From: a virus
Length of the DNA stretch: 64,000 bases
IMG/VR virus record: IMGVR_UViG_3300012953_000019
Location: 1 to 64,000 of that record
Reading direction: 5' to 3' (one strand)
In this document: in pieces, positions 1 through 64,000 of the stretch
How positions within the stretch are numbered: position 1 is the stretch's first letter
Layout of the letters: each line of letters starts with the position of its first letter
Notes under the pieces: model-generated
Databases searched by the model: none
Told to the model about the DNA's origin: nothing
What the model saw: the letters and a program-made list of their open reading frames with translations, nothing else
Made by a program: the position numbers and the translations under genes

Positions 1-81
1 AAGAGTATTTGGTATCCGAAACAATCAATTACTCCTAATTCTTTGTTACGTTGGATGCAGGAAGATTCTGATGAATCGTGA
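1..81 (+). CDS. C-terminal end of an upstream gene (partial; ...KSIWYPKQSITPNSLLRWMQEDSDES*)
   Basis: Frame 1 is open from base 1 to TGA at 79-81 and overlaps the ATG at 71 in a coupled arrangement. Confidence 0.5.
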   Translation, partial: KSIWYPKQSITPNSLLRWMQEDSDES

Positions 82-1009
82 AAACCAATATCCTATTTAC
101 ATAGTATCTAAGAATAGACATGAGTCCATGTTTACTTCTAGAAGTCTTGATAAGATGGACACGCAACATTACATTGCGATTGAACCACAAGACTATGATA
201 ACTATGTTACCGCGCTAGAAGAGTTTAACATTACTACGGCAACTCTTCTTACACTTCCGTTTAGTAATCATGGTGATGGACCAGGTAGAGCCCGCAATTG
301 GTGTTGGGATCATTCCATGAAAAACGGATTTGATGCCCACTGGGTCTTAGACGATAATATACAATCGTTCTATAGATTCAATGATAACATTAGAATACGT
401 GTTGGCTCCAGTGTGTTCTTTAGAGTAATGGAGGATTTCTTTGACAGATACGATAATCTTTATATTGCTGGTCCTCAGTACCGCTTTTTTATTGCACCCA
501 ATCAGAGTTATCCGCCTTTTGTGGCGAACACTCGTATTTACTCTTGCCTTCTTATTAGGAATGATTGTTCTCACAGATGGCGAGGTAGATATAACGAAGA
601 TACGGACATCTGCTTGCGAGTCCTTAAAGACGGAGACTGTACAGTCCAATTTAACGCATTCTTACAGGGCAAAGTTGCCACACAAACTGTAAAGGGTGGT
701 AATTCAACTGAGTTCTATCACAAGGAGGGCATGGAAGAAGGACTGAGTGAGGAACAAGTTGCTCAGAAAGTAAAAGAAAAGGGTGAAAGATACAACACTG
801 ATGGCACCATAAATAAATCACAAATGCTGGAAGATATGCACCCAGATGTTGCCAGAGTAGTTTGGCGTTACGGAAGGTGGCATCATTATGTTGATTACTC
901 ACCATTTAAGAAAAACAAACTTAGGGTAAAACAAGGAGTAAAATTGCCCGAAAACAAAGTAAATAACTATGGTATGAAATTAGTAACCTTGGAAGAGAAA
1001 ATAACTTAA
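71..1009 (+). CDS. TET-associated/GREB1-like glycosyltransferase (TAGT-like, GT-A fold); probable DNA base glycosylation
   Basis: YPIYIVSKNR N-terminus, GPGRARNWCWDHS, WVLDDNI (DxD-like), WRGRYNEDTDICLRVL and GGN motifs match my recollection of phage TAGT proteins. Confidence 0.7.
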   Translation: MNRENQYPIYIVSKNRHESMFTSRSLDKMDTQHYIAIEPQDYDNYVTALEEFNITTATLLTLPFSNHGDGPGRARNWCWDHSMKNGFDAHWVLDDNIQSFYRFNDNIRIRVGSSVFFRVMEDFFDRYDNLYIAGPQYRFFIAPNQSYPPFVANTRIYSCLLIRNDCSHRWRGRYNEDTDICLRVLKDGDCTVQFNAFLQGKVATQTVKGGNSTEFYHKEGMEEGLSEEQVAQKVKEKGERYNTDGTINKSQMLEDMHPDVARVVWRYGRWHHYVDYSPFKKNKLRVKQGVKLPENKVNNYGMKLVTLEEKIT

Positions 1010-1017
1010 AAAAAAGG

Positions 1018-1046
1018 TTGACAATTACTTTTATACCTGTTATAAT
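1018..1046 (+). promoter_or_regulatory. sigma70-type early promoter
   Basis: TTGACA-17 bp-TATAAT, with TGn extension and an A8 tract upstream. Confidence 0.9.
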
Positions 1047-1111
1047 GTGTATTGTAAGTTGGAAATTTAACTTAACTATTAAACTTTATTATTGAAAAAC
1101 GGAGATCGTCT

Positions 1112-1390
1112 ATGACAACTCAAACTGTAACAACTAAAACCGCCCGCGTACTGGCAGCCTTCACATCAGGTGAAGAACTCTCAGCGGGTCAATTGAAATC
1201 ACGCTTTCAAGTGGGCAACCCTACCGCTACGGTATCTAGCCTACGAATGAAAGGTTATCCTATCTATCTTAACACTGGGTCGAAAGACTCGCGCGGTCGC
1301 GCTGGTGTATCTAAGTATCGATTAGGCACTCCAAGTCGTGCTGTAATCGCGGCTGGTTATCAGGCTCTAGCGGCACAAGCTAAGTCATAA
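1112..1390 (+). CDS. small basic winged helix-turn-helix-like protein
   Basis: 92 aa with a GGAG SD. The segment ELSAGQLKSRFQVGNPTATVSSLRMKGYPI followed by a beta-hairpin (...SKYRL) has a wHTH pattern. It has its own promoter and terminator. Confidence 0.6.
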   Translation: MTTQTVTTKTARVLAAFTSGEELSAGQLKSRFQVGNPTATVSSLRMKGYPIYLNTGSKDSRGRAGVSKYRLGTPSRAVIAAGYQALAAQAKS

Positions 1391-1417
1391 TTTAGCTATA
1401 GCACCAACTTACAGCAC

Positions 1418-1443
1418 AAGGGAGCTTCGGCTCCCTTTTTTTA
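1418..1443 (+). terminator. intrinsic terminator with cUUCGg tetraloop
   Basis: AAGGGAGC-TTCG-GCTCCCTT followed by a T run, between convergent genes. Confidence 0.9.
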
Positions 1444-2172
1444 TCTTACGGTAATTGTATTGTCTCTAGCATTCGTTGGTACATTATCTGTTACCATAAT
1501 TCTACCAGCATTGTCTCCTCTACTAGGAGATTTACTATAGATTTTAGGAATGCCCTTTGAGTCTTTTGCTTCTGGATCGAAGACTTGGTCAATTCTTCTT
1601 GCACGTAAACGGAAGTATAATCTTTTTTCTTTTGCATACTTCTTTGCTTCAGTCAATTTACCATTTGTAAATTCTAAGCAGTTTGTATTTTTGTCGTATC
1701 TGGTCACTGGATCCATTGCACCAATATACATAAAGTCTATAGGTCCACCCATATCTTTATTACCGACTACAATTTTTTCTTTGAACATTCCAGCAACTTC
1801 ACCATATACATCAGGAACTTTATCACCCGGATCGATCTTCTTTTCTAGATGTTTAAATGCGCCTTTCATAAATCTATCTGCCAGTCCTGGAACTGCTAGA
1901 TTGATACCTTTCAATCCACCACCAGCAAGTGAAGGTGCAGATGGACCTTTCATAGACAGTCCAATTTTCTTGCCGTCATGTAGTATTAACTGCACATCGA
2001 TATATGGTTCGGAGCCAGATACTTGTCTACCTTGAAACTTTTCTGCTTTGGTGACATTTTTAATTGTTGTGCCACCTGCCTTAATCTTTATAGCAACCCC
2101 ATTCTTTTTAACAAGGTTGTTAATAGATGAAACAAATTTGTTTTCTTGTCTTTCCGCACTGGCTCCAGCCAT
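1441..2172 (-). CDS. putative PD-(D/E)xK-fold nuclease
   Basis: N-terminal helix with E (SAERQE), then EPYIDVQL...IGLSMKG (D...SxK), a restriction-endonuclease-like spacing; basic protein. Confidence 0.45.
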   Translation of the reverse strand: MAGASAERQENKFVSSINNLVKKNGVAIKIKAGGTTIKNVTKAEKFQGRQVSGSEPYIDVQLILHDGKKIGLSMKGPSAPSLAGGGLKGINLAVPGLADRFMKGAFKHLEKKIDPGDKVPDVYGEVAGMFKEKIVVGNKDMGGPIDFMYIGAMDPVTRYDKNTNCLEFTNGKLTEAKKYAKEKRLYFRLRARRIDQVFDPEAKDSKGIPKIYSKSPSRGDNAGRIMVTDNVPTNARDNTITVR

Positions 2173-2173
2173 G

Positions 2174-2320
2174 TTACTTCCCCTGACCTCTATATTTCTT
2201 GTGGCTTCTCTTTTTATGTTTGTTCATAGAACTCATTTTAAGATTGCCACGACCTATACTGGTTGATTTGTTTGTTGGCTCTATAGATACATGAGTGCCA
2301 ATTCCTCTTTGTTTTGCCAT
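2174..2320 (-). CDS. 48-aa basic peptide MAKQRGIGTHVSIEPTNKSTSIGRGNLKMSSMNKHKKRSHKKYRGQGK (not in the ORF track)
   Basis: Translated by hand. It fills the gap between neighbours with 1-nt spacing on both sides (TAATATG, TAACATG). The K-YRGQG ending resembles small proteins I recall from aquatic T4-like phages. Confidence 0.75.
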   Translation of the reverse strand: MAKQRGIGTHVSIEPTNKSTSIGRGNLKMSSMNKHKKRSHKKYRGQGK

Positions 2321-2321
2321 A

Positions 2322-2777
2322 TTATTGTCCTGCTAATGGGTTTTCCAATGCGATCTCTATCTGCTCTGTTATCTGTTTGCGGATATCAATCAACTCTTTG
2401 CCGGTATCTCTTTCAAGTTCATATAGACGTTTATCTGAATCTCTGATGTCGTTTGTCAAACTATCTTGGTCACCGTCAATTCTATTTATACTTTCCCTCA
2501 TAACATCTTGATTGGTTTGCATTGATCCTATTTTAGTCTCATATGCTTCAATTATTGTATTCTGACTTTCTACAGTCTCTTCCAAAACCGCAATTGATTG
2601 ATTGATAGCTGACAGATCAGGAGCAACATACTCTTGTATCTGTTCTTTCATGTCCATGTAATCTTTATAGACCTCAAATCCTCCGTATAGAACACCAACC
2701 GCAGATGACAAAGCCATCGCAATTGCTACCATTCTACCGCCTTTAAACTTGACGCCTCCTACTTCTATTTCTGCCAT
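2322..2777 (-). CDS. membrane-anchored coiled-coil protein
   Basis: Hydrophobic segment VAIAMALSSAVGVLYGGF followed by a heptad-rich region; TAATG coupling with the upstream gene. Confidence 0.7.
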   Translation of the reverse strand: MAEIEVGGVKFKGGRMVAIAMALSSAVGVLYGGFEVYKDYMDMKEQIQEYVAPDLSAINQSIAVLEETVESQNTIIEAYETKIGSMQTNQDVMRESINRIDGDQDSLTNDIRDSDKRLYELERDTGKELIDIRKQITEQIEIALENPLAGQ

Positions 2778-5152
2778 TAGTATTGACTCCTTATTAATTG
2801 TTGTAGCGTACCGTGATTCTCTTTTGTCAGGTCATAGATTGTTCTATTGTTATCTGATAGAGTTGTTCCCAAATACACTTGATCTTGTAAATATACCATC
2901 TCACGTTCCGTTATTGTATTATTATAATATGCTGTTAAGTCTACGCCAGTCGCTATTGTTTCTAAAGCGGCTGTCTGCCCCATTGCGGCAGGGTTAGACT
3001 TTTCTTTCTTTGCTTCTCTGTTGGCTTCAGCCATTCTTTCGGCTAGAGACTTTTCTTGTACTACTTCATTCATAAGCATATCGGTTACTGGTTCAATGAT
3101 AGCAAATCCTATAGGTGCAGAGTCTCCTAAGGCAACATTTTGTGTTACTTGCTCTACATTCATGCTTATCTGAGTACTGGAATCTCCCTCACCAGCGTCT
3201 CCTGCGCTCTCTCCAGTGATTGCAGTGTATATTTGAGCATCACTACCAAATATTGCGGCTGATGTGAAGTCTTGAACACCGATATTACCGGTTTCACTTG
3301 CTTGAAACGCACCCGAGCCGTTATTTGAGCCATCTGCGAACTGATTTGAGCCGTTATTTTGTGATCCTGATGATCCACCGCTATTTTGTTGTTGATTTTG
3401 ATTTAATTGTCCGGAATTTTGTTTCATATCTTGTACATTTCCGCTATTTTGACTATTATATGAAACATTTCCGCTATTTTGATTCGAACTTGAACTGCCA
3501 TTGCCGTTCCCACCACTAGTTGATGCGCTGTTAGACGATTTTTGCTCTAAATTTGAAATTAACTTACTTGTTGTTGATAAAGATAGTGCTACTGCGCTTC
3601 TGTTTCCGCCTTTTCTAGTTTCTTTAGGTGCTTTTGCAATCGTTTCTACTGGTTCTAGGTCTTCAACTATCTCTTCATCAACTTCATCTGGTGTTATTTC
3701 ATCAATATCTCTATCTAGCTCCAATTCTTCTTCATCTAAAGCACGATCTTCATCGAATTCTTCTTCAAAACTTCTTTCAAAATCTTGAATCTCTTCAAAT
3801 TGCTCTTCAAAAAATGGCTCTGGTAGTGCTGGTTCATTTGCTGTTGACATTTCTTCATTTACTGGTTCTGATGTATCAGGTAATTCATCTGGTCTTAACA
3901 TTACCACTGAATAGGTTTCAACTTCTTGAAAGTCTTCTTCGGTTGGTTCAAAATTGGGTGCGGCTTGAAAGTCGAAGTCTTCTTCATCCATTCCGCTTTC
4001 TTGAAAGTCTTCTGGTATTTCTCCGTAGATCGATACGTACCCTGTTTCTTCAAAACTTTCTTCTGCATTTCCTCCAAACTGATCTTCGGTCTCGGTACTA
4101 TAGCCATAAAATTCTTCCTCTGATACTCCGAAATTATCTTCAAATGATGATCCGTCATCCATTCCATCGTCACTACCACTGGAAAATGGATCGCTGTCTT
4201 CCATACCTGTATATTGACCATCATCTTGTCCATCATCTGGGGACCATTCGTCATCAAAAAAACTATCGTCAAAATATCCTGGACAAAATTCAGAAGACTG
4301 TTGGTCATTAATACATTCTTGTTCAAATACTGCGTCATCATATCCGTCACAACCAGAATCATATAATGGATCATTTGTACATTGTTGGGCATAATATGCG
4401 TCTGCATATCCAGTGCATGATGAGTCATTTAATGGATTAGAACAATCTGGTCCTGAAGAGTAACCACCGTCATTGCCGTACCACGCTCTACCACCAGGCA
4501 CAGTTTCATCATGAAAGTCGATATCGAATTCGTCAAAATTAGCCTGTGATGTGGCGTATGCTAATTGATTTAATTCATCTTTGTCTTGAGTTACGTTTCC
4601 AGTAAACCCTACAAAAACACTATGGTTGGTAATATCAACTTCATCATAAATGAAATCAAATGAATTATCAGTATGAAGATTTAATTGAAATGTGTTGGTG
4701 TTGTTATTATAATATTCGTGAACATTGTACCACAAGAATGAAGATCCTTGATCACTGGTTTCATAAAAGTAACCAGAATCTGCGCCAATAGTTTTGTCTA
4801 TTAGATCAGTCCATAATGGAGCAATCATGTAACTAAATGATCCTATATTGTTCCGATTTGCTAAGTCTAACCCGTTACAACACCTACTATTGTTGTAACT
4901 ATTATTACCTACACCCGTTGTAGGATCATAGAACATTAAAAAACCATTACTGGACATCCAAGTATCAGTAAAAGTTCCACCGTAATATGAAAAGGTGTGA
5001 CCTAAATTGATATGTACAGTCCTATCGTCAAAAGAAGGACCATCCATAACTTGAGTCATACCATCTGGACTTAATAAGTCGGGTTGTCCTAAAACTGGTG
5101 ATGCCAGTAAGAGTAATAGACCTACTAAAATACTACTCGCAAACGTCTTCAT
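2777..5152 (-). CDS. exported protein: signal peptide, NIDO-like domain, Cys repeats, acidic tract, Q/N/S/G repeats
   Basis: Signal peptide MKTFASSILVGLLLLLASPVLG. NIDO-like strings INLGHTFSYYG, SSNGFLMF, IAPLWTDL, NTFQLNL. Three C-x(3-4)-(D)PL-x4-C-x-GY-like repeats, then a long D/E-rich region. Confidence 0.65.
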   Translation of the reverse strand: MKTFASSILVGLLLLLASPVLGQPDLLSPDGMTQVMDGPSFDDRTVHINLGHTFSYYGGTFTDTWMSSNGFLMFYDPTTGVGNNSYNNSRCCNGLDLANRNNIGSFSYMIAPLWTDLIDKTIGADSGYFYETSDQGSSFLWYNVHEYYNNNTNTFQLNLHTDNSFDFIYDEVDITNHSVFVGFTGNVTQDKDELNQLAYATSQANFDEFDIDFHDETVPGGRAWYGNDGGYSSGPDCSNPLNDSSCTGYADAYYAQQCTNDPLYDSGCDGYDDAVFEQECINDQQSSEFCPGYFDDSFFDDEWSPDDGQDDGQYTGMEDSDPFSSGSDDGMDDGSSFEDNFGVSEEEFYGYSTETEDQFGGNAEESFEETGYVSIYGEIPEDFQESGMDEEDFDFQAAPNFEPTEEDFQEVETYSVVMLRPDELPDTSEPVNEEMSTANEPALPEPFFEEQFEEIQDFERSFEEEFDEDRALDEEELELDRDIDEITPDEVDEEIVEDLEPVETIAKAPKETRKGGNRSAVALSLSTTSKLISNLEQKSSNSASTSGGNGNGSSSSNQNSGNVSYNSQNSGNVQDMKQNSGQLNQNQQQNSGGSSGSQNNGSNQFADGSNNGSGAFQASETGNIGVQDFTSAAIFGSDAQIYTAITGESAGDAGEGDSSTQISMNVEQVTQNVALGDSAPIGFAIIEPVTDMLMNEVVQEKSLAERMAEANREAKKEKSNPAAMGQTAALETIATGVDLTAYYNNTITEREMVYLQDQVYLGTTLSDNNRTIYDLTKENHGTLQQLIRSQY
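3318..3482 (-). repeat. six ~10-aa (Q/S)N(S/N)G repeats inside the 791-aa protein
   Basis: QNSGNVSYNS QNSGNVQDMK QNSGQLNQNQQ QNSGGSSGS QNNGSNQFADG SNNG. The DNA repeat acatttccgctattttga occurs at 3435 and 3465. Confidence 0.8.
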
Positions 5153-6254
5153 CAGGATACTCTCTACAGAAATCTTGTTTAGCCCAAACCCTATATTCTA
5201 TATCTTTGTTTGATGCTATTTTCTTTCCATTCTGTTTGTCGAATACTCCATCTGGCATTCTTTCTGGTGATTGTTGCCATCTTTGTAATGCGGCATCACC
5301 AATCTCGCCTTGGAACGGACAAGGAGTACCTGCCATTCTCATTGCTTCCCAAACTCTTTCGTCTTGACACATTAAAGATACTGCGGCTACTTTCATGCCC
5401 ATGTCATACATTGTTTTGGACAGTTTGATTCTTTCACAATTCATATCTCTAACTGATTTACCAGCCGCCAATCCAAAAATTTGTGTTTGAACTGCGCCAC
5501 TGACACCAGTAGTACATAAGTCTTGTGAGTATGATGAACCTATACTAGGTGCTATTGCACTGGGTGGAGGAGACTTGATAGTAGTCTCTGACTTGTTGAT
5601 GTTTTCGTTTCTGTTGTTATTCGTATTCTCACTCTTTACTTCAGATGTTGATTCTGATTTAGAATTGTTGTTGTTAGTGTTAGTGTTGGTATTATTACTT
5701 GTACTATCACTATTGACATTTTGATTAACATTAGAGTTTGAGTTAGAGGTAGAATTCGAAGTGGAATTAACTGTACTATTATTTGTATTGTTATTATTCG
5801 AAGTACTGTTTACCGTACTATTATTTGTATTAACATTAGTATTGTTATTTGTATTTGTAGAAGTACTGGTATTCGTATTTACGTTAGTATTATTATTTGT
5901 ATTTACGTTTGTATTATTGGAAGTACTGTTGATAGTACTAGTATTAGTATTCACGTTTGTATTCGTGGAGGTGTTTGTATTATTGTTAGTATTAGTACTG
6001 GTGTTTGTACTAGTATTAACATTTGTGTTACTATTGGTATTGGTGTTCGTACCAGTATAATTGGTAGTGTTGTTATTTGTGTTTGTATTGGTAGACGTAT
6101 TGGTGTTGGTGTTCGTGTTGGTATTATTCGAAGTAACATCCGACGTGGTATCAGTCGTATTGTTAATTGTGGTAGTTGTGTCCTGCGCCAACGACATCGT
6201 TGCAACCAACGATAATGATACAGCCAAAATAACGCCTATGTGAACGCGCTTCAT
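5133..6254 (-). CDS. exported Asn/Thr-rich repeat protein with a Cys-containing C-terminal domain
   Basis: AGGAGA SD and a signal peptide ending SLA-Q. About 200 aa of alternating N/T/S/V, then PPPSAIAP and a domain with conserved-looking Cys (DLCTTG, MNCERIK, LMCQD, TPCP, FCRE, VCE). Confidence 0.8.
   Translation of the reverse strand: MKRVHIGVILAVSLSLVATMSLAQDTTTTINNTTDTTSDVTSNNTNTNTNTNTSTNTNTNNNTTNYTGTNTNTNSNTNVNTSTNTSTNTNNNTNTSTNTNVNTNTSTINSTSNNTNVNTNNNTNVNTNTSTSTNTNNNTNVNTNNSTVNSTSNNNNTNNSTVNSTSNSTSNSNSNVNQNVNSDSTSNNTNTNTNNNNSKSESTSEVKSENTNNNRNENINKSETTIKSPPPSAIAPSIGSSYSQDLCTTGVSGAVQTQIFGLAAGKSVRDMNCERIKLSKTMYDMGMKVAAVSLMCQDERVWEAMRMAGTPCPFQGEIGDAALQRWQQSPERMPDGVFDKQNGKKIASNKDIEYRVWAKQDFCREYPDEDVCE
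5590..6185 (-). repeat. low-complexity coding repeat (xN)n: TNTNTN/TNVNTN/NSTVNS units
   Basis: Seen directly in the translation; there are no fixed DNA repeats with unique spacers. Confidence 0.9.
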
Positions 6255-6341
6255 GTTCTCTCCTAAAGATAAGTTTGATGACAGTCTTACTGAACTGTGC
6301 CATAATGATCAAATCGCTTATAATTAAGAGGTAATTTTCGC

Positions 6342-6370
6342 TTGACATTCCTATAGTTATGATGTATACT
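6342..6370 (+). promoter_or_regulatory. sigma70-type early promoter at the head of the tailoring-enzyme locus
   Basis: TTGACA-17 bp-TATACT. Confidence 0.8.
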
Positions 6371-6372
6371 GT

Positions 6373-6380
6373 TATTTATA
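6373..6380 (-). promoter_or_regulatory. T4-type late promoter for the leftward 6254-1441 operon
   Basis: TATTTATA on + equals TATAAATA on -; intergenic, about 120 nt upstream of the ATG at 6254. Confidence 0.7.
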
Positions 6381-6405
6381 ATCAATCAATCTGTGAGAGG
6401 CTTAT

Positions 6406-6768
6406 ATGCGTATAATCCATACATACAACTCTTCAAAACGTAAGAAGACGCCTCGAGGTAAAGGTTGGCGAGAAAGAGAAGAGGCTCATCGCAAACACCT
6501 AAAAAAGTTAGGCATCGATCCAGATGCTAAACCCAAAAAGAAAAAGTTCGTTGAATACAAGCCAAAAATTTCTGCAAATCACCAGAGATCGATGGAGCAC
6601 CGTGATAAATACAAGAGTAAAGATGATGTGGGTGGTTCATGTCATAAGAAAGAACAAATGGTTTACACAGGTACATTGATTAAGGGTATAGCTACAATGC
6701 ACAAATCTAATGCCGTTCCTGTTATAAGCCAGAAACAAGCAGAAGAGATTTCGCGGATGGGAAAATGA
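6406..6768 (+). CDS. conserved basic phage protein of unknown function
   Basis: GAGAGG SD; the C-terminal YTGTLIKGIATMHKSNAVPV motif resembles proteins I recall from aquatic T4-like phages. Confidence 0.7.
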   Translation: MRIIHTYNSSKRKKTPRGKGWREREEAHRKHLKKLGIDPDAKPKKKKFVEYKPKISANHQRSMEHRDKYKSKDDVGGSCHKKEQMVYTGTLIKGIATMHKSNAVPVISQKQAEEISRMGK

Positions 6769-7496
6769 GAAAAGCTGTACTAAAACAAAACAACTCTTGG
6801 GCACCTATAACTTTACTTGTAGGACAATTAGTTGCACAACTATCATTGATACCAATGATCATGTATGCTCATGCATGGGAATGGATACCATTTACAATTA
6901 TGTATTGTGGTATGATGTTAGGCGTCACAATGGGTTATCATAGATATTGGTCACACAATTCTTTTAAGTGTCCTAAATTTATAGAATATATAATGTTATT
7001 CTTTGCTCATATTATGATGATTGGTCCAGCAATTACTTGGGCAGCCAATCACAGAGAACATCATAGATATGCTGACACAGAAAAAGATCCTCACTCACCA
7101 CACTACAGAGGATGGCTTCTTGCATATTTTGGACAAGTTCTAATTAACATCAACTTTAAATATGCAAGAGATTTACTCAAGAAAAAAATAATGAGAGATC
7201 AAGTAAAATATTATTGGTATGTTATATTCATTTGGGCAGGAATATTATTTGCAATAGACCCACTTGCCTTAATATATGCATGGTTAGCACCAGCAGGTGC
7301 CGCTAAGTTAATTGGCTCTTTTGTCTTTACATATTCACATAGAGGTAAAGAAGCACATAGTGATACTTGGTTAGGTCTCATAACACTCGGTGAAGGATTT
7401 CATAAAGCACACCACGATCATGGCAATAGACAAATTCTATGGCATAGATTTGATATCGGAGGACAGTTGATCAGACTTATTGATAAAACTGCGTAG
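6765..7496 (+). CDS. membrane acyl desaturase (delta-9-like, His-box family)
   Basis: His boxes HRYWSH, HREHH and HKAHH, the D-T-E-K-D-P-H-S-P motif, and transmembrane segments. Confidence 0.9.
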   Translation: MRKAVLKQNNSWAPITLLVGQLVAQLSLIPMIMYAHAWEWIPFTIMYCGMMLGVTMGYHRYWSHNSFKCPKFIEYIMLFFAHIMMIGPAITWAANHREHHRYADTEKDPHSPHYRGWLLAYFGQVLININFKYARDLLKKKIMRDQVKYYWYVIFIWAGILFAIDPLALIYAWLAPAGAAKLIGSFVFTYSHRGKEAHSDTWLGLITLGEGFHKAHHDHGNRQILWHRFDIGGQLIRLIDKTA

Positions 7497-7498
7497 AT

Positions 7499-8197
7499 AT
7501 GAATTTTAAATATGTACCCTTTGTGGCTGATAGATTTGATTATGATTATTGTATAACACATCCGTATCGCAATCAATTAGAAGCACACCCAATTGCAAAT
7601 GAAGATGACATGGCTTTGCTCCATGAGCATCTTACGGACTGGGAAAAAGCTATTATCATTGCAGGAAGTTATTACTTTATTTGGGATAGCTATGATCAGA
7701 AAAGAATAACAGAGCAATCGGACAAACTAATCAGTATTGAAGACTGTGAATTCTCTTCAGATGTCCATGCAAACTCTGCCACCCTTATTAAAGAGTATGT
7801 GGAAACATATCAAGGTACTTTCAGTTTCTTGATGGGTAACAACGACTATAGACCCAAAGCAGATAGCTACTTTAAACACGCACATCAATCCACGGAGATT
7901 GACGGTGAAACATACGAAGATACTTTCACGATTATCTATCCGATACATCTAGAAAATGATGTTATAGAAGAATTCAAAATTTTTTATGTGGAAGAAGAAG
8001 GAATTTACAAGCTATTAAAAGCACCATTAACTTATCCAGAAGGAGAAGTCAAAAGTATAAAATTTCCTAAAAAAGGTGAAGCACTCTTAATACATTTTAA
8101 TTCATGTAAGGGTATTCATTGGGTAGATGGTCTTACAAATAATAACTTTATGGCTCACGCATTTGATTCTGTGATAATGAGGAAAGAACTATGTTGA
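7499..8197 (+). CDS. hypothetical protein, possibly a cupin/2OG-Fe(II)-like fold
   Basis: HAH...(beta strands)...IHWV spacing is suggestive only. Confidence 0.3.
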   Translation: MNFKYVPFVADRFDYDYCITHPYRNQLEAHPIANEDDMALLHEHLTDWEKAIIIAGSYYFIWDSYDQKRITEQSDKLISIEDCEFSSDVHANSATLIKEYVETYQGTFSFLMGNNDYRPKADSYFKHAHQSTEIDGETYEDTFTIIYPIHLENDVIEEFKIFYVEEEGIYKLLKAPLTYPEGEVKSIKFPKKGEALLIHFNSCKGIHWVDGLTNNNFMAHAFDSVIMRKELC

Positions 8198-8892
8198 AGA
8201 AACGAGATTTGCCTGTTGTTGCTCCTATTCCAGGAATACGATTTAACTTGGATAAGATTAAAGAAGAACTTGCTAAGATAGAACATCTATGGGAAGACAT
8301 CTATAAAGCTAATCCCGGTATAACAAAATTACATGATCCATCTTTTGTTGATAATGCATATGCAAACTTAAAAGAGATTCCTTTGATGGTAATGTCGCCA
8401 GAAAATATGGCAAAAGCTGATGACTTTGAACTTGAAGATTTGGGTGCTACTCTTAGAGAAAGAATTCGCAATAAAAAAGCAAAGGGTGATAACTTACCAC
8501 CAACTGCAAATGAGATGTTGTGGGATTATCAGACTGATGCTTGTAAGGGTACTTACTTTGAAGAAGCATTATCAGGACACTTTTCTGCGCCAGTTTGCCG
8601 CGCTAGACTACACTTTCTTGCGCCGGGTATGAGTTTACAACCACATATTGATTATGATCCCTCATATGGTGTTAGAATAGTTTGTCCTATATCAGGTACA
8701 GATGAATGTATTAATCAGTTTTGGGTAAACGGCGAATATAAAGAATATAATTTACCAGCAGATGGTAGAGTTTGGTTCTTGAACACAGGATTTAAACATG
8801 GCGTAGTAAATAATGGTACCGAACCACGTATTGCATTATTGGCAACATTGAAGAGTCAGGAAGATATAGAATGTTTGAAATTAGTATCATAG
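8191..8892 (+). CDS. aspartyl/asparaginyl beta-hydroxylase-like 2OG-Fe(II) oxygenase
   Basis: LQPHIDYD (HxD)...RIVCPI...WFLNTGFKHGVVNNGTEPRIAL (distal H and R). Confidence 0.8.
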   Translation: MLKKRDLPVVAPIPGIRFNLDKIKEELAKIEHLWEDIYKANPGITKLHDPSFVDNAYANLKEIPLMVMSPENMAKADDFELEDLGATLRERIRNKKAKGDNLPPTANEMLWDYQTDACKGTYFEEALSGHFSAPVCRARLHFLAPGMSLQPHIDYDPSYGVRIVCPISGTDECINQFWVNGEYKEYNLPADGRVWFLNTGFKHGVVNNGTEPRIALLATLKSQEDIECLKLVS

Positions 8893-9518
8893 AATATGAT
8901 GGTTCTAAAAAAGTAAGAGAACAGATAGAGAACTTTAGAGAGTTATCTTTTAAAGAAGGTAATGACAGTTTGGCATATGACAAATATGATCCCGACAAAA
9001 CTGGTCAGACATTCTTAAATTATGTTGATGACAAATTGGCTTCATTGAGTGTTATAGAACCAAGTCATTATACGAGTGATCCAGATGTAGCCGCTAGAGG
9101 TTGCAGACTTCACATTGCTACTGAATTTAGACCAGCTTGGTTAGGATTACTTCATGCACCTAAACAAATTATGTGGGCAGAAAAAAACGGCTTTAAGGTA
9201 TTTTATTTTACGCATGATATTCGTAACAGGGCGATCAATGCAATGTATCAGAAGCGAAGATTTGGAGCCGCTGTAACTGAGTTACAAAAACAAATGGAAT
9301 GGATGTGGACTTCAGATTGGTACCAAGATTTGTCTCTTGATACTAGATTGTTGTTTCAAGTTGATGAAAGGTCTGACTTGTTACAATACGTTTACTATTG
9401 GACACTTGAAGATGGTTACGTATGGCAACCACCTAGTAATGTTGTTTGGTATGAACATAATGGTAGAATAAAATCCAGTGTATCAGAAAAGGAAATAATA
9501 AATGCACATAAGCGATAA
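8871..9518 (+). CDS. GNAT-like acyltransferase
   Basis: RGCRLHIATEFRPAWLG resembles GNAT motif A; beta/alpha pattern is compatible. Confidence 0.45.
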   Translation: MFEISIIEYDGSKKVREQIENFRELSFKEGNDSLAYDKYDPDKTGQTFLNYVDDKLASLSVIEPSHYTSDPDVAARGCRLHIATEFRPAWLGLLHAPKQIMWAEKNGFKVFYFTHDIRNRAINAMYQKRRFGAAVTELQKQMEWMWTSDWYQDLSLDTRLLFQVDERSDLLQYVYYWTLEDGYVWQPPSNVVWYEHNGRIKSSVSEKEIINAHKR

Positions 9519-10113
9519 AGTTGTAGTAAGTTGGTTCAACTTTCTCAGAGATAATGTAGATAACCCAGAAGTAACTAAAAGATATTACGAATGCTTTTGG
9601 GAAAGTCAATTAAAGAGTAAACAAATAGTATTAGATTTAATTGATTCTATGGACATATATCAATGTTATATTTTTGGTGGATGGTATGGTTTGTTAGCCC
9701 AGATACTTTCAGATACTAGGCGATCACATCATCCCATAGTATCTGTTGATATAGACCCTAAGTGTGAGATTGTAATTAATCAATACTTTAATCATGATGA
9801 AGGTATTGTTGCTAACACGGGTGATATGGCAACATATAAGTACAAGATTCGTCCTGATCTAGTTATCAATACAAGTACAGAACACGTTGATCAAAAAACT
9901 TATGATGCTTGGTATAATAATATACCATTAGATACTGAGTATATTGTACAAGGTAACAATCTTGTAATACCAGAACATATAAGACTTGCAGATGATATTA
10001 ATCATTTTAAAGAAATAAATCGATGCACTAAAGTTATTGAAAAAGTTGTTACAGACTGTCCTGGACCAAATGGCATATTTCAAAGATATACTATTAAGGG
10101 CGTTAAAGTATGA
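9502..10113 (+). CDS. class I SAM-dependent methyltransferase
   Basis: IFGGWYG glycine loop, VSVDIDP acidic strand, GDM, LVINTSTEH. Confidence 0.75.
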   Translation: MHISDKVVVSWFNFLRDNVDNPEVTKRYYECFWESQLKSKQIVLDLIDSMDIYQCYIFGGWYGLLAQILSDTRRSHHPIVSVDIDPKCEIVINQYFNHDEGIVANTGDMATYKYKIRPDLVINTSTEHVDQKTYDAWYNNIPLDTEYIVQGNNLVIPEHIRLADDINHFKEINRCTKVIEKVVTDCPGPNGIFQRYTIKGVKV

Positions 10114-11438
10114 CCCCAGTGGAATATTATGAAAAGATAAAGAAAGACTATGATAAGATTTCTCCTTCAATGTGTGTATTGAAGTGGGAACACCTAGAGA
10201 TGCATTTGGGTTCAGCACAAAGTCATTCTTGTTTTCATGTTCCAATGAAACATATAAACGAAGATGAAGACTTTCACAACACAGAACAGAAAAAAGAAGT
10301 ACGCAATCAAATGCTTGATGGTGTTAAACCATCTGAATGTTCATATTGTTGGAAAGCAGAAGATGCTGGTTCTTGGTCACCAAGAATAACACTAGCACCT
10401 ATTCATACATTAAAAGATAAAGACATTATAGCAAAGACTGCATCATTACCTAGAAATGCTGATGTATATCCGAAATATCTAGTAATGAGTTTCAATACTA
10501 AATGTCAATTAAAATGTTCTTATTGTGGGACTCAAAGTAGTTCTTCTTGGTACGAAGAAATTAAAAATGATGGTCCATGGGATGTAATATCTGATGAAAG
10601 TTCTCGTGGATATAATTTAAATGGTAGAGAAACCCTATATACAGGTGATGATAACGCTATGACTAAAAAGTTTTGGAAATGGATAAAAGAAGCAGTGATG
10701 CATCTACATACAATTAGACTTACTGGCGGCGAACCTCTGCTAAGTGAGAACACATTTAAACTTGCTAAGTTTATTAGAAATCATCCTAATGGAGAAAATA
10801 TTGAGTTTAATGTAAATAGTAATCTTTGTGTATCTGATAGACGAGTAGAAAGAATTATTGATACAATGAAAGATATGAAACAACCTAAAGTGTATGCTAG
10901 TATAGACAGTTGGGGACCTCAAGCAGAGTATATTAGACATGGATTAAATGTTGATATGTTTGAGCGCAATCTAGAAAAACTAGTAGATGCCAAAATAGAC
11001 GTTGGTATTATGTCTACTTTCAACTTCATGAGTATTCCAAATTACAAAGAATTGCTTGATGTTATTCTTGACTTTAAAGGACTTTCTTGGATTAAAGGAG
11101 ACGCAACTTTCTCTTTAGATACACCACACATGGTTTATCCAAAACATTTATCTGCATTGATTACAGACGATAAACAACTTGACAATCTACGTGAATTGGT
11201 GTATTATATGAGTACTCATGTAGACGATAATGATATTACTAAATTTAACTCGGGCGAGTATGCCAAGTTTGAAAGAGTACTACAGTGGGTAGAAACAAAT
11301 CGTTTTACTGGTGACGAATTGATCAAACATAGAAAAGACTTCAAAGCATTTGTTGATGAACACGACAAAAGAAGAGGTACAAATTTTATTGAGACTTTTC
11401 CTGAATTGAAGTATTTTTACGAGATGTGTAATGGCTGA
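10110..11438 (+). CDS. radical SAM protein with N-terminal SPASM/Twitch-like Cys cluster (paralogue 1)
   Basis: CVLKW...SCFH...ECSYCW; CQLKCSYC; TGGEP; C-terminal DKRRGTNFIETFPEL. Confidence 0.92.
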   Translation: MTPVEYYEKIKKDYDKISPSMCVLKWEHLEMHLGSAQSHSCFHVPMKHINEDEDFHNTEQKKEVRNQMLDGVKPSECSYCWKAEDAGSWSPRITLAPIHTLKDKDIIAKTASLPRNADVYPKYLVMSFNTKCQLKCSYCGTQSSSSWYEEIKNDGPWDVISDESSRGYNLNGRETLYTGDDNAMTKKFWKWIKEAVMHLHTIRLTGGEPLLSENTFKLAKFIRNHPNGENIEFNVNSNLCVSDRRVERIIDTMKDMKQPKVYASIDSWGPQAEYIRHGLNVDMFERNLEKLVDAKIDVGIMSTFNFMSIPNYKELLDVILDFKGLSWIKGDATFSLDTPHMVYPKHLSALITDDKQLDNLRELVYYMSTHVDDNDITKFNSGEYAKFERVLQWVETNRFTGDELIKHRKDFKAFVDEHDKRRGTNFIETFPELKYFYEMCNG

Positions 11439-12816
11439 AAAAGGAACGAATGAATATTGGATAGATGAATTAAAAGAAAAAAGAATTAAGATAAATGATA
11501 TAAGCCCCTCTTTTTGTTCTGCTAAATGGTTACAAACTACTCTGATGTTACAGAATGGTTATAATCACTCATGTCACCATCCTTCACCCCATAAAATTCC
11601 CGTAGAGGAAGTTTTGGCAAATCCTGCCGCCTTGCATAATAGTCAATATAAGAAAACTCAAAGAGATAAAATGCTCTGTGGTGATAGACCTAAAGAGTGT
11701 GACTATTGTTGGAAGATCGAAGACTTAGACAAAGAATACTTTTCTGATAGACATTATAAAACTGCCGATTGGTGGGCATGGGATAAAATAGATGAGATAG
11801 CAAATAGTGATCCTTATGATGATGTATATCCTACTTATCTAGAAGTATCATTTAGTAATGCTTGTAATTTTGCCTGTGCATATTGCTCACCTGAAATATC
11901 ATCTACTTGGATGCAAGATATTCAGAAAGACGGAATATATCCAGTTAAGTTTGGTTCACATGATTTGAATTATTTAAAAGAAGTTGGTAAGTTTCCATTC
12001 AAGAATAGTGAACCTAACCCATATGTTGATGCTTTTTGGAAATGGTTCCCCGATGCATTCAAGCATCTAAAAGTATTTCGCATAACTGGTGGCGAACCTA
12101 CAATGTCAAAAGATTTTTGGCGAACTGTTGATTATATTGTAGAACACCATCATGAAAATCCAGAACTTAAAATAGGAATCAATAGTAACTTAGGAACAGA
12201 CCCGCGTCTGATTGAAAGACTTATTGCGTCTGTTATAAGACTGGAATCGCATGGTATTGAAGTTGAGATATTCACAAGTGCAGAAAGTACTGGCAACAAA
12301 GCAGAATATGCCAGAGACGGTATTGTATATGATGAATGGATAGAAAACATAGAACGTATGTTGACAGAAACCAACTGTCGAGTTGTTATAATGACAACGG
12401 TAAATATACTATCAATATCTACAATGCAAGATTTCGTTCAAGACATAATGGACTTACGTATTAAGTTTAATCAAAACTTGGCACATAATAGAATACCTTT
12501 GAGTGTAAACTACTTACGTTATCCGCCACATTTACAATGTACTTTATTGTCTTCTGTTTATCGTGAAACAATGGCAAACAAACTAGAAGTATTTTGTGAA
12601 GGTTGGTTGAAGTATGACTCGCCAGATAAATTTGCCAGACTCTATCTAGAGGAGTTTGATCAGATAAAACGATTATGTGACTACCTGAGAACGGAGCCAG
12701 TTGCTGATAAATACAGAGAAGACTTTGCAAACTTTATACGTGAATATGATCGGCGTAGAGGAAAGAATTTTGAACAAACTTTTCCCGAATTGATTACAGA
12801 TATGGAGAAATGGTAA
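11431..12816 (+). CDS. radical SAM protein with N-terminal SPASM/Twitch-like Cys cluster (paralogue 2)
   Basis: FCSAKW...SCHHP...ECDYCW; CNFACAYC; TGGEP; DRRRGKNFEQTFPEL. Confidence 0.92.
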   Translation: MAEKGTNEYWIDELKEKRIKINDISPSFCSAKWLQTTLMLQNGYNHSCHHPSPHKIPVEEVLANPAALHNSQYKKTQRDKMLCGDRPKECDYCWKIEDLDKEYFSDRHYKTADWWAWDKIDEIANSDPYDDVYPTYLEVSFSNACNFACAYCSPEISSTWMQDIQKDGIYPVKFGSHDLNYLKEVGKFPFKNSEPNPYVDAFWKWFPDAFKHLKVFRITGGEPTMSKDFWRTVDYIVEHHHENPELKIGINSNLGTDPRLIERLIASVIRLESHGIEVEIFTSAESTGNKAEYARDGIVYDEWIENIERMLTETNCRVVIMTTVNILSISTMQDFVQDIMDLRIKFNQNLAHNRIPLSVNYLRYPPHLQCTLLSSVYRETMANKLEVFCEGWLKYDSPDKFARLYLEEFDQIKRLCDYLRTEPVADKYREDFANFIREYDRRRGKNFEQTFPELITDMEKW

Positions 12817-13043
12817 TGGCAGTAAAATATATTCATGTTAATATGCATAAAATTCGTGCCAATAGAAAGCACGGAACAAATGAACCCGTCTTAACTGTAA
12901 AAGAAGGAAGAAAAAATACTTACGGACATAGCGTAAAGATACATGGTCCTAGTGAGGTTATATATGGTGGTAATGATAAGCCATTATTGCCATGTGGTGC
13001 TAGAGTTGTTATTAAAACAGAAGCGGATGTGGACATTGACTAA
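12816..13043 (+). CDS. small conserved phage protein (75 aa)
   Basis: TAATG overlap and GGAGA SD favour the ATG at 12816. IHVN..KI..N.K.G..EPVLTVK...N.Y...V.I.GP...Y...KPL.CGARV pattern. Confidence 0.7.
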   Translation: MAVKYIHVNMHKIRANRKHGTNEPVLTVKEGRKNTYGHSVKIHGPSEVIYGGNDKPLLPCGARVVIKTEADVDID

Positions 13044-14541
13044 AGATAATGATTTAATTAAATACCGTAAAGATATTCTTGATACAAAATCTAAAAGTTT
13101 TTGTGGTGCAAAATGGTATAATGCTACGACTTGGCTAGGCAGTGGTACTACTGCATCTTGCCATCACCCGCCCGCACATAAAATTCCATTAGAAGAGATA
13201 ACAGTAGATCCATCTGCTATCCATAATACAAAGCACAAGAAAGCCATGCGTAAAATGATGCAACGTGGCGAAAGACCTAGAGAGTGTGAGTATTGTTGGA
13301 AAGTTGAAGACATGGAAACTGATGCTGTTAGTGACCGTGTATACAAGTCAATAATCTATACTGAAGATGACTTGAAAAAAGCACATGAAATGGATTACAA
13401 CGAAAGTGTTGATTTAAAAACATTTGAAATCTCTTTTGATCGTACTTGTCAACTGGCTTGTTCTTATTGTAACTCAAGTTTTAGTACTACTTGGGCAAAA
13501 GATATAACCAAGAAAGGTCCTTATCAAAATTTAGTATCTGATGGTGCTGGTGCATTTCAACATGATGGTGCGTGGGCAGAACCATATGGTAAAAGAGAAG
13601 AGAACCCATATGTAACTGCATTTTGGGAATGGTGGAATGATGGCTTATCTAAAAGTCTAGAAGAACTGCGTGTTACTGGTGGTGAGCCTTTAATGTCTGA
13701 TCAAGTTTGGAAACTGTTTGATTGGTTCGGCGAAAACAAAACAGATATGAGATTTGCAATCAATTCAAACTTGATGGCAAAAGATTCGCTTATTGATGAA
13801 ATGATTAAGAAGACTCAGAAGGTAGATCAGTTTCATCTTTATACTAGTTGTGAAGCGACTGGATTACAAGCAGATTATATTCGTGACGGACTACATTATG
13901 ACACTTGGAAAAACAATGTCTATAAAATATTGACTCATGGTAAACTTAGTGGTTGTAATATTATGATGACCATTAACAGTTTGTGTTTGTTTAGTATTAC
14001 TGATTTCCTCGATGATGTATATGATATGAAAATCCACACAGGAATGAAAGCACCTGTTGTTAGTTTAAACTTGTTACGTTTTCCTAGTTTTCAGTCGCCA
14101 CTTGCTTTACCAGATCATATTAAAGATCATTGTAGAAAGCAACTACAAGATTGGTGGGAAGAAAAGAAAGATTTAAAATTGTGGCATGAATTTGAGAAAG
14201 CTAGTATAGAACGTCTTATTGACTATCTTGTTACTGTTGACGCACCACATAGACGTACAAGTGATAAGATGACATTGTGGAGAGACTTTAAAACTTTCTA
14301 CGCTCAATATGATGAAAGAAGAGGTTTGTCATTATCTGTATTTCCTAAAATACTTACAGACTGGGTAGAAACTATTCCTACTACAGAAACTATTCCATTA
14401 AAAGAAATGATTGACGGAGACAGTACACGCCAATATGCTGATGATCCAGACTTAAAGAAAATTGCAGATGAGGAAGGTTGGGTTCTAGAACCAGATAGTA
14501 AAAACATTGATAAACCTTTGGCATCATATGACGAAGAATGA
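13027..14541 (+). CDS. radical SAM protein with N-terminal SPASM/Twitch-like Cys cluster (paralogue 3); start at 13027 ATG or 13036 TTG
   Basis: FCGAKW...SCHHP...ECEYCW; CQLACSYC; TGGEP. The track start at 12943 overlaps the upstream gene too far. Confidence 0.9.
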   Translation: MWTLTKDNDLIKYRKDILDTKSKSFCGAKWYNATTWLGSGTTASCHHPPAHKIPLEEITVDPSAIHNTKHKKAMRKMMQRGERPRECEYCWKVEDMETDAVSDRVYKSIIYTEDDLKKAHEMDYNESVDLKTFEISFDRTCQLACSYCNSSFSTTWAKDITKKGPYQNLVSDGAGAFQHDGAWAEPYGKREENPYVTAFWEWWNDGLSKSLEELRVTGGEPLMSDQVWKLFDWFGENKTDMRFAINSNLMAKDSLIDEMIKKTQKVDQFHLYTSCEATGLQADYIRDGLHYDTWKNNVYKILTHGKLSGCNIMMTINSLCLFSITDFLDDVYDMKIHTGMKAPVVSLNLLRFPSFQSPLALPDHIKDHCRKQLQDWWEEKKDLKLWHEFEKASIERLIDYLVTVDAPHRRTSDKMTLWRDFKTFYAQYDERRGLSLSVFPKILTDWVETIPTTETIPLKEMIDGDSTRQYADDPDLKKIADEEGWVLEPDSKNIDKPLASYDEE

Positions 14542-15832
14542 TTTATCTCCATATTTTTGTGTTGCGCCCTGGACTCATACGTATGTAAGTCCTCAAGGCG
14601 AAAGGCGCTTGTGTTGTGCTAGTAGAGAAGATGCTTCTTTTCAAAAACAATATATTGATTCTGGTGATAAAGCTGGTAAGTTTGAACCAGACACATTAAA
14701 AGAACATTGGAACAGTGAGTATATGAAAGATATACGTAAGCGTATACTTGCTGGTGAAAAGATATCACAGTGTGAGGTATGTAATAGTCAGTTATTAAAT
14801 CTTCATACATATAAACAGTACTTTACAGAAACATTGTTTCCACATAAAGTAGAAGATATAATTGCTAAAACTGAACCAGATGGTCATTATAATGATCTAC
14901 CCGTTTCTTATGATTATCGCATATCCAATCTATGTAACTTTAAGTGTAGAATGTGTGGTGATCAATTGTCTAGTAGTTGGGAAGCAGAAAATAAAAAGAA
15001 TGGTCGCTTACAAGATCAACCTTGGTTAGAACCAACAACTAGAAAAAATATAGACACATTTCAAAAAGAAGTTTTAGAAGAAGAACTTCAAGCCGCAGTA
15101 GATGAAAGACGTATTGAAGAAATCTATTGGGTTGGTGGCGAACCTCTTATGTGGGAACGTCATTGGACTATACTAGAACAATTAGTTTACGATGGTCAAG
15201 CAAAAGATGTTACTCTTAGATACAACACAAATTTAAGTAGAGTATCTTATAAGGGTATAGAATTGTTTGATCTTCTTCCTAAATTTAAGCACGTTAATTT
15301 ATGTGCGAGTATAGATGGAGTAGGAAAAGTTGGGGAATATATTAGAACCGGACTCAAATGGGAAGAGTGGTTGGAAAACTTCAAACGTGGTTTACCGCTT
15401 ATTAATAATTTTGGTAATGATGCCATGGTCTTTGATGTTACTCTTACTACTCCAGGATTATTTGGTCTTAAAGAACTCTTTGATGTTGTTACTGAACTTA
15501 ATGTAAAAACGTACTTCAAGTTCACTTTTGCATTTGATCCTAGTGTTGTTATGAGTCCTCTGTGTTTACCTAAAAGCATTTTGGAAGATACCGTACAAGA
15601 ACTGCTAGAATATATCGAACCCAGAATGACAGATAAGACTCATGTTTATAAAACATCTCTTGTGAATCTGTTGAATAGACAAACTTTTGAGGAGCAGTGG
15701 CCAGATACTTATAAGCAAGGAATAAAAAGTGGGAAAGGACATATGGAGTATATTGATAGTATACGAAATGATGACCTAAATTTTAGAGATACACTTTCTA
15801 ATGATGCAAAAATTTGGTGGGATTCTATATGA
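14528..15832 (+). CDS. radical SAM protein with N-terminal SPASM/Twitch-like Cys cluster (paralogue 4)
   Basis: FCVAPWTH...LCC...QCEVC; CNFKCRMC; VGGEP. Confidence 0.92.
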   Translation: MTKNDLSPYFCVAPWTHTYVSPQGERRLCCASREDASFQKQYIDSGDKAGKFEPDTLKEHWNSEYMKDIRKRILAGEKISQCEVCNSQLLNLHTYKQYFTETLFPHKVEDIIAKTEPDGHYNDLPVSYDYRISNLCNFKCRMCGDQLSSSWEAENKKNGRLQDQPWLEPTTRKNIDTFQKEVLEEELQAAVDERRIEEIYWVGGEPLMWERHWTILEQLVYDGQAKDVTLRYNTNLSRVSYKGIELFDLLPKFKHVNLCASIDGVGKVGEYIRTGLKWEEWLENFKRGLPLINNFGNDAMVFDVTLTTPGLFGLKELFDVVTELNVKTYFKFTFAFDPSVVMSPLCLPKSILEDTVQELLEYIEPRMTDKTHVYKTSLVNLLNRQTFEEQWPDTYKQGIKSGKGHMEYIDSIRNDDLNFRDTLSNDAKIWWDSI

Positions 15833-16380
15833 TGATTGTCATTGCAAATTATAGAACTGGCTCATCTACGCTGATTAAAAAGTTACATGAAGAAACTGGA
15901 CTCAAGTACTTTTCACAATTTACGGGTGAATGGTGTCATCCTGGAAATGGTGGTTATAAAAAGCCAGATTCTGATATAAAATTATATAAAATAATGCCTG
16001 ATAGTATTGGTCATAATAGATCGTTATTTAAAAAAGAATATCTTGAATGTGCTGATGATTTAATTTTTTGTTTAAGAAAAGACATAAAAGCCCAAGTTAA
16101 TTCTATGATGTATTCTGGTGCTTTTGACTGGTGGCATCCAGGAGATAAATTGCGAGACACAAGAAAAACACTTACCGATTATCATATTAAATCGTTAATA
16201 AGAACTATTAGTAATAATCTTAAACTTCAAAAAATGTGGTATAAAGAGTTTGGTGGTAAAATTATTTTTCTTGAAGATAGAAAAGATAATCACGAAAAAT
16301 ATGATAAACCAGATTTACTACTGGATATTCCAGACTATGATCTTGAAATAGTAGACGCAGAGAAATATTTTAATGAGTAA
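15829..16380 (+). CDS. sulfotransferase-like (P-loop fold) protein
   Basis: ATGA overlap start. MIVIANYRTGSSTL resembles the 5'-PSB loop, and CLRKD..AQVNS resembles the 3'-PB motif. Confidence 0.5.
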   Translation: MMIVIANYRTGSSTLIKKLHEETGLKYFSQFTGEWCHPGNGGYKKPDSDIKLYKIMPDSIGHNRSLFKKEYLECADDLIFCLRKDIKAQVNSMMYSGAFDWWHPGDKLRDTRKTLTDYHIKSLIRTISNNLKLQKMWYKEFGGKIIFLEDRKDNHEKYDKPDLLLDIPDYDLEIVDAEKYFNE

Positions 16381-17566
16381 AACTTTTTGCCCTTTACCAT
16401 GGACACATTTAGCAACTCACCCACAAGGTGAATTGACACTTTGCTGTGAAGCAGATCATACACAAGGTATTTCTGAGTCATTTGATACAGATGAATTTAA
16501 TCAAAGAAAGCCAAAAACACTACACACAACCAAATATGATTTTGACTTAATACAGAACAGTGATTCGTTTAGTAAAGTTAGAAAACAAATGCTTAACGGT
16601 GAAGAGCCTGTACAGTGTACGAGATGTTTCGATTTAGAAAAAGTAGGAATAAAATCAAAGAGACAGTATGAATCTGAGCGATTAAACTTTAATGAATTTA
16701 GAGCGATAGAGATAACGAATAAAGACGGTACAATAAATGATGTCTCATATGAATTTGTTGAGTTACGTTTGGGCAATCACTGTAACTTAGCGTGTCGCTC
16801 TTGCAACCCATTATCAACTAGCCGTTGGATAAAAGATTGGAATACTGTAAATCCAGATAACCCACTTTCTTATGATAAGAATCTTTTTAACTGGCCACTT
16901 GATACTGACTTTTGGGAAAAGTTGTTAGAACATTCTGATACTCTTAGATATGTTTACATCAATGGAGGAGAACCTCTTCTCATCGATAAACATAAACAGT
17001 TTTTAATTGATCTTGTAGAGACTGGTAGATCGAAAGATATTACGTTAGTATATTCTACTAACTGCACAGTTGTTAATCACACATATGAAGAAGTTTGGAA
17101 AAACTTTAAGCACGTACAACTTATGATATCAATCGATTGTTTGGAAGAAAGAAATTCTTTTATTAGACACCCATCAAAGTGGGATGTTATTACACAAACT
17201 TTAGAATGGATAAAAAAGATATGTGAAGCAGATAATATTTCATATAACATAATGCAAACGGTATCTACGTACAATATATTATATATGAAAGAGTTTCACG
17301 AATACTTTTCTTTTGCTCCATATATTTCTATGAACTTTGTTACTGATCCTTCTTATCTGGATCCTGCATTGTTGCCACAAAAAATAAAAGATGCTGTTGT
17401 TGCTAAATTTCCAAATCAAACAGTAATTGATTACTTGACAAAAGGCAAAAGTTCTGATAATATGACAGAGTTTTATCAGAAGACCTTAAAAATGGATGAA
17501 CTGAGAAACAATAACTTTAAACAAACTTTTCCAGAACTGCATGATATGGTAATTCAATATGTCTGA
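16373..17566 (+). CDS. radical SAM protein with N-terminal SPASM/Twitch-like Cys cluster (paralogue 5)
   Basis: FCPLPWTH...LCC...QCTRC; CNLACRSC; NGGEP; DELRNNNFKQTFPEL. Confidence 0.92.
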   Translation: MSKTFCPLPWTHLATHPQGELTLCCEADHTQGISESFDTDEFNQRKPKTLHTTKYDFDLIQNSDSFSKVRKQMLNGEEPVQCTRCFDLEKVGIKSKRQYESERLNFNEFRAIEITNKDGTINDVSYEFVELRLGNHCNLACRSCNPLSTSRWIKDWNTVNPDNPLSYDKNLFNWPLDTDFWEKLLEHSDTLRYVYINGGEPLLIDKHKQFLIDLVETGRSKDITLVYSTNCTVVNHTYEEVWKNFKHVQLMISIDCLEERNSFIRHPSKWDVITQTLEWIKKICEADNISYNIMQTVSTYNILYMKEFHEYFSFAPYISMNFVTDPSYLDPALLPQKIKDAVVAKFPNQTVIDYLTKGKSSDNMTEFYQKTLKMDELRNNNFKQTFPELHDMVIQYV

Positions 17567-18776
17567 TAAATTTTTCTGTGTAGCGCCATTCGTTCATCTA
17601 TATGCTCATACGACCGGTGAAGTAAAGACTTGTTGTGTTGGTAATACTACTTATGGCTCTTTAAAAGAAAAGACTATAGAAGAGATATGGCACAGTGACG
17701 AATATAAGAAGTTGAGAAGAGACTTTATTGCAGGAGAGATTACACCTGAACTAGCAAAAAATTGTAGTACTTGTATTAATTTTGAAAACTCTAATATTCA
17801 CTCTTTACGAGAAGGTCTTAATGATGAATTCAAAGCATTTGCTGAAATAGATGAAAATGCAGATGTGAATCTATTGTATATGGATTTTAGATTCAATAAT
17901 TTTTGTAACTTCAAATGTCGTGGATGTTATCATGAGTACAGTAGTTCGATTCATAATGAAGATAAAGGTTCTTCACAAGACCTTATCTTTGCTGGTAAGA
18001 CAGAAGAAGATTTGTTTGATCAAGTTTATCCTTATTTACCAGACGCACAAAAGATTTATTTTGCTGGTGGTGAACCACTAATTCAATGGGAACATTGGAA
18101 AATATTAGACAGACTAGAAGAATTGAACCGCACTGATATGAAACTTGTATATAATACAAATTTTAGTACCATGAAATATAAACAAAGACATATAACAGAA
18201 TATTGGAAAAAGTTTAGTGATGTAAAACTTTTGTTAAGTTTAGATGGTATGGAAAAAGGAGCAGAGTATTGGAGAAATGGTACTAAGTGGAATCAATTAG
18301 TAAAAAACATTAAGAAAGTTAAGAAAGAAACACCACACGTTTATATGGGAGTAACTTGTACTGTTGGATGGGCTAATCTGTATACTGCAATGGACTTTAT
18401 AGATTATTGTGCTGATAGTGCGAACCCTAACGATGTAGATGATTTTGAATTCTTAGATCCAGTAAGAATTAACATTAACGTGTTAGAACAACCAATACAC
18501 TTCTCAACTCAAAGTGTTCCTGATTGGAAAAAAGAAGAACTTGAAAAAAGAATCAGAAAAACCTATGATAAATACATTAGCATGGGATTTGAAGATGATT
18601 CTTTGTTGGCTAGAAATCTTGTTGCCTTAATTGATTTTATGTGGGCAAAAGAAGGAGATTCTAGAAGAATAAAAGGTGGTTGGGACCAGATAGTAACTAG
18701 AAGAGATGAATTGAGAGGTGAGAATTTCTTTGAGGCATTTCCAGAACATATAAACATGAAAGAGATAATTGAATGA
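17559..18776 (+). CDS. radical SAM protein with N-terminal SPASM/Twitch-like Cys cluster (paralogue 6)
   Basis: FCVAPFVH...TCC...NCSTC; CNFKCRGC; AGGEP; DELRGENFFEAFPE. Confidence 0.92.
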   Translation: MSDKFFCVAPFVHLYAHTTGEVKTCCVGNTTYGSLKEKTIEEIWHSDEYKKLRRDFIAGEITPELAKNCSTCINFENSNIHSLREGLNDEFKAFAEIDENADVNLLYMDFRFNNFCNFKCRGCYHEYSSSIHNEDKGSSQDLIFAGKTEEDLFDQVYPYLPDAQKIYFAGGEPLIQWEHWKILDRLEELNRTDMKLVYNTNFSTMKYKQRHITEYWKKFSDVKLLLSLDGMEKGAEYWRNGTKWNQLVKNIKKVKKETPHVYMGVTCTVGWANLYTAMDFIDYCADSANPNDVDDFEFLDPVRININVLEQPIHFSTQSVPDWKKEELEKRIRKTYDKYISMGFEDDSLLARNLVALIDFMWAKEGDSRRIKGGWDQIVTRRDELRGENFFEAFPEHINMKEIIE

Positions 18777-20038
18777 GTGATGATGTAATTTTTCCAATTA
18801 AGACTGCAACTTCTTGTCAGTTTAAATGGTCTTGGAGTACAATATTTTTATCAAAGGGTACGTCAACAAGTTGCCATAGATGTAACCACTGGGAATTTGA
18901 TTTAAGTACCATCAAAGACTTTCACAATCTTCCTGGTAAAGTGGGTGACAGAGAGAAGATGTTAGATGGCTTATGGCCAGGGAATGGTTGTGAGTATTGT
19001 AAGAAGATTGAAGATGCGGGTGGCTCCAGTGAGAGAACTGCTTGGATCAATAAGAAAGATTTGATACCACCAGAAATTGTTGCAGGTGATCTTAAAGCAA
19101 CTAAAGTTACACCACGTTTATTAGAAGTTTACTTTACCAACGTTTGTAATCAAGCGTGTACATATTGTACTCCTCAATTTAGTTCTGTTATCGAAGCAGA
19201 ATATAAAAAGCATGGACCTATTGCCGCTAACCCTAGTTATATGATACACAAAAGTGTGGATAACTATCCTCTATATCTACAAAAGTTTTGGGAATGGATG
19301 GTAGAAAATTCTCATCATCTCTATGAGTTTCAGACACTTGGTGGTGAGCCAATGTATCAAAAAGAATTCGATCAGTGTTTAGACTTCTTTGATAAACATC
19401 CTAATCCAAATCTTATTTGGAGAATCTTTAGTAACTTAAAACATGACGAAGAGAAATTTAAAAAGAAGATTCAAAAAGTAAATGATCTGATTGCTAAAAA
19501 GAAAATACGAGAGTTTCATATTGTTGCTAGTCAAGATTGTTGGGGACCACAAGCAGAGTATGCAAGATACGGAATGGACTTAAAAAATTGGGAAACAAAT
19601 TTGAGATATTGTTTATCTCAAGGTGTACCAGTTAATATACACATGACAATCAGTGCAATTACTGTACCCACTTTAGGTGATTTCATCGATAAGATTTATA
19701 GTTTACGTCAAGAATATAAAGCTGGATTGTGGATTAGTTCGAATACAATTGTTAGACCAGAATGTTTAGATCCTTATATATTTGGTGATAAAATTGCTTT
19801 CTACTTAGAAGAAGCAATCTCTAAAATTACTGATCCTAATGATAAAGAACAAAAAGAATGCTTAGAAGGCATTCTTAAAGGAATGAATACAAGTACTCTT
19901 AACGTACCACAAGTAATCGCATTTGAAAAATATTTAGATGCAATTGACTTGCGAAGAAATACAAACTGGAGAAAATTATATCCTGTTATAAGTGATATAG
20001 TAAAAGATGTTACGGAGAATATAATTGGCACTGGATGA
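18773..20038 (+). CDS. radical SAM protein with N-terminal SPASM/Twitch-like Cys cluster (paralogue 7)
   Basis: SCQFKW...SCHRC...GCEYC; CNQACTYC; LGGEP; DLRRNTNW. Confidence 0.92.
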   Translation: MSDDVIFPIKTATSCQFKWSWSTIFLSKGTSTSCHRCNHWEFDLSTIKDFHNLPGKVGDREKMLDGLWPGNGCEYCKKIEDAGGSSERTAWINKKDLIPPEIVAGDLKATKVTPRLLEVYFTNVCNQACTYCTPQFSSVIEAEYKKHGPIAANPSYMIHKSVDNYPLYLQKFWEWMVENSHHLYEFQTLGGEPMYQKEFDQCLDFFDKHPNPNLIWRIFSNLKHDEEKFKKKIQKVNDLIAKKKIREFHIVASQDCWGPQAEYARYGMDLKNWETNLRYCLSQGVPVNIHMTISAITVPTLGDFIDKIYSLRQEYKAGLWISSNTIVRPECLDPYIFGDKIAFYLEEAISKITDPNDKEQKECLEGILKGMNTSTLNVPQVIAFEKYLDAIDLRRNTNWRKLYPVISDIVKDVTENIIGTG

Positions 20039-21632
20039 TCCTTCAATATCTTTCGATCAAGGAGAAAAAATAATATCTTTGTTGGAGCATATGATCTGGT
20101 TGTTAGAAGATCAGAATTCCACAAAAGAGACTTCTTATAGAGAGTCTGGCACTTTGCCCATGCCCGCTTTTGGTAGATATGAACGTGCTGAATATCCTGA
20201 AATTTCTTTTAATGTATTCTTTGATAGATTCAAAGAAAGAATAGAGAATCCAAATGGTAATGGCAATCTTCTTTATCCACCTAATGGTAATGATAGTAAA
20301 GTTTTATATGATACTATTGCACCCCTGATGGGTGCCAACAGCGGTACTATTAGAATATATGATATTAAAGACTATGAATCTGCTTCAAAAACTTTTGGCA
20401 AAAATGATGTAAACATTTATCCGATAGATTTGTGGTTAGACTTTCCAAAAATGTTTGGTAATAGTATATCAAATATATCTGTTGAAGCAAGAGAGTTAAT
20501 TGCAGATAAAAAACTTTCCTTGTTCTTACTTCTTATGGGAGAATCTTTTGGTTGTGATGAGCACCATTGGATAAAAAAACTTTCTCAGTCGATTATAGGT
20601 CATGGACTTGCTGATAGTAAAATTGCAATTTCTTGTGCTGATTTAAAATTTAACAAAAATTATGAACAATGGTGTGAAGACAATCCTGAACTTACTAAAC
20701 AGTTTAAATTTAAGAACGTAGTTCCTTTTGAGTATTTTCAATCGTTATACTTACTGCAATATTTGAGCAGAACTGGTAGATGGATGCCAGAAGGTAAACC
20801 AGCAAAATATGCAACTGAAGGAACATTAAAACCTTTGTCTGAAGCGGAAGTAATGTTAAATGTTCCTAATTCAGACTCAAAGAAAAAAGATTTTATGTGT
20901 ATGAATGCTAGAATAAGACCACATAGAATTGCAATTGTATCAGAACTTCATAGATTAGGAATGCACGATAACTTCATTAGTTTACTATTTAGAGGTGAAT
21001 CAACAGATACTATTTTAGGCAGAGAAAAATTACATACATATATTAAAGAACAATTCTTTGAAAATGAAGAACAAGTTGAATGGTTTCAAACCATGTTTGT
21101 GAAAAATAGATTAAAAAGACGTATTATAATGGATGCCCACGAAGAAGTTATTAGCGATGATAGAATACTTAATAAGAAATATTTTGAAGAGTCTTATTTT
21201 AGTCTTGTAACCGAAACTAATTTTGGTTTACCTTTTTATGACAACCCAAAATTTGAGACTATGGGTAAGAAATCATATAATAAAACAATGTTTATTACAG
21301 AAAAAACTTTTAAGCCTCTTGCATATTTTCATCCAATACTTATGTTAGGATCTCCTGGAACTTTGGCTTTTTTACAAGCCGAAGGTTATGAGACATTTCC
21401 AGAAATGTTTGATGAGTCTTATGATTTGATGACAGATGACAAAGAAAGATTTAACGCTGTTGTTAATCAAGCATACACTTGGAGTAAAAAATCAGATGCA
21501 GATAAAAGAGAAATCTACGATAGTGTTAAGAAAAAACTACACCACAATCATGAACATTTTATAGGCAAATATAATAACTTGAAAAGAAGACAGACTAATT
21601 ATTTTAGATATATTGGAGGAGTACTCAGATGA
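20025..21632 (+). CDS. putative GT-B-fold glycosyltransferase (GT10-like TEK motif), paralogue A
   Basis: FMCMNARIRPHR; SYFSLVTET...ITEKTFKP...GYETFPEMFDESYD. Confidence 0.5.
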   Translation: MALDDPSISFDQGEKIISLLEHMIWLLEDQNSTKETSYRESGTLPMPAFGRYERAEYPEISFNVFFDRFKERIENPNGNGNLLYPPNGNDSKVLYDTIAPLMGANSGTIRIYDIKDYESASKTFGKNDVNIYPIDLWLDFPKMFGNSISNISVEARELIADKKLSLFLLLMGESFGCDEHHWIKKLSQSIIGHGLADSKIAISCADLKFNKNYEQWCEDNPELTKQFKFKNVVPFEYFQSLYLLQYLSRTGRWMPEGKPAKYATEGTLKPLSEAEVMLNVPNSDSKKKDFMCMNARIRPHRIAIVSELHRLGMHDNFISLLFRGESTDTILGREKLHTYIKEQFFENEEQVEWFQTMFVKNRLKRRIIMDAHEEVISDDRILNKKYFEESYFSLVTETNFGLPFYDNPKFETMGKKSYNKTMFITEKTFKPLAYFHPILMLGSPGTLAFLQAEGYETFPEMFDESYDLMTDDKERFNAVVNQAYTWSKKSDADKREIYDSVKKKLHHNHEHFIGKYNNLKRRQTNYFRYIGGVLR

Positions 21633-22774
21633 GAATTGGGTTTATTGGTTTTGGTAAATTGGGTCAGCCATGCGGAGAAGTAATTTCAGAAAAAGGACAT
21701 GATGTAGTTGCATATGATGTAGCCGATATAGACACCACTGTAGAAATGAGAGATTCTATAGAAGAGACTGTTAAAGATAGAAATATTGTATTCATTGCTG
21801 TACCTACACCACACGATCCAGCATATGATGGTAGCGCACCAACATATCATTTACCACCAAAAGACTTTTCATATGACATTGTAATTGATGTTATAAAAGA
21901 AGCAAACAAACACATGAATAAAGATCAATTATTGGTTCTTATAAGCACTGTGTTGCCGGGTACTGTACGTAGAGAGTTTGTACCATTAGTTACTAACACT
22001 AGGTTTGTATATAATCCATATTTGATTGCTATGGGTACAGTGGCGTGGGATATGGTAAATCCAGAAATGGTAATGATAGGAACAGAAACGGGAGAGACAA
22101 CAAAAGAAGCTGGTGAACTTATTTACTTTTATGCGACTATTATGGAAAATGATCCTCGCTATGTTGTCGGTACTTGGGATGAGTGTGAATGTATTAAAGT
22201 ATTTTACAATACGTTTATTAGTGCCAAGATCGGTCTTGTAAATATGATACAAGATGTTGCAGAAACACAGGGCAATATTAATGTAGACGTTGTTACTGAT
22301 GCACTCAAAGATAGTACTCAAAGAATTATGGGTCCGTCTTACATGAAAGCTGGAATGGGAGATGGTGGTGCTTGTCACCCAAGAGATAATATTGCACTAA
22401 GATATATGGCAAATGATTTAAATTTGAACTACGATCTTTTTGCAGAAATAATGAAAGCAAGAGATATGCAAGCATCGAATATGGCATCGTCTATACTTAA
22501 TTTTGGAGATAAGATTTACTTTACTTCAGACAGTTACAAACCAGGTGTTTCATATACTGCGGGTAGTTACAGTCTATTAGTACAAGAGTATGTGAAAGAA
22601 CTGGAAGGTGAAATAGTAAATGATATTACAGAAGCAGATGTCATTGTTCTTGTACACCCAGAAGAAACTACAGCAGAAGAACTTGGCAAATACCAAGTTA
22701 TATTTGATCCGTGGAGAAAATTTAAAAGCGATACAAACGAAGTAGTACATTATGGTAATACGAGAATGCAATGA
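21629..22774 (+). CDS. ugd: UDP-glucose/GDP-mannose 6-dehydrogenase family protein
   Basis: GFIGFGKLG Rossmann motif, FIAVPTP, STVLPGT, KVFYNTF, catalytic GDGGACHPRD. Confidence 0.9.
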   Translation: MRIGFIGFGKLGQPCGEVISEKGHDVVAYDVADIDTTVEMRDSIEETVKDRNIVFIAVPTPHDPAYDGSAPTYHLPPKDFSYDIVIDVIKEANKHMNKDQLLVLISTVLPGTVRREFVPLVTNTRFVYNPYLIAMGTVAWDMVNPEMVMIGTETGETTKEAGELIYFYATIMENDPRYVVGTWDECECIKVFYNTFISAKIGLVNMIQDVAETQGNINVDVVTDALKDSTQRIMGPSYMKAGMGDGGACHPRDNIALRYMANDLNLNYDLFAEIMKARDMQASNMASSILNFGDKIYFTSDSYKPGVSYTAGSYSLLVQEYVKELEGEIVNDITEADVIVLVHPEETTAEELGKYQVIFDPWRKFKSDTNEVVHYGNTRMQ

Positions 22775-23541
22775 CTCTTGAGCAAAAAATAAAAGACTAT
22801 TGGAATGCTCAACCCTGTAATATCAATCATAGTAAAGAACCTTTCGGTACTGTAGAATACTTTGACAGTGTAACCACTAAACGCTACAAAGCTGAACCAC
22901 ATATATTAGATTTTGCGGGGTTTCATCTGTGGCGAGGCAAACGTGTTTTAGAAGTAGGATGTGGTATTGGAACTGATGCAGAGCAGTTTATGCGACACGG
23001 AGCAGAATATACTGGCATTGATATCAGTGACGAAAGTTTGCGTATTTGTGAACAACGGATTAATGTACAAGGATTAAAGGGTAAGTTTATTAATCGAAGT
23101 GCTACTGAAAATTTGGAAACCCTTGGCAAGTTTGATTTAGTATATAGCTATGGTGTATTACATCATTATCCAAACATAGAACAATCTATACAAAACATTC
23201 ATGATGTGATCAATCCTAATGGTGAATTTAGATTTATGGTGTATGCTAAGGACAGTTGGAAATATTCTATGATTCGTAAAGGATTGGATCAGTTTGAAGC
23301 CCAAGCAAATTGTCCATATGCTGAAGCATTCACGAAGAATGAAATAGAACTCTTATTGAAAGATGACTCTTGGAAAATTGAAAGGTTGCGTCAAGCACAT
23401 TGTTTCATGTATAATGTAGAGAAGTACAAAAAAGGAATTTTTGAATTTGAACCATGGTTTGAATCAATGTCTGAAGTTATGCGTGAAGCAGTAAGAGAGT
23501 ACCTAGGTTGGCACCTTCTTGTTAAAACACGTAGGATTTAA
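22771..23541 (+). CDS. class I SAM-dependent methyltransferase
   Basis: VLEVGCGIG, TGIDIS, FDLVYSYGVLHH. Confidence 0.9.
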   Translation: MTLEQKIKDYWNAQPCNINHSKEPFGTVEYFDSVTTKRYKAEPHILDFAGFHLWRGKRVLEVGCGIGTDAEQFMRHGAEYTGIDISDESLRICEQRINVQGLKGKFINRSATENLETLGKFDLVYSYGVLHHYPNIEQSIQNIHDVINPNGEFRFMVYAKDSWKYSMIRKGLDQFEAQANCPYAEAFTKNEIELLLKDDSWKIERLRQAHCFMYNVEKYKKGIFEFEPWFESMSEVMREAVREYLGWHLLVKTRRI

Positions 23542-23542
23542 A

Positions 23543-24793
23543 ATGAAAAAAATAATTTTTTGGTATGATAAACAGGATAGAGTTAATTCATGGATTCCCC
23601 AATATGATGATTGGTTAAAAGCATCACCTGCCTTTGATGAAGCCTCTTATGATTATTGGCACAAATGTTTGGGTATAGTAGATTACGTTGAGCCTTTAAG
23701 TGAACATCTTGATATAGAAACTCGTTTGTTATCAGATTGGGAAGAAAATGATTACTTGAACGTCTATGTACTTTCTATACAGCAACTTATTATCTCTAAC
23801 TATAACGGTATGGGAACTATCATTGATACTATACCTTATAATACACAGCAACTTTTAAGAGACAAAAAATTAAAGTTGTTGATACTAAATCATAGAGAAG
23901 GATGGCCAGCAGAGAAGTTTTTACCTTCAATACAAGTACATCTTGATTATAACAATATGCAAGATATTGATGCTTATGTTTTTACTGCTAACTTAAAAGT
24001 AGACGAGAAAATTTGGGCAAGAGATGGTATAAAAAGAATATTTAATGTATCAGAGTTTGAAAACATTTCTTTACGACAAAATGAAACAAACGCAGAACAT
24101 AAAAATCAAGAAAAACAAAATGATTATATTGCTTTAAATAGGATTGTTAGAACACATCGAATGGCATTATATAGTGAACTTGATAGACTACAACTTCTTG
24201 ACAAAGGTGCTTTTAGTTTTTTAGGAGAATCTTACTTAAATAAATATCCCAGTGATATTGTAGAAGCAGATAAAGAAGATTATGTTGAAATTAATAAGTT
24301 GTTAAATGGTGCTCAGTTAGATTACTTTGATGAATTTGAAATGAAAAAGCGCACAGTTGATTCGGCATATTTCTTTTCAAATGATCCTGTTAATTTATAC
24401 AACACATCATATATTAACTTAATCACAGAAACTCATTTTATGGAAAACTCTGGGTTTTTAACAGAGAAAATTTTTAAGTCTTTTGTTCACTATAAACCAT
24501 TTTTATTAATGGGTGAACATGGTAGTTTATCTAGATTGAGAGATATGGGATATCATACCTTTCCTGAATTGTTTGACGAGTCTTATGATAACATCTTAAA
24601 TCCAGCAGAACGTTTTAATGCGGTAATAAATCAACTCAGAAACTGGTGCGCTAAATCAAAAGACGAAAAAGATGAGTTGATTAACAAAGTCGAAAACAAA
24701 GTTATTTACAATCATGATTTATTTTTTAGCGAAAAAAATATAGATGATAAAGTAAAAGAAAACAAATCAATGTTTGAACAAATGGAGAAATAA
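23543..24793 (+). CDS. putative GT-B-fold glycosyltransferase (GT10-like TEK motif), paralogue B
   Basis: YIALNRIVRTHR; SYINLITET...LTEKIFKS...GYHTFPELFDESYD. Confidence 0.5.
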   Translation: MKKIIFWYDKQDRVNSWIPQYDDWLKASPAFDEASYDYWHKCLGIVDYVEPLSEHLDIETRLLSDWEENDYLNVYVLSIQQLIISNYNGMGTIIDTIPYNTQQLLRDKKLKLLILNHREGWPAEKFLPSIQVHLDYNNMQDIDAYVFTANLKVDEKIWARDGIKRIFNVSEFENISLRQNETNAEHKNQEKQNDYIALNRIVRTHRMALYSELDRLQLLDKGAFSFLGESYLNKYPSDIVEADKEDYVEINKLLNGAQLDYFDEFEMKKRTVDSAYFFSNDPVNLYNTSYINLITETHFMENSGFLTEKIFKSFVHYKPFLLMGEHGSLSRLRDMGYHTFPELFDESYDNILNPAERFNAVINQLRNWCAKSKDEKDELINKVENKVIYNHDLFFSEKNIDDKVKENKSMFEQMEK

Positions 24794-24794
24794 A

Positions 24795-24908
24795 ATGAAA
24801 GCAATCTGGGACAAAATTAGAGCGCCTTATTTGAGATGGAAACTCAAAAGAGAATATAGAAAGCGTATTAAAGAACTACAAGAAAGAGATCCTTTTATAT
24901 ATGACTAA
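24795..24908 (+). CDS. 37-aa basic peptide MKAIWDKIRAPYLRWKLKREYRKRIKELQERDPFIYD (not in the ORF track)
   Basis: Translated by hand; GGAGA SD upstream; fills the gap and overlaps the carbamoyltransferase start. Confidence 0.65.
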   Translation: MKAIWDKIRAPYLRWKLKREYRKRIKELQERDPFIYD

Positions 24909-26325
24909 TAGAGTTGAATGGGGTATTAGTGCAGGTACGCATGATGCTTCTATTACTGTAATGCGTGGTGATGAAATATTATTTGCATCTCATTCTGAAA
25001 GATACAGTAGATTAAAGAACGACAAAGATTTGGATGATAGTCTTATAACGTCGGCACTCAAGTGGGGTAAGCCGGATATTGTTTACTGGTACGAAAATCC
25101 ATTATTAAAATGGACAAGAAAGAAATGGGCAAAACAACCTAGGGCGTGGTTAAGTCCTACAAAATATTTGAAACAATATGGTATTACTGCTCCTGTAAAA
25201 TGGGGCAATCATCATAGAAGTCATATGGCAGCCGGATATTATACTAGACCATTTAGTGATTGTGCTACTCTTGTTATAGATGCTATAGGTGAGTGGACTA
25301 CTACAAGTATTTGGAATAATGAACAGCTAGTTTGGTCTGATAGTTATCCTAAATCTTTTGGACTATTCTATTCTGCATTTACAAGTAGAATAGGACTAAA
25401 GCCAAACGAAGACGAATATATTCTTATGGGTATGGCAGCCTATGGTAATCCTATGAGATTTCATTCAGATGTATTAGAAATATGGTATTCTGATATTAAC
25501 TTACACAAAGGTCTTTCTTGGTGGATGCCAGAACTTAAAGAAGAAGATTATTTCGATGTAGCCGCGGCTGTACAAGCTGTTTATGAATCTCAGTTTAAGA
25601 TGATGCTACAAAAAGTAAAAAGAATTACAAATCAAAATAAATTGGTGTTTATGGGTGGGTGCGCTTTAAACTGTCTCGCAAATAGGTTTATACCAGATTA
25701 CTTTAAAGATCACTGGATAATGCCTAATCCAGGAGATGCTGGATCATCACTGGGTGCTATTCTTGCACATAAAAAGAAAGTTGTGCCATTTACTGTTTAT
25801 ACAGGTCACACAATATATGGTAAATACCCAGTAATAAATCTACTCAAAGAATTAAAAGAAACTGGTATTGTTGGTGTTGCACACGGTAAAGCAGAGTTTG
25901 GTCCCAGAGCATTGGGTAATAGAAGTTTACTTGCTGACCCAAGAGGCAAAGAAATGCAAGATAAAGTAAATAAGATTAAACAGCGCCAAGAGTTTAGACC
26001 ATTTGCGCCTATAGTGAAACAAGAAAATGCAAGCAGATGTTTTGATGTAGATACTAGTTTTCATTCTCCTTATATGCAACACGTGGTTAAATGTAAAGAT
26101 CCTGATAAGTACCCCGCAATTGTGCATAAAGATGGAACTAGTAGAGTGCAGACTGTCACTAAAAAATCTCATAGAGGATTATATGATCTATTGACAAGGT
26201 GGGAAAGAGATACTGGTTGCCCATTATTATTGAATACAAGTTTAAATATAAAAGGTATGCCTATTGTAAACTCAAGATCAGATGCAATAGATTTTGAAAC
26301 TGAATATGATGTACGAGTTTTTTAA
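24901..26325 (+). CDS. O-carbamoyltransferase (NodU/CmcH/TobZ family)
   Basis: HDAS, HHRSH, DAIGE, GEFGPRALGNRS-like EFGPRALGNRSLLADP, RPFAP, VHKDGTSRVQTV, LLNTSLN. Confidence 0.93.
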   Translation: MTNRVEWGISAGTHDASITVMRGDEILFASHSERYSRLKNDKDLDDSLITSALKWGKPDIVYWYENPLLKWTRKKWAKQPRAWLSPTKYLKQYGITAPVKWGNHHRSHMAAGYYTRPFSDCATLVIDAIGEWTTTSIWNNEQLVWSDSYPKSFGLFYSAFTSRIGLKPNEDEYILMGMAAYGNPMRFHSDVLEIWYSDINLHKGLSWWMPELKEEDYFDVAAAVQAVYESQFKMMLQKVKRITNQNKLVFMGGCALNCLANRFIPDYFKDHWIMPNPGDAGSSLGAILAHKKKVVPFTVYTGHTIYGKYPVINLLKELKETGIVGVAHGKAEFGPRALGNRSLLADPRGKEMQDKVNKIKQRQEFRPFAPIVKQENASRCFDVDTSFHSPYMQHVVKCKDPDKYPAIVHKDGTSRVQTVTKKSHRGLYDLLTRWERDTGCPLLLNTSLNIKGMPIVNSRSDAIDFETEYDVRVF

Positions 26326-27026
26326 TGAAAATATTAGTTGCGGGTGACAGTTGGACTCATGGCTGGAATGTAGAACATTCTTGGTGGCATTATTTAGATG
26401 AAACTGATATAACTTCTGTTGCCATGTCCGGTGATAGTAACTCAATTATTTCTCAAGAAGTACGTGCGGCTGTTAGACAGTCACACTATGATCTTGTAAT
26501 TGTAGGATGGTCAAGTATGCTACGAGTTCAAGATAGTCGAGGTGATCCCGCAGTTTGGTGGGCAAAAAATATTGACGAGGATGGTTCTAAAGAATTAGAT
26601 GATTTATATCGTAACAACTCTTTGGATTATTTTCAAAATAAAATGTATGAACACATTCAACAAGTAGAATCTCTACAAACTAAAGTACTACACTTTTCTG
26701 TTTTTGGCGACAATCTTGGTAATGTCAAACATAAAATGAATATGTCTTTTTTAGAATATCTTGCGAATGACAACGGTTATAAATTCATATATAATGTTCC
26801 AACTTTTGAATTTGGTTTACTATCACATGAAAGAGAAGAAATATCAAAGATGTTGTTTAGTACAAAAGAAGATGTATATCCAACTTGGGAACTTGCTCTT
26901 TTTGAAAGAGACAAAATACAATTAGATTTTCCTAAAACCAATAACTTTCAACACTGTGGTCATCCTAGTGAGAAAGGACATAAATTGTGGGGCGCAGAAA
27001 TTAACGATGCAATTCGATCATTATAA
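26325..27026 (+). CDS. SGNH/GDSL-fold protein
   Basis: LVAGDSWTHG, SGDSN, IVGWSS..R, GHPSEKGH. Confidence 0.7.
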   Translation: MKILVAGDSWTHGWNVEHSWWHYLDETDITSVAMSGDSNSIISQEVRAAVRQSHYDLVIVGWSSMLRVQDSRGDPAVWWAKNIDEDGSKELDDLYRNNSLDYFQNKMYEHIQQVESLQTKVLHFSVFGDNLGNVKHKMNMSFLEYLANDNGYKFIYNVPTFEFGLLSHEREEISKMLFSTKEDVYPTWELALFERDKIQLDFPKTNNFQHCGHPSEKGHKLWGAEINDAIRSL

Positions 27027-28206
27027 TTTTGTATCATGTATATACAACGATGTTGAAACTATATTTGTTCACAATAAAGAAACTTTGGGTAATCATTATC
27101 TAGATGATAGACCAGTAGAAGAACAATATCACTGGCTTGTAGATAATGCTTTTAACTTTCAGAGTGACACTATGATAGTGTACATTAAAGGTTACAAGTA
27201 TAGCAATGGTCATTCCACTATTGTCAATCACATTAAAAAATGTTCTCCTAAAAAATTAATTGTATTTAATGATGATGCACATACACCATGGCAAGAACTT
27301 GATCTTGTTATAGATGAATTAAAAGGTAAGACTCATGAGGGTCTTCTTATTTCATACTTGATTGCAGAATCTTGTATAGAAGATTATCAGATATACGACT
27401 GTGAATATGGGGCTTTAAGCTACTACCACAGCAATATAGAAGCCGATAGGTACCATTACTATAATATTTGGACACATTCATATGCACCACACTCTCATAA
27501 TTTACTTAGAGAGTATAAACCCACTAAAGATATGCTTTACAAACTGTGTTGTTGTAGTAAAAAGCCTGATGTACATAGAGCGTTGGCAGCCATCTGTTTG
27601 GTAGATAGAGAAGATGTCAAACTAACTTATTATGAAAAACATAGATTTCAAGAACTAGAGAGAATGATATCTTTTACGAATACTGATAAAGTTTTAAATC
27701 CTCCATTACCTACATATAAGACTTTACCAGAAAAATATAAAACTCTTATTCAGAATAACTATAAGAAGTTTTTAGAATCAGATTTAACTTGGGATGTAGG
27801 TAATATTAGTGATATAGCAGGACATGAACAAATTAAAACTATTTCTCTTTCTAGAGACTCGTTTCTTACAGTTGTTCCAGAAACTTTATGGGATACTAGT
27901 ACTAGATTTTGGTCAGAAAAAACTTTAAAGCCTATGTTAATGAAAAGACCATTTGTTCTTTTAGCTCCAGCAAAAACATTGGACAAAGTTAGACGATTGG
28001 GATTTCAGACTTTTGGTAATTATTGGGACGAGTCTTATGATGAAGAATTAGATCATGGTAAAAGATTTGCTATGGTAATGGACATAGCAAACGATATATT
28101 AAAAAAAGATTGGGACGAATTATTGTTCTTGTTAAATGATATGGAAGGAATACTAGAACATAATAGAAAACAAGTTTGGAATTTATCTAATAGGAAATTA
28201 ATTTAA
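27007..28206 (+). CDS. putative GT-B-fold glycosyltransferase (GT10-like SEK motif), paralogue C
   Basis: CCSKKPDVHR; SFLTVVPET...WSEKTLKP...GFQTFGNYWDESYD. Confidence 0.5.
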   Translation: MQFDHYNFVSCIYNDVETIFVHNKETLGNHYLDDRPVEEQYHWLVDNAFNFQSDTMIVYIKGYKYSNGHSTIVNHIKKCSPKKLIVFNDDAHTPWQELDLVIDELKGKTHEGLLISYLIAESCIEDYQIYDCEYGALSYYHSNIEADRYHYYNIWTHSYAPHSHNLLREYKPTKDMLYKLCCCSKKPDVHRALAAICLVDREDVKLTYYEKHRFQELERMISFTNTDKVLNPPLPTYKTLPEKYKTLIQNNYKKFLESDLTWDVGNISDIAGHEQIKTISLSRDSFLTVVPETLWDTSTRFWSEKTLKPMLMKRPFVLLAPAKTLDKVRRLGFQTFGNYWDESYDEELDHGKRFAMVMDIANDILKKDWDELLFLLNDMEGILEHNRKQVWNLSNRKLI

Positions 28207-29093
28207 TGGCTGAAATGTTACATATGAAGACTAGAGTTGTAGACATAGAGACTGTCCATGCTTATGGATGTTCTATGGCAGCTGGTCACGAAATAACACA
28301 TCCAGCAACTTTGGATAAAAATCATAGAATTATTCAGACTATTGAAGGTCCAGAATTAGAAAAAATAATCAGAGCCGACAAAAAAGAATCTTGGGTTGCT
28401 ACTGTATGTAATAATCTAGGAGTAGATCATATTAATAATGCTAGGTATGGATTATCAAATGAACACAGTGCTTGGATTCTACTTGAAGATATAATGAAAG
28501 GAAGAATAAAGAGAAATCATGCCGTATTCTTTTGTATTACTTTGTTGACCCGAGTGTTGTATTTCGATCCTTTAGATGGTAAACCACTATCAAAACAGTT
28601 ACACGCATGGGCTGAAGATTCACCGGAAATTTTAGAACATTATAATGATTATAAGATGTTATATAATTATTTTCTTTTGATGCAACAGATAATGCTTATG
28701 TGTAAGTCTGTTGGTGCACCACTTTATTTCATACCCAGCTTTGAACATCCTACTTGGAATCTAATGTCAGACTATAGACCTTATAACCCAGATGTTCTTA
28801 AAGTGAAGAAAAAGATAAAAAACGACTGGCAGTTTAGAAAAATTATCGATCTTATTGCTAGAGAAATGAATGGAATGTCTTTGTTGGTTCCAGGACCAAT
28901 ACGAAATTCTTCATTTTTGTGGTATACAGAAAGTTTGAATCCTAATCTAGACCATAAAGATTTTCACGCATTAAATAAAAAAGGTATTAAATTAAGAGAA
29001 AAAACTCATTCTCCAGGTCGCCATCCTAATAAATACTCACATGACAAGTATGCAGAAGAAATAACAAAGTTGTTAAAACCAGAAAAAAGCTAA
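28206..29093 (+). CDS. SGNH/GDSL-fold protein
   Basis: HAYGCSMAAG, NNARYGLSN, RHPNKYSH. Confidence 0.6.
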   Translation: MAEMLHMKTRVVDIETVHAYGCSMAAGHEITHPATLDKNHRIIQTIEGPELEKIIRADKKESWVATVCNNLGVDHINNARYGLSNEHSAWILLEDIMKGRIKRNHAVFFCITLLTRVLYFDPLDGKPLSKQLHAWAEDSPEILEHYNDYKMLYNYFLLMQQIMLMCKSVGAPLYFIPSFEHPTWNLMSDYRPYNPDVLKVKKKIKNDWQFRKIIDLIAREMNGMSLLVPGPIRNSSFLWYTESLNPNLDHKDFHALNKKGIKLREKTHSPGRHPNKYSHDKYAEEITKLLKPEKS

Positions 29094-29101
29094 ATAAAAT
29101 T

Positions 29102-29410
29102 ATGAGCAATGTTATTCAGTTTCCAAAAATAACTAGATTGCCAGAACATGAACCATCTGGCTATCGCATCAACTTATACACAGAGGATCAAATAGAATTG
29201 GTTCTTTTCTGTGTTAATATCTGCGAAGATCAAGATTCCACAAAAAAATACGCAAGAAAGGATCTAAAGAATATGGATCCTGTATTTGTTATGGTCCGAA
29301 TGAATGTTTGTTTGGACAACAAATTCATTTCAACAAAAGCAAAGGAGGCGATATTTAAAATTGTTAATTCAATCGAAGTAATTCCTATATCATCACTACA
29401 ATCACACTGA
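29102..29410 (+). CDS. hypothetical protein
   Basis: 102-aa ORF starting MSNVIQFP; a GCTAAATA late-like box lies at 29089-29096. Confidence 0.6.
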   Translation: MSNVIQFPKITRLPEHEPSGYRINLYTEDQIELVLFCVNICEDQDSTKKYARKDLKNMDPVFVMVRMNVCLDNKFISTKAKEAIFKIVNSIEVIPISSLQSH

Positions 29411-29441
29411 CTTATTCATTAACCTAGTAGGATTACAACAT

Positions 29442-30206
29442 ATGCCCAGACGAAAATCTAATCTTCAAGTTATATCACAGTACGAAGATGAAGTTCGCCA
29501 ACCCCAAAAAAATAATCAATGTAAAATCAAGATTGATGACCTTAAAACAATAGGAGCAATGACTGAAACTCAAGGTCAATTCTTTTCACAATACTCTCAA
29601 GGTGCCCAAGCCATGTTACTTCATGGTTCAGCCGGTACAGGAAAAACCTTCATAGCCCTCTACAAGGCATTAGAGGAAGTTCTAGATCCATCCACACAAT
29701 ACGAAAAAGTAGTTATTATTCGCTCGGCAGTTGCTAGCCGTGATATCGGTCACTTGCCTGGCGATCAAGATGAGAAAACTGCTGTTTATATGCAACCATA
29801 CATAGATATGTGTGAAAAACTTATTCCACAAAAGAAAGGTGCATTTAAGCGACTTATCGATACTAAAGCCGTAGAGTGGATGATTACCTCGTTTGTTCGA
29901 GGAATAACACTGGATGATTCTATTGTAATTGTAGATGAATGCCAGAACATGAACGATATGGAGTTAAATTCCGTCTTGACAAGGCTGGGAGAAAATAGTA
30001 AAATAGTTTTGTGTGGTGATTTTAGACAATCAGACCTATACAAGCATAGAACTGATATGTCTGGATTACAAAAGTTTATGGTAATTGCTGAAGATATGAA
30101 ATCTTTTAAAATAATCGAATTTACTGCGGATGACATTGTAAGGAGCAAGTTTGTCCGTGAGTATATCATGGCTAGAATGCGCTATGAGGATGTACATGGT
30201 AGCTAA
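29442..30206 (+). CDS. phoH: PhoH-like ATPase
   Basis: GSAGTGKT Walker A, IGHLPG, RGITL, IVIVDECQN, CGDFRQSDL. Confidence 0.95.
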   Translation: MPRRKSNLQVISQYEDEVRQPQKNNQCKIKIDDLKTIGAMTETQGQFFSQYSQGAQAMLLHGSAGTGKTFIALYKALEEVLDPSTQYEKVVIIRSAVASRDIGHLPGDQDEKTAVYMQPYIDMCEKLIPQKKGAFKRLIDTKAVEWMITSFVRGITLDDSIVIVDECQNMNDMELNSVLTRLGENSKIVLCGDFRQSDLYKHRTDMSGLQKFMVIAEDMKSFKIIEFTADDIVRSKFVREYIMARMRYEDVHGS

Positions 30207-30254
30207 GTTATTGATTTTGTTGACTTTAAATATTACGTAAACCGTAAAAAAAGG

Positions 30255-30283
30255 TTGACATTCGGCTATTGTTTTGCTATAAT
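30255..30283 (+). promoter_or_regulatory. sigma70-type early promoter
   Basis: AAAAAAAGG-TTGACA-17 bp-TATAAT with TGn; same upstream string as the promoter at 1018. Confidence 0.9.
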
Positions 30284-30289
30284 AGTCTT

Positions 30290-30952
30290 ATGAAAATATT
30301 TAATCACTTAGATTTACCAGAACTTCCTAAACTTTCCAGGAAGAATATTGATGGAAAGCGTATGTATTGTACCGACAGTGGTGATAGATTTCCGTCTATC
30401 ACTACTGTCCTTTCATGTCGTGGCAAGAAAGGCTTGTACGAATGGAGACAGCGTGTTGGGTCTGAACAAGCAGACAAGATAAGTAAGAAAGCATCCACGC
30501 GTGGTACCAAAATTCACAAGATATGTGAAGACTATATCAACAACGAACCTTTACCAGAACTGACCCTAGTCGAACAAGAGACTTGGAACACGTTTAGACC
30601 TGTTGTAGAGCGTATCGATAACATCCATCATGTAGAACCATTCATGTTTAGTAAGCATCTCGGCATTGCTGGTCAGTGCGATTGTATTGCAGAATTTGAT
30701 GGTAAGTTGTCTATTATAGACTTCAAAACATCTCGCAGGGTAAAAACACATAAACAGATTTCAAGTTACTTTGCACAGTGTGCCGCATATGCAATCATGT
30801 ATGAAGAGTTGACTGGTATTCCTATCAACAGAACTGTGATATTGATGTCAGTTGATGACGAACAACCATCAATTTTCATTGAAAAACGTGATAACTATGT
30901 CGATTACTTACTAGAAAGTAAGAGAATGTTTGAAGCTGGCGAGATTGACTAA
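30290..30952 (+). CDS. PD-(D/E)xK exonuclease (T4-like phage, Cas4/lambda-exo-like)
   Basis: FPSITTVLS, STRGTKIH, AGQCDCIAE...SIIDFKTS, QCAAYA. The ATG at 30290 is preferred because the track start lies inside the promoter. Confidence 0.85.
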   Translation: MKIFNHLDLPELPKLSRKNIDGKRMYCTDSGDRFPSITTVLSCRGKKGLYEWRQRVGSEQADKISKKASTRGTKIHKICEDYINNEPLPELTLVEQETWNTFRPVVERIDNIHHVEPFMFSKHLGIAGQCDCIAEFDGKLSIIDFKTSRRVKTHKQISSYFAQCAAYAIMYEELTGIPINRTVILMSVDDEQPSIFIEKRDNYVDYLLESKRMFEAGEID

Positions 30953-30974
30953 TTTAAAAGTGCTAAATAGTACT

Positions 30975-31240
30975 ACAGGATTTGATGAAGCGTATATTAA
31001 GAAGTTTGGACGCGGGTGCAACTCCCGCCGCCTCCACCAAATGTACATTATACGAACCATTACAGTGTACATTTGATGGGGGCGAGTTAGGTTCGACAGG
31101 CAACTGAAGGTACGTGGAGAATCGGTGCGGAAGCTACCGTAAACGCAACAAAACCTATAAATGCCAACGATGAGGTATTTGCACTAGCCGCATAAGCTAG
31201 TCGGGGTATGGGATCCACCTTGTAATCCAACGGTCCCACT
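30975..31240 (+). ncRNA. ssrA: circularly permuted (two-piece) tmRNA; outer ends approximate
   Basis: 3' tRNA-like part comes first: GGAC-GCGGG-TGCAACT-CCCGC-CGCCTCC-A-CCA (ends 31039). An intervening hairpin follows, then 5' GGGGGCG (31078-84) pairing 7/7 with CGCCTCC including G3-U70. Also GGTTCGAC, pk1, and tag ANDEVFALAA-stop at 31163-31195. Confidence 0.95.
31040..31077 (+). other. tmRNA intervening segment
   Basis: Lies between CCA and GGGGGCG; 10-bp inverted repeat CAAATGTACA (31038-47) / TGTACATTTG (31066-75). Confidence 0.85.
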
Positions 31241-31265
31241 TTTATAGCAAGAAAGGATAAACTAT

Positions 31266-31832
31266 ATGCTAAAATCAAATTTGCTAACAATTAGCCCTAT
31301 ATTACTCACGATCTTTTATGTAAGTGAGACTCAATTACAGGAAGCAAGGTTATACGATACTGTAGAACCAGTTAAGATTGAAGTTATAGTTCCACAAATT
31401 GATACAAAAGAAATTCACTGTATGGCATTGAACATATATCATGAAGCGAGAAACGAGTCGGTAGATGGACAAATTGCGGTTGCAAATGTTACAATGAATC
31501 GTGCAAAAGATTCAAGATTTCCTAGTACAATATGTGAAGTTGTCTACCAAGCTAAAATGAGTAGTTGGTGGAAAAAAGAAAGAAACAGAGAAGTGCCTAT
31601 TAGAAATGCTTGCCAATTTAGTTGGTACTGTGATGGTAAGAGTGACAAAGTTCATGAGATTAATGTGTACAATAAAATCTATGTAATAGCTGAAGAAGTA
31701 CTTATGGGATTACATAAAGACAACACATATGGTTCAACACACTACCATGCAAACTATGTCGACCCATATTGGGCAAGTAGTCTACGAAAAGTTGCTTATG
31801 TAGACAATCATATATTTTATAGTGGATATTAA
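31266..31832 (+). CDS. cell wall hydrolase, SleB/Hydrolase_2 family, with N-terminal hydrophobic anchor
   Basis: CMALNIYHEARNE, AVANVTMNR, FPSTICEVVYQ, CQFSWYCDG, THYHA.YV.PYW, HIFY. Confidence 0.93.
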   Translation: MLKSNLLTISPILLTIFYVSETQLQEARLYDTVEPVKIEVIVPQIDTKEIHCMALNIYHEARNESVDGQIAVANVTMNRAKDSRFPSTICEVVYQAKMSSWWKKERNREVPIRNACQFSWYCDGKSDKVHEINVYNKIYVIAEEVLMGLHKDNTYGSTHYHANYVDPYWASSLRKVAYVDNHIFYSGY

Positions 31833-32720
31833 ATGAATTTTATAGTTACTGGTGGCTGCGGATTTATAGGATCACATTTGGTAGAAGCATTAGTGGTCAC
31901 TGGTAACAATGTCATTGTCGTTGATGATCAACGCGCTGGAAAATTTAAAATTACAGATGATAATGTCCAATACCTAAAACAAGATGTTTGTAGTGCAAGT
32001 ATTCAAGGTAAATGTGATGGAATTTTTCATCTAGCAAATACTCCAAGAATTCGTCTTGCACAAAAGAAACCACTTCTTGCATTACGTAATGGTATTGATC
32101 CAACAATTCACGTTGCTGAAATGGCAAGAAAGTTTAAATGCCCCTTGTATTTTGCCTCAAGTTCTAGTACAATATACTCTAATAAAATATCTAATCCTTA
32201 TACACTTTCTAAAGCAGTAAGTGAAGATATTCTTGATATGTACTGGGAACTTTATGGAGTTCCTTCGCATATAATGTATTTTTATAATGTTTATGGACCA
32301 AGAGAAGCAAATTATGGTGTACATAGTACGGTAATACGATCATTTAAAACTGCTGTACAGACAGGAAATCCATTACGAATTTTTGGTACAGGAAAAAAGA
32401 CTAGAGATTTTACTCATGTTTATGATGTAGTAGATGGTATGTTAAATTTAATTATGATGGAGAAAAGACCAAGACAAACACATTTTGGCAGAGGTGATCC
32501 TTACTCCATAAAAGAAATTGCAGATGCATTTAAGCACCCTGTAGTATATGAGTTTGATAGAAAGGGAGAGGCACAAGATACAATATGTGAAAAACCCTTT
32601 ATGAAATCAAACTACGATGTTATTGATTACATTAAACACTGGAAAGAAGAGTTTAATGAAGCAAAGAAATATTTTGAAGTTAAAAGTAAATTACAGGAGA
32701 TAGATAACCGCAATGCCTAA
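31833..32720 (+). CDS. NAD-dependent nucleotide-sugar epimerase/dehydratase (extended SDR)
   Basis: VTGGCGFIGSHL, ASSS, YTLSK (YxxxK), FYNVYGP, TRDFTHV.D. Confidence 0.92.
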   Translation: MNFIVTGGCGFIGSHLVEALVVTGNNVIVVDDQRAGKFKITDDNVQYLKQDVCSASIQGKCDGIFHLANTPRIRLAQKKPLLALRNGIDPTIHVAEMARKFKCPLYFASSSSTIYSNKISNPYTLSKAVSEDILDMYWELYGVPSHIMYFYNVYGPREANYGVHSTVIRSFKTAVQTGNPLRIFGTGKKTRDFTHVYDVVDGMLNLIMMEKRPRQTHFGRGDPYSIKEIADAFKHPVVYEFDRKGEAQDTICEKPFMKSNYDVIDYIKHWKEEFNEAKKYFEVKSKLQEIDNRNA

Positions 32721-32997
32721 AGCAGTAGATATAAATGATAACCTTCCCATGTCAGATCCATATCTGATAACAAAAGAGTTTAAGTCCTCGAATGAATTCT
32801 CACAGCACATTGAGCGACTGGCACATAACTCTGGTAGTTTTATTGATGCTATTGTTGATTATTGTGGTGCTAAAGATATTGATGTTGAAAGTGTGAAGAA
32901 ATTATTATCTCCTTCACTGAAAGAAAAAATTAAAGCAGAAGCAGAAGATTTGAACTTACTAAAAGGTGGTAACAAGACATACAAGTTACCTATTTAA
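32713..32997 (+). CDS. gp33: late transcription co-activator gp33
   Basis: FSQHIE...DAIVDYC..KDID.E.VKKLLSPSLKEKIKAEAE.LNLL; position next to gp59. Confidence 0.85.
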   Translation: MPKAVDINDNLPMSDPYLITKEFKSSNEFSQHIERLAHNSGSFIDAIVDYCGAKDIDVESVKKLLSPSLKEKIKAEAEDLNLLKGGNKTYKLPI

Positions 32998-32998
32998 T

Positions 32999-33580
32999 AT
33001 GGTAGAACCCTTTGAAGTCTATAAACTTTACCTTGCACTGAAGTTACATTTCACAAAGAAAGACTATGACATTACAAAGACTAAAGGTGCAGTCAAAGTA
33101 AAGCAAGAAACATTTCTTAAACGTAAAGACTTAACCGTTATAAGAAAGTTGGCTAGAGACTATAGTAGAAGTGAGATCATAGACTTCTTAGTAGCCAACT
33201 TTGTCAGTGGTGAAAAATGGGGTGGGTTGTTTGATGTTGAAGCCAATAGAATATATAAGCAGTGGTCTATTAGAAAATCAAAACGGGAATATACTTTTAT
33301 ACAAGACGTTGATGCCTTGTTACTAGAAATGGAAAAGAATAACATAAAGAATCCTTTTTATGAAAAAAGTTCAAAACACCCCTTGACTTTTAGATTATAT
33401 TTTGCTAAAATGATCACAATTGAAACTCTTGTAATATTAGATAAGATTTTCAATTTCGTAGATAGCGAAACGGATGATGTTTTTATCAGTGATTTATCAT
33501 TGATAGTCAAAAAGTATCGACCGTTCGTTAAGGTTACAGACAAAATGAAGTCTGTGGCACAGTCCTTAAAAGTAGTATAA
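32999..33580 (+). CDS. gp59: helicase loader gp59
   Basis: FEVYKLYLALKLHF...YD...F..RKD...KLA...FLVANF; ETLVILD. Confidence 0.88.
   Translation: MVEPFEVYKLYLALKLHFTKKDYDITKTKGAVKVKQETFLKRKDLTVIRKLARDYSRSEIIDFLVANFVSGEKWGGLFDVEANRIYKQWSIRKSKREYTFIQDVDALLLEMEKNNIKNPFYEKSSKHPLTFRLYFAKMITIETLVILDKIFNFVDSETDDVFISDLSLIVKKYRPFVKVTDKMKSVAQSLKVV
33383..33411 (+). promoter_or_regulatory. sigma70-like promoter inside gp59, facing gp32
   Basis: TTGACT-17 bp-TAAAAT with TGn. Confidence 0.5.
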
Positions 33581-33583
33581 ATA
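33576..33583 (+). promoter_or_regulatory. T4-type late promoter
   Basis: TATAAATA at the gp59 stop, followed directly by an AGGAG SD. Confidence 0.75.
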
Positions 33584-33598
33584 GGAGTATACTGTAAG

Positions 33599-33790
33599 AT
33601 GGGCAAGAAACGTAATCGCACATCCCAGTGTGGTGACGAAGAAAAACGTGTTCGTAGAGTAGAGAGTGAGGGTAAAACCAAACTCGACAAATACAAGCAC
33701 TTATTATATGATGATGGATCGTATGATGATGAAGTTTATGATGAACTATGTTACCATACACACAAAATACATCGCAAATTAAGTACATAA
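33599..33790 (+). CDS. small protein (63 aa) with basic N-half and acidic Tyr/Asp-rich C-half
   Basis: AGGAG SD; fills the gp59-gp32 gap. Confidence 0.6.
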   Translation: MGKKRNRTSQCGDEEKRVRRVESEGKTKLDKYKHLLYDDGSYDDEVYDELCYHTHKIHRKLST

Positions 33791-33808
33791 CGTAAACAGG
33801 AGAAATAT

Positions 33809-34726
33809 ATGTCTTTTAATTCACTTTCTGACCTCCGCAATTCCCGCGGTAACTTCAACTCTTTGATGAAAGAAGTTGAAAAAATGTCCACTACTACCAC
33901 AACACAATCCCGTGATGATGGTCGTGAGTGGAAACCCACTGTCGATCAAGCTGGTAATGGTTATGCTGTTATCCGATTTTTGCCTGCACCAAAAGGAGAA
34001 GATTTTCCTTGGGCAAGAATTTGGAATCATGGCTTTCAAGGACCAACTGGTAAGTGGTACATCGAAAACTCTCTGACTACTCTTGGTCAACAAGATCCAG
34101 TGTCAGAGTTAAATACTGAACTTTGGAACAGCGGAGTAGATGCTGACAAAGAAACTGCACGTAAGCAGAAACGTAGACTGGCTTACTACGCAAACATTGT
34201 GGTTGTAAAAGACCCCGGTAATCCTGCAAATGAAGGACAAGTATTCCTTTATAAGTTCGGTAAGAAAATCTTTGATAAGATTTCTGAAGCAATGAAACCA
34301 GAGTTTGAAGATGAGACTCCTCTCAACCCTTTCGACTTTTGGGAAGGTGTAAACTTCAAATTGAAGATTCGTCAAGTTGAGGGTTACCGAAACTATGACA
34401 AGTCTGAGTTTGAAGCCTCTCCAGTTCCAGTAGCAGATAACGATGAAGGTATCGAAGCTATCTGGGCAAAGCAATACTCTCTAGCCGAGATTGTTGATCC
34501 AAAAAACTTCAAATCATATGAAGCACTGCAAACTAAATTGCAACAAGTGCTTGGTGGTAAGTCTGTTCCTGCTCCAGCGGCAAGTGTAGCTGACCAAACT
34601 GGTGATGTTGAAGATGATTTGTTCGTAAAGAACAACAAAACACCCGATCTTGCCACAACTGTGGAATCAGCATCTACTGATGATGATGCATTATCCTACT
34701 TTTCGAAGTTGGCTGATGAGGACTAA
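33809..34726 (+). CDS. gp32: single-stranded DNA-binding protein gp32
   Basis: DDGREWKP.VD.AGNGYAVIRFLPAP, HGFQGPTGKWYIENSLTT, KYGKK-like YKFGKKIFDKI, acidic tail YFSKLADED. Confidence 0.97.
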   Translation: MSFNSLSDLRNSRGNFNSLMKEVEKMSTTTTTQSRDDGREWKPTVDQAGNGYAVIRFLPAPKGEDFPWARIWNHGFQGPTGKWYIENSLTTLGQQDPVSELNTELWNSGVDADKETARKQKRRLAYYANIVVVKDPGNPANEGQVFLYKFGKKIFDKISEAMKPEFEDETPLNPFDFWEGVNFKLKIRQVEGYRNYDKSEFEASPVPVADNDEGIEAIWAKQYSLAEIVDPKNFKSYEALQTKLQQVLGGKSVPAPAASVADQTGDVEDDLFVKNNKTPDLATTVESASTDDDALSYFSKLADED

Positions 34727-34748
34727 ATAGTTCTGTCAAGTGTTTAGG

Positions 34749-34775
34749 GGGGAGCCTTGCGCTCCCCTTTTTTTT
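34749..34775 (+). terminator. intrinsic terminator after gp32
   Basis: GGGGAGC-CTTGC-GCTCCCC followed by T8. Confidence 0.88.
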
Positions 34776-34788
34776 CTTTAGGGTTATT

Positions 34789-36291
34789 ATGCACGGAATA
34801 ATATTTGGTGGCTTGTTAGAAGATATGGGAATGGACTCCAGTATGGTAAGCATTCGCAGATCATCTGGCGCACATAAAATTGCTACCTTTTTACGAAAAC
34901 ATAATTATGATATTGAGGTTGTTGATTATATTCATCGATGGTCTTTAGATCAATTAAAAGAATTTGCAACAAAGAAAGTTGATAATGAAACTCTTTTCTT
35001 TGGCTTTAGTTCTACATTTATGATTAGTACACCAGAATTAGTTGAGTTTGTTCATTGGCTCAAAGAAAGATACCCACATATAAAACAAGTTATTGGCAGT
35101 CAGAATCAAACGATGAAAGAATTGCCCTGTGATTGGTATGTTTATGGGTATGGTGAGTACGCTATATTGGCTCTTATAGACCATTTTAGAGGCGGTCCAG
35201 AGCCGATACACGAAGGAAATCTCATAAATGCATACACGAACTACAAGGCATTTCCTAAAGAAGACCTTTCTGTTCAGTATACAGAAAGAGATTTTATCCA
35301 CGACAGAGAAATACTACTATTAGAGATGGCAAGAGGATGTAAGTTTAAATGTTCTTTCTGTAGTTTTCCTATTCTTGGTGTGAAAGATGATCATACAACT
35401 TCAGAACAATATTTCTACGATGAGATGTTGAGAAACTATGACAAATGGGGTACGACTCATTACATGGTTCTAGATGAAACATTCAATGATTCTAGTGCAA
35501 AGATTGCCAAGTATGCGGCTGCCTGTAGAAAACTTCCATTCAAACCTAAAATGACTGCTTATATTAGAGCAGACTTAATGGTATCTAGAATACAAGATTG
35601 GGATAACTTGATAGATATGGGAATCACTTCTCATTTTTATGGTGTTGAATCTATGCACTTGCCTTCAGCGAAATCAATTGGCAAAGGAATGAATAGTGGT
35701 AGAATACAAGATGGATTATTAGCAGTAGATTCTTACTTTAGAAAGAATGCTGGCTTTTATAAAGGACATATATCTTTGATTGCTGGCTTACCACACGAAA
35801 CGTTGGATACACTTAGAGAAACAAAAGACTGGTTAGAAAAGTATTGGCAACAAAATAGTTTTCATTTGAACATATTGATGATTAAAGACTTAGAGAAAAA
35901 TGGTACATCATTGAATCATAATTCTGCTATGGATAAAGATTGGAAAAGATTTGGATACGAGAAAACTACTTTTCCAGAAGAGTGTGATATTGATTGGAGT
36001 AAAAGTTTCAATCCATACTTTAAAAATCTTTATGAGTATGTAGATAACTATGAGTATTATTTAAAATGGAAAAATCCAAATCTAAGTTTATATGATGTTA
36101 CTAAATTTGCTGTTGAAGAATGGAGCCAAGCTAAACTTAAAAATGGTATCGATCCATTTATGTATGATAAGTTCTTTATAGATCCTACAGTGAAATGGAG
36201 TGACTTTGCAGAATTAAATCATTTAGAAAGAAGAACAGAGCATATCAATGCTCAGATAGATTCTTATATAGAAAGAAAATTAGTCTCTTGA
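34789..36291 (+). CDS. B12-binding-type (class B-like) radical SAM protein
   Basis: N-terminal Rossmann-like domain (GAHKIATFLR...DIEVVDY, FGFSSTF, VYGYGE), LEMARGCKFKCSFC, DETFND, FYGVES, LIAGLPHET. Confidence 0.85.
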   Translation: MHGIIFGGLLEDMGMDSSMVSIRRSSGAHKIATFLRKHNYDIEVVDYIHRWSLDQLKEFATKKVDNETLFFGFSSTFMISTPELVEFVHWLKERYPHIKQVIGSQNQTMKELPCDWYVYGYGEYAILALIDHFRGGPEPIHEGNLINAYTNYKAFPKEDLSVQYTERDFIHDREILLLEMARGCKFKCSFCSFPILGVKDDHTTSEQYFYDEMLRNYDKWGTTHYMVLDETFNDSSAKIAKYAAACRKLPFKPKMTAYIRADLMVSRIQDWDNLIDMGITSHFYGVESMHLPSAKSIGKGMNSGRIQDGLLAVDSYFRKNAGFYKGHISLIAGLPHETLDTLRETKDWLEKYWQQNSFHLNILMIKDLEKNGTSLNHNSAMDKDWKRFGYEKTTFPEECDIDWSKSFNPYFKNLYEYVDNYEYYLKWKNPNLSLYDVTKFAVEEWSQAKLKNGIDPFMYDKFFIDPTVKWSDFAELNHLERRTEHINAQIDSYIERKLVS

Positions 36292-46201: not shown

Positions 46202-46597
46202 ATGAGAAAAGAACCTGTAAGACTCTACAAAGATATTGATATGAAGTTTACAAAGAACTTTATATCCAAAGACATTGGCAAAAAATATGATGTCCATGCT
46301 GTTAGGCAGGCGATGAAAAATATAATTTATACCAATCTGAATGAAAGACCCTTTGAACCTAATTGGGGATCTCAGATACGCCAGTTGATGTTTGAGCCAA
46401 TAGATGATACTACTGGCAATGCATTACAAAAACTTATAGCACAAGCAATTAACAATCACGAACCTAGAGTTAATCTATCAAGAGTGCAAGTGCTTGCAAA
46501 TCAAAATGATAATGAATATCGTGTTTACGTATATTATTACATATTAGGTATCAAAGATTTACAAGAAATGGATTTAGTCCTAACGAGATTAAGATAA
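46202..46597 (+). CDS. gp25: baseplate wedge gp25
   Basis: YKDID, AVRQAMKNII.T...ERPFEP.WGS.I..LMFE, I.NHEPRV. Confidence 0.93.
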   Translation: MRKEPVRLYKDIDMKFTKNFISKDIGKKYDVHAVRQAMKNIIYTNLNERPFEPNWGSQIRQLMFEPIDDTTGNALQKLIAQAINNHEPRVNLSRVQVLANQNDNEYRVYVYYYILGIKDLQEMDLVLTRLR

Positions 46598-46884
46598 TGC
46601 CAGCTGTAGCAATTTCTCCAGGAACAGTAGTAGACACCGCAGGCACAGGCGCAATAACGGCATCTAATGTTACCGTAAAATCTCTTGGTCAAAATATTCT
46701 TGTTGTAGGAGATGTTGTTGCGGCACATTCATCGGGTGGTAATACTCACCCAGCAACTACAATTACATCTGGATCTGCTACAGTAAAAATAAATGGAAAG
46801 CCAGTTGCATATAGTGGTTCTGTAGCGGGGTGTGCTGGTGCAGTATCAACATCATTTTCCCCAACAGTCAATGTTGGCGCATAA
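46597..46884 (+). CDS. PAAR-family spike tip (gp5.4-like)
   Basis: VGD.VAAHS....HP....SGSATVKINGKPVAY.G...GC. Confidence 0.85.
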   Translation: MPAVAISPGTVVDTAGTGAITASNVTVKSLGQNILVVGDVVAAHSSGGNTHPATTITSGSATVKINGKPVAYSGSVAGCAGAVSTSFSPTVNVGA

Positions 46885-46912
46885 ATAAAAATAAAGAGAG
46901 AAGAGAAAAAAC

Positions 46913-48826
46913 ATGGCAATCAAAAACGTCACAAATTTAGACTTTGAAGAAGTAAAACAAAATCTTAAAACTCATCTTCAATCACAAGAAGAGTTTTCTG
47001 ATTATAATTTTGATGCTTCCGGGCTGTCTGTTTTGGTCGATCTTCTTGCTTATAATACACATTATAATGCAGTTATGGCTCATATGATTGCGAATGAATC
47101 ATTTATTGATTCCGCAGTAAAAAGGAATTCAGTTGTTTCTATTGCAAAAACAATGGGATATACTCCTAGATCAGCAAGGTCTGCAAAAGCATATATTGAT
47201 CTGACTATTACACCAGATCCTACATACACTTCCAATACGCTATTTATTCCAAGATCCACAATATTTACTACATCTGTAAATGGTAAATCATATTCTTTCT
47301 TGCCATCAACGGACAGAACAATTACAAAAAGTTTTACTTCTTCTGGTGCTGAACAGTTTGTTACAACAGGGATTGAATTGGTTGAAGGTAGACGTACAAC
47401 AACATCTGAAATTATTAGTGCCAACAACTTACAGGGTCCAATACTATTACCAAATAATAATGTAGACACTACTACAATTCAAGTAACTGTAAAAGAAAAC
47501 ACAAATAGTAGTGTTACAGATACCTATGCATTTTCAGATACAATTTTAGATGTAACAAGCACATCAAAAGTTTTTTATATCGAAGAAGCAACTTCTGGAT
47601 TTTATGAAGTATCTTTTGGTGACGGTGTTTTAGGTAAAAAACTAGAAATAGGAAATATTGTAACAGTAGAATATATTGTTTGTAGTGGCGAAGTCGCAAA
47701 CGGAGCTAGATCATTTAGGAACTCACAAAATTTATCAGGAGCAAACGAAACTATTACTGGAACAGTAACAACAACCGCAAGTGGTGGAGCTGTTAGAGAA
47801 GATGTTGAAAGTATTAGATTCACTGCTCCTAGATATAATGCAGTAAAAAATAGAATCGTAACAAGAACAGATTATGAAACTGTTATTAAAGCCGCAAATC
47901 CAAACATTAAGTCCGTTACCGCGTGGGGTGGAGAAGACAATGATCCTCCTATTTACGGAAGAGTTTTCGTATCGCTACAACCAGAAGACGGATTTACGAT
48001 TACAACAGAAGAAAAGAACACTCTCAAGAATGATGTAATTTCTTTAAAACAACCTATTACAATGGATACCCAGTTTGTAGATCCAGAGTTCACTTTTATT
48101 GGTTTAAATATTTCAGCAACATATGACCCTAAAGTAACCGCACAATCTCCTTCTGCATTAGAAGCATTAATCATTGCCGAAGTACAAAGTTATTTTGCTG
48201 GCACACTAAACGCTCTGAAGAAAAATTTCTATTACTCATTTATAACTAATAGAATTAATAATGTGTCTAAGTCTATTATAGGTAATAATATTGAGTTGCG
48301 TATTCAAAAACGCATTGTTCCAGTATTAAATAATAACACTAGATATGAACCTAAATTCAACAATAAAATTTTACCCAATTCTATTAGAACAAATTACTTT
48401 GATGTAATTATAAACAACGTAACATATTCTAAAGTTTCAATAGTAGATAAACCTAATGCTGATGTTCTTGCTCCAGTTTATTCTGGTTTAGGAGTTTTAG
48501 AACTACGTGACGTTGATTCTTCTACTATTTTGTTAGAAAATTTAGGAACTATTGATTATGATACGGGCGCGCTTGACATAAAATCATTGAATGTATCTTC
48601 TGTTAGTGGTGCAGTGAGTGATATAAGAATTAGTGCAACACCACATGAAGGATCTAAAGACATTTCTACTGATATTTTAATTAGAACTTCAGAAGAACAA
48701 AAATTTGCAGTTACTCCTTTACCGGCAAGAAATATTATATTGAATTTGGACAAAAGTTCGGTTGATACCATCAATAATATAAGAGCAGGAGTAACTGTTA
48801 CAATGGTACCGAGAGTAGCTGATTAA
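46913..48826 (+). CDS. gp6: baseplate wedge gp6
   Basis: LDFEEVKQNLK..L, FSDYNFDASGLSVLVDLLAYNTHYN, SAVKRNSVVSIAK.MGY.P.S, RIVTRTDYE, AWGGED. Confidence 0.95.
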   Translation: MAIKNVTNLDFEEVKQNLKTHLQSQEEFSDYNFDASGLSVLVDLLAYNTHYNAVMAHMIANESFIDSAVKRNSVVSIAKTMGYTPRSARSAKAYIDLTITPDPTYTSNTLFIPRSTIFTTSVNGKSYSFLPSTDRTITKSFTSSGAEQFVTTGIELVEGRRTTTSEIISANNLQGPILLPNNNVDTTTIQVTVKENTNSSVTDTYAFSDTILDVTSTSKVFYIEEATSGFYEVSFGDGVLGKKLEIGNIVTVEYIVCSGEVANGARSFRNSQNLSGANETITGTVTTTASGGAVREDVESIRFTAPRYNAVKNRIVTRTDYETVIKAANPNIKSVTAWGGEDNDPPIYGRVFVSLQPEDGFTITTEEKNTLKNDVISLKQPITMDTQFVDPEFTFIGLNISATYDPKVTAQSPSALEALIIAEVQSYFAGTLNALKKNFYYSFITNRINNVSKSIIGNNIELRIQKRIVPVLNNNTRYEPKFNNKILPNSIRTNYFDVIINNVTYSKVSIVDKPNADVLAPVYSGLGVLELRDVDSSTILLENLGTIDYDTGALDIKSLNVSSVSGAVSDIRISATPHEGSKDISTDILIRTSEEQKFAVTPLPARNIILNLDKSSVDTINNIRAGVTVTMVPRVAD

Positions 48827-51800
48827 TGAGTGTATCTCCTAGATTTCAGAAATACTTAAAAAATATTACTGTCACAAACGGTGGCAGTGGTTTTCAGGCT
48901 GGCAATTCTAATGTCCTGACTTCTGGAGATCAGCAATATGCTCTTGATTATTTTGGAGAAAATTATGTTCTCTTCTTTGGACAAACTACAACTACACTTG
49001 TAGCAGATTTAAAAGTATTAATTGGTGCACCAACAAGTACAATACCAGGTGATGAATTAGCACAAGCAACCGCTACAGTAACTCTAAATTCTTCTGGTGT
49101 AGTTACCGCAATTAATATTACAAACATTGGTGATGGATACATTACTGCACCAACTGTAGAACTTATAGGTACTCCCAGTCTATTAACAAATACTTCAACC
49201 ACTGATATATTAAGAGATAATGGCACTTATAGCGACATTGCAACTACGTCTGACGGAATAGGAACAGGCGTTACAGTTGATATTATAGTAGAAAATGGAG
49301 ACATTGTTAAGATTCTACCTTCTGGTGGAGAAGATTATAGAATAGGAGAAACTCTTACTGTAAGTGCTATCTCTATAGGTGGTACAGGTGAAGAAGATCC
49401 TATCACATTTACAGTTACAAAAATTAATGGTGGTAGTGGATTTACTGCAACTGTAGAATTAGATCAAGTTGGTAAAGAAAATTCTTATTATCCAGAAAAA
49501 GTATCTACTACTATAACAAATCAAATACCAGAATTTATTCGTGATGAATATCCTGTATTTGCTACATTTATTAAAAAATACTATGAGTATCTTGAATCCA
49601 ATACGACATCGTTTGGAATGGCTCCCACAAATGTTATTAATACCATACAAGATAGATTGGATATTGATTTCAGAGATAATTTAGAAGCAACAAGTACTGA
49701 TTTCTTAGATCAATTTTTTGAAGATTATGGTAAAGATTTTCCTGTTACTATGCAAGCAGATAAAACTCTTCTTGTAAAACACATAACAGATTTCTATACC
49801 TCTAAGGGTACTAAAAAAGCAATAGAAAATCTATTCAAGATAATGTACAATGAGAACGTTGAAGTTTTTGTTCCTAATTCTCTTGTTCTAAGACCATCTG
49901 ATAATAATTGGTCAAGAGAATATGTAGTTAAAGTATATGAAAATATATTCTTACCTTCTACTGGTGGTACAATATATGACCCAGTAGAGTTTGAAGGTAA
50001 AGCAGTTGTTATAAGTTACTTTGAATCTGTCGGATCAGTTACTACTAGAAAAGAAAGAGAAACTGTTGTTAAACAGGTTAAGAAACTTTCTTATACTGTA
50101 CCACAAGCATATGAACTTACTTTAGAGTTGCCAGATGATTTTGTAATTCCAAGTATAGGAACAGGAGCAACTTATACTGCGGTAATTGGTGGTAAAATTG
50201 CTACTGTAAATTCTATAGGCGCAACAGATGCCAGCAGAACTGCTGGTACGTATGCTATAGACACCACGGAATATACAACAAACGGTAACGGCACGGGTGC
50301 AGAATTTAGTGTATTCGTAGACAATAATGGTCAGGCTACGGTATCTATTACCACAGTAGGAGATAACTATGCTCCGGGTGAGACCATTACTATTCCTGAT
50401 ACAAGATTAGGAAATGGTGGTGCCGCGGCATTAACATTTAATATTGCTACAATTACAGATGGTAAGATATTTTCTGTTACTATCGATAGTGCTGGTGAAC
50501 AATACTCAGCAAATTATCCTTTAATCGTAACAGCGGATTCAAGCGATACAATTACGCAAGTTGCTGATCCTCTTGTACGAGTTACGAGTGGTAAAGCAAC
50601 CTCTGTGGTTTTTGTAGATGATGTAAATGGAGTTGGATACAATCATGTTCCTCAATTAAGAGAGGCACTTTATTTCCAAGCCGCTTATATAAGTTTAACA
50701 ACTGATGATAGAACCGATGTAAATAGTAAACGTGCAATACCAAATAGAATTTTACATAAAGTTTCAGTAAAGTCAACTACTGGAGAAGCAAATGGAGGAT
50801 TTGCTGTTGGTCAATCTTATATGGTTGACGAAAACGCATCATTAAGTCCATATGCAATAGATTATTTTTCTGAAGATTATACATTAACTGGTATTGCGAA
50901 TCGCGCATTTGTTAAAGTCGCACAAATTGGAACAGATAATTTTCCAACTGCACTAGACGTAATTGCTATCGGAGCTGGATTCCAATCATCTACATTTGAT
51001 TTTAATATTGTATCTCCTTTAGGTTATACAACAACTCTTACTTGTACTACAGGATATAATGCAATTTATCCTGGAATCTTTGAAGACACAAGTGGGTTCT
51101 TGTCTGATGCAAATAAATTACAAGATAGTAGACTGTATCAAGCATTCTCATATCAAATTAGATCAGAAAGACCTAAAACAGAATGGGGCGAATTTGTAAA
51201 ACGGGCGGCTCATCCATCTGGTATGGTAGCCTTCTCTGATTTACAAATAAGAAATTCTGTTGATTTTACTACTGTTACTTCTGTAGATACTGATCTATTC
51301 TTCTATGTGGTTATGCCAGATATAGAAGAAGTTCTTGTAAGTGAAACCGTTGCCAAAGACATACACTTGCCTTCAGAAGCAGATACATATGCAACATCTG
51401 AACCATACTACTCTATGGAACCAGGTCTTAATAAAGTAGAGACTACAGACTTTATTCATACAATTGCTAAAGATATAGAAACTGTATACATTGATACACT
51501 TACTCCATTCCATGGATCACTTATATTTGGTGTAGAAGCAGTTTTAATTGACAATAGTATAGTTGATGATAATGCTCCAATACTTGTTATTGAAAGTGTA
51601 TTGGCAGATACTTATAGCGCAGATGATACTCCTTCACTAGAAGCTGGTAGAATATTATCAGATAGTTACCAATTTGAAGATACTGATTCTGAATACGCAG
51701 TAGATTATTTTGCAAATGATTCTGGTAATTATACTGCCGGAGTTCCTCTTGTAGTAATTGATTTTGATAAGCATTTCGATCAGTTGACGTTTGGTCCATA

Positions 51801-52320
51801 TGCATTGGATTACTTTGCAGAAGATTATGTAGACGAAACTTCTGAAGCGAACTCAAACAATGCAGGCGATAGAGTACATTACTCAGACGTACCTTCACTT
51901 GAGTGGCAATCAGGAAATATTGTAGATACATTTAGTGTCCAAGATTCTGCTACGGTTACTTTAGTTGTAATCAGAAGTGCGACTGACTCAGTAACAACTG
52001 CCGATAGTGTACAATTATTAAATATTGGATTGGGTCCAACAGAAATAGTTTCAACTGCTGACTCAATAAATGTGATGAATGTCACCACGACATATACAGA
52101 TACTTACACATCACAAGATGTCTTGACAGGAAAAGATGTGGGTATGTTACCTACAGAATCCATAGAAACATCTGAAAATGTGTTGAAATTCCCGAGTATA
52201 AATAAAACAGATACATCAAACGCAAATGAATCTGGATCAGTTACAAAATCAGATTTTGTTGATAGTACTGATTACTTCTTAGAAGATTATGTCGCATCTG
52301 AAGTAAGAAGCATTGCGTAA
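48826..52320 (+). CDS. gp7: baseplate wedge initiator gp7-like, with insertions
   Basis: QIPEFIRDEYPVFATFIKKYYEYLE, FYTSKGT, LQDS..YQAFSYQIRS, AHPSG; follows gp6. Confidence 0.7.
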   Translation: MSVSPRFQKYLKNITVTNGGSGFQAGNSNVLTSGDQQYALDYFGENYVLFFGQTTTTLVADLKVLIGAPTSTIPGDELAQATATVTLNSSGVVTAINITNIGDGYITAPTVELIGTPSLLTNTSTTDILRDNGTYSDIATTSDGIGTGVTVDIIVENGDIVKILPSGGEDYRIGETLTVSAISIGGTGEEDPITFTVTKINGGSGFTATVELDQVGKENSYYPEKVSTTITNQIPEFIRDEYPVFATFIKKYYEYLESNTTSFGMAPTNVINTIQDRLDIDFRDNLEATSTDFLDQFFEDYGKDFPVTMQADKTLLVKHITDFYTSKGTKKAIENLFKIMYNENVEVFVPNSLVLRPSDNNWSREYVVKVYENIFLPSTGGTIYDPVEFEGKAVVISYFESVGSVTTRKERETVVKQVKKLSYTVPQAYELTLELPDDFVIPSIGTGATYTAVIGGKIATVNSIGATDASRTAGTYAIDTTEYTTNGNGTGAEFSVFVDNNGQATVSITTVGDNYAPGETITIPDTRLGNGGAAALTFNIATITDGKIFSVTIDSAGEQYSANYPLIVTADSSDTITQVADPLVRVTSGKATSVVFVDDVNGVGYNHVPQLREALYFQAAYISLTTDDRTDVNSKRAIPNRILHKVSVKSTTGEANGGFAVGQSYMVDENASLSPYAIDYFSEDYTLTGIANRAFVKVAQIGTDNFPTALDVIAIGAGFQSSTFDFNIVSPLGYTTTLTCTTGYNAIYPGIFEDTSGFLSDANKLQDSRLYQAFSYQIRSERPKTEWGEFVKRAAHPSGMVAFSDLQIRNSVDFTTVTSVDTDLFFYVVMPDIEEVLVSETVAKDIHLPSEADTYATSEPYYSMEPGLNKVETTDFIHTIAKDIETVYIDTLTPFHGSLIFGVEAVLIDNSIVDDNAPILVIESVLADTYSADDTPSLEAGRILSDSYQFEDTDSEYAVDYFANDSGNYTAGVPLVVIDFDKHFDQLTFGPYALDYFAEDYVDETSEANSNNAGDRVHYSDVPSLEWQSGNIVDTFSVQDSATVTLVVIRSATDSVTTADSVQLLNIGLGPTEIVSTADSINVMNVTTTYTDTYTSQDVLTGKDVGMLPTESIETSENVLKFPSINKTDTSNANESGSVTKSDFVDSTDYFLEDYVASEVRSIA

Positions 52321-52324
52321 GTGT

Positions 52325-52332
52325 TATAAATA
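52325..52332 (+). promoter_or_regulatory. T4-type late promoter
   Basis: Intergenic TATAAATA; AGGAGA SD downstream. Confidence 0.8.
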
Positions 52333-52371
52333 GAATTGTAAAATGTTCGTAAAAACCCATAGGAGATAAAA

Positions 52372-52824
52372 ATGGACAGCAAGTTAAAACTAAACGCTAC
52401 AGGCAAGTTGCACGTAGCACTTTATGGACCGGATGGTTCTTTGAAAGAAGAGCGTTCGGTTACCAACGTGGTAGTAGACGATGGTCTAGACCACATCGCA
52501 AGTAGATTAGGGGCATCCTCTGCACCAACTGCAATGTCACACATGGCAATTGGATCAAGCAGTACTGCCGCAGCCGCCGCGGACTCATCACTTGGAACAG
52601 AACTAGGTAGAGTTGCACTAACATCTACGACTGTTACTAATTCATCCGTACAGTACATTGGAGATTTTCCAGCTGGTACTGGTACAGGTGCAGTAGTTGA
52701 AGCCGGTGTATTAAATGCATCAAGTGGTGGAACATTATTGTGCCGAACTGTTTTTGCAGTGGTTAACAAAGGTGCCGCGGATACGTTGAAGATTACTTGG
52801 ACCGTAACTGTAGCTGATTCTTAA
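52372..52824 (+). CDS. small virion structural protein
   Basis: NVVVDDGL...MAIGS...LGTELGR...FPAG.GTG.VVEAGV.N...L.CRTVF..VNK...DTL.ITW pattern typical of tail-associated proteins. Confidence 0.7.
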   Translation: MDSKLKLNATGKLHVALYGPDGSLKEERSVTNVVVDDGLDHIASRLGASSAPTAMSHMAIGSSSTAAAAADSSLGTELGRVALTSTTVTNSSVQYIGDFPAGTGTGAVVEAGVLNASSGGTLLCRTVFAVVNKGAADTLKITWTVTVADS

Positions 52825-52844
52825 TATAGTTTAGGTATCTAATA

Positions 52845-54470
52845 GTGACTTTACTACTTACAAATCAGGCTAGAGTACAGAACGCCAGATCATTCTACAG
52901 GGATGTATTCAATAATAAGGACTACTTTTATTTTTATGCAAGTAGACCCTTACCTTGGACAGATGATCTGGTGCCAACTACTCCTGAAGATGCCCAGTCG
53001 CAACTTTCTGATGTTAGACGAGATACTCTTTTTGTAAAAAGAGTCCAGGGAGCAGATTGCTGTCTTCTTGCCACACGCAGAGATTGGGTAAGTGGTACGG
53101 TTTATGATCAGTATGATGACTCTTATACAGCATCAAATACTGCAACCAGTGGTGCCACATCTTTAGCCACATCATTGTTTTATGTGATGACAAGTGATTT
53201 CAATGTATATAAATGTATTGAAAATAATAATGGTGCTCAAAGTACTAGAAAACCAACCAGCACAGGCGCAGAAGTTTTTGAGTTAAATGACGGATACAAA
53301 TGGAAATTTATGTATCAAGTTGCTGTTGCAGATAGAGGTAAGTTTTTAACGGATGATTATATTCCTGTAAGAAAGGCTTCTGGTTCTGGTCAACCAGCAT
53401 TTGATGTGAATGGAGAAATTGATACTTTAACCATAACTGCTGGTGGTTCTGGATATACTAGTGCGCCCATTGTTACTATTGAAGGTGATGGAACAGGAGC
53501 ATCTGCAACTGCTACATTATCTGGTGGAGCAGTATCGGCAATTACTTTAGATACAGAAGGAATGGGATATTCATTCGCTTTTGTTAAGTTTACTGGCGGT
53601 GGGGGCACTGGTGCTACCGCTACAGCTACTTTAGGATCAACAGAGACAGATACACTACAGTCAAACGTTGAATCACAAGCAGTTGCAGGAACCCTTGATC
53701 GCATTATCGTTACTGCTGCCGGGGTAGATTATACTTCTGGAGATGCACTAATTAGTATTATAGGTGATGGAACAGGCGCAACTGCTACTCCAACTATTAA
53801 TGCGAGAGGAGAAATTACCGGAATTACCGTAGTATCACCAGGAACAGGATACTCTTTTGCTGATATTACAGTAACACAAACTTTGGGTACTGGTAGTGGA
53901 GCAACATTCCGTGCAGTGAGTTCTCCTATTAATGGGCACGGATCTCACGCACAAAAAGAATTGTTTGCAAAAAATGTTGGCGTAAATGTATCGTTCTCAA
54001 ATGACAATGATGATATTATTGTTGGAGATCCACTCTCATCACCACCTGCAGGTCAAGATTTTAGACAGATAGGTATTATAAAAAATATTACACAGTATGG
54101 AAGTAGCACATTGTTTACCAATACAACTGCAACTCCATGTTTTATAATTTCAGTATCAAACACAGGCGAGTATAGTTTAGACGATGTTATAACATCATCC
54201 GACGGTGGAAAATTTATTGTAATACAAAAAGTAGATTCTGACAACAACGCCGCATACGATCAAATATACTTACAACGAATATATGGCAATATAACTGCTT
54301 CATCAACATTAACAAATGCAACAACATCAACTGGAAATTTGAGTATAAATAGTATTACAAATCCAGAGATTAATGTATTTTCAGGAGATATTCTTTACGT
54401 TGACAATAGACGACCTGTTGTCAGAGATGTTGATCAAACAGAAACTATTAAAGTCGTATTTAAATTTTAG
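52845..54470 (+). CDS. gp8: baseplate wedge gp8
   Basis: YFYASRPLPW, RRDWVSGTVYDQY, FYVMTSDFNVYKC, DGYKWKFMY, SGDILYVDNR.P..R...QTE.IK.V.KF. Confidence 0.88.
   Translation: MTLLLTNQARVQNARSFYRDVFNNKDYFYFYASRPLPWTDDLVPTTPEDAQSQLSDVRRDTLFVKRVQGADCCLLATRRDWVSGTVYDQYDDSYTASNTATSGATSLATSLFYVMTSDFNVYKCIENNNGAQSTRKPTSTGAEVFELNDGYKWKFMYQVAVADRGKFLTDDYIPVRKASGSGQPAFDVNGEIDTLTITAGGSGYTSAPIVTIEGDGTGASATATLSGGAVSAITLDTEGMGYSFAFVKFTGGGGTGATATATLGSTETDTLQSNVESQAVAGTLDRIIVTAAGVDYTSGDALISIIGDGTGATATPTINARGEITGITVVSPGTGYSFADITVTQTLGTGSGATFRAVSSPINGHGSHAQKELFAKNVGVNVSFSNDNDDIIVGDPLSSPPAGQDFRQIGIIKNITQYGSSTLFTNTTATPCFIISVSNTGEYSLDDVITSSDGGKFIVIQKVDSDNNAAYDQIYLQRIYGNITASSTLTNATTSTGNLSINSITNPEINVFSGDILYVDNRRPVVRDVDQTETIKVVFKF
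54344..54351 (+). promoter_or_regulatory. possible internal late promoter for the 2208-aa gene
   Basis: Exact TATAAATA inside the 3' end of gp8, about 130 nt before the next ATG; may be chance in AT-rich DNA. Confidence 0.4.
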
Positions 54471-54479
54471 GACAAAGAA

Positions 54480-57400
54480 ATGGCACTAGACCTTAACGTA
54501 TCACCATATTATGACGATTTTGATGCATCAAAACAGTTTGAAAAAGTTCTTTTCAAACCTGGTGTAGCCGTACAGGCGCGAGAATTAACTCAACTTCAGT
54601 CATATCTTTCTAACGCTATCAACAATTCTGCTAGGTTTGCTCTTTCAGATGGTCAAAGAGTATTTGGTGGTGAGTCCACAATTTTACGTAAACCATATAT
54701 TAAAATCAATGATGTTGACGCTTCTGGCACTACCGTTGTAGATGCTGATCTATCAACATATGTAGGAGATACGATTACAGGATCAGTTACTGGAATCACA
54801 GCAAAAATTTTATCATCGCAAACTGGTACTGACTCTGATAATAGAGATAAGAAAACTTTTTACCTAGCTTATACTGGTGGTAATCCTACTGGCGCTGGAT
54901 CTGAGGGTAGTTCGATTCACTTTGACACAGGAGAAACTCTCACTGTATCATCAACTGTAACTGCTAGAAATGGTAAGACATTTGTAGTTGATAATACAGT
55001 AAGTAATACTGACGTATCTTTAAACTATTATGGGTATGGATTGTTTTTCGTAATTGCAGATGGTGTATTTTTTGCAAAAAAACAATTTGTAACTCACAAC
55101 AGACAAGAAATTTTATTAGACAAATATAAAACTAATGGAAGTTTTTACGTAGGTCTTAAAGTAACTGAATCTGTAGTAAATTCTGATTCTGATGCATCTC
55201 TACTTGATCCTTCATCTGGTTCATTTAATTACAACGCACCGGGTGCAGATAGATATAAAGTCACAACGACACTTTCTAAGAAATCACTTACAGTCGATAA
55301 CAATTTCCAGTTAGAAGCCGACGAAGATTTCGTTGCGGTTGACAAAATTATAGATGGTAGTTATTATCAAAAACTTCCAGACGATGCTGGCGCTCTTGCT
55401 GAATTGGGTAGAATTCTTGCTGAAAGAACGCATGAAGAATCTGGTAACTACATGGTTCATCCATTTACTTTGCAGGTTCAAGAGCATCTTAAAACTTCTT
55501 TTAACAAGGGTAGATTTGCGCCTGACGATCCTGACAGACCAGGAAACTCGCAAAAATTAGCGTGTATTATTGGTAATGGTACTGCATATGTTGGTGGATA
55601 TAGATATAATTTTCAAACTCCAACAGTAGTAGATATTGATAAAGCAACAACGACCGCAATTCAAGAAGGACAAACAATATCGACAGGATACGGAAACTAT
55701 TTCATTGTAGATGAATTTGTCGGTGCTTGGAATATTAAAGATGGAGATACAGTAACACTTTATGACACCGCAAAAAATGCGGCATCTGGTGGTGGTTATG
55801 GTTCTACAGCCGCACCAACATCTAGTAATATTGTTGGTCAAGCAAAAATTAAAAATCTATATTACGAATCTGGTACTATTGGCACATCAACTTGTAAGTA
55901 TAGAATATACTTGTATGATATTTCCATAACAAAAGGTAAACTTGAAGACGCTGAAGGAATATACTATTCAAATAGTACTGATAGTGGATTTGCTGATATA
56001 GTTCTTGAGGGTAGTCCTGCAATTGCAAAAATTAAAGAACAAACACAAAACAAATTAATCTTTAGGGCTCCATACTCAAATGCAAAAACTCTTGCGGCAG
56101 CCGGTGGTGGTAGCTATGATACGCAATATTACTATCAAGAAGAATTTGATGTAACTTTTGCTTCTGATGGTACTACAACCATAAGCACTACAGGAACATC
56201 TCAATTCCCATATTCAGGAAGTGTTACCCAAACAATCATCGATCAAAATTTCATATTGGTAGCAACTCAGGCTGCAACTATTAATAGCACTGCAACCCAA
56301 GAAGGAAGAGTAATTCCACTAACTCCTTCTATGATTACAAGTGCTAGTACTGGTGCAATCAGTTTCGATTTAGGAACTGTTAGTGGAGCATTTACGGCAA
56401 AAATGTTTGTAAAGGTCGTTAATGTTGATGCTCAACCAACACCAAAAATTTTAGTATCTAATGTTTATGTTAAAATCGATACTGCTACAAATTTTGGTGG
56501 AGCAAACGGTCCATGGGATTTAGGAATATCTGATGTTTTCCAAATAGATGAAGTTTATGTGGGTTCAACTTATTCAGAAGCAACAAATAATGTACAAGCC
56601 AATTTTGTTTTAGATACTGGTCAAACAGACAATGTTTATGGTCACGGTAAATTAGTTAAGAGTGATACAAAACCAATTTCTACTACCAATAAAAAAATAG
56701 TTGTAAAATTAAAATGTTTCACACCAAACTATGCGGCTACTGGTGGCACTTATTTTGCAATTGATTCATATCCCGTAGACGATACAGGAAATACTGGTAT
56801 TTTTTCATATCAGATGCCTACATATAAATCAATAAAAACAGGACCTTATAGATTACAAGACTGTATTGACTTTAGACCTTATGTTGTTAATACTGCGGTT
56901 ACATCAACAGCAACTTTGGCTGCCGCAACTGAAAATCCAACCAGAAGTAATACTATTAATCCTCCTTCTGACGGACTACAACACCCATCACCCATAAACA
57001 ATTTTACAACTGATGTAGAATTTTATCTTGCTAGACAAGATGTAGTAACGATTACACCTACAGGAAAATTTAATGTAATTAAAGGTGTTCCTTCTCTTAA
57101 TCCTCAAGTGCCTATAATTCCGGAATCAGAAGGAATGTCAATTGCAGGTATAGGTATTCCTCCATATCCTAGTGTATCTCCATTTCTCGGAGCTGTTACA
57201 GGACATCCAAATGTAGTAGGTAGAAAGCTGACGTTAGCTCGTAGATATTCTATGGCGGACATTAAGAGAATCGAAACAAGAATTGGTCGATTAGAATACT
57301 ACACTGCACTTTCTCTCATGGAGCAAGAACAACAAAACATGAACATAGAAGATGCAGATGGAAATACTAGATTTAAAAATGGTATTTTTATTAATACCTT

Positions 57401-64000: not shown

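Follow-up and report, generated by a model that had tools for sequence, protein, structure and literature searches.

The window analysed here is a 64,000-nt stretch (positions 1-64,000) of the 116-kb record IMGVR_UViG_3300012953_000019, which derives from an uncultured marine T4-like phage. Positions 6406-29093 carry 23 plus-strand open reading frames (ORFs), mostly joined by overlaps of 1-22 nt or separated by gaps of 1-2 nt, with no long minus-strand ORF competing with the block and with positive GC skew along its entire length. An earlier interpretation made from the sequence alone (the sequence-only reading) had described a co-oriented, tightly packed locus of ~23 kb at this site; the ORF layout bears this out and adds a 37-aa micro-ORF that had been missed and that occupies the sole sizeable gap of the block. 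The features of the locus, some of which are compared below with L015, an 84% relative, are as follows.

6342-6370, plus strand: sigma70-like promoter candidate (TTGACA-17-TATACT; 11/12 consensus matches) ahead of the block
6406-6768, plus strand: g01, basic protein of 120 aa (PHROG 27048, function not assigned)
6765-7496, plus strand: membrane fatty-acid desaturase (PF00487, 55.8 bits; three hydrophobic segments)
7499-8197, plus strand: g03, acidic protein of 232 aa (L015 copy 94% identical)
8191-8892, plus strand: Asp/Asn beta-hydroxylase-like oxygenase (PF05118)
8871-9518, plus strand: g05, tentatively GNAT-like (profile A8, matches to PDB profiles)
9502-10113, plus strand: g06, methyltransferase-like, virus-restricted, usually heading the radical SAM (rSAM) array
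10110-11438, plus strand: g07, N_Twi rSAM (NF033640, 294.9 bits), orthogroup patchy among relatives
11431-12816, plus strand: g08, N_Twi rSAM (NF033640, 305.6 bits), conserved orthogroup
12810-13043, plus strand: g09, separate gene of 77 aa inside the rSAM array (PHROG 8676)
13027-14541, plus strand: g10, N_Twi rSAM (NF033640, 291.1 bits), the best conserved (orthologues 43-92% identical)
14507-15832, plus strand: g11, N_Twi rSAM (NF033640, 347.3 bits), conserved orthogroup
15814-16380, plus strand: g12, accessory, possibly sulfotransferase-like (Atlas lead only)
16373-17566, plus strand: g13, N_Twi rSAM (NF033640, 348.5 bits), conserved, used as anchor
17559-18776, plus strand: g14, N_Twi rSAM (NF033640, 315.5 bits)
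18773-20038, plus strand: g15, N_Twi rSAM (NF033640, 213.2 bits), rare orthogroup
20025-21632, plus strand: g16, GT-B-fold glycosyltransferase-like, paralogue of g19 (32% over 242 aa)
21629-22774, plus strand: divergent nucleotide-sugar dehydrogenase (PF03721 and PF00984 above cut-offs)
22771-23541, plus strand: g18, accessory class I SAM methyltransferase (Methyltransf_12/25/11, 65-68 bits)
23543-24793 (ORF from 23519), plus strand: g19, GT-B-fold glycosyltransferase-like, modelled (AF2 pLDDT 86)
24795-24908, plus strand: micro-ORF of 37 aa ending RDPFIYD, its stop overlapping the carbamoyltransferase start
24901-26325, plus strand: NodU/NolO-type O-carbamoyltransferase (PF16861, 183 bits; PF02543, 116 bits)
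26325-27026, plus strand: g21, SGNH-like (N-terminal GDSW; family profile A7 weakly matches a GDSL lipase)
26956-28206, plus strand: g22, GT-B-fold glycosyltransferase-like, paralogue of g19 and g16 (WDESYD; L015 copy 74% identical)
28206-29093, plus strand: g23, SGNH-like (weak GDSL match)
29102-30206, plus strand: right border, the conserved g24 (102 aa) followed by PhoH (PF02562, 165 bits)
31833-32720, plus strand: NAD-dependent sugar epimerase/dehydratase (PF01370, 114.9 bits), detached, a possible island member

Judged by consensus matches only, the block looks early-transcribed: a sigma70-like promoter candidate precedes it, and positions 6406-33575 contain no plus-strand T4 late box TATAAATA. 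Promoter-like sites overall show no enrichment. In agreement with the earlier statement that no intrinsic terminator could be spotted, only weak matches, all within ORFs, lie inside the block, and a strong plus-strand hairpin with a T-run first appears at 34746-34770, after gp32. The epimerase and the B12-type rSAM gene (34789-36291) named as neighbours were both confirmed, and epimerases sit within the island itself in the relatives L011 and L019.

The core of the block is its rSAM array (10110-20038), in which all seven proposed enzymes were confirmed. Each exceeds the 170-bit cut-off of the NCBIfam model NF033640 (N_Twi_rSAM) with 213-348 bits over the full model length, and the CxxxCxxC motif, GGEP and four N-terminal cysteines are kept in 7/7. 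This catalogue entry (twitch domain-containing radical SAM protein) names a family and assigns no reaction. Sequence comparison indicates that the seven enzymes are old, separate orthogroups and not recent copies; for g08, g10, g11 and g13, many loci contain reciprocal best hits at ~24-92% identity (33-92% across lineages for g08), and the order of their orthologues is unchanged where compared (L015, L011). The ORF of g10 opens at 12943, and alignment puts its likely start at about 13027, which makes the protein 504 aa long, like those of relatives. In g11 a SPASM match lies at residues 18-93, N-terminal to the rSAM core, while g13, whose predicted model has a pLDDT of 88, is matched by 1,034 clusters (50% identity) at E<=1e-30. 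Sequence and fold searches place these enzymes in the general SPASM/twitch group only; the BtrN-type dehydrogenation named in the sequence-only reading is at most a possible analogy. Their Foldseek neighbours include the peptide-modifying CteB, anSME, SuiB and SkfB as well as viperin, BlsE and MoaA, which act on nucleotides or sugars; this mixture was counted against a sugar pathway.

The sugar-linked genes follow the array. The three proteins read as glycosyltransferase-like (20025, 23519 and 26956) are paralogues, and the one that was modelled adopts a GT-B fold. The TEK...FDESYD motifs of g16 are common to its paralogues, and the TEK motif in the C-terminal GT-B domain presumably recalls the GT10 signature. 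Neither the three proteins nor their homologues match a Pfam GT family, and no cultured phage record matches this 'FDESYD' family. Family members occur fused with an epimerase domain (P0202) and with a UDP-glucose/GDP-mannose dehydrogenase domain (A0A6J5TB28). In structural comparison g19 matches T4 beta-glucosyltransferase best (VIA, Z 14.7; Foldseek E 1.5e-6), a match statistically tied with that to an alpha1,3-fucosyltransferase of H. pylori (VIA, Z 13.6).

The former match, in a T4-like phage, raises DNA hypermodification, in which the GT-B proteins would glycosylate modified phage bases like the T4 alpha- and beta-glucosyltransferases and the other enzymes would edit the sugar. The tie with the fucosyltransferase and an identity of 9-12% to beta-glucosyltransferase speak against it. 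A thymidylate-synthase/hydroxymethylase family gene is absent from the record and from the complete 165-kb relatives G001 and G002, both of which carry the island. Because the complete relatives lack such a gene, DNA glycosylation is unlikely, and DNA, one of the targets originally put forward, can be regarded as a very improbable one.

The call of a nucleotide-sugar dehydrogenase stands (UDPG_MGDP_dh), but domain profile scans revealed no C-terminal UDP-binding domain in it. It scores 138 bits against TIGR03026 (cut-off 189.8), and both the missing domain and its place under this NCBIfam subfamily cut-off were also counted against a sugar pathway. Carbam_trans_N and Carbam_trans_C domains establish the proposed carbamoyltransferase, for which IMG/VR has 542 or more relatives; 25 homologues share an invariant HH..H and further invariant residues, and identity is 47% to the enzyme of the cultured Ralstonia phage RsoM2USA. 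For the two supposed SGNH proteins, the GDSL lipase match (E 0.029), a conserved G-x-S and a late His suggest the fold tentatively.

The remaining genes are less constant. The desaturase assignment stands (FA_desaturase), and that of the hydroxylase holds narrowly (Asp_Arg_Hydrox, 25.0 versus 22.6 bits). The block g02-g05, which the desaturase opens, is found in 11/30 representative rSAM-anchored loci, and we propose an accessory role for the desaturase-hydroxylase-GNAT sub-block (6765-9518), a module that would be confined to marine T4-like lineages. Within it, g03 has no match in Pfam, NCBIfam or PHROG, and the GNAT call is kept as a tentative one, the 10-homologue profile A8 matching several GNAT structures at best with E 0.001. 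Two methyltransferases had been claimed: g18 is one, and g06 may be another, its profile A9 matching the methyltransferase 3dtn at E 0.0018. In the Atlas, g06 falls in clusters of viruses only, with a weak Methyltransf_31 lead, and it also occurs in jumbo-phage loci. The sulfotransferase-like call for g12, a gene found in 2/30 loci, comes down to an Stf0 family assignment for 12% of a single neighbouring cluster in the Atlas. The gene g01 is probably not a pathway enzyme; some islands have it at their left edge, and it is absent from L015, as are g09, g12 and g18. Between the g08 and g10 orthologues, g09 is found in L030 and L032 too.

Across IMG/VR the island has an ordered form: an optional desaturase block, the methyltransferase-like gene, the rSAM array, GT-B, NDP-sugar dehydrogenase, micro-ORF, carbamoyltransferase, SGNH-like, g24 and PhoH. 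Independent assortment of the genes, named beforehand as refuting, was not seen; an ordered core is conserved across diverged phages. The 30 non-redundant rSAM-anchored loci, none shorter than 18 kb, carry a median of 6 N_Twi copies, with GT-B in 23, NDP-sugar dehydrogenase in 21, and carbamoyltransferase, g06 and SGNH-like proteins in 18 each. In 29 carbamoyltransferase-anchored loci the gene order is fixed, N_Twi and PhoH are each present in 24/29 and the g23 family in 23/29, and g24 and PhoH lie downstream in most. Many of the co-occurring loci belong to related T4-like phages, so shared descent explains part of the co-occurrence. Part-sets occur in jumbo phages, the 101-kb phage L020, RsoM2USA and Bdellovibrionota chromosomes. 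Other phages have, at the phoH-proximal site, islands rich in glycosyltransferases and epimerases with few or no rSAMs. In many islands, among them L132, L135 and RsoM2USA, the rSAMs, SGNH-like gene, micro-ORF and carbamoyltransferase are present, with GT-B and sugar dehydrogenase absent within 10 kb. A Bdellovibrionales MAG has a chromosomal part-set cluster with QueC-like PP-loop enzymes and further rSAMs, in which one GT-B is the sole sugar-linked gene among those scanned. The many islands lacking GT-B or sugar dehydrogenase, and the content of the Bdellovibrionales cluster, were likewise counted against a sugar pathway.

These patterns also bear on whether the genes share a product at all. 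The phoH-proximal site might be a hypervariable dumping ground for genes with separate targets, an idea akin to the stuffer DNA raised in a 2010 paper (PMC3037559). Content at this site varies widely between phages, and the desaturase block is gained or lost from one locus to the next, as are g01, g09, g12 and g18. However, core gene order is conserved, overlaps couple translation throughout the block, and members of the GT-B family are found fused with epimerase or sugar dehydrogenase domains. Moreover, the RsoM2USA and Bdellovibrionales replicons, which are unrelated and lack the island synteny, still combine N_Twi rSAM with carbamoyltransferase and SGNH-like genes. We consider such a mosaic quite unlikely.

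The statement that the locus has no visible substrate gene requires a caveat, since the conserved micro-ORF at 24795-24908 was overlooked. Its product is translationally coupled to the carbamoyltransferase gene. The C-terminal DPFIY plus one residue is invariant in 59 distinct homologous tails, while the N-terminus ranges from 30 to 83 aa. Every synonymous codon occurs at D, P, F, I and Y, which points to selection on the peptide. In one lineage a g14-type rSAM bears the tail as a C-terminal fusion, and RsoM2USA also carries the micro-ORF. The micro-protein could supply the missing substrate or scaffold, serve as a docking tail or act as a regulatory peptide.

If it is a ribosomal scaffold or core, rSAM modification would yield a RiPP-like or cofactor-like molecule, an unlikely outcome in our estimate. 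It is equally unlikely that the carbamoyltransferase and SGNH-like proteins decorate this peptide and that the GT-B proteins, where present, glycosylate it. Some SPASM/twitch rSAMs are known to act on C-terminal cores that contain Tyr (MftC on MftA, PqqE on PqqA), and this precedent, the tail's invariance and codon usage, the rSAM fusion and the minimal islands without GT-B all favour a peptide product. So does the presence of a nearby N_Twi rSAM in 19/19 non-identical carbamoyltransferase loci with the peptide and flanks of at least 8 kb, although the difference from 7/9 is not significant. Against it, the peptide is out of reach of many rSAM arrays (L011, L019, L009/L010, L054, L085 and the Bdellovibrionales cluster), no RRE domain, leader peptidase or exporter was found in the island proteins with Pfam and NCBIfam, and seven conserved rSAMs make a large number for a core of five residues.

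Another product would be a remodelled host envelope, with modified sugar nucleotides and lipid changes entering the LPS, capsule or S-layer machinery of the host. Cyanomyophage clusters at the phoH-proximal position have for many years been interpreted as LPS genes (PMC3037559), the block looks early-transcribed and is opened by a desaturase and an Asp/Asn-hydroxylase-like oxygenase, and genes turn over rapidly between close relatives (L015 has lost or exchanged g07, g09, g12, g18 and g19). Yet the GT-B enzymes are soluble, the core is common to phages whose hosts differ greatly and have differing surface glycans (Ralstonia, marine and freshwater phages), and no island enzyme other than the desaturase has membrane segments. 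A glycolipid or lipo-oligosaccharide built on a lipid carrier is not encoded, as the island has no membrane protein resembling a flippase, polymerase, ligase or initiating phosphoglycosyltransferase. Envelope remodelling appears fairly unlikely, and so does the change of cell surface in infection, for example one blocking superinfection, that would follow from it.

We favour, with about an even chance, a functionally linked, early-transcribed set of soluble enzymes for the cytoplasmic making and heavy editing of a sugar or short sugar chain. A nucleotide sugar would be oxidised by the dehydrogenase (21629-22774) and possibly epimerised (31833-32720). Each of the seven rSAMs would then make its own kind of radical edit to an unactivated carbon, with epimerisation, deoxygenation, oxidation, decarboxylation and C-C bond formation as candidates. 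The three GT-B proteins would move the sugars onto an acceptor, and the carbamoyltransferase, methyltransferases, SGNH-like and sulfotransferase-like proteins would modify hydroxyls that are still free. This scheme is weakest at the acceptor; a protein or peptide made during infection is favoured over a host glycan on a lipid carrier and over DNA. The earlier interpretation thus survives in part: the enzyme mix is of the kind that tailors sugars, while DNA is an unlikely target and a lipid-carrier glycolipid is not encoded.

A literature search found no paper characterising a phage pathway of this composition, as had been supposed, but the description of the system as undescribed needs qualification, since the kind of island has precedents from 2010 and 2017. 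Sullivan et al. (2010) described cyanomyophage 'LPS gene clusters', function not known, near phoH and hli03 in P-SSM2, S-SM2 and S-SSM7 (PMC3037559), and T4-like marine genomes rich in rSAM were noted in 2017 (PMC5332604). The best reading of the island is as an rSAM-rich variant of the uncharacterised clusters near phoH.

Those clusters, together with that of Synechococcus phage Bellamy, share with the island a T4-like marine phage, a position adjoining phoH and co-oriented genes for NDP-sugar dehydrogenase, epimerase, glycosyltransferase, methyltransferase and Nol-like carbamoyltransferase. In Bellamy the last lies within an annotated NDP-heptose/GT/UDP-glucose dehydrogenase cluster, but the annotation of this cluster lists no rSAM gene, Bellamy is not among the phage records matching g13 or g19, and the Bellamy and cyanophage Nol-like carbamoyltransferases are only 26-31% identical to that of the island. 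Compared with NodU/NolO/TobZ O-carbamoyltransferases, the island enzyme has both Pfam domains well above cut-offs but falls far under the NodU equivalog cut-off (137.6 versus 1000 bits), and its type usually has a coupled micro-ORF just upstream, for which we know of no description in that family. The GT10 alpha1,3-fucosyltransferases and T4 beta-glucosyltransferase (GT63) have the same two-Rossmann-domain GT-B fold over the full length as the island proteins, at an identity of just 9-12%. BtrN, BlsE, viperin and MoaA have in common with the island rSAMs a partial TIM-barrel core and an auxiliary-cluster domain, but this domain precedes the core in the island enzymes and follows it in the others, and the BtrN twitch region matches the N-terminal Cys domain weakly and non-significantly. 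CteB, anSME and SuiB score at least as well against the island rSAMs as the sugar- and nucleotide-acting enzymes do, and the island rSAMs show no membership of the latter group at the sequence level.

The virus record from which the window comes is 116,286 bp long and is judged about 70% complete; the window covers its first 64 kb. Encoded here are gp32, gp59, and PhoH. The gp32 is 55-58% identical to its counterparts in cyanomyophages and in Pelagibacter phage HTVC008M, and the virus is hence an uncultured marine T4-like myophage. Apart from the likely source study, nine studies of marine or estuarine metagenomes, dated 2013 to 2025, contain near-identical DNA, and none of the sequencing runs listed for it is of RNA. 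The island at 6406-29093, which takes up approximately one fifth of the known 116 kb, lies between a late operon of exported proteins and the phoH/gp59/gp32 region. It consists of 23 plus-strand open reading frames (ORFs), almost all of which are joined by short overlaps, and its only sizeable intergenic gap (24794-24900) contains a 37-aa ORF. A sequence-only reading of this DNA had described a co-oriented biosynthetic block at this position, and the overlapping ORFs together with their Pfam and NCBIfam families confirm it. Its main enzyme labels also hold: a fatty-acid desaturase, seven radical SAM (rSAM) proteins, a nucleotide-sugar dehydrogenase, a class I methyltransferase, and a two-domain carbamoyltransferase are backed by Pfam or NCBIfam. 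Support from these databases is borderline for an Asp/Asn-hydroxylase-like oxygenase, and the labels GNAT, second methyltransferase, SGNH, and sulfotransferase are weakly supported. In a megablast search, the block as a whole matched no cultured phage. The epimerase and the B12-type rSAM protein that had been placed nearby are both real, and the latter, like a Cas4-like gene, is located outside the island:

30269-30952, + strand, Cas4-like PD-(D/E)XK nuclease
34789-36291, + strand, B12-binding radical SAM protein; its PhpK- and ladderane-type matches are weak

Between the Cas4-like gene and a cell-wall hydrolase gene, ARAGORN locates a permuted (two-piece) tmRNA gene (30947-31286, + strand) with the tag peptide ANDEVFALAA.

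The reading that we favor, at about even confidence, is that the island encodes a pathway in which sugars are tailored in the cytoplasm, in part by radical editing. Three of its proteins (g16, g19, and g22) have TEK and FDESYD motifs in common. These proteins and 32 homologues have no Pfam or NCBIfam match, and hence no curated glycosyltransferase (GT) family membership by sequence; a sequence search of g19 against the PDB likewise gave no significant match. The g19 model (pLDDT 86) is a full-length, two-domain GT-B fold whose best structural match is T4 beta-glucosyltransferase (1c3j; Z 14.7, 308 aligned residues, rmsd 4.4), followed by Helicobacter pylori alpha1,3-fucosyltransferase (2nzx; Z 13.6, 270 aligned residues, rmsd 3.9) and then by TarM, SdgB, and Gtf3/GtfC-type protein O-glycosyltransferases. 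Members of this GT-B family are found fused to an epimerase domain or to a UDP-glucose/GDP-mannose dehydrogenase domain, which indirectly suggests that the family is tied to nucleotide sugars. The sugar dehydrogenase of the island exceeds the Pfam cut-offs for its N-terminal and central domains, has no reported match to the C-terminal domain, and scores 138.1 bits against TIGR03026, below the cut-off of 189.8; the enzyme is divergent and its substrate is therefore uncertain. Both domains of the carbamoyltransferase exceed their Pfam cut-offs (Carbam_trans_N, 116.2 bits; Carbam_trans_C, 183.4 bits), and the protein, for which IMG/VR contains at least 542 relatives, is by its sequence a member of the NodU/CmcH/TobZ family. 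It is no NodU orthologue, as it scores 137.6 bits against the equivalog model NF041651, which has a cut-off of 1000.

DNA had been named as one possible destination of the product, and the best fold match of g19 would suit such a role. Despite this match, T4-style base glycosylation is unlikely because PF00303, the thymidylate-synthase/hydroxymethylase family, is absent from this record (70% complete) and from two complete 165-kb island-bearing relatives (G001 and G002), and we regard DNA modification as highly improbable.

The seven rSAM proteins would carry out the radical editing. They score 213-348 bits over their full length against the curated model NF033640 (N_Twi_rSAM), which has a cut-off of 170, and they are the only proteins in the 116-kb record that exceed it. 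The cysteines of the CxxxCxxC motif (C137, C141, and C144) and four others (C6, C25, C82, and C85) are invariant across the paralogues, and a GGEP motif is retained in all seven. A Pfam SPASM match covers residues 6-93, before the Radical_SAM match, in three of the seven; this position and the four N-terminal cysteines place an auxiliary-cluster domain before the rSAM core. The paralogues share just 20-35% pairwise identity. For four of them (g08, g10, g11, and g13), many other loci contain a reciprocal best hit, at ~24-92% identity, and their order is conserved where gene order was compared (L015, an 84%-identical relative, and locus L011). Low mutual identity combined with reciprocal best hits elsewhere shows that the paralogues are old and that each has its own conserved role, as successive pathway steps would require. 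The N_Twi family comprises 1,034 clusters at 50% identity (E ≤ 1e-30). The name and type of NF033640 give no reaction, a literature search found no paper on the family, and a sequence search of the paralogue g14 against the PDB gave no significant match. Foldseek matches the g13 model (pLDDT 88) about equally to CteB, anSME, SuiB, viperin, BlsE, QueE, and MoaA, generic SPASM/twitch neighbors that offer no clue to the substrate, and in ten longer N_Twi fusion proteins Pfam identified tandem rSAMs and TPR repeats only. Identification of the product would provide a function for the whole enzyme family. A small ORF is wedged between two of the rSAM genes:

12810-13043, + strand, g09, 77-aa ORF of PHROG 8676

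The position of g09 is the same in two loci (L030 and L032) whose g13 is only ~54% identical. As a precursor peptide it was rejected, since it belongs to the PHROG 8676 family and is missing from L015 and from most arrays.

The association of these genes was followed in two sets of 80 IMG/VR loci, one with g13-type rSAMs and the other with the carbamoyltransferase as anchor; anchors were collapsed at 90% identity, loci of at least 18 kb were retained, and all ORFs of the fetched loci were scored with an HMM built for each window family. The rSAM-anchored loci (n = 30) contain a median of six N_Twi genes, with a GT-B gene in 23, a sugar dehydrogenase in 21, the desaturase block in 11, and the carbamoyltransferase, the methyltransferase-like g06 family, and an SGNH-like gene in 18 each. 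N_Twi genes and PhoH are each present in 24 of the 29 carbamoyltransferase-anchored loci, and SGNH-like genes in 23. The genes come in a stereotyped order, [D-3-H-5]-m-R(4-7)-G(1-3)-U-p-C-s/S-g24-PhoH, where D-3-H-5 is the desaturase block, m the g06 family, R rSAM, G GT-B, U the sugar dehydrogenase, p the micro-ORF, C the carbamoyltransferase, s/S the SGNH-like genes, and g24 the gene preceding PhoH. The relative L015, a complete 165-kb genome, retains the island order, lacks g01, g09, g12 (sulfotransferase-like), and g18 (class I methyltransferase), has part of the rSAM gene g07 replaced, and differs in its GT paralogue; such losses and swaps within a kept order suggest that tailoring genes act as cassettes around a stable core.

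Co-occurrence owes much to shared descent among marine T4-like phages. Part-sets of the same genes also recur elsewhere: jumbo-phage contigs have at least six N_Twi genes and g06, a 231-kb contig has at least ten rSAMs, an epimerase, and a GT-B gene, and a 101-kb phage has a dehydrogenase, a 2OG oxygenase, an aminotransferase, two rSAMs, two GT-B genes, the micro-ORF, and a carbamoyltransferase. The cultured Ralstonia jumbo phage RsoM2USA carries the series SGNH-rSAM-SGNH-micro-ORF-SGNH-carbamoyltransferase, in which every gene is annotated hypothetical, and the published RsoM2USA paper makes no mention of the SGNH, rSAM, or carbamoyltransferase genes. N_Twi copies reach ~20 in some Bdellovibrionota genomes (four MAGs, G006 to G009, have 6 to ~20 each). 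One of these, G007, contains on contig C275 (loci L188-L190) a ~45-kb chromosomal cluster that has RmuC and seryl-tRNA synthetase as its flanking genes and comprises at least ten N_Twi genes, a carbamoyltransferase, a same-family GT-B, an SGNH-like gene, a B12-rSAM, and three QueC-like PP-loop proteins. The genes therefore form an ordered core with part-sets in other replicons and do not assort independently, which is the outcome that would have refuted the sequence-only reading. The stereotyped order and the recurring part-sets also make it improbable that the island is a mosaic of unrelated genes, an explanation that we rank well above DNA modification and close behind a peptide-anchored product.

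As to the destination of the product, a hydropathy scan finds membrane-like segments in the desaturase alone, and no initiating transferase, flippase, or polymerase family occurs among the Pfam matches of the island region. A lipid-carrier route to a glycan or glycolipid is thus not encoded. The missing membrane initiating transferase, flippase, and polymerase families also argue against remodeling of the host envelope, which we consider unlikely, if the least so of the alternatives. The sequence-only interpretation, that the phage builds or remodels a decorated glycan or glycolipid on the host surface, virion, or DNA, is accordingly supported in part: a shared tailoring pathway is the likeliest reading, a DNA target is unlikely, and a lipid-carrier route is not encoded. 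A sigma70-like promoter ahead of the block matches the consensus at 11 of 12 positions, and no TATAAATA late box occurs on the strand of the block before 33576, which suggests early or middle expression. Directly upstream of the island is a second transcription unit:

1441-6254, - strand, divergent late operon, with a late box at 6373-6380 (-)

This operon encodes low-complexity proteins with Sec signals. Asn, Thr, and Ser account for 195 of the 373 residues (52%) in the product of 5133-6254, and the product of 2777-5152 is rich in Ser, Asp, Glu, Gly, and Asn. Operon and island are also neighbors in the complete relatives G001 and G002, in which g13 is just 50% identical. By position and composition, the Asn/Thr/Ser-rich exported proteins are possible acceptors, or targets of glycosylation.

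The 37-aa ORF in the intergenic gap has a GGAG-like site upstream, and its stop overlaps the carbamoyltransferase start. Homologues of this micro-protein have a variable N-terminus (30 to 83 aa), and end in a basic stretch, an invariant DPFIY, and one charged residue. Among sixty distinct 21-nt tails, every synonymous codon occurs at the five fixed residues, which indicates selection on the peptide itself. The downstream gene, which is a carbamoyltransferase, an SGNH-like gene, or a GT-B fusion, always has its start codon inside the last codons or stop of the micro-ORF. In one lineage a g14-type rSAM has the last twelve residues (KRIRKQDPFIYE) as its C-terminus; the next gene encodes a GT-B fusion protein of 883-907 aa, and its start overlaps the stop of the tail. 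By adjacency the micro-ORF belongs with the carbamoyltransferase more than with the rSAMs, and this fusion connects it with the rSAMs as well. RsoM2USA has an ORF with a DPFIY ending between RsoM2USA_200 and _201, inside the SGNH/rSAM/carbamoyltransferase group:

L080 11202-12464, + strand, N_Twi rSAM with a C-terminal DPFIY tail (same gene in L039, L040, L041, L044, L070, and L143)
L185 13892-14002 (RsoM2USA; MG752970.1 ~125891-126001), - strand, unannotated 36-aa ORF ending RKQDPFIYK

A peptide-anchored product would thus have a candidate peptide, with a tail under selection and fused in one lineage to an rSAM. The DPFIY motif is, however, missing from many rSAM arrays, so the micro-protein is no universal rSAM substrate; a relaxed search for variant tails in the peptide-less arrays added one match only. 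Among their named families, Pfam and NCBIfam identify no RRE, peptidase, or transporter in the island proteins, and a peptide anchor seems to us slightly less likely than envelope remodeling. The micro-protein may be a docking tail, a scaffold peptide, or a translational sensor. It could conceivably be a ribosomally synthesized handle of a new type, a proposal to which we give a low probability: either a scaffold with the product on its C-terminal Tyr, or a nascent-chain sensor gating translation of the next enzyme. In the scaffold version, the C-terminal Tyr would carry the product after radical editing, carbamoylation, and, in some cases, glycosylation, in a manner likened to MftA, PqqA, and HypE. 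HypE is the acceptor of the carbamoyl group of HypF. If the handle proposal is true, the island would define an undescribed, widespread phage-borne class of peptide-linked radical SAM chemistry in place of plain glycan tailoring. The cultured phage RsoM2USA, with its mini-island of rSAM, SGNH-like genes, micro-ORF, and carbamoyltransferase, makes the question of the product testable at the bench.

Identification of the product would also reveal the benefit that marine phages draw from Fe-S chemistry, costly as it is. It would also settle a 15-year-old question, namely whether the 'LPS' clusters of cyanomyophages do anything. Large 'LPS gene clusters' near hli03/phoH were described in big cyanomyophages by Sullivan et al. 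(2010; PMC3037559), who left undecided whether they are functional. The island resembles this phoH-proximal cluster in belonging to a T4-like phage, in its place beside phoH, and in its sugar-nucleotide, GT, and carbamoyltransferase content. Phage Bellamy's own cluster contains NDP-heptose enzymes, GTs, a Nol-like carbamoyltransferase, a methyltransferase, and UDP-glucose dehydrogenase; its annotation is without a radical SAM gene, whereas the island has seven. Nishimura et al. (2017; PMC5332604) described a T4-like marine (TARA) genome that contains cas4 and 12 radical SAM genes, but commented on it only with regard to Fe-S supply, and the window likewise matches the gene mix of that genome in having a Cas4-like gene and a B12-rSAM. 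We would class the island as a new, rSAM-rich form of a known, unexplained kind of cyanomyophage cluster.

Follow-up and report, generated by a model that had tools for sequence, protein, structure and literature searches.

Seven radical SAM genes in tandem

The window, that is, the whole 64,000-nucleotide stretch analysed here, comes from an uncultured marine T4-like phage whose 116-kb record is only about 70% complete. Between positions 10110 and 20038 of its plus strand lie seven ORFs that encode intact radical SAM enzymes of the N-terminal-twitch type, with the starts originally proposed. Four belong to subfamily A: A1 (10110..11438, 442 aa), A2 (11431..12816, 461 aa), A3 (13027..14541, 504 aa from the 13027 start; an alternative start at 12943 would overlap a 77-aa ORF) and the divergent A4 (18773..20038, 421 aa). 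The other three, B1 (14528..15832, 434 aa), B2 (16373..17566, 397 aa) and B3 (17559..18776, 405 aa), form subfamily B, and the order of types along the array is AAABBBA. All seven share one layout, in which a twitch/SPASM-like module with four or five cysteines is followed by the CX3CX2C core, GGEP and a C-terminal D-x-x-R. In alignment A1 of the seven proteins, the invariant columns are C22, C41, C77 and C80 in the N-terminal cysteine set, C132/C136/C139 in the CX3CX2C core, G206-G207-E208-P209, and D419/R422 near the C-terminus; A4 retains all seven cysteines.

The motifs predicted for each subfamily were found as described: C-x-x-KW, SC(H/F) and C-x-YC in the four A proteins and FC-x-x-P(W/F)-x-H, CC and C-x-x-C in the three B proteins. 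That the two subfamilies are ancient is borne out by the same alignment, by a quickly built IQ-TREE phylogeny of 73 members, in which the split between A and B has an SH-aLRT of 100, and by a set of 159 non-identical members drawn from both phage and bacterial loci, among which the auxiliary cysteines (four in A, five in B) and those of CX3CX2C are each 97–100% conserved. Pfam's SPASM domain (PF13186) falls at approximately residues 6–93 of each of the three B proteins, ahead of Radical_SAM (PF04055): at 18–93 before Radical_SAM at 138–294 in B1 and at 7–72 (38 bits) in B3, both above the gathering score, with B2 slightly under it. SPASM/twitch domains have been described as C-terminal extensions (PMC9012708), and the predicted contrast with that norm is real; since the auxiliary module is N-terminal here, the domain order is permuted.

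The interval also holds two ORFs outside the radical SAM family, and the view of it as seven radical SAM genes is incomplete to that extent. The 77-aa ORF between A2 and A3 (12810..13043, plus strand; phrog_8676, E 1e-18) lies outside the enzyme set, shares 89% amino acid identity with its L033 counterpart (pS 0.62, dN/dS 0.05) and belongs to a family common also in phages without a match to B2 (tblastn, E ≤ 1e-5). The 188-aa ORF (15814..16380, plus strand) has a homologue in L031 at 36% and no match in Pfam, PHROG or NCBIfam; a weak sulfotransferase lead comes from one Atlas neighbour cluster with PF09037 (Sulphotransf) in 12% of its members. An RTGSS motif in this ORF was spotted by eye.

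Family membership, orthology and selection

All seven proteins match the NCBIfam model NF033640 (N_Twi_rSAM, twitch domain-containing radical SAM protein) at 213–348 bits against a cut-off of 170 bits (A1 294.9, A2 305.6, A3 291.1, B1 347.3, B2 348.5, B3 315.5 and A4 213.2). The matches run full length, from model positions 1–3 to 393–398 of 398, and nothing sets the seven apart from the family in membership; with E-values of 1e-63 to 1e-104 for each ORF, chance is excluded. The N-terminal twitch architecture is thus no novelty, as NCBIfam already names it, and neither is the multiplicity of copies: tandem arrays of 4–8 copies are the habit of this family in marine T4-like phage contigs and Bdellovibrionota chromosomes. 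On the other hand, our literature search found no characterised member of NF033640 and no paper on the family, and a profile of B2 finds no solved PDB structure at E ≤ 1e-3. Membership gives no function, as the family is a name only; for the same reason, the counter-case raised by the original prediction, that the seven might cluster with one characterised family, does not arise.

Identity between the seven copies is only 22–35%, and six of them can each be paired 1:1 with orthologues from further phage contigs in a strongly supported clade of their own; A1 falls beside two phage sequences with weaker support (SH-aLRT 91). Gene order is conserved along with the 1:1 orthology in L013 (67–92% identity) and L009 (46–67%). 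A1 is missing from both and has orthologues at 97% in L027-29 and at about 49% in L030-33; its presence thus varies between close relatives, L013 keeping the other six. As predicted, all seven genes have been retained under purifying selection, with dN/dS of 0.05–0.15 against orthologues: 0.072 for A1 (against L028), 0.054 for A2 (92% identical to its L013 orthologue), 0.059 for A3 (90% to an L013 orthologue of the same length), 0.069 for B1, 0.072 for B2, 0.148 for B3 and 0.066 for A4 (86% to L013). Judged from their sequences, the seven genes appear to be functional and separately maintained members of NF033640.

The surrounding operon

The array sits within a phage operon of approximately 23 kb (6406–29410), behind a sigma70-like promoter candidate, TTGACA-17-TATACT, at 6342..6370 (plus strand) in the intergenic gap before the first gene. 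This is the top-scoring site (11/12) in 6200–26000, by consensus match only, and the total count of sigma70-like sites is not above shuffled expectation. No plus-strand TATAAATA late-type box occurs between 6400 and 33575, and the operon probably starts at this candidate promoter of the host (early) type.

The operon genes named here are on the plus strand. Upstream of the array are an FA_desaturase-family protein (6765..7496; di-iron, O2-dependent; PF00487, E 7.4e-15) and an Asp/Arg beta-hydroxylase-like protein (Asp_Arg_Hydrox, 8191..8892; cupin, O2-dependent; PF05118, E 1.9e-5, 25.0 bits against a cut-off of 22.6), both with orthologues in L013, L031 and L032. The adjacency of Fe-S enzymes and O2-dependent oxygenases that had been pointed out is therefore true, these being real Pfam matches, but it is not anomalous. 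Immediately downstream begins a series of sugar-related genes. The first, at 20025..21632, is a GT10-like protein with a predicted GT-B glycosyltransferase fold (AF2 pLDDT 87), the first of three paralogues; in VIA-align, its top structure matches are all GT-B, including the H. pylori alpha1,3-fucosyltransferase 2nzx (Z 12.0, 295 aligned) and the T4 beta-glucosyltransferase 1c3j (Z 11.3), with the T4 alpha-glucosyltransferase at Z 8.9. A GT-B member comes after the array in the window and in L013, L027-29, L030, L032 and L033, and lies inside it in L009. Then come a UDP-glucose/GDP-mannose dehydrogenase family protein (UDPG_MGDP_dh, 21629..22774; PF03721 and PF00984, E about 1e-16; phrog_9148, E 3e-94), a class I SAM-dependent methyltransferase (22771..23541; Methyltransf_12/25/11, E about 1e-18), GT-B-like paralogue 2 (23519..24793; 315 bits with the HMM of alignment A5, and BLAST matches to L013 paralogues), a NodU/NolO-type carbamoyltransferase (24901..26325; PF16861, E 3e-54; PF02543, E 3e-33; phrog_1601, E 2e-98) and GT-B-like paralogue 3 (26956..28206; 214 bits with the same HMM, 75% to its L013 orthologue). 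An NAD epimerase/dehydratase is found at 31833.

Arrays in other genomes

The arrays elsewhere differ in order and composition: ABBA in L020, L022, L023 and L026, AABB in L009-12, L034, L035 and L041, and B only in L052-55 and L058. Natural fusions of two or three units (A-A, A-B or B-B) number 22 among the best 150 representatives, with CX3CX2C intact in each unit; under table 11, two of these have an uninterrupted reading frame. Bacterial context was assessed from 132 non-N_Twi ORFs within 5 kb of the arrays at 15 Bdellovibrionota loci. These neighbours are enriched in radical SAM genes (34 other Radical_SAM), GT2 glycosyltransferases (11 Glycos_transf_2 and further GT2-like matches) and DegT sugar aminotransferases (4), with 2 PMT_2; in L026, an epimerase/dehydratase lies immediately upstream of the array.

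Structural likeness

The AF2 model of B2 (pLDDT 93.8) has its nearest solved folds among SPASM/twitch enzymes (anSME, CteB and SkfB), viperin and BlsE, the match extending over the barrel only; the best are anSME 4k36 (Z 11.7) and CteB 5wgg (Foldseek E 2e-7), while the sugar-nucleoside decarboxylase BlsE reaches Z 10.8 and AprD4 Z 7.5. The twitch-type enzymes BtrN, SpeY, BlsE and AprD4, which act on (amino)sugars or sugar nucleosides, combine the same barrel with one SPASM/twitch-type auxiliary cluster module and, like the array enzymes, are tied to sugars, here through gene context; their module is, however, C-terminal, and identity to the array proteins is only 9–21%. Cysteine spacing in the array enzymes is presumably similar to that of BtrN. 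The four invariant cysteines are consistent with a fully ligated auxiliary cluster like that of BtrN, which has been discussed as the electron acceptor for two-electron oxidations (PMC9012708). The SPASM peptide maturases and anSME (CteB, SuiB, SkfB and AtsB/anSME) have the Pfam SPASM domain in common with the B proteins, but the array enzymes have cysteines for one auxiliary cluster, not two, carry the module at the N-terminus and lack both an RRE domain and a precursor peptide.

Possible functions of the array

What the data support directly is the family membership, the intact motifs, the two subfamilies, orthology, purifying selection, gene context and the neighbour's predicted GT-B fold. 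Given that the set is embedded in an operon of sugar-handling enzymes (UDPG_MGDP_dh, three GT-B paralogues, a carbamoyltransferase and methyltransferases), the array most likely edits a sugar-bearing molecule, and we infer, with confidence somewhat better than even, that the seven paralogues tailor a sugar or glycan by radical chemistry, in parallel or one after another. With its twitch domain, binding one auxiliary [4Fe-4S] cluster, preceding the radical SAM barrel, each paralogue would reductively cleave SAM at the CX3CX2C cluster, and the 5'-deoxyadenosyl radical would take a hydrogen from one specific carbon of the sugar, either as a nucleotide-sugar or once built into an oligosaccharide. 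Four conserved cysteines could hold the auxiliary cluster, as in BtrN, and this cluster may accept or return the electron; the attacked position would end up as a keto group, an epimer or a deoxy centre, or would gain a new C-C bond. The paralogues, possibly loosely associated physically, would differ by position or sugar and act in parallel or in sequence, and the candidate end product is a tailored glycan on the virion, the host envelope or another acceptor.

Several observations count against sugar tailoring. Sugar genes are lacking around some arrays: the ABBA quartet of L023 lies within an integrative conjugative element, with an integrase and T4SS genes next to it, and in the flanks of the L035 array (AABB) Pfam matches nothing at all. 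Across the bacterial loci, the arrays have no conserved partner other than radical SAM genes. Enzymes that modify peptides are among the closest solved folds, and for the GT-B neighbour the likeness to T4 DNA glucosyltransferase is nearly as good as that to fucosyltransferase.

An obligate hetero-oligomer, in which A and B paralogues form one multi-subunit radical SAM machine for a single substrate, would account for the fixed orders in which compact arrays mix the types (ABBA, AABB and AAABBBA) and for the 22 fusions. We nevertheless consider it unlikely: the B-only arrays and the presence or absence of A1 between close relatives argue against an obligate A/B complex, as do the copy number, which ranges from 4 to 8 across lineages, and the complete SAM cluster motif in every unit. 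It is rather improbable that the enzymes are peptide or protein maturases introducing crosslinks, epimerisations or oxidations into a protein of the phage or its host, in a RiPP-like manner or as a modification of virion proteins. The nearest solved structures do include CteB, anSME, SuiB, SkfB and ChlB, the SPASM domain matches subfamily B, and a putative late divergent operon of exported, low-complexity proteins adjoins at 1441–6254; yet the proteins have no RRE/PqqD-like domain and only about 5–25 residues ahead of the first cysteine, neither phage nor bacterial loci conserve a precursor-like ORF alongside the arrays (the only small ORF of this array being the widespread 77-aa one), and every NCBIfam peptide-maturase model scores far under its cut-off.

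Improbable, too, and to a slightly greater degree, is DNA hypermodification, in which GT-B proteins would, as in T4, glycosylate a modified base of the phage DNA and the sugar so attached would be tailored by the radical SAM enzymes. The phage is T4-like (gp59, gp32 and tail genes), its candidate promoter is of the early type and the GT-B model resembles both T4 glucosyltransferases, but the bacterial arrays lie amid GT2, DegT and PMT_2 genes typical of envelope glycans, and no gene of the thymidylate synthase family (dCMP/dUMP hydroxymethylase) is present in the 116-kb record, where incompleteness keeps the absence from being proof, or in the array-bearing relative G206 (161 kb, 91% complete). 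Least probable of all is chemistry on nucleotides or lipids: either the making of modified nucleotides in the manner of viperin, or the radical modification of lipids of the envelope in concert with the two hydroxylases, desaturase-like and LpxO-like, that head the operon. In its favour are, besides those two genes, weak viperin/pVip core matches (B3: NF038283 E 1.7e-10, PADLOC pVip E 1.7e-11), viperin at Z 11.2 in the structure search, a weak match to a tetraether lipid synthase model and, again in the structure search, GDGT-MAS at Z 10.1. The viperin scores, however, at 15–40 bits against a cut-off of 180, fit generic core similarity, no defence-system model matches, and a single nucleotide product hardly explains seven diverged paralogues and three glycosyltransferases.

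Nishimura et al. described in 2017 an environmental viral genome of the T4-like kind that carries 12 radical SAM genes; they linked these to phage Fe-S assembly genes and proposed no function or family (PMC5332604). No A-type carrier (PF01521) is found in the present 116-kb record, which, compared with those 12, has at least nine radical SAM genes: the seven of the array, a B12-binding one at 34789–36291 and one at about 106.2 kb.

Seven radical SAM enzymes with a reversed domain order

The seven radical SAM genes of the original prediction were reproduced, by ORF listing and translation, at the starts assigned to them, all on the plus strand: four of subfamily A (A1, 10110-11438; A2, 11431-12816; A3, 13027-14541; A4, 18773-20038) and three of subfamily B (B1, 14528-15832; B2, 16373-17566; B3, 17559-18776). 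For A3, a 77-aa plus-strand ORF at 12810-13043 makes 13027 rather than 12943 the likely start; this ORF and one of 188 aa at 15814-16380 are the two non-radical-SAM ORFs inside the array interval. The motif sets by which the two subfamilies had been told apart appeared exactly as described in an alignment of the seven paralogues. There, C22, C41, C77 and C80, all within the first 80 residues, are invariant and precede an equally invariant CX3CX2C motif (C132, C136 and C139); GGEP at 206-209 and D419 and R422 close to the C-terminus are invariant as well. Across 159 non-identical members, four auxiliary cysteines in the A type and five in the B type, whose CC pair supplies the additional one, are each 97-100% conserved; such numbers would fit a single auxiliary cluster. 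Pfam places SPASM (PF13186) at about residues 6-93, followed by Radical_SAM, in B1, B2 and B3, with scores over the gathering score of 21.5 bits for B1 (31.3 bits) and B3 (38.0 bits) and just under it for B2 (19.1 bits).

All seven proteins match the NCBIfam model NF033640 (twitch domain-containing radical SAM protein; 398 positions, curated cut-off 170 bits) end to end, from model positions 1-3 to 393-398, with 294.9 bits for A1, 305.6 for A2, 291.1 for A3, 347.3 for B1, 348.5 for B2, 315.5 for B3 and 213.2 for A4, and the matches were confirmed at the DNA level; every other NCBIfam radical SAM model scored far under its own cut-off. The permuted order that had been put forward as an unusual architecture is, then, already catalogued, as a name without a study: no paper on an enzyme with an N-terminal twitch or SPASM domain turned up in literature searches, and neither these nor the PDB yielded a characterised NF033640 member. 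SPASM and twitch domains are described as C-terminal extensions of the radical SAM barrel, and the auxiliary cluster of BtrN as fully ligated by four cysteines and probably the electron acceptor in a two-electron oxidation (PMC9012708). In the canonical SPASM/twitch subgroup (BtrN, MoaA, anSME and PqqE), the auxiliary domain is C-terminal, whereas it is N-terminal in all seven enzymes here. Full ligation of the BtrN type would fit their four invariant auxiliary cysteines, the spacing of which in the module we take to be similar to that of BtrN. The AF2 model of B2 (pLDDT 93.8) matches solved radical SAM enzymes over the barrel only, at 14-16% identity (anSME, Z 11.7; viperin, Z 11.2; CteB, Z 11.1; BlsE, Z 10.8), and a profile of B2 orthologues found no PDB sequence at E <= 1e-3.

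Age and maintenance of the paralogues

The seven paralogues are real, old and maintained. They are 22-35% identical to one another, and a quick IQ-TREE search with 73 members from phage and bacterial loci separated the 32 A rows from the 41 B rows, both sides having an SH-aLRT of 100. Orthologue clades were strongly supported for six of the seven; A1 groups with two sequences from the related phage loci L030-33 and L027-29 at an SH-aLRT of only 91. Phage and bacterial sequences are mixed in the clades of A3, B1 and B2 and, in a looser way, in that of B3, and those of A1, A2 and A4 hold phage or assembly sequences only; from this make-up, we infer that the paralogues predate the divergence of these phage lineages. 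A 166-kb relative (L013) has one-to-one orthologues of six copies in the same order, at 67-92% amino acid identity, and a 356-kb contig (L009) has orthologues of A2, A3, B1 and B2 at 46-67%. A1 is missing from both of these and is found at 97% identity in L027-29 and at about 49% in L030-33.

Nei-Gojobori comparison of each copy with its orthologue gave dN/dS values of 0.072 (A1), 0.054 (A2), 0.059 (A3), 0.069 (B1), 0.072 (B2), 0.148 (B3) and 0.066 (A4), where dS ranges from 0.2 to 1.7, with some values near saturation, and dN is far under dS in all. The view that the divergent copies are retained is upheld by this range of 0.054-0.148, purifying selection being seen in all seven copies rather than lacking in most. 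The small ORF at 12810-13043 is 89% identical to its copy in the related locus L033 (pS 0.62, near saturation; dN/dS 0.05), far more conserved than the neighbouring genes, and absent from the close relative L013. It belongs to phrog_8676, with a homologue in Methylophilales phage Melnitz at 68% and others in Pelagibacter phage HTVC111P (annotated 'DNA-binding protein') and in Agrobacterium and Brevundimonas jumbo phages. As a candidate precursor peptide it was rejected, phrog_8676 being present in many phages without a match to radical SAM protein B2 (tblastn, E <= 1e-5).

Arrays in phages and bacteria

Multi-copy arrays are usual for NF033640. With an HMM of the seven paralogues, most related viral loci were found to hold 4-8 tandem copies. 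Such sets of 4-8 diverged neighbours are typical of the family and imply a large number of separate specificities. At least one copy occurs in 45 of 201 sampled Bdellovibrionota genomes, many of them with at least eight, and one MAG has about 24 over the cut-off; the bacterial locus L025, where Obg, RsfS and ribosomal protein L21 adjoin eight copies, is genuinely chromosomal. The seven-paralogue profile matches 6,073 clusters at E <= 1e-30 in a representative library of 1.84 billion proteins, clustered at 50% identity. For genome contigs, the seven-paralogue alignment was too divergent a query, and an alignment of B2 orthologues was used instead. No plasmid-borne homologues were found. GenBank phage homologues, in Vibrio phages K566, K567 and D479 and in Ralstonia phage RsoM2USA, reach only about 25% identity. 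The jumbo phage K566 (L060) carries three distant homologues of the window's radical SAM genes in a locus whose annotation is uninformative; the last of these is followed, some 5.6 kb further downstream, by a gene at 21978-22427 of L060 with the annotation lipid A acylation protein PagP. Twelve radical SAM genes have been reported in one T4-like environmental genome and linked to phage Fe-S assembly genes, with no family or function given (Nishimura et al. 2017, PMC5332604); PF01521 (A-type carrier) was not found in the 116-kb record of which the window is the first 64 kb.

In compact arrays, copies of both subfamilies are combined in fixed orders (ABBA, AABB and AAABBBA), and 22 of the 150 best representatives are natural fusions of two or three units, of the types A-A, A-B and B-B and 750-1200 aa long, with complete motifs and its own CX3CX2C in every unit. 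The fusion entries are P0204-P0340 of the representative library, 7721-10423 of locus L061 and 1807-4224 of locus L062; two fusions were verified as uninterrupted ORFs under table 11. Fusions and fixed mixed orders together suggest that neighbouring copies can work in close proximity. Proximity could be taken further, to an obligate machine of A and B subunits, but B-only arrays exist, copy number varies, and A1 is present in some near relatives and missing from others; we thus disfavour such a machine and prefer to see the copies as independent enzymes, each tailoring its own position and perhaps loosely associated.

The bacterial surroundings of the arrays were surveyed with Pfam in 132 ORFs outside the family, each within 5 kb of an array, from 15 Bdellovibrionota loci. 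Other Radical_SAM proteins accounted for 34 of these and Glycos_transf_2 for 11, with further GT2-like matches besides, followed by DegT aminotransferases and SPASM proteins (four each) and PMT_2 and B12-binding proteins (two each); in one Bdellovibrionales locus (L026), an epimerase/dehydratase precedes the array. Such neighbours characterise glycan loci. Not every array shows the link: in a bacterial MAG (L023), an ABBA quartet has no sugar genes nearby and lies in an integrative conjugative element. No non-radical-SAM partner was conserved across the bacterial loci in an all-against-all BLAST of neighbours, and none of the 10 ORFs flanking an AABB array (L035) had a Pfam match. Positions 1-14800 of L023 hold the quartet and a conserved 246-aa protein (62% to positions 7310-8065 of L020), and the quartet, which adjoins a tyrosine integrase and the T4SS/conjugation genes CagX, TrbI and TraG, looks like cargo of the element. 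Between full-length copies in L026, an ORF of about 200 aa (6904-7539) is similar only to part of subfamily A, at 26-33% over about 100 residues, and looks on this similarity like a truncated remnant copy.

The phage operon

The window's phage is a T4-like marine myovirus. Its IMG/VR record has 116,286 bases and is about 70% complete (CheckV); gp59, gp32 and one tail protein common to T4-like cyanophages were found in the window, and TATAAATA late-type boxes precede the structural genes from 40 kb onward. The array is part of a close-packed block of genes on one strand, spanning 6406 to about 29410. A small phrog_27048 protein comes first, and an FA_desaturase-family protein, an Asp/Arg-hydroxylase-like protein and several unannotated ORFs lead up to the array. 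After it come a 535-aa GT-B-like protein (20025-21632, plus strand), a UDP-glucose/GDP-mannose dehydrogenase, a class I methyltransferase and a 424-aa paralogue of the 535-aa protein (23519-24793, plus strand), and then a NodU-type carbamoyltransferase, a 233-aa ORF, a 416-aa third paralogue (26956-28206, plus strand) and two more ORFs, which end the block. The dehydrogenase could plausibly supply UDP-GlcA and related uronic acids. For the unannotated operon ORFs, Pfam searches at relaxed E-values gave noise only.

The AF2 model of the 535-aa protein (pLDDT 87) has GT-B enzymes as every top structural match, and the protein is predicted to have the two-Rossmann-domain GT-B fold. The best match, a GT10 enzyme, is the alpha1,3-fucosyltransferase of H. 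pylori (2nzx; Z 12.0, 295 residues aligned), yet it is within 1 Z unit of T4 beta-glucosyltransferase (1c3j; Z 11.3), and GtfC, TarM and SenB follow at Z 9-10.6. The protein had no Pfam match at E <= 0.01, PF00852 (Glyco_transf_10) included, and an Atlas search pointed to PF00852 clusters with a low score only (0.77). In the window and in the related loci L013, L027-29, L030, L032 and L033, the array is followed by a member of this GT-B family; in L009, the member lies inside the array, past the fourth copy.

Only one good promoter-like site, the consensus match TTGACA-17-TATACT at 6342-6370 (plus strand), precedes the block, and no plus-strand TATAAATA box follows until 33576. On the strength of these two features, the operon looks early rather than late, and it is probably read by the host polymerase. 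Compact and tightly packed besides, it would make a practical expression target. The promoter region is divergent: on the minus strand, a TATAAATA late-type box at 6373-6380 is directed towards the minus-strand operon 1441-6254, and it overlaps the stretch immediately beyond the sigma70-like promoter that faces the biosynthetic block.

Role of the array

Most probably, the array serves to tailor, by radical chemistry, a sugar or glycan that the operon itself produces; we infer the substrate, the chemistry and the target. Whatever the product, the phage must gain from it, as about 10 kb are spent on seven enzymes, all under purifying selection. The array may instead serve DNA hypermodification, in keeping with the resemblance of the 535-aa model to the T4 enzyme and with the early-type promoter; a thymidylate-synthase-family hydroxymethylase was, however, found neither in the approximately 70%-complete record nor in a 91%-complete relative, and the surroundings of the bacterial arrays suggest envelope glycans. 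Peptide maturation of the RiPP type, as by sactisynthases, PqqE and SuiB, is disfavoured: Pfam and NCBIfam reveal no RRE/PqqD-like domain, only a short leader precedes the first cysteine, none of the small ORFs is conserved along with the arrays, and the sole small ORF in the array (77 aa) comes from an unrelated widespread phage family. Viperin-like or lipid chemistry has generic core similarity only, the best score against viperin NF038283 being 40.5 bits (B3, core only) versus a cut-off of 180, and a defence system was rejected when PADLOC gave only weak pVip core matches (at most 42 bits).

Within the preferred reading of sugar or glycan tailoring, a more ambitious proposal, which we put forward tentatively and consider rather doubtful, is that the array forms the core of an undescribed glycan biosynthesis, a permuted-twitch set doing serial radical editing on sugars. 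Were this true, a radical SAM set, sometimes fused and perhaps physically associated, would edit by epimerisation, oxidation, deoxygenation or C-C bond formation, marine T4-like phages during infection, and Bdellovibrionota too, would produce a heavily re-worked carbohydrate, and the family, with its more than 6,000 clusters at 50% identity, would offer new radical carbohydrate chemistry on a large scale. Of the reactions known on unactivated C-H bonds, some of the most difficult are catalysed by radical SAM enzymes of the twitch and SPASM types, and NF033640 is a large family with the domain order reversed and no studied member found. The identity of the product would reveal new enzymology, as well as a new means by which phages, and Bdellovibrionota too, alter a glycan or other sugar-bearing target.

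Features downstream of the operon

Beyond the block lie PhoH, a Cas4-like nuclease, a tmRNA-like gene, a cell-wall hydrolase and an NAD epimerase/dehydratase. At 30255-30283 (plus strand), where the Cas4-like nuclease ORF begins, there is a perfect extended sigma70 consensus (TTGACA-17-TATAAT, with TG upstream), and about 90 bases downstream, within the same ORF, is a 16-bp perfect hairpin (30374-30409, plus strand). ARAGORN called the tmRNA gene (30947-31286, plus strand), which sits between the nuclease and hydrolase genes, as permuted and of the two-piece type, with the tag peptide ANDEVFALAA. Directly after gp32, a radical SAM gene that belongs to another class (500 aa; 34789-36291, plus strand) has B12-binding (E 1e-4) and Radical_SAM (E 8e-8) matches and, with an extra radical SAM ORF at about 106.2 kb of the record, brings the number of radical SAM genes in 116 kb to at least nine.
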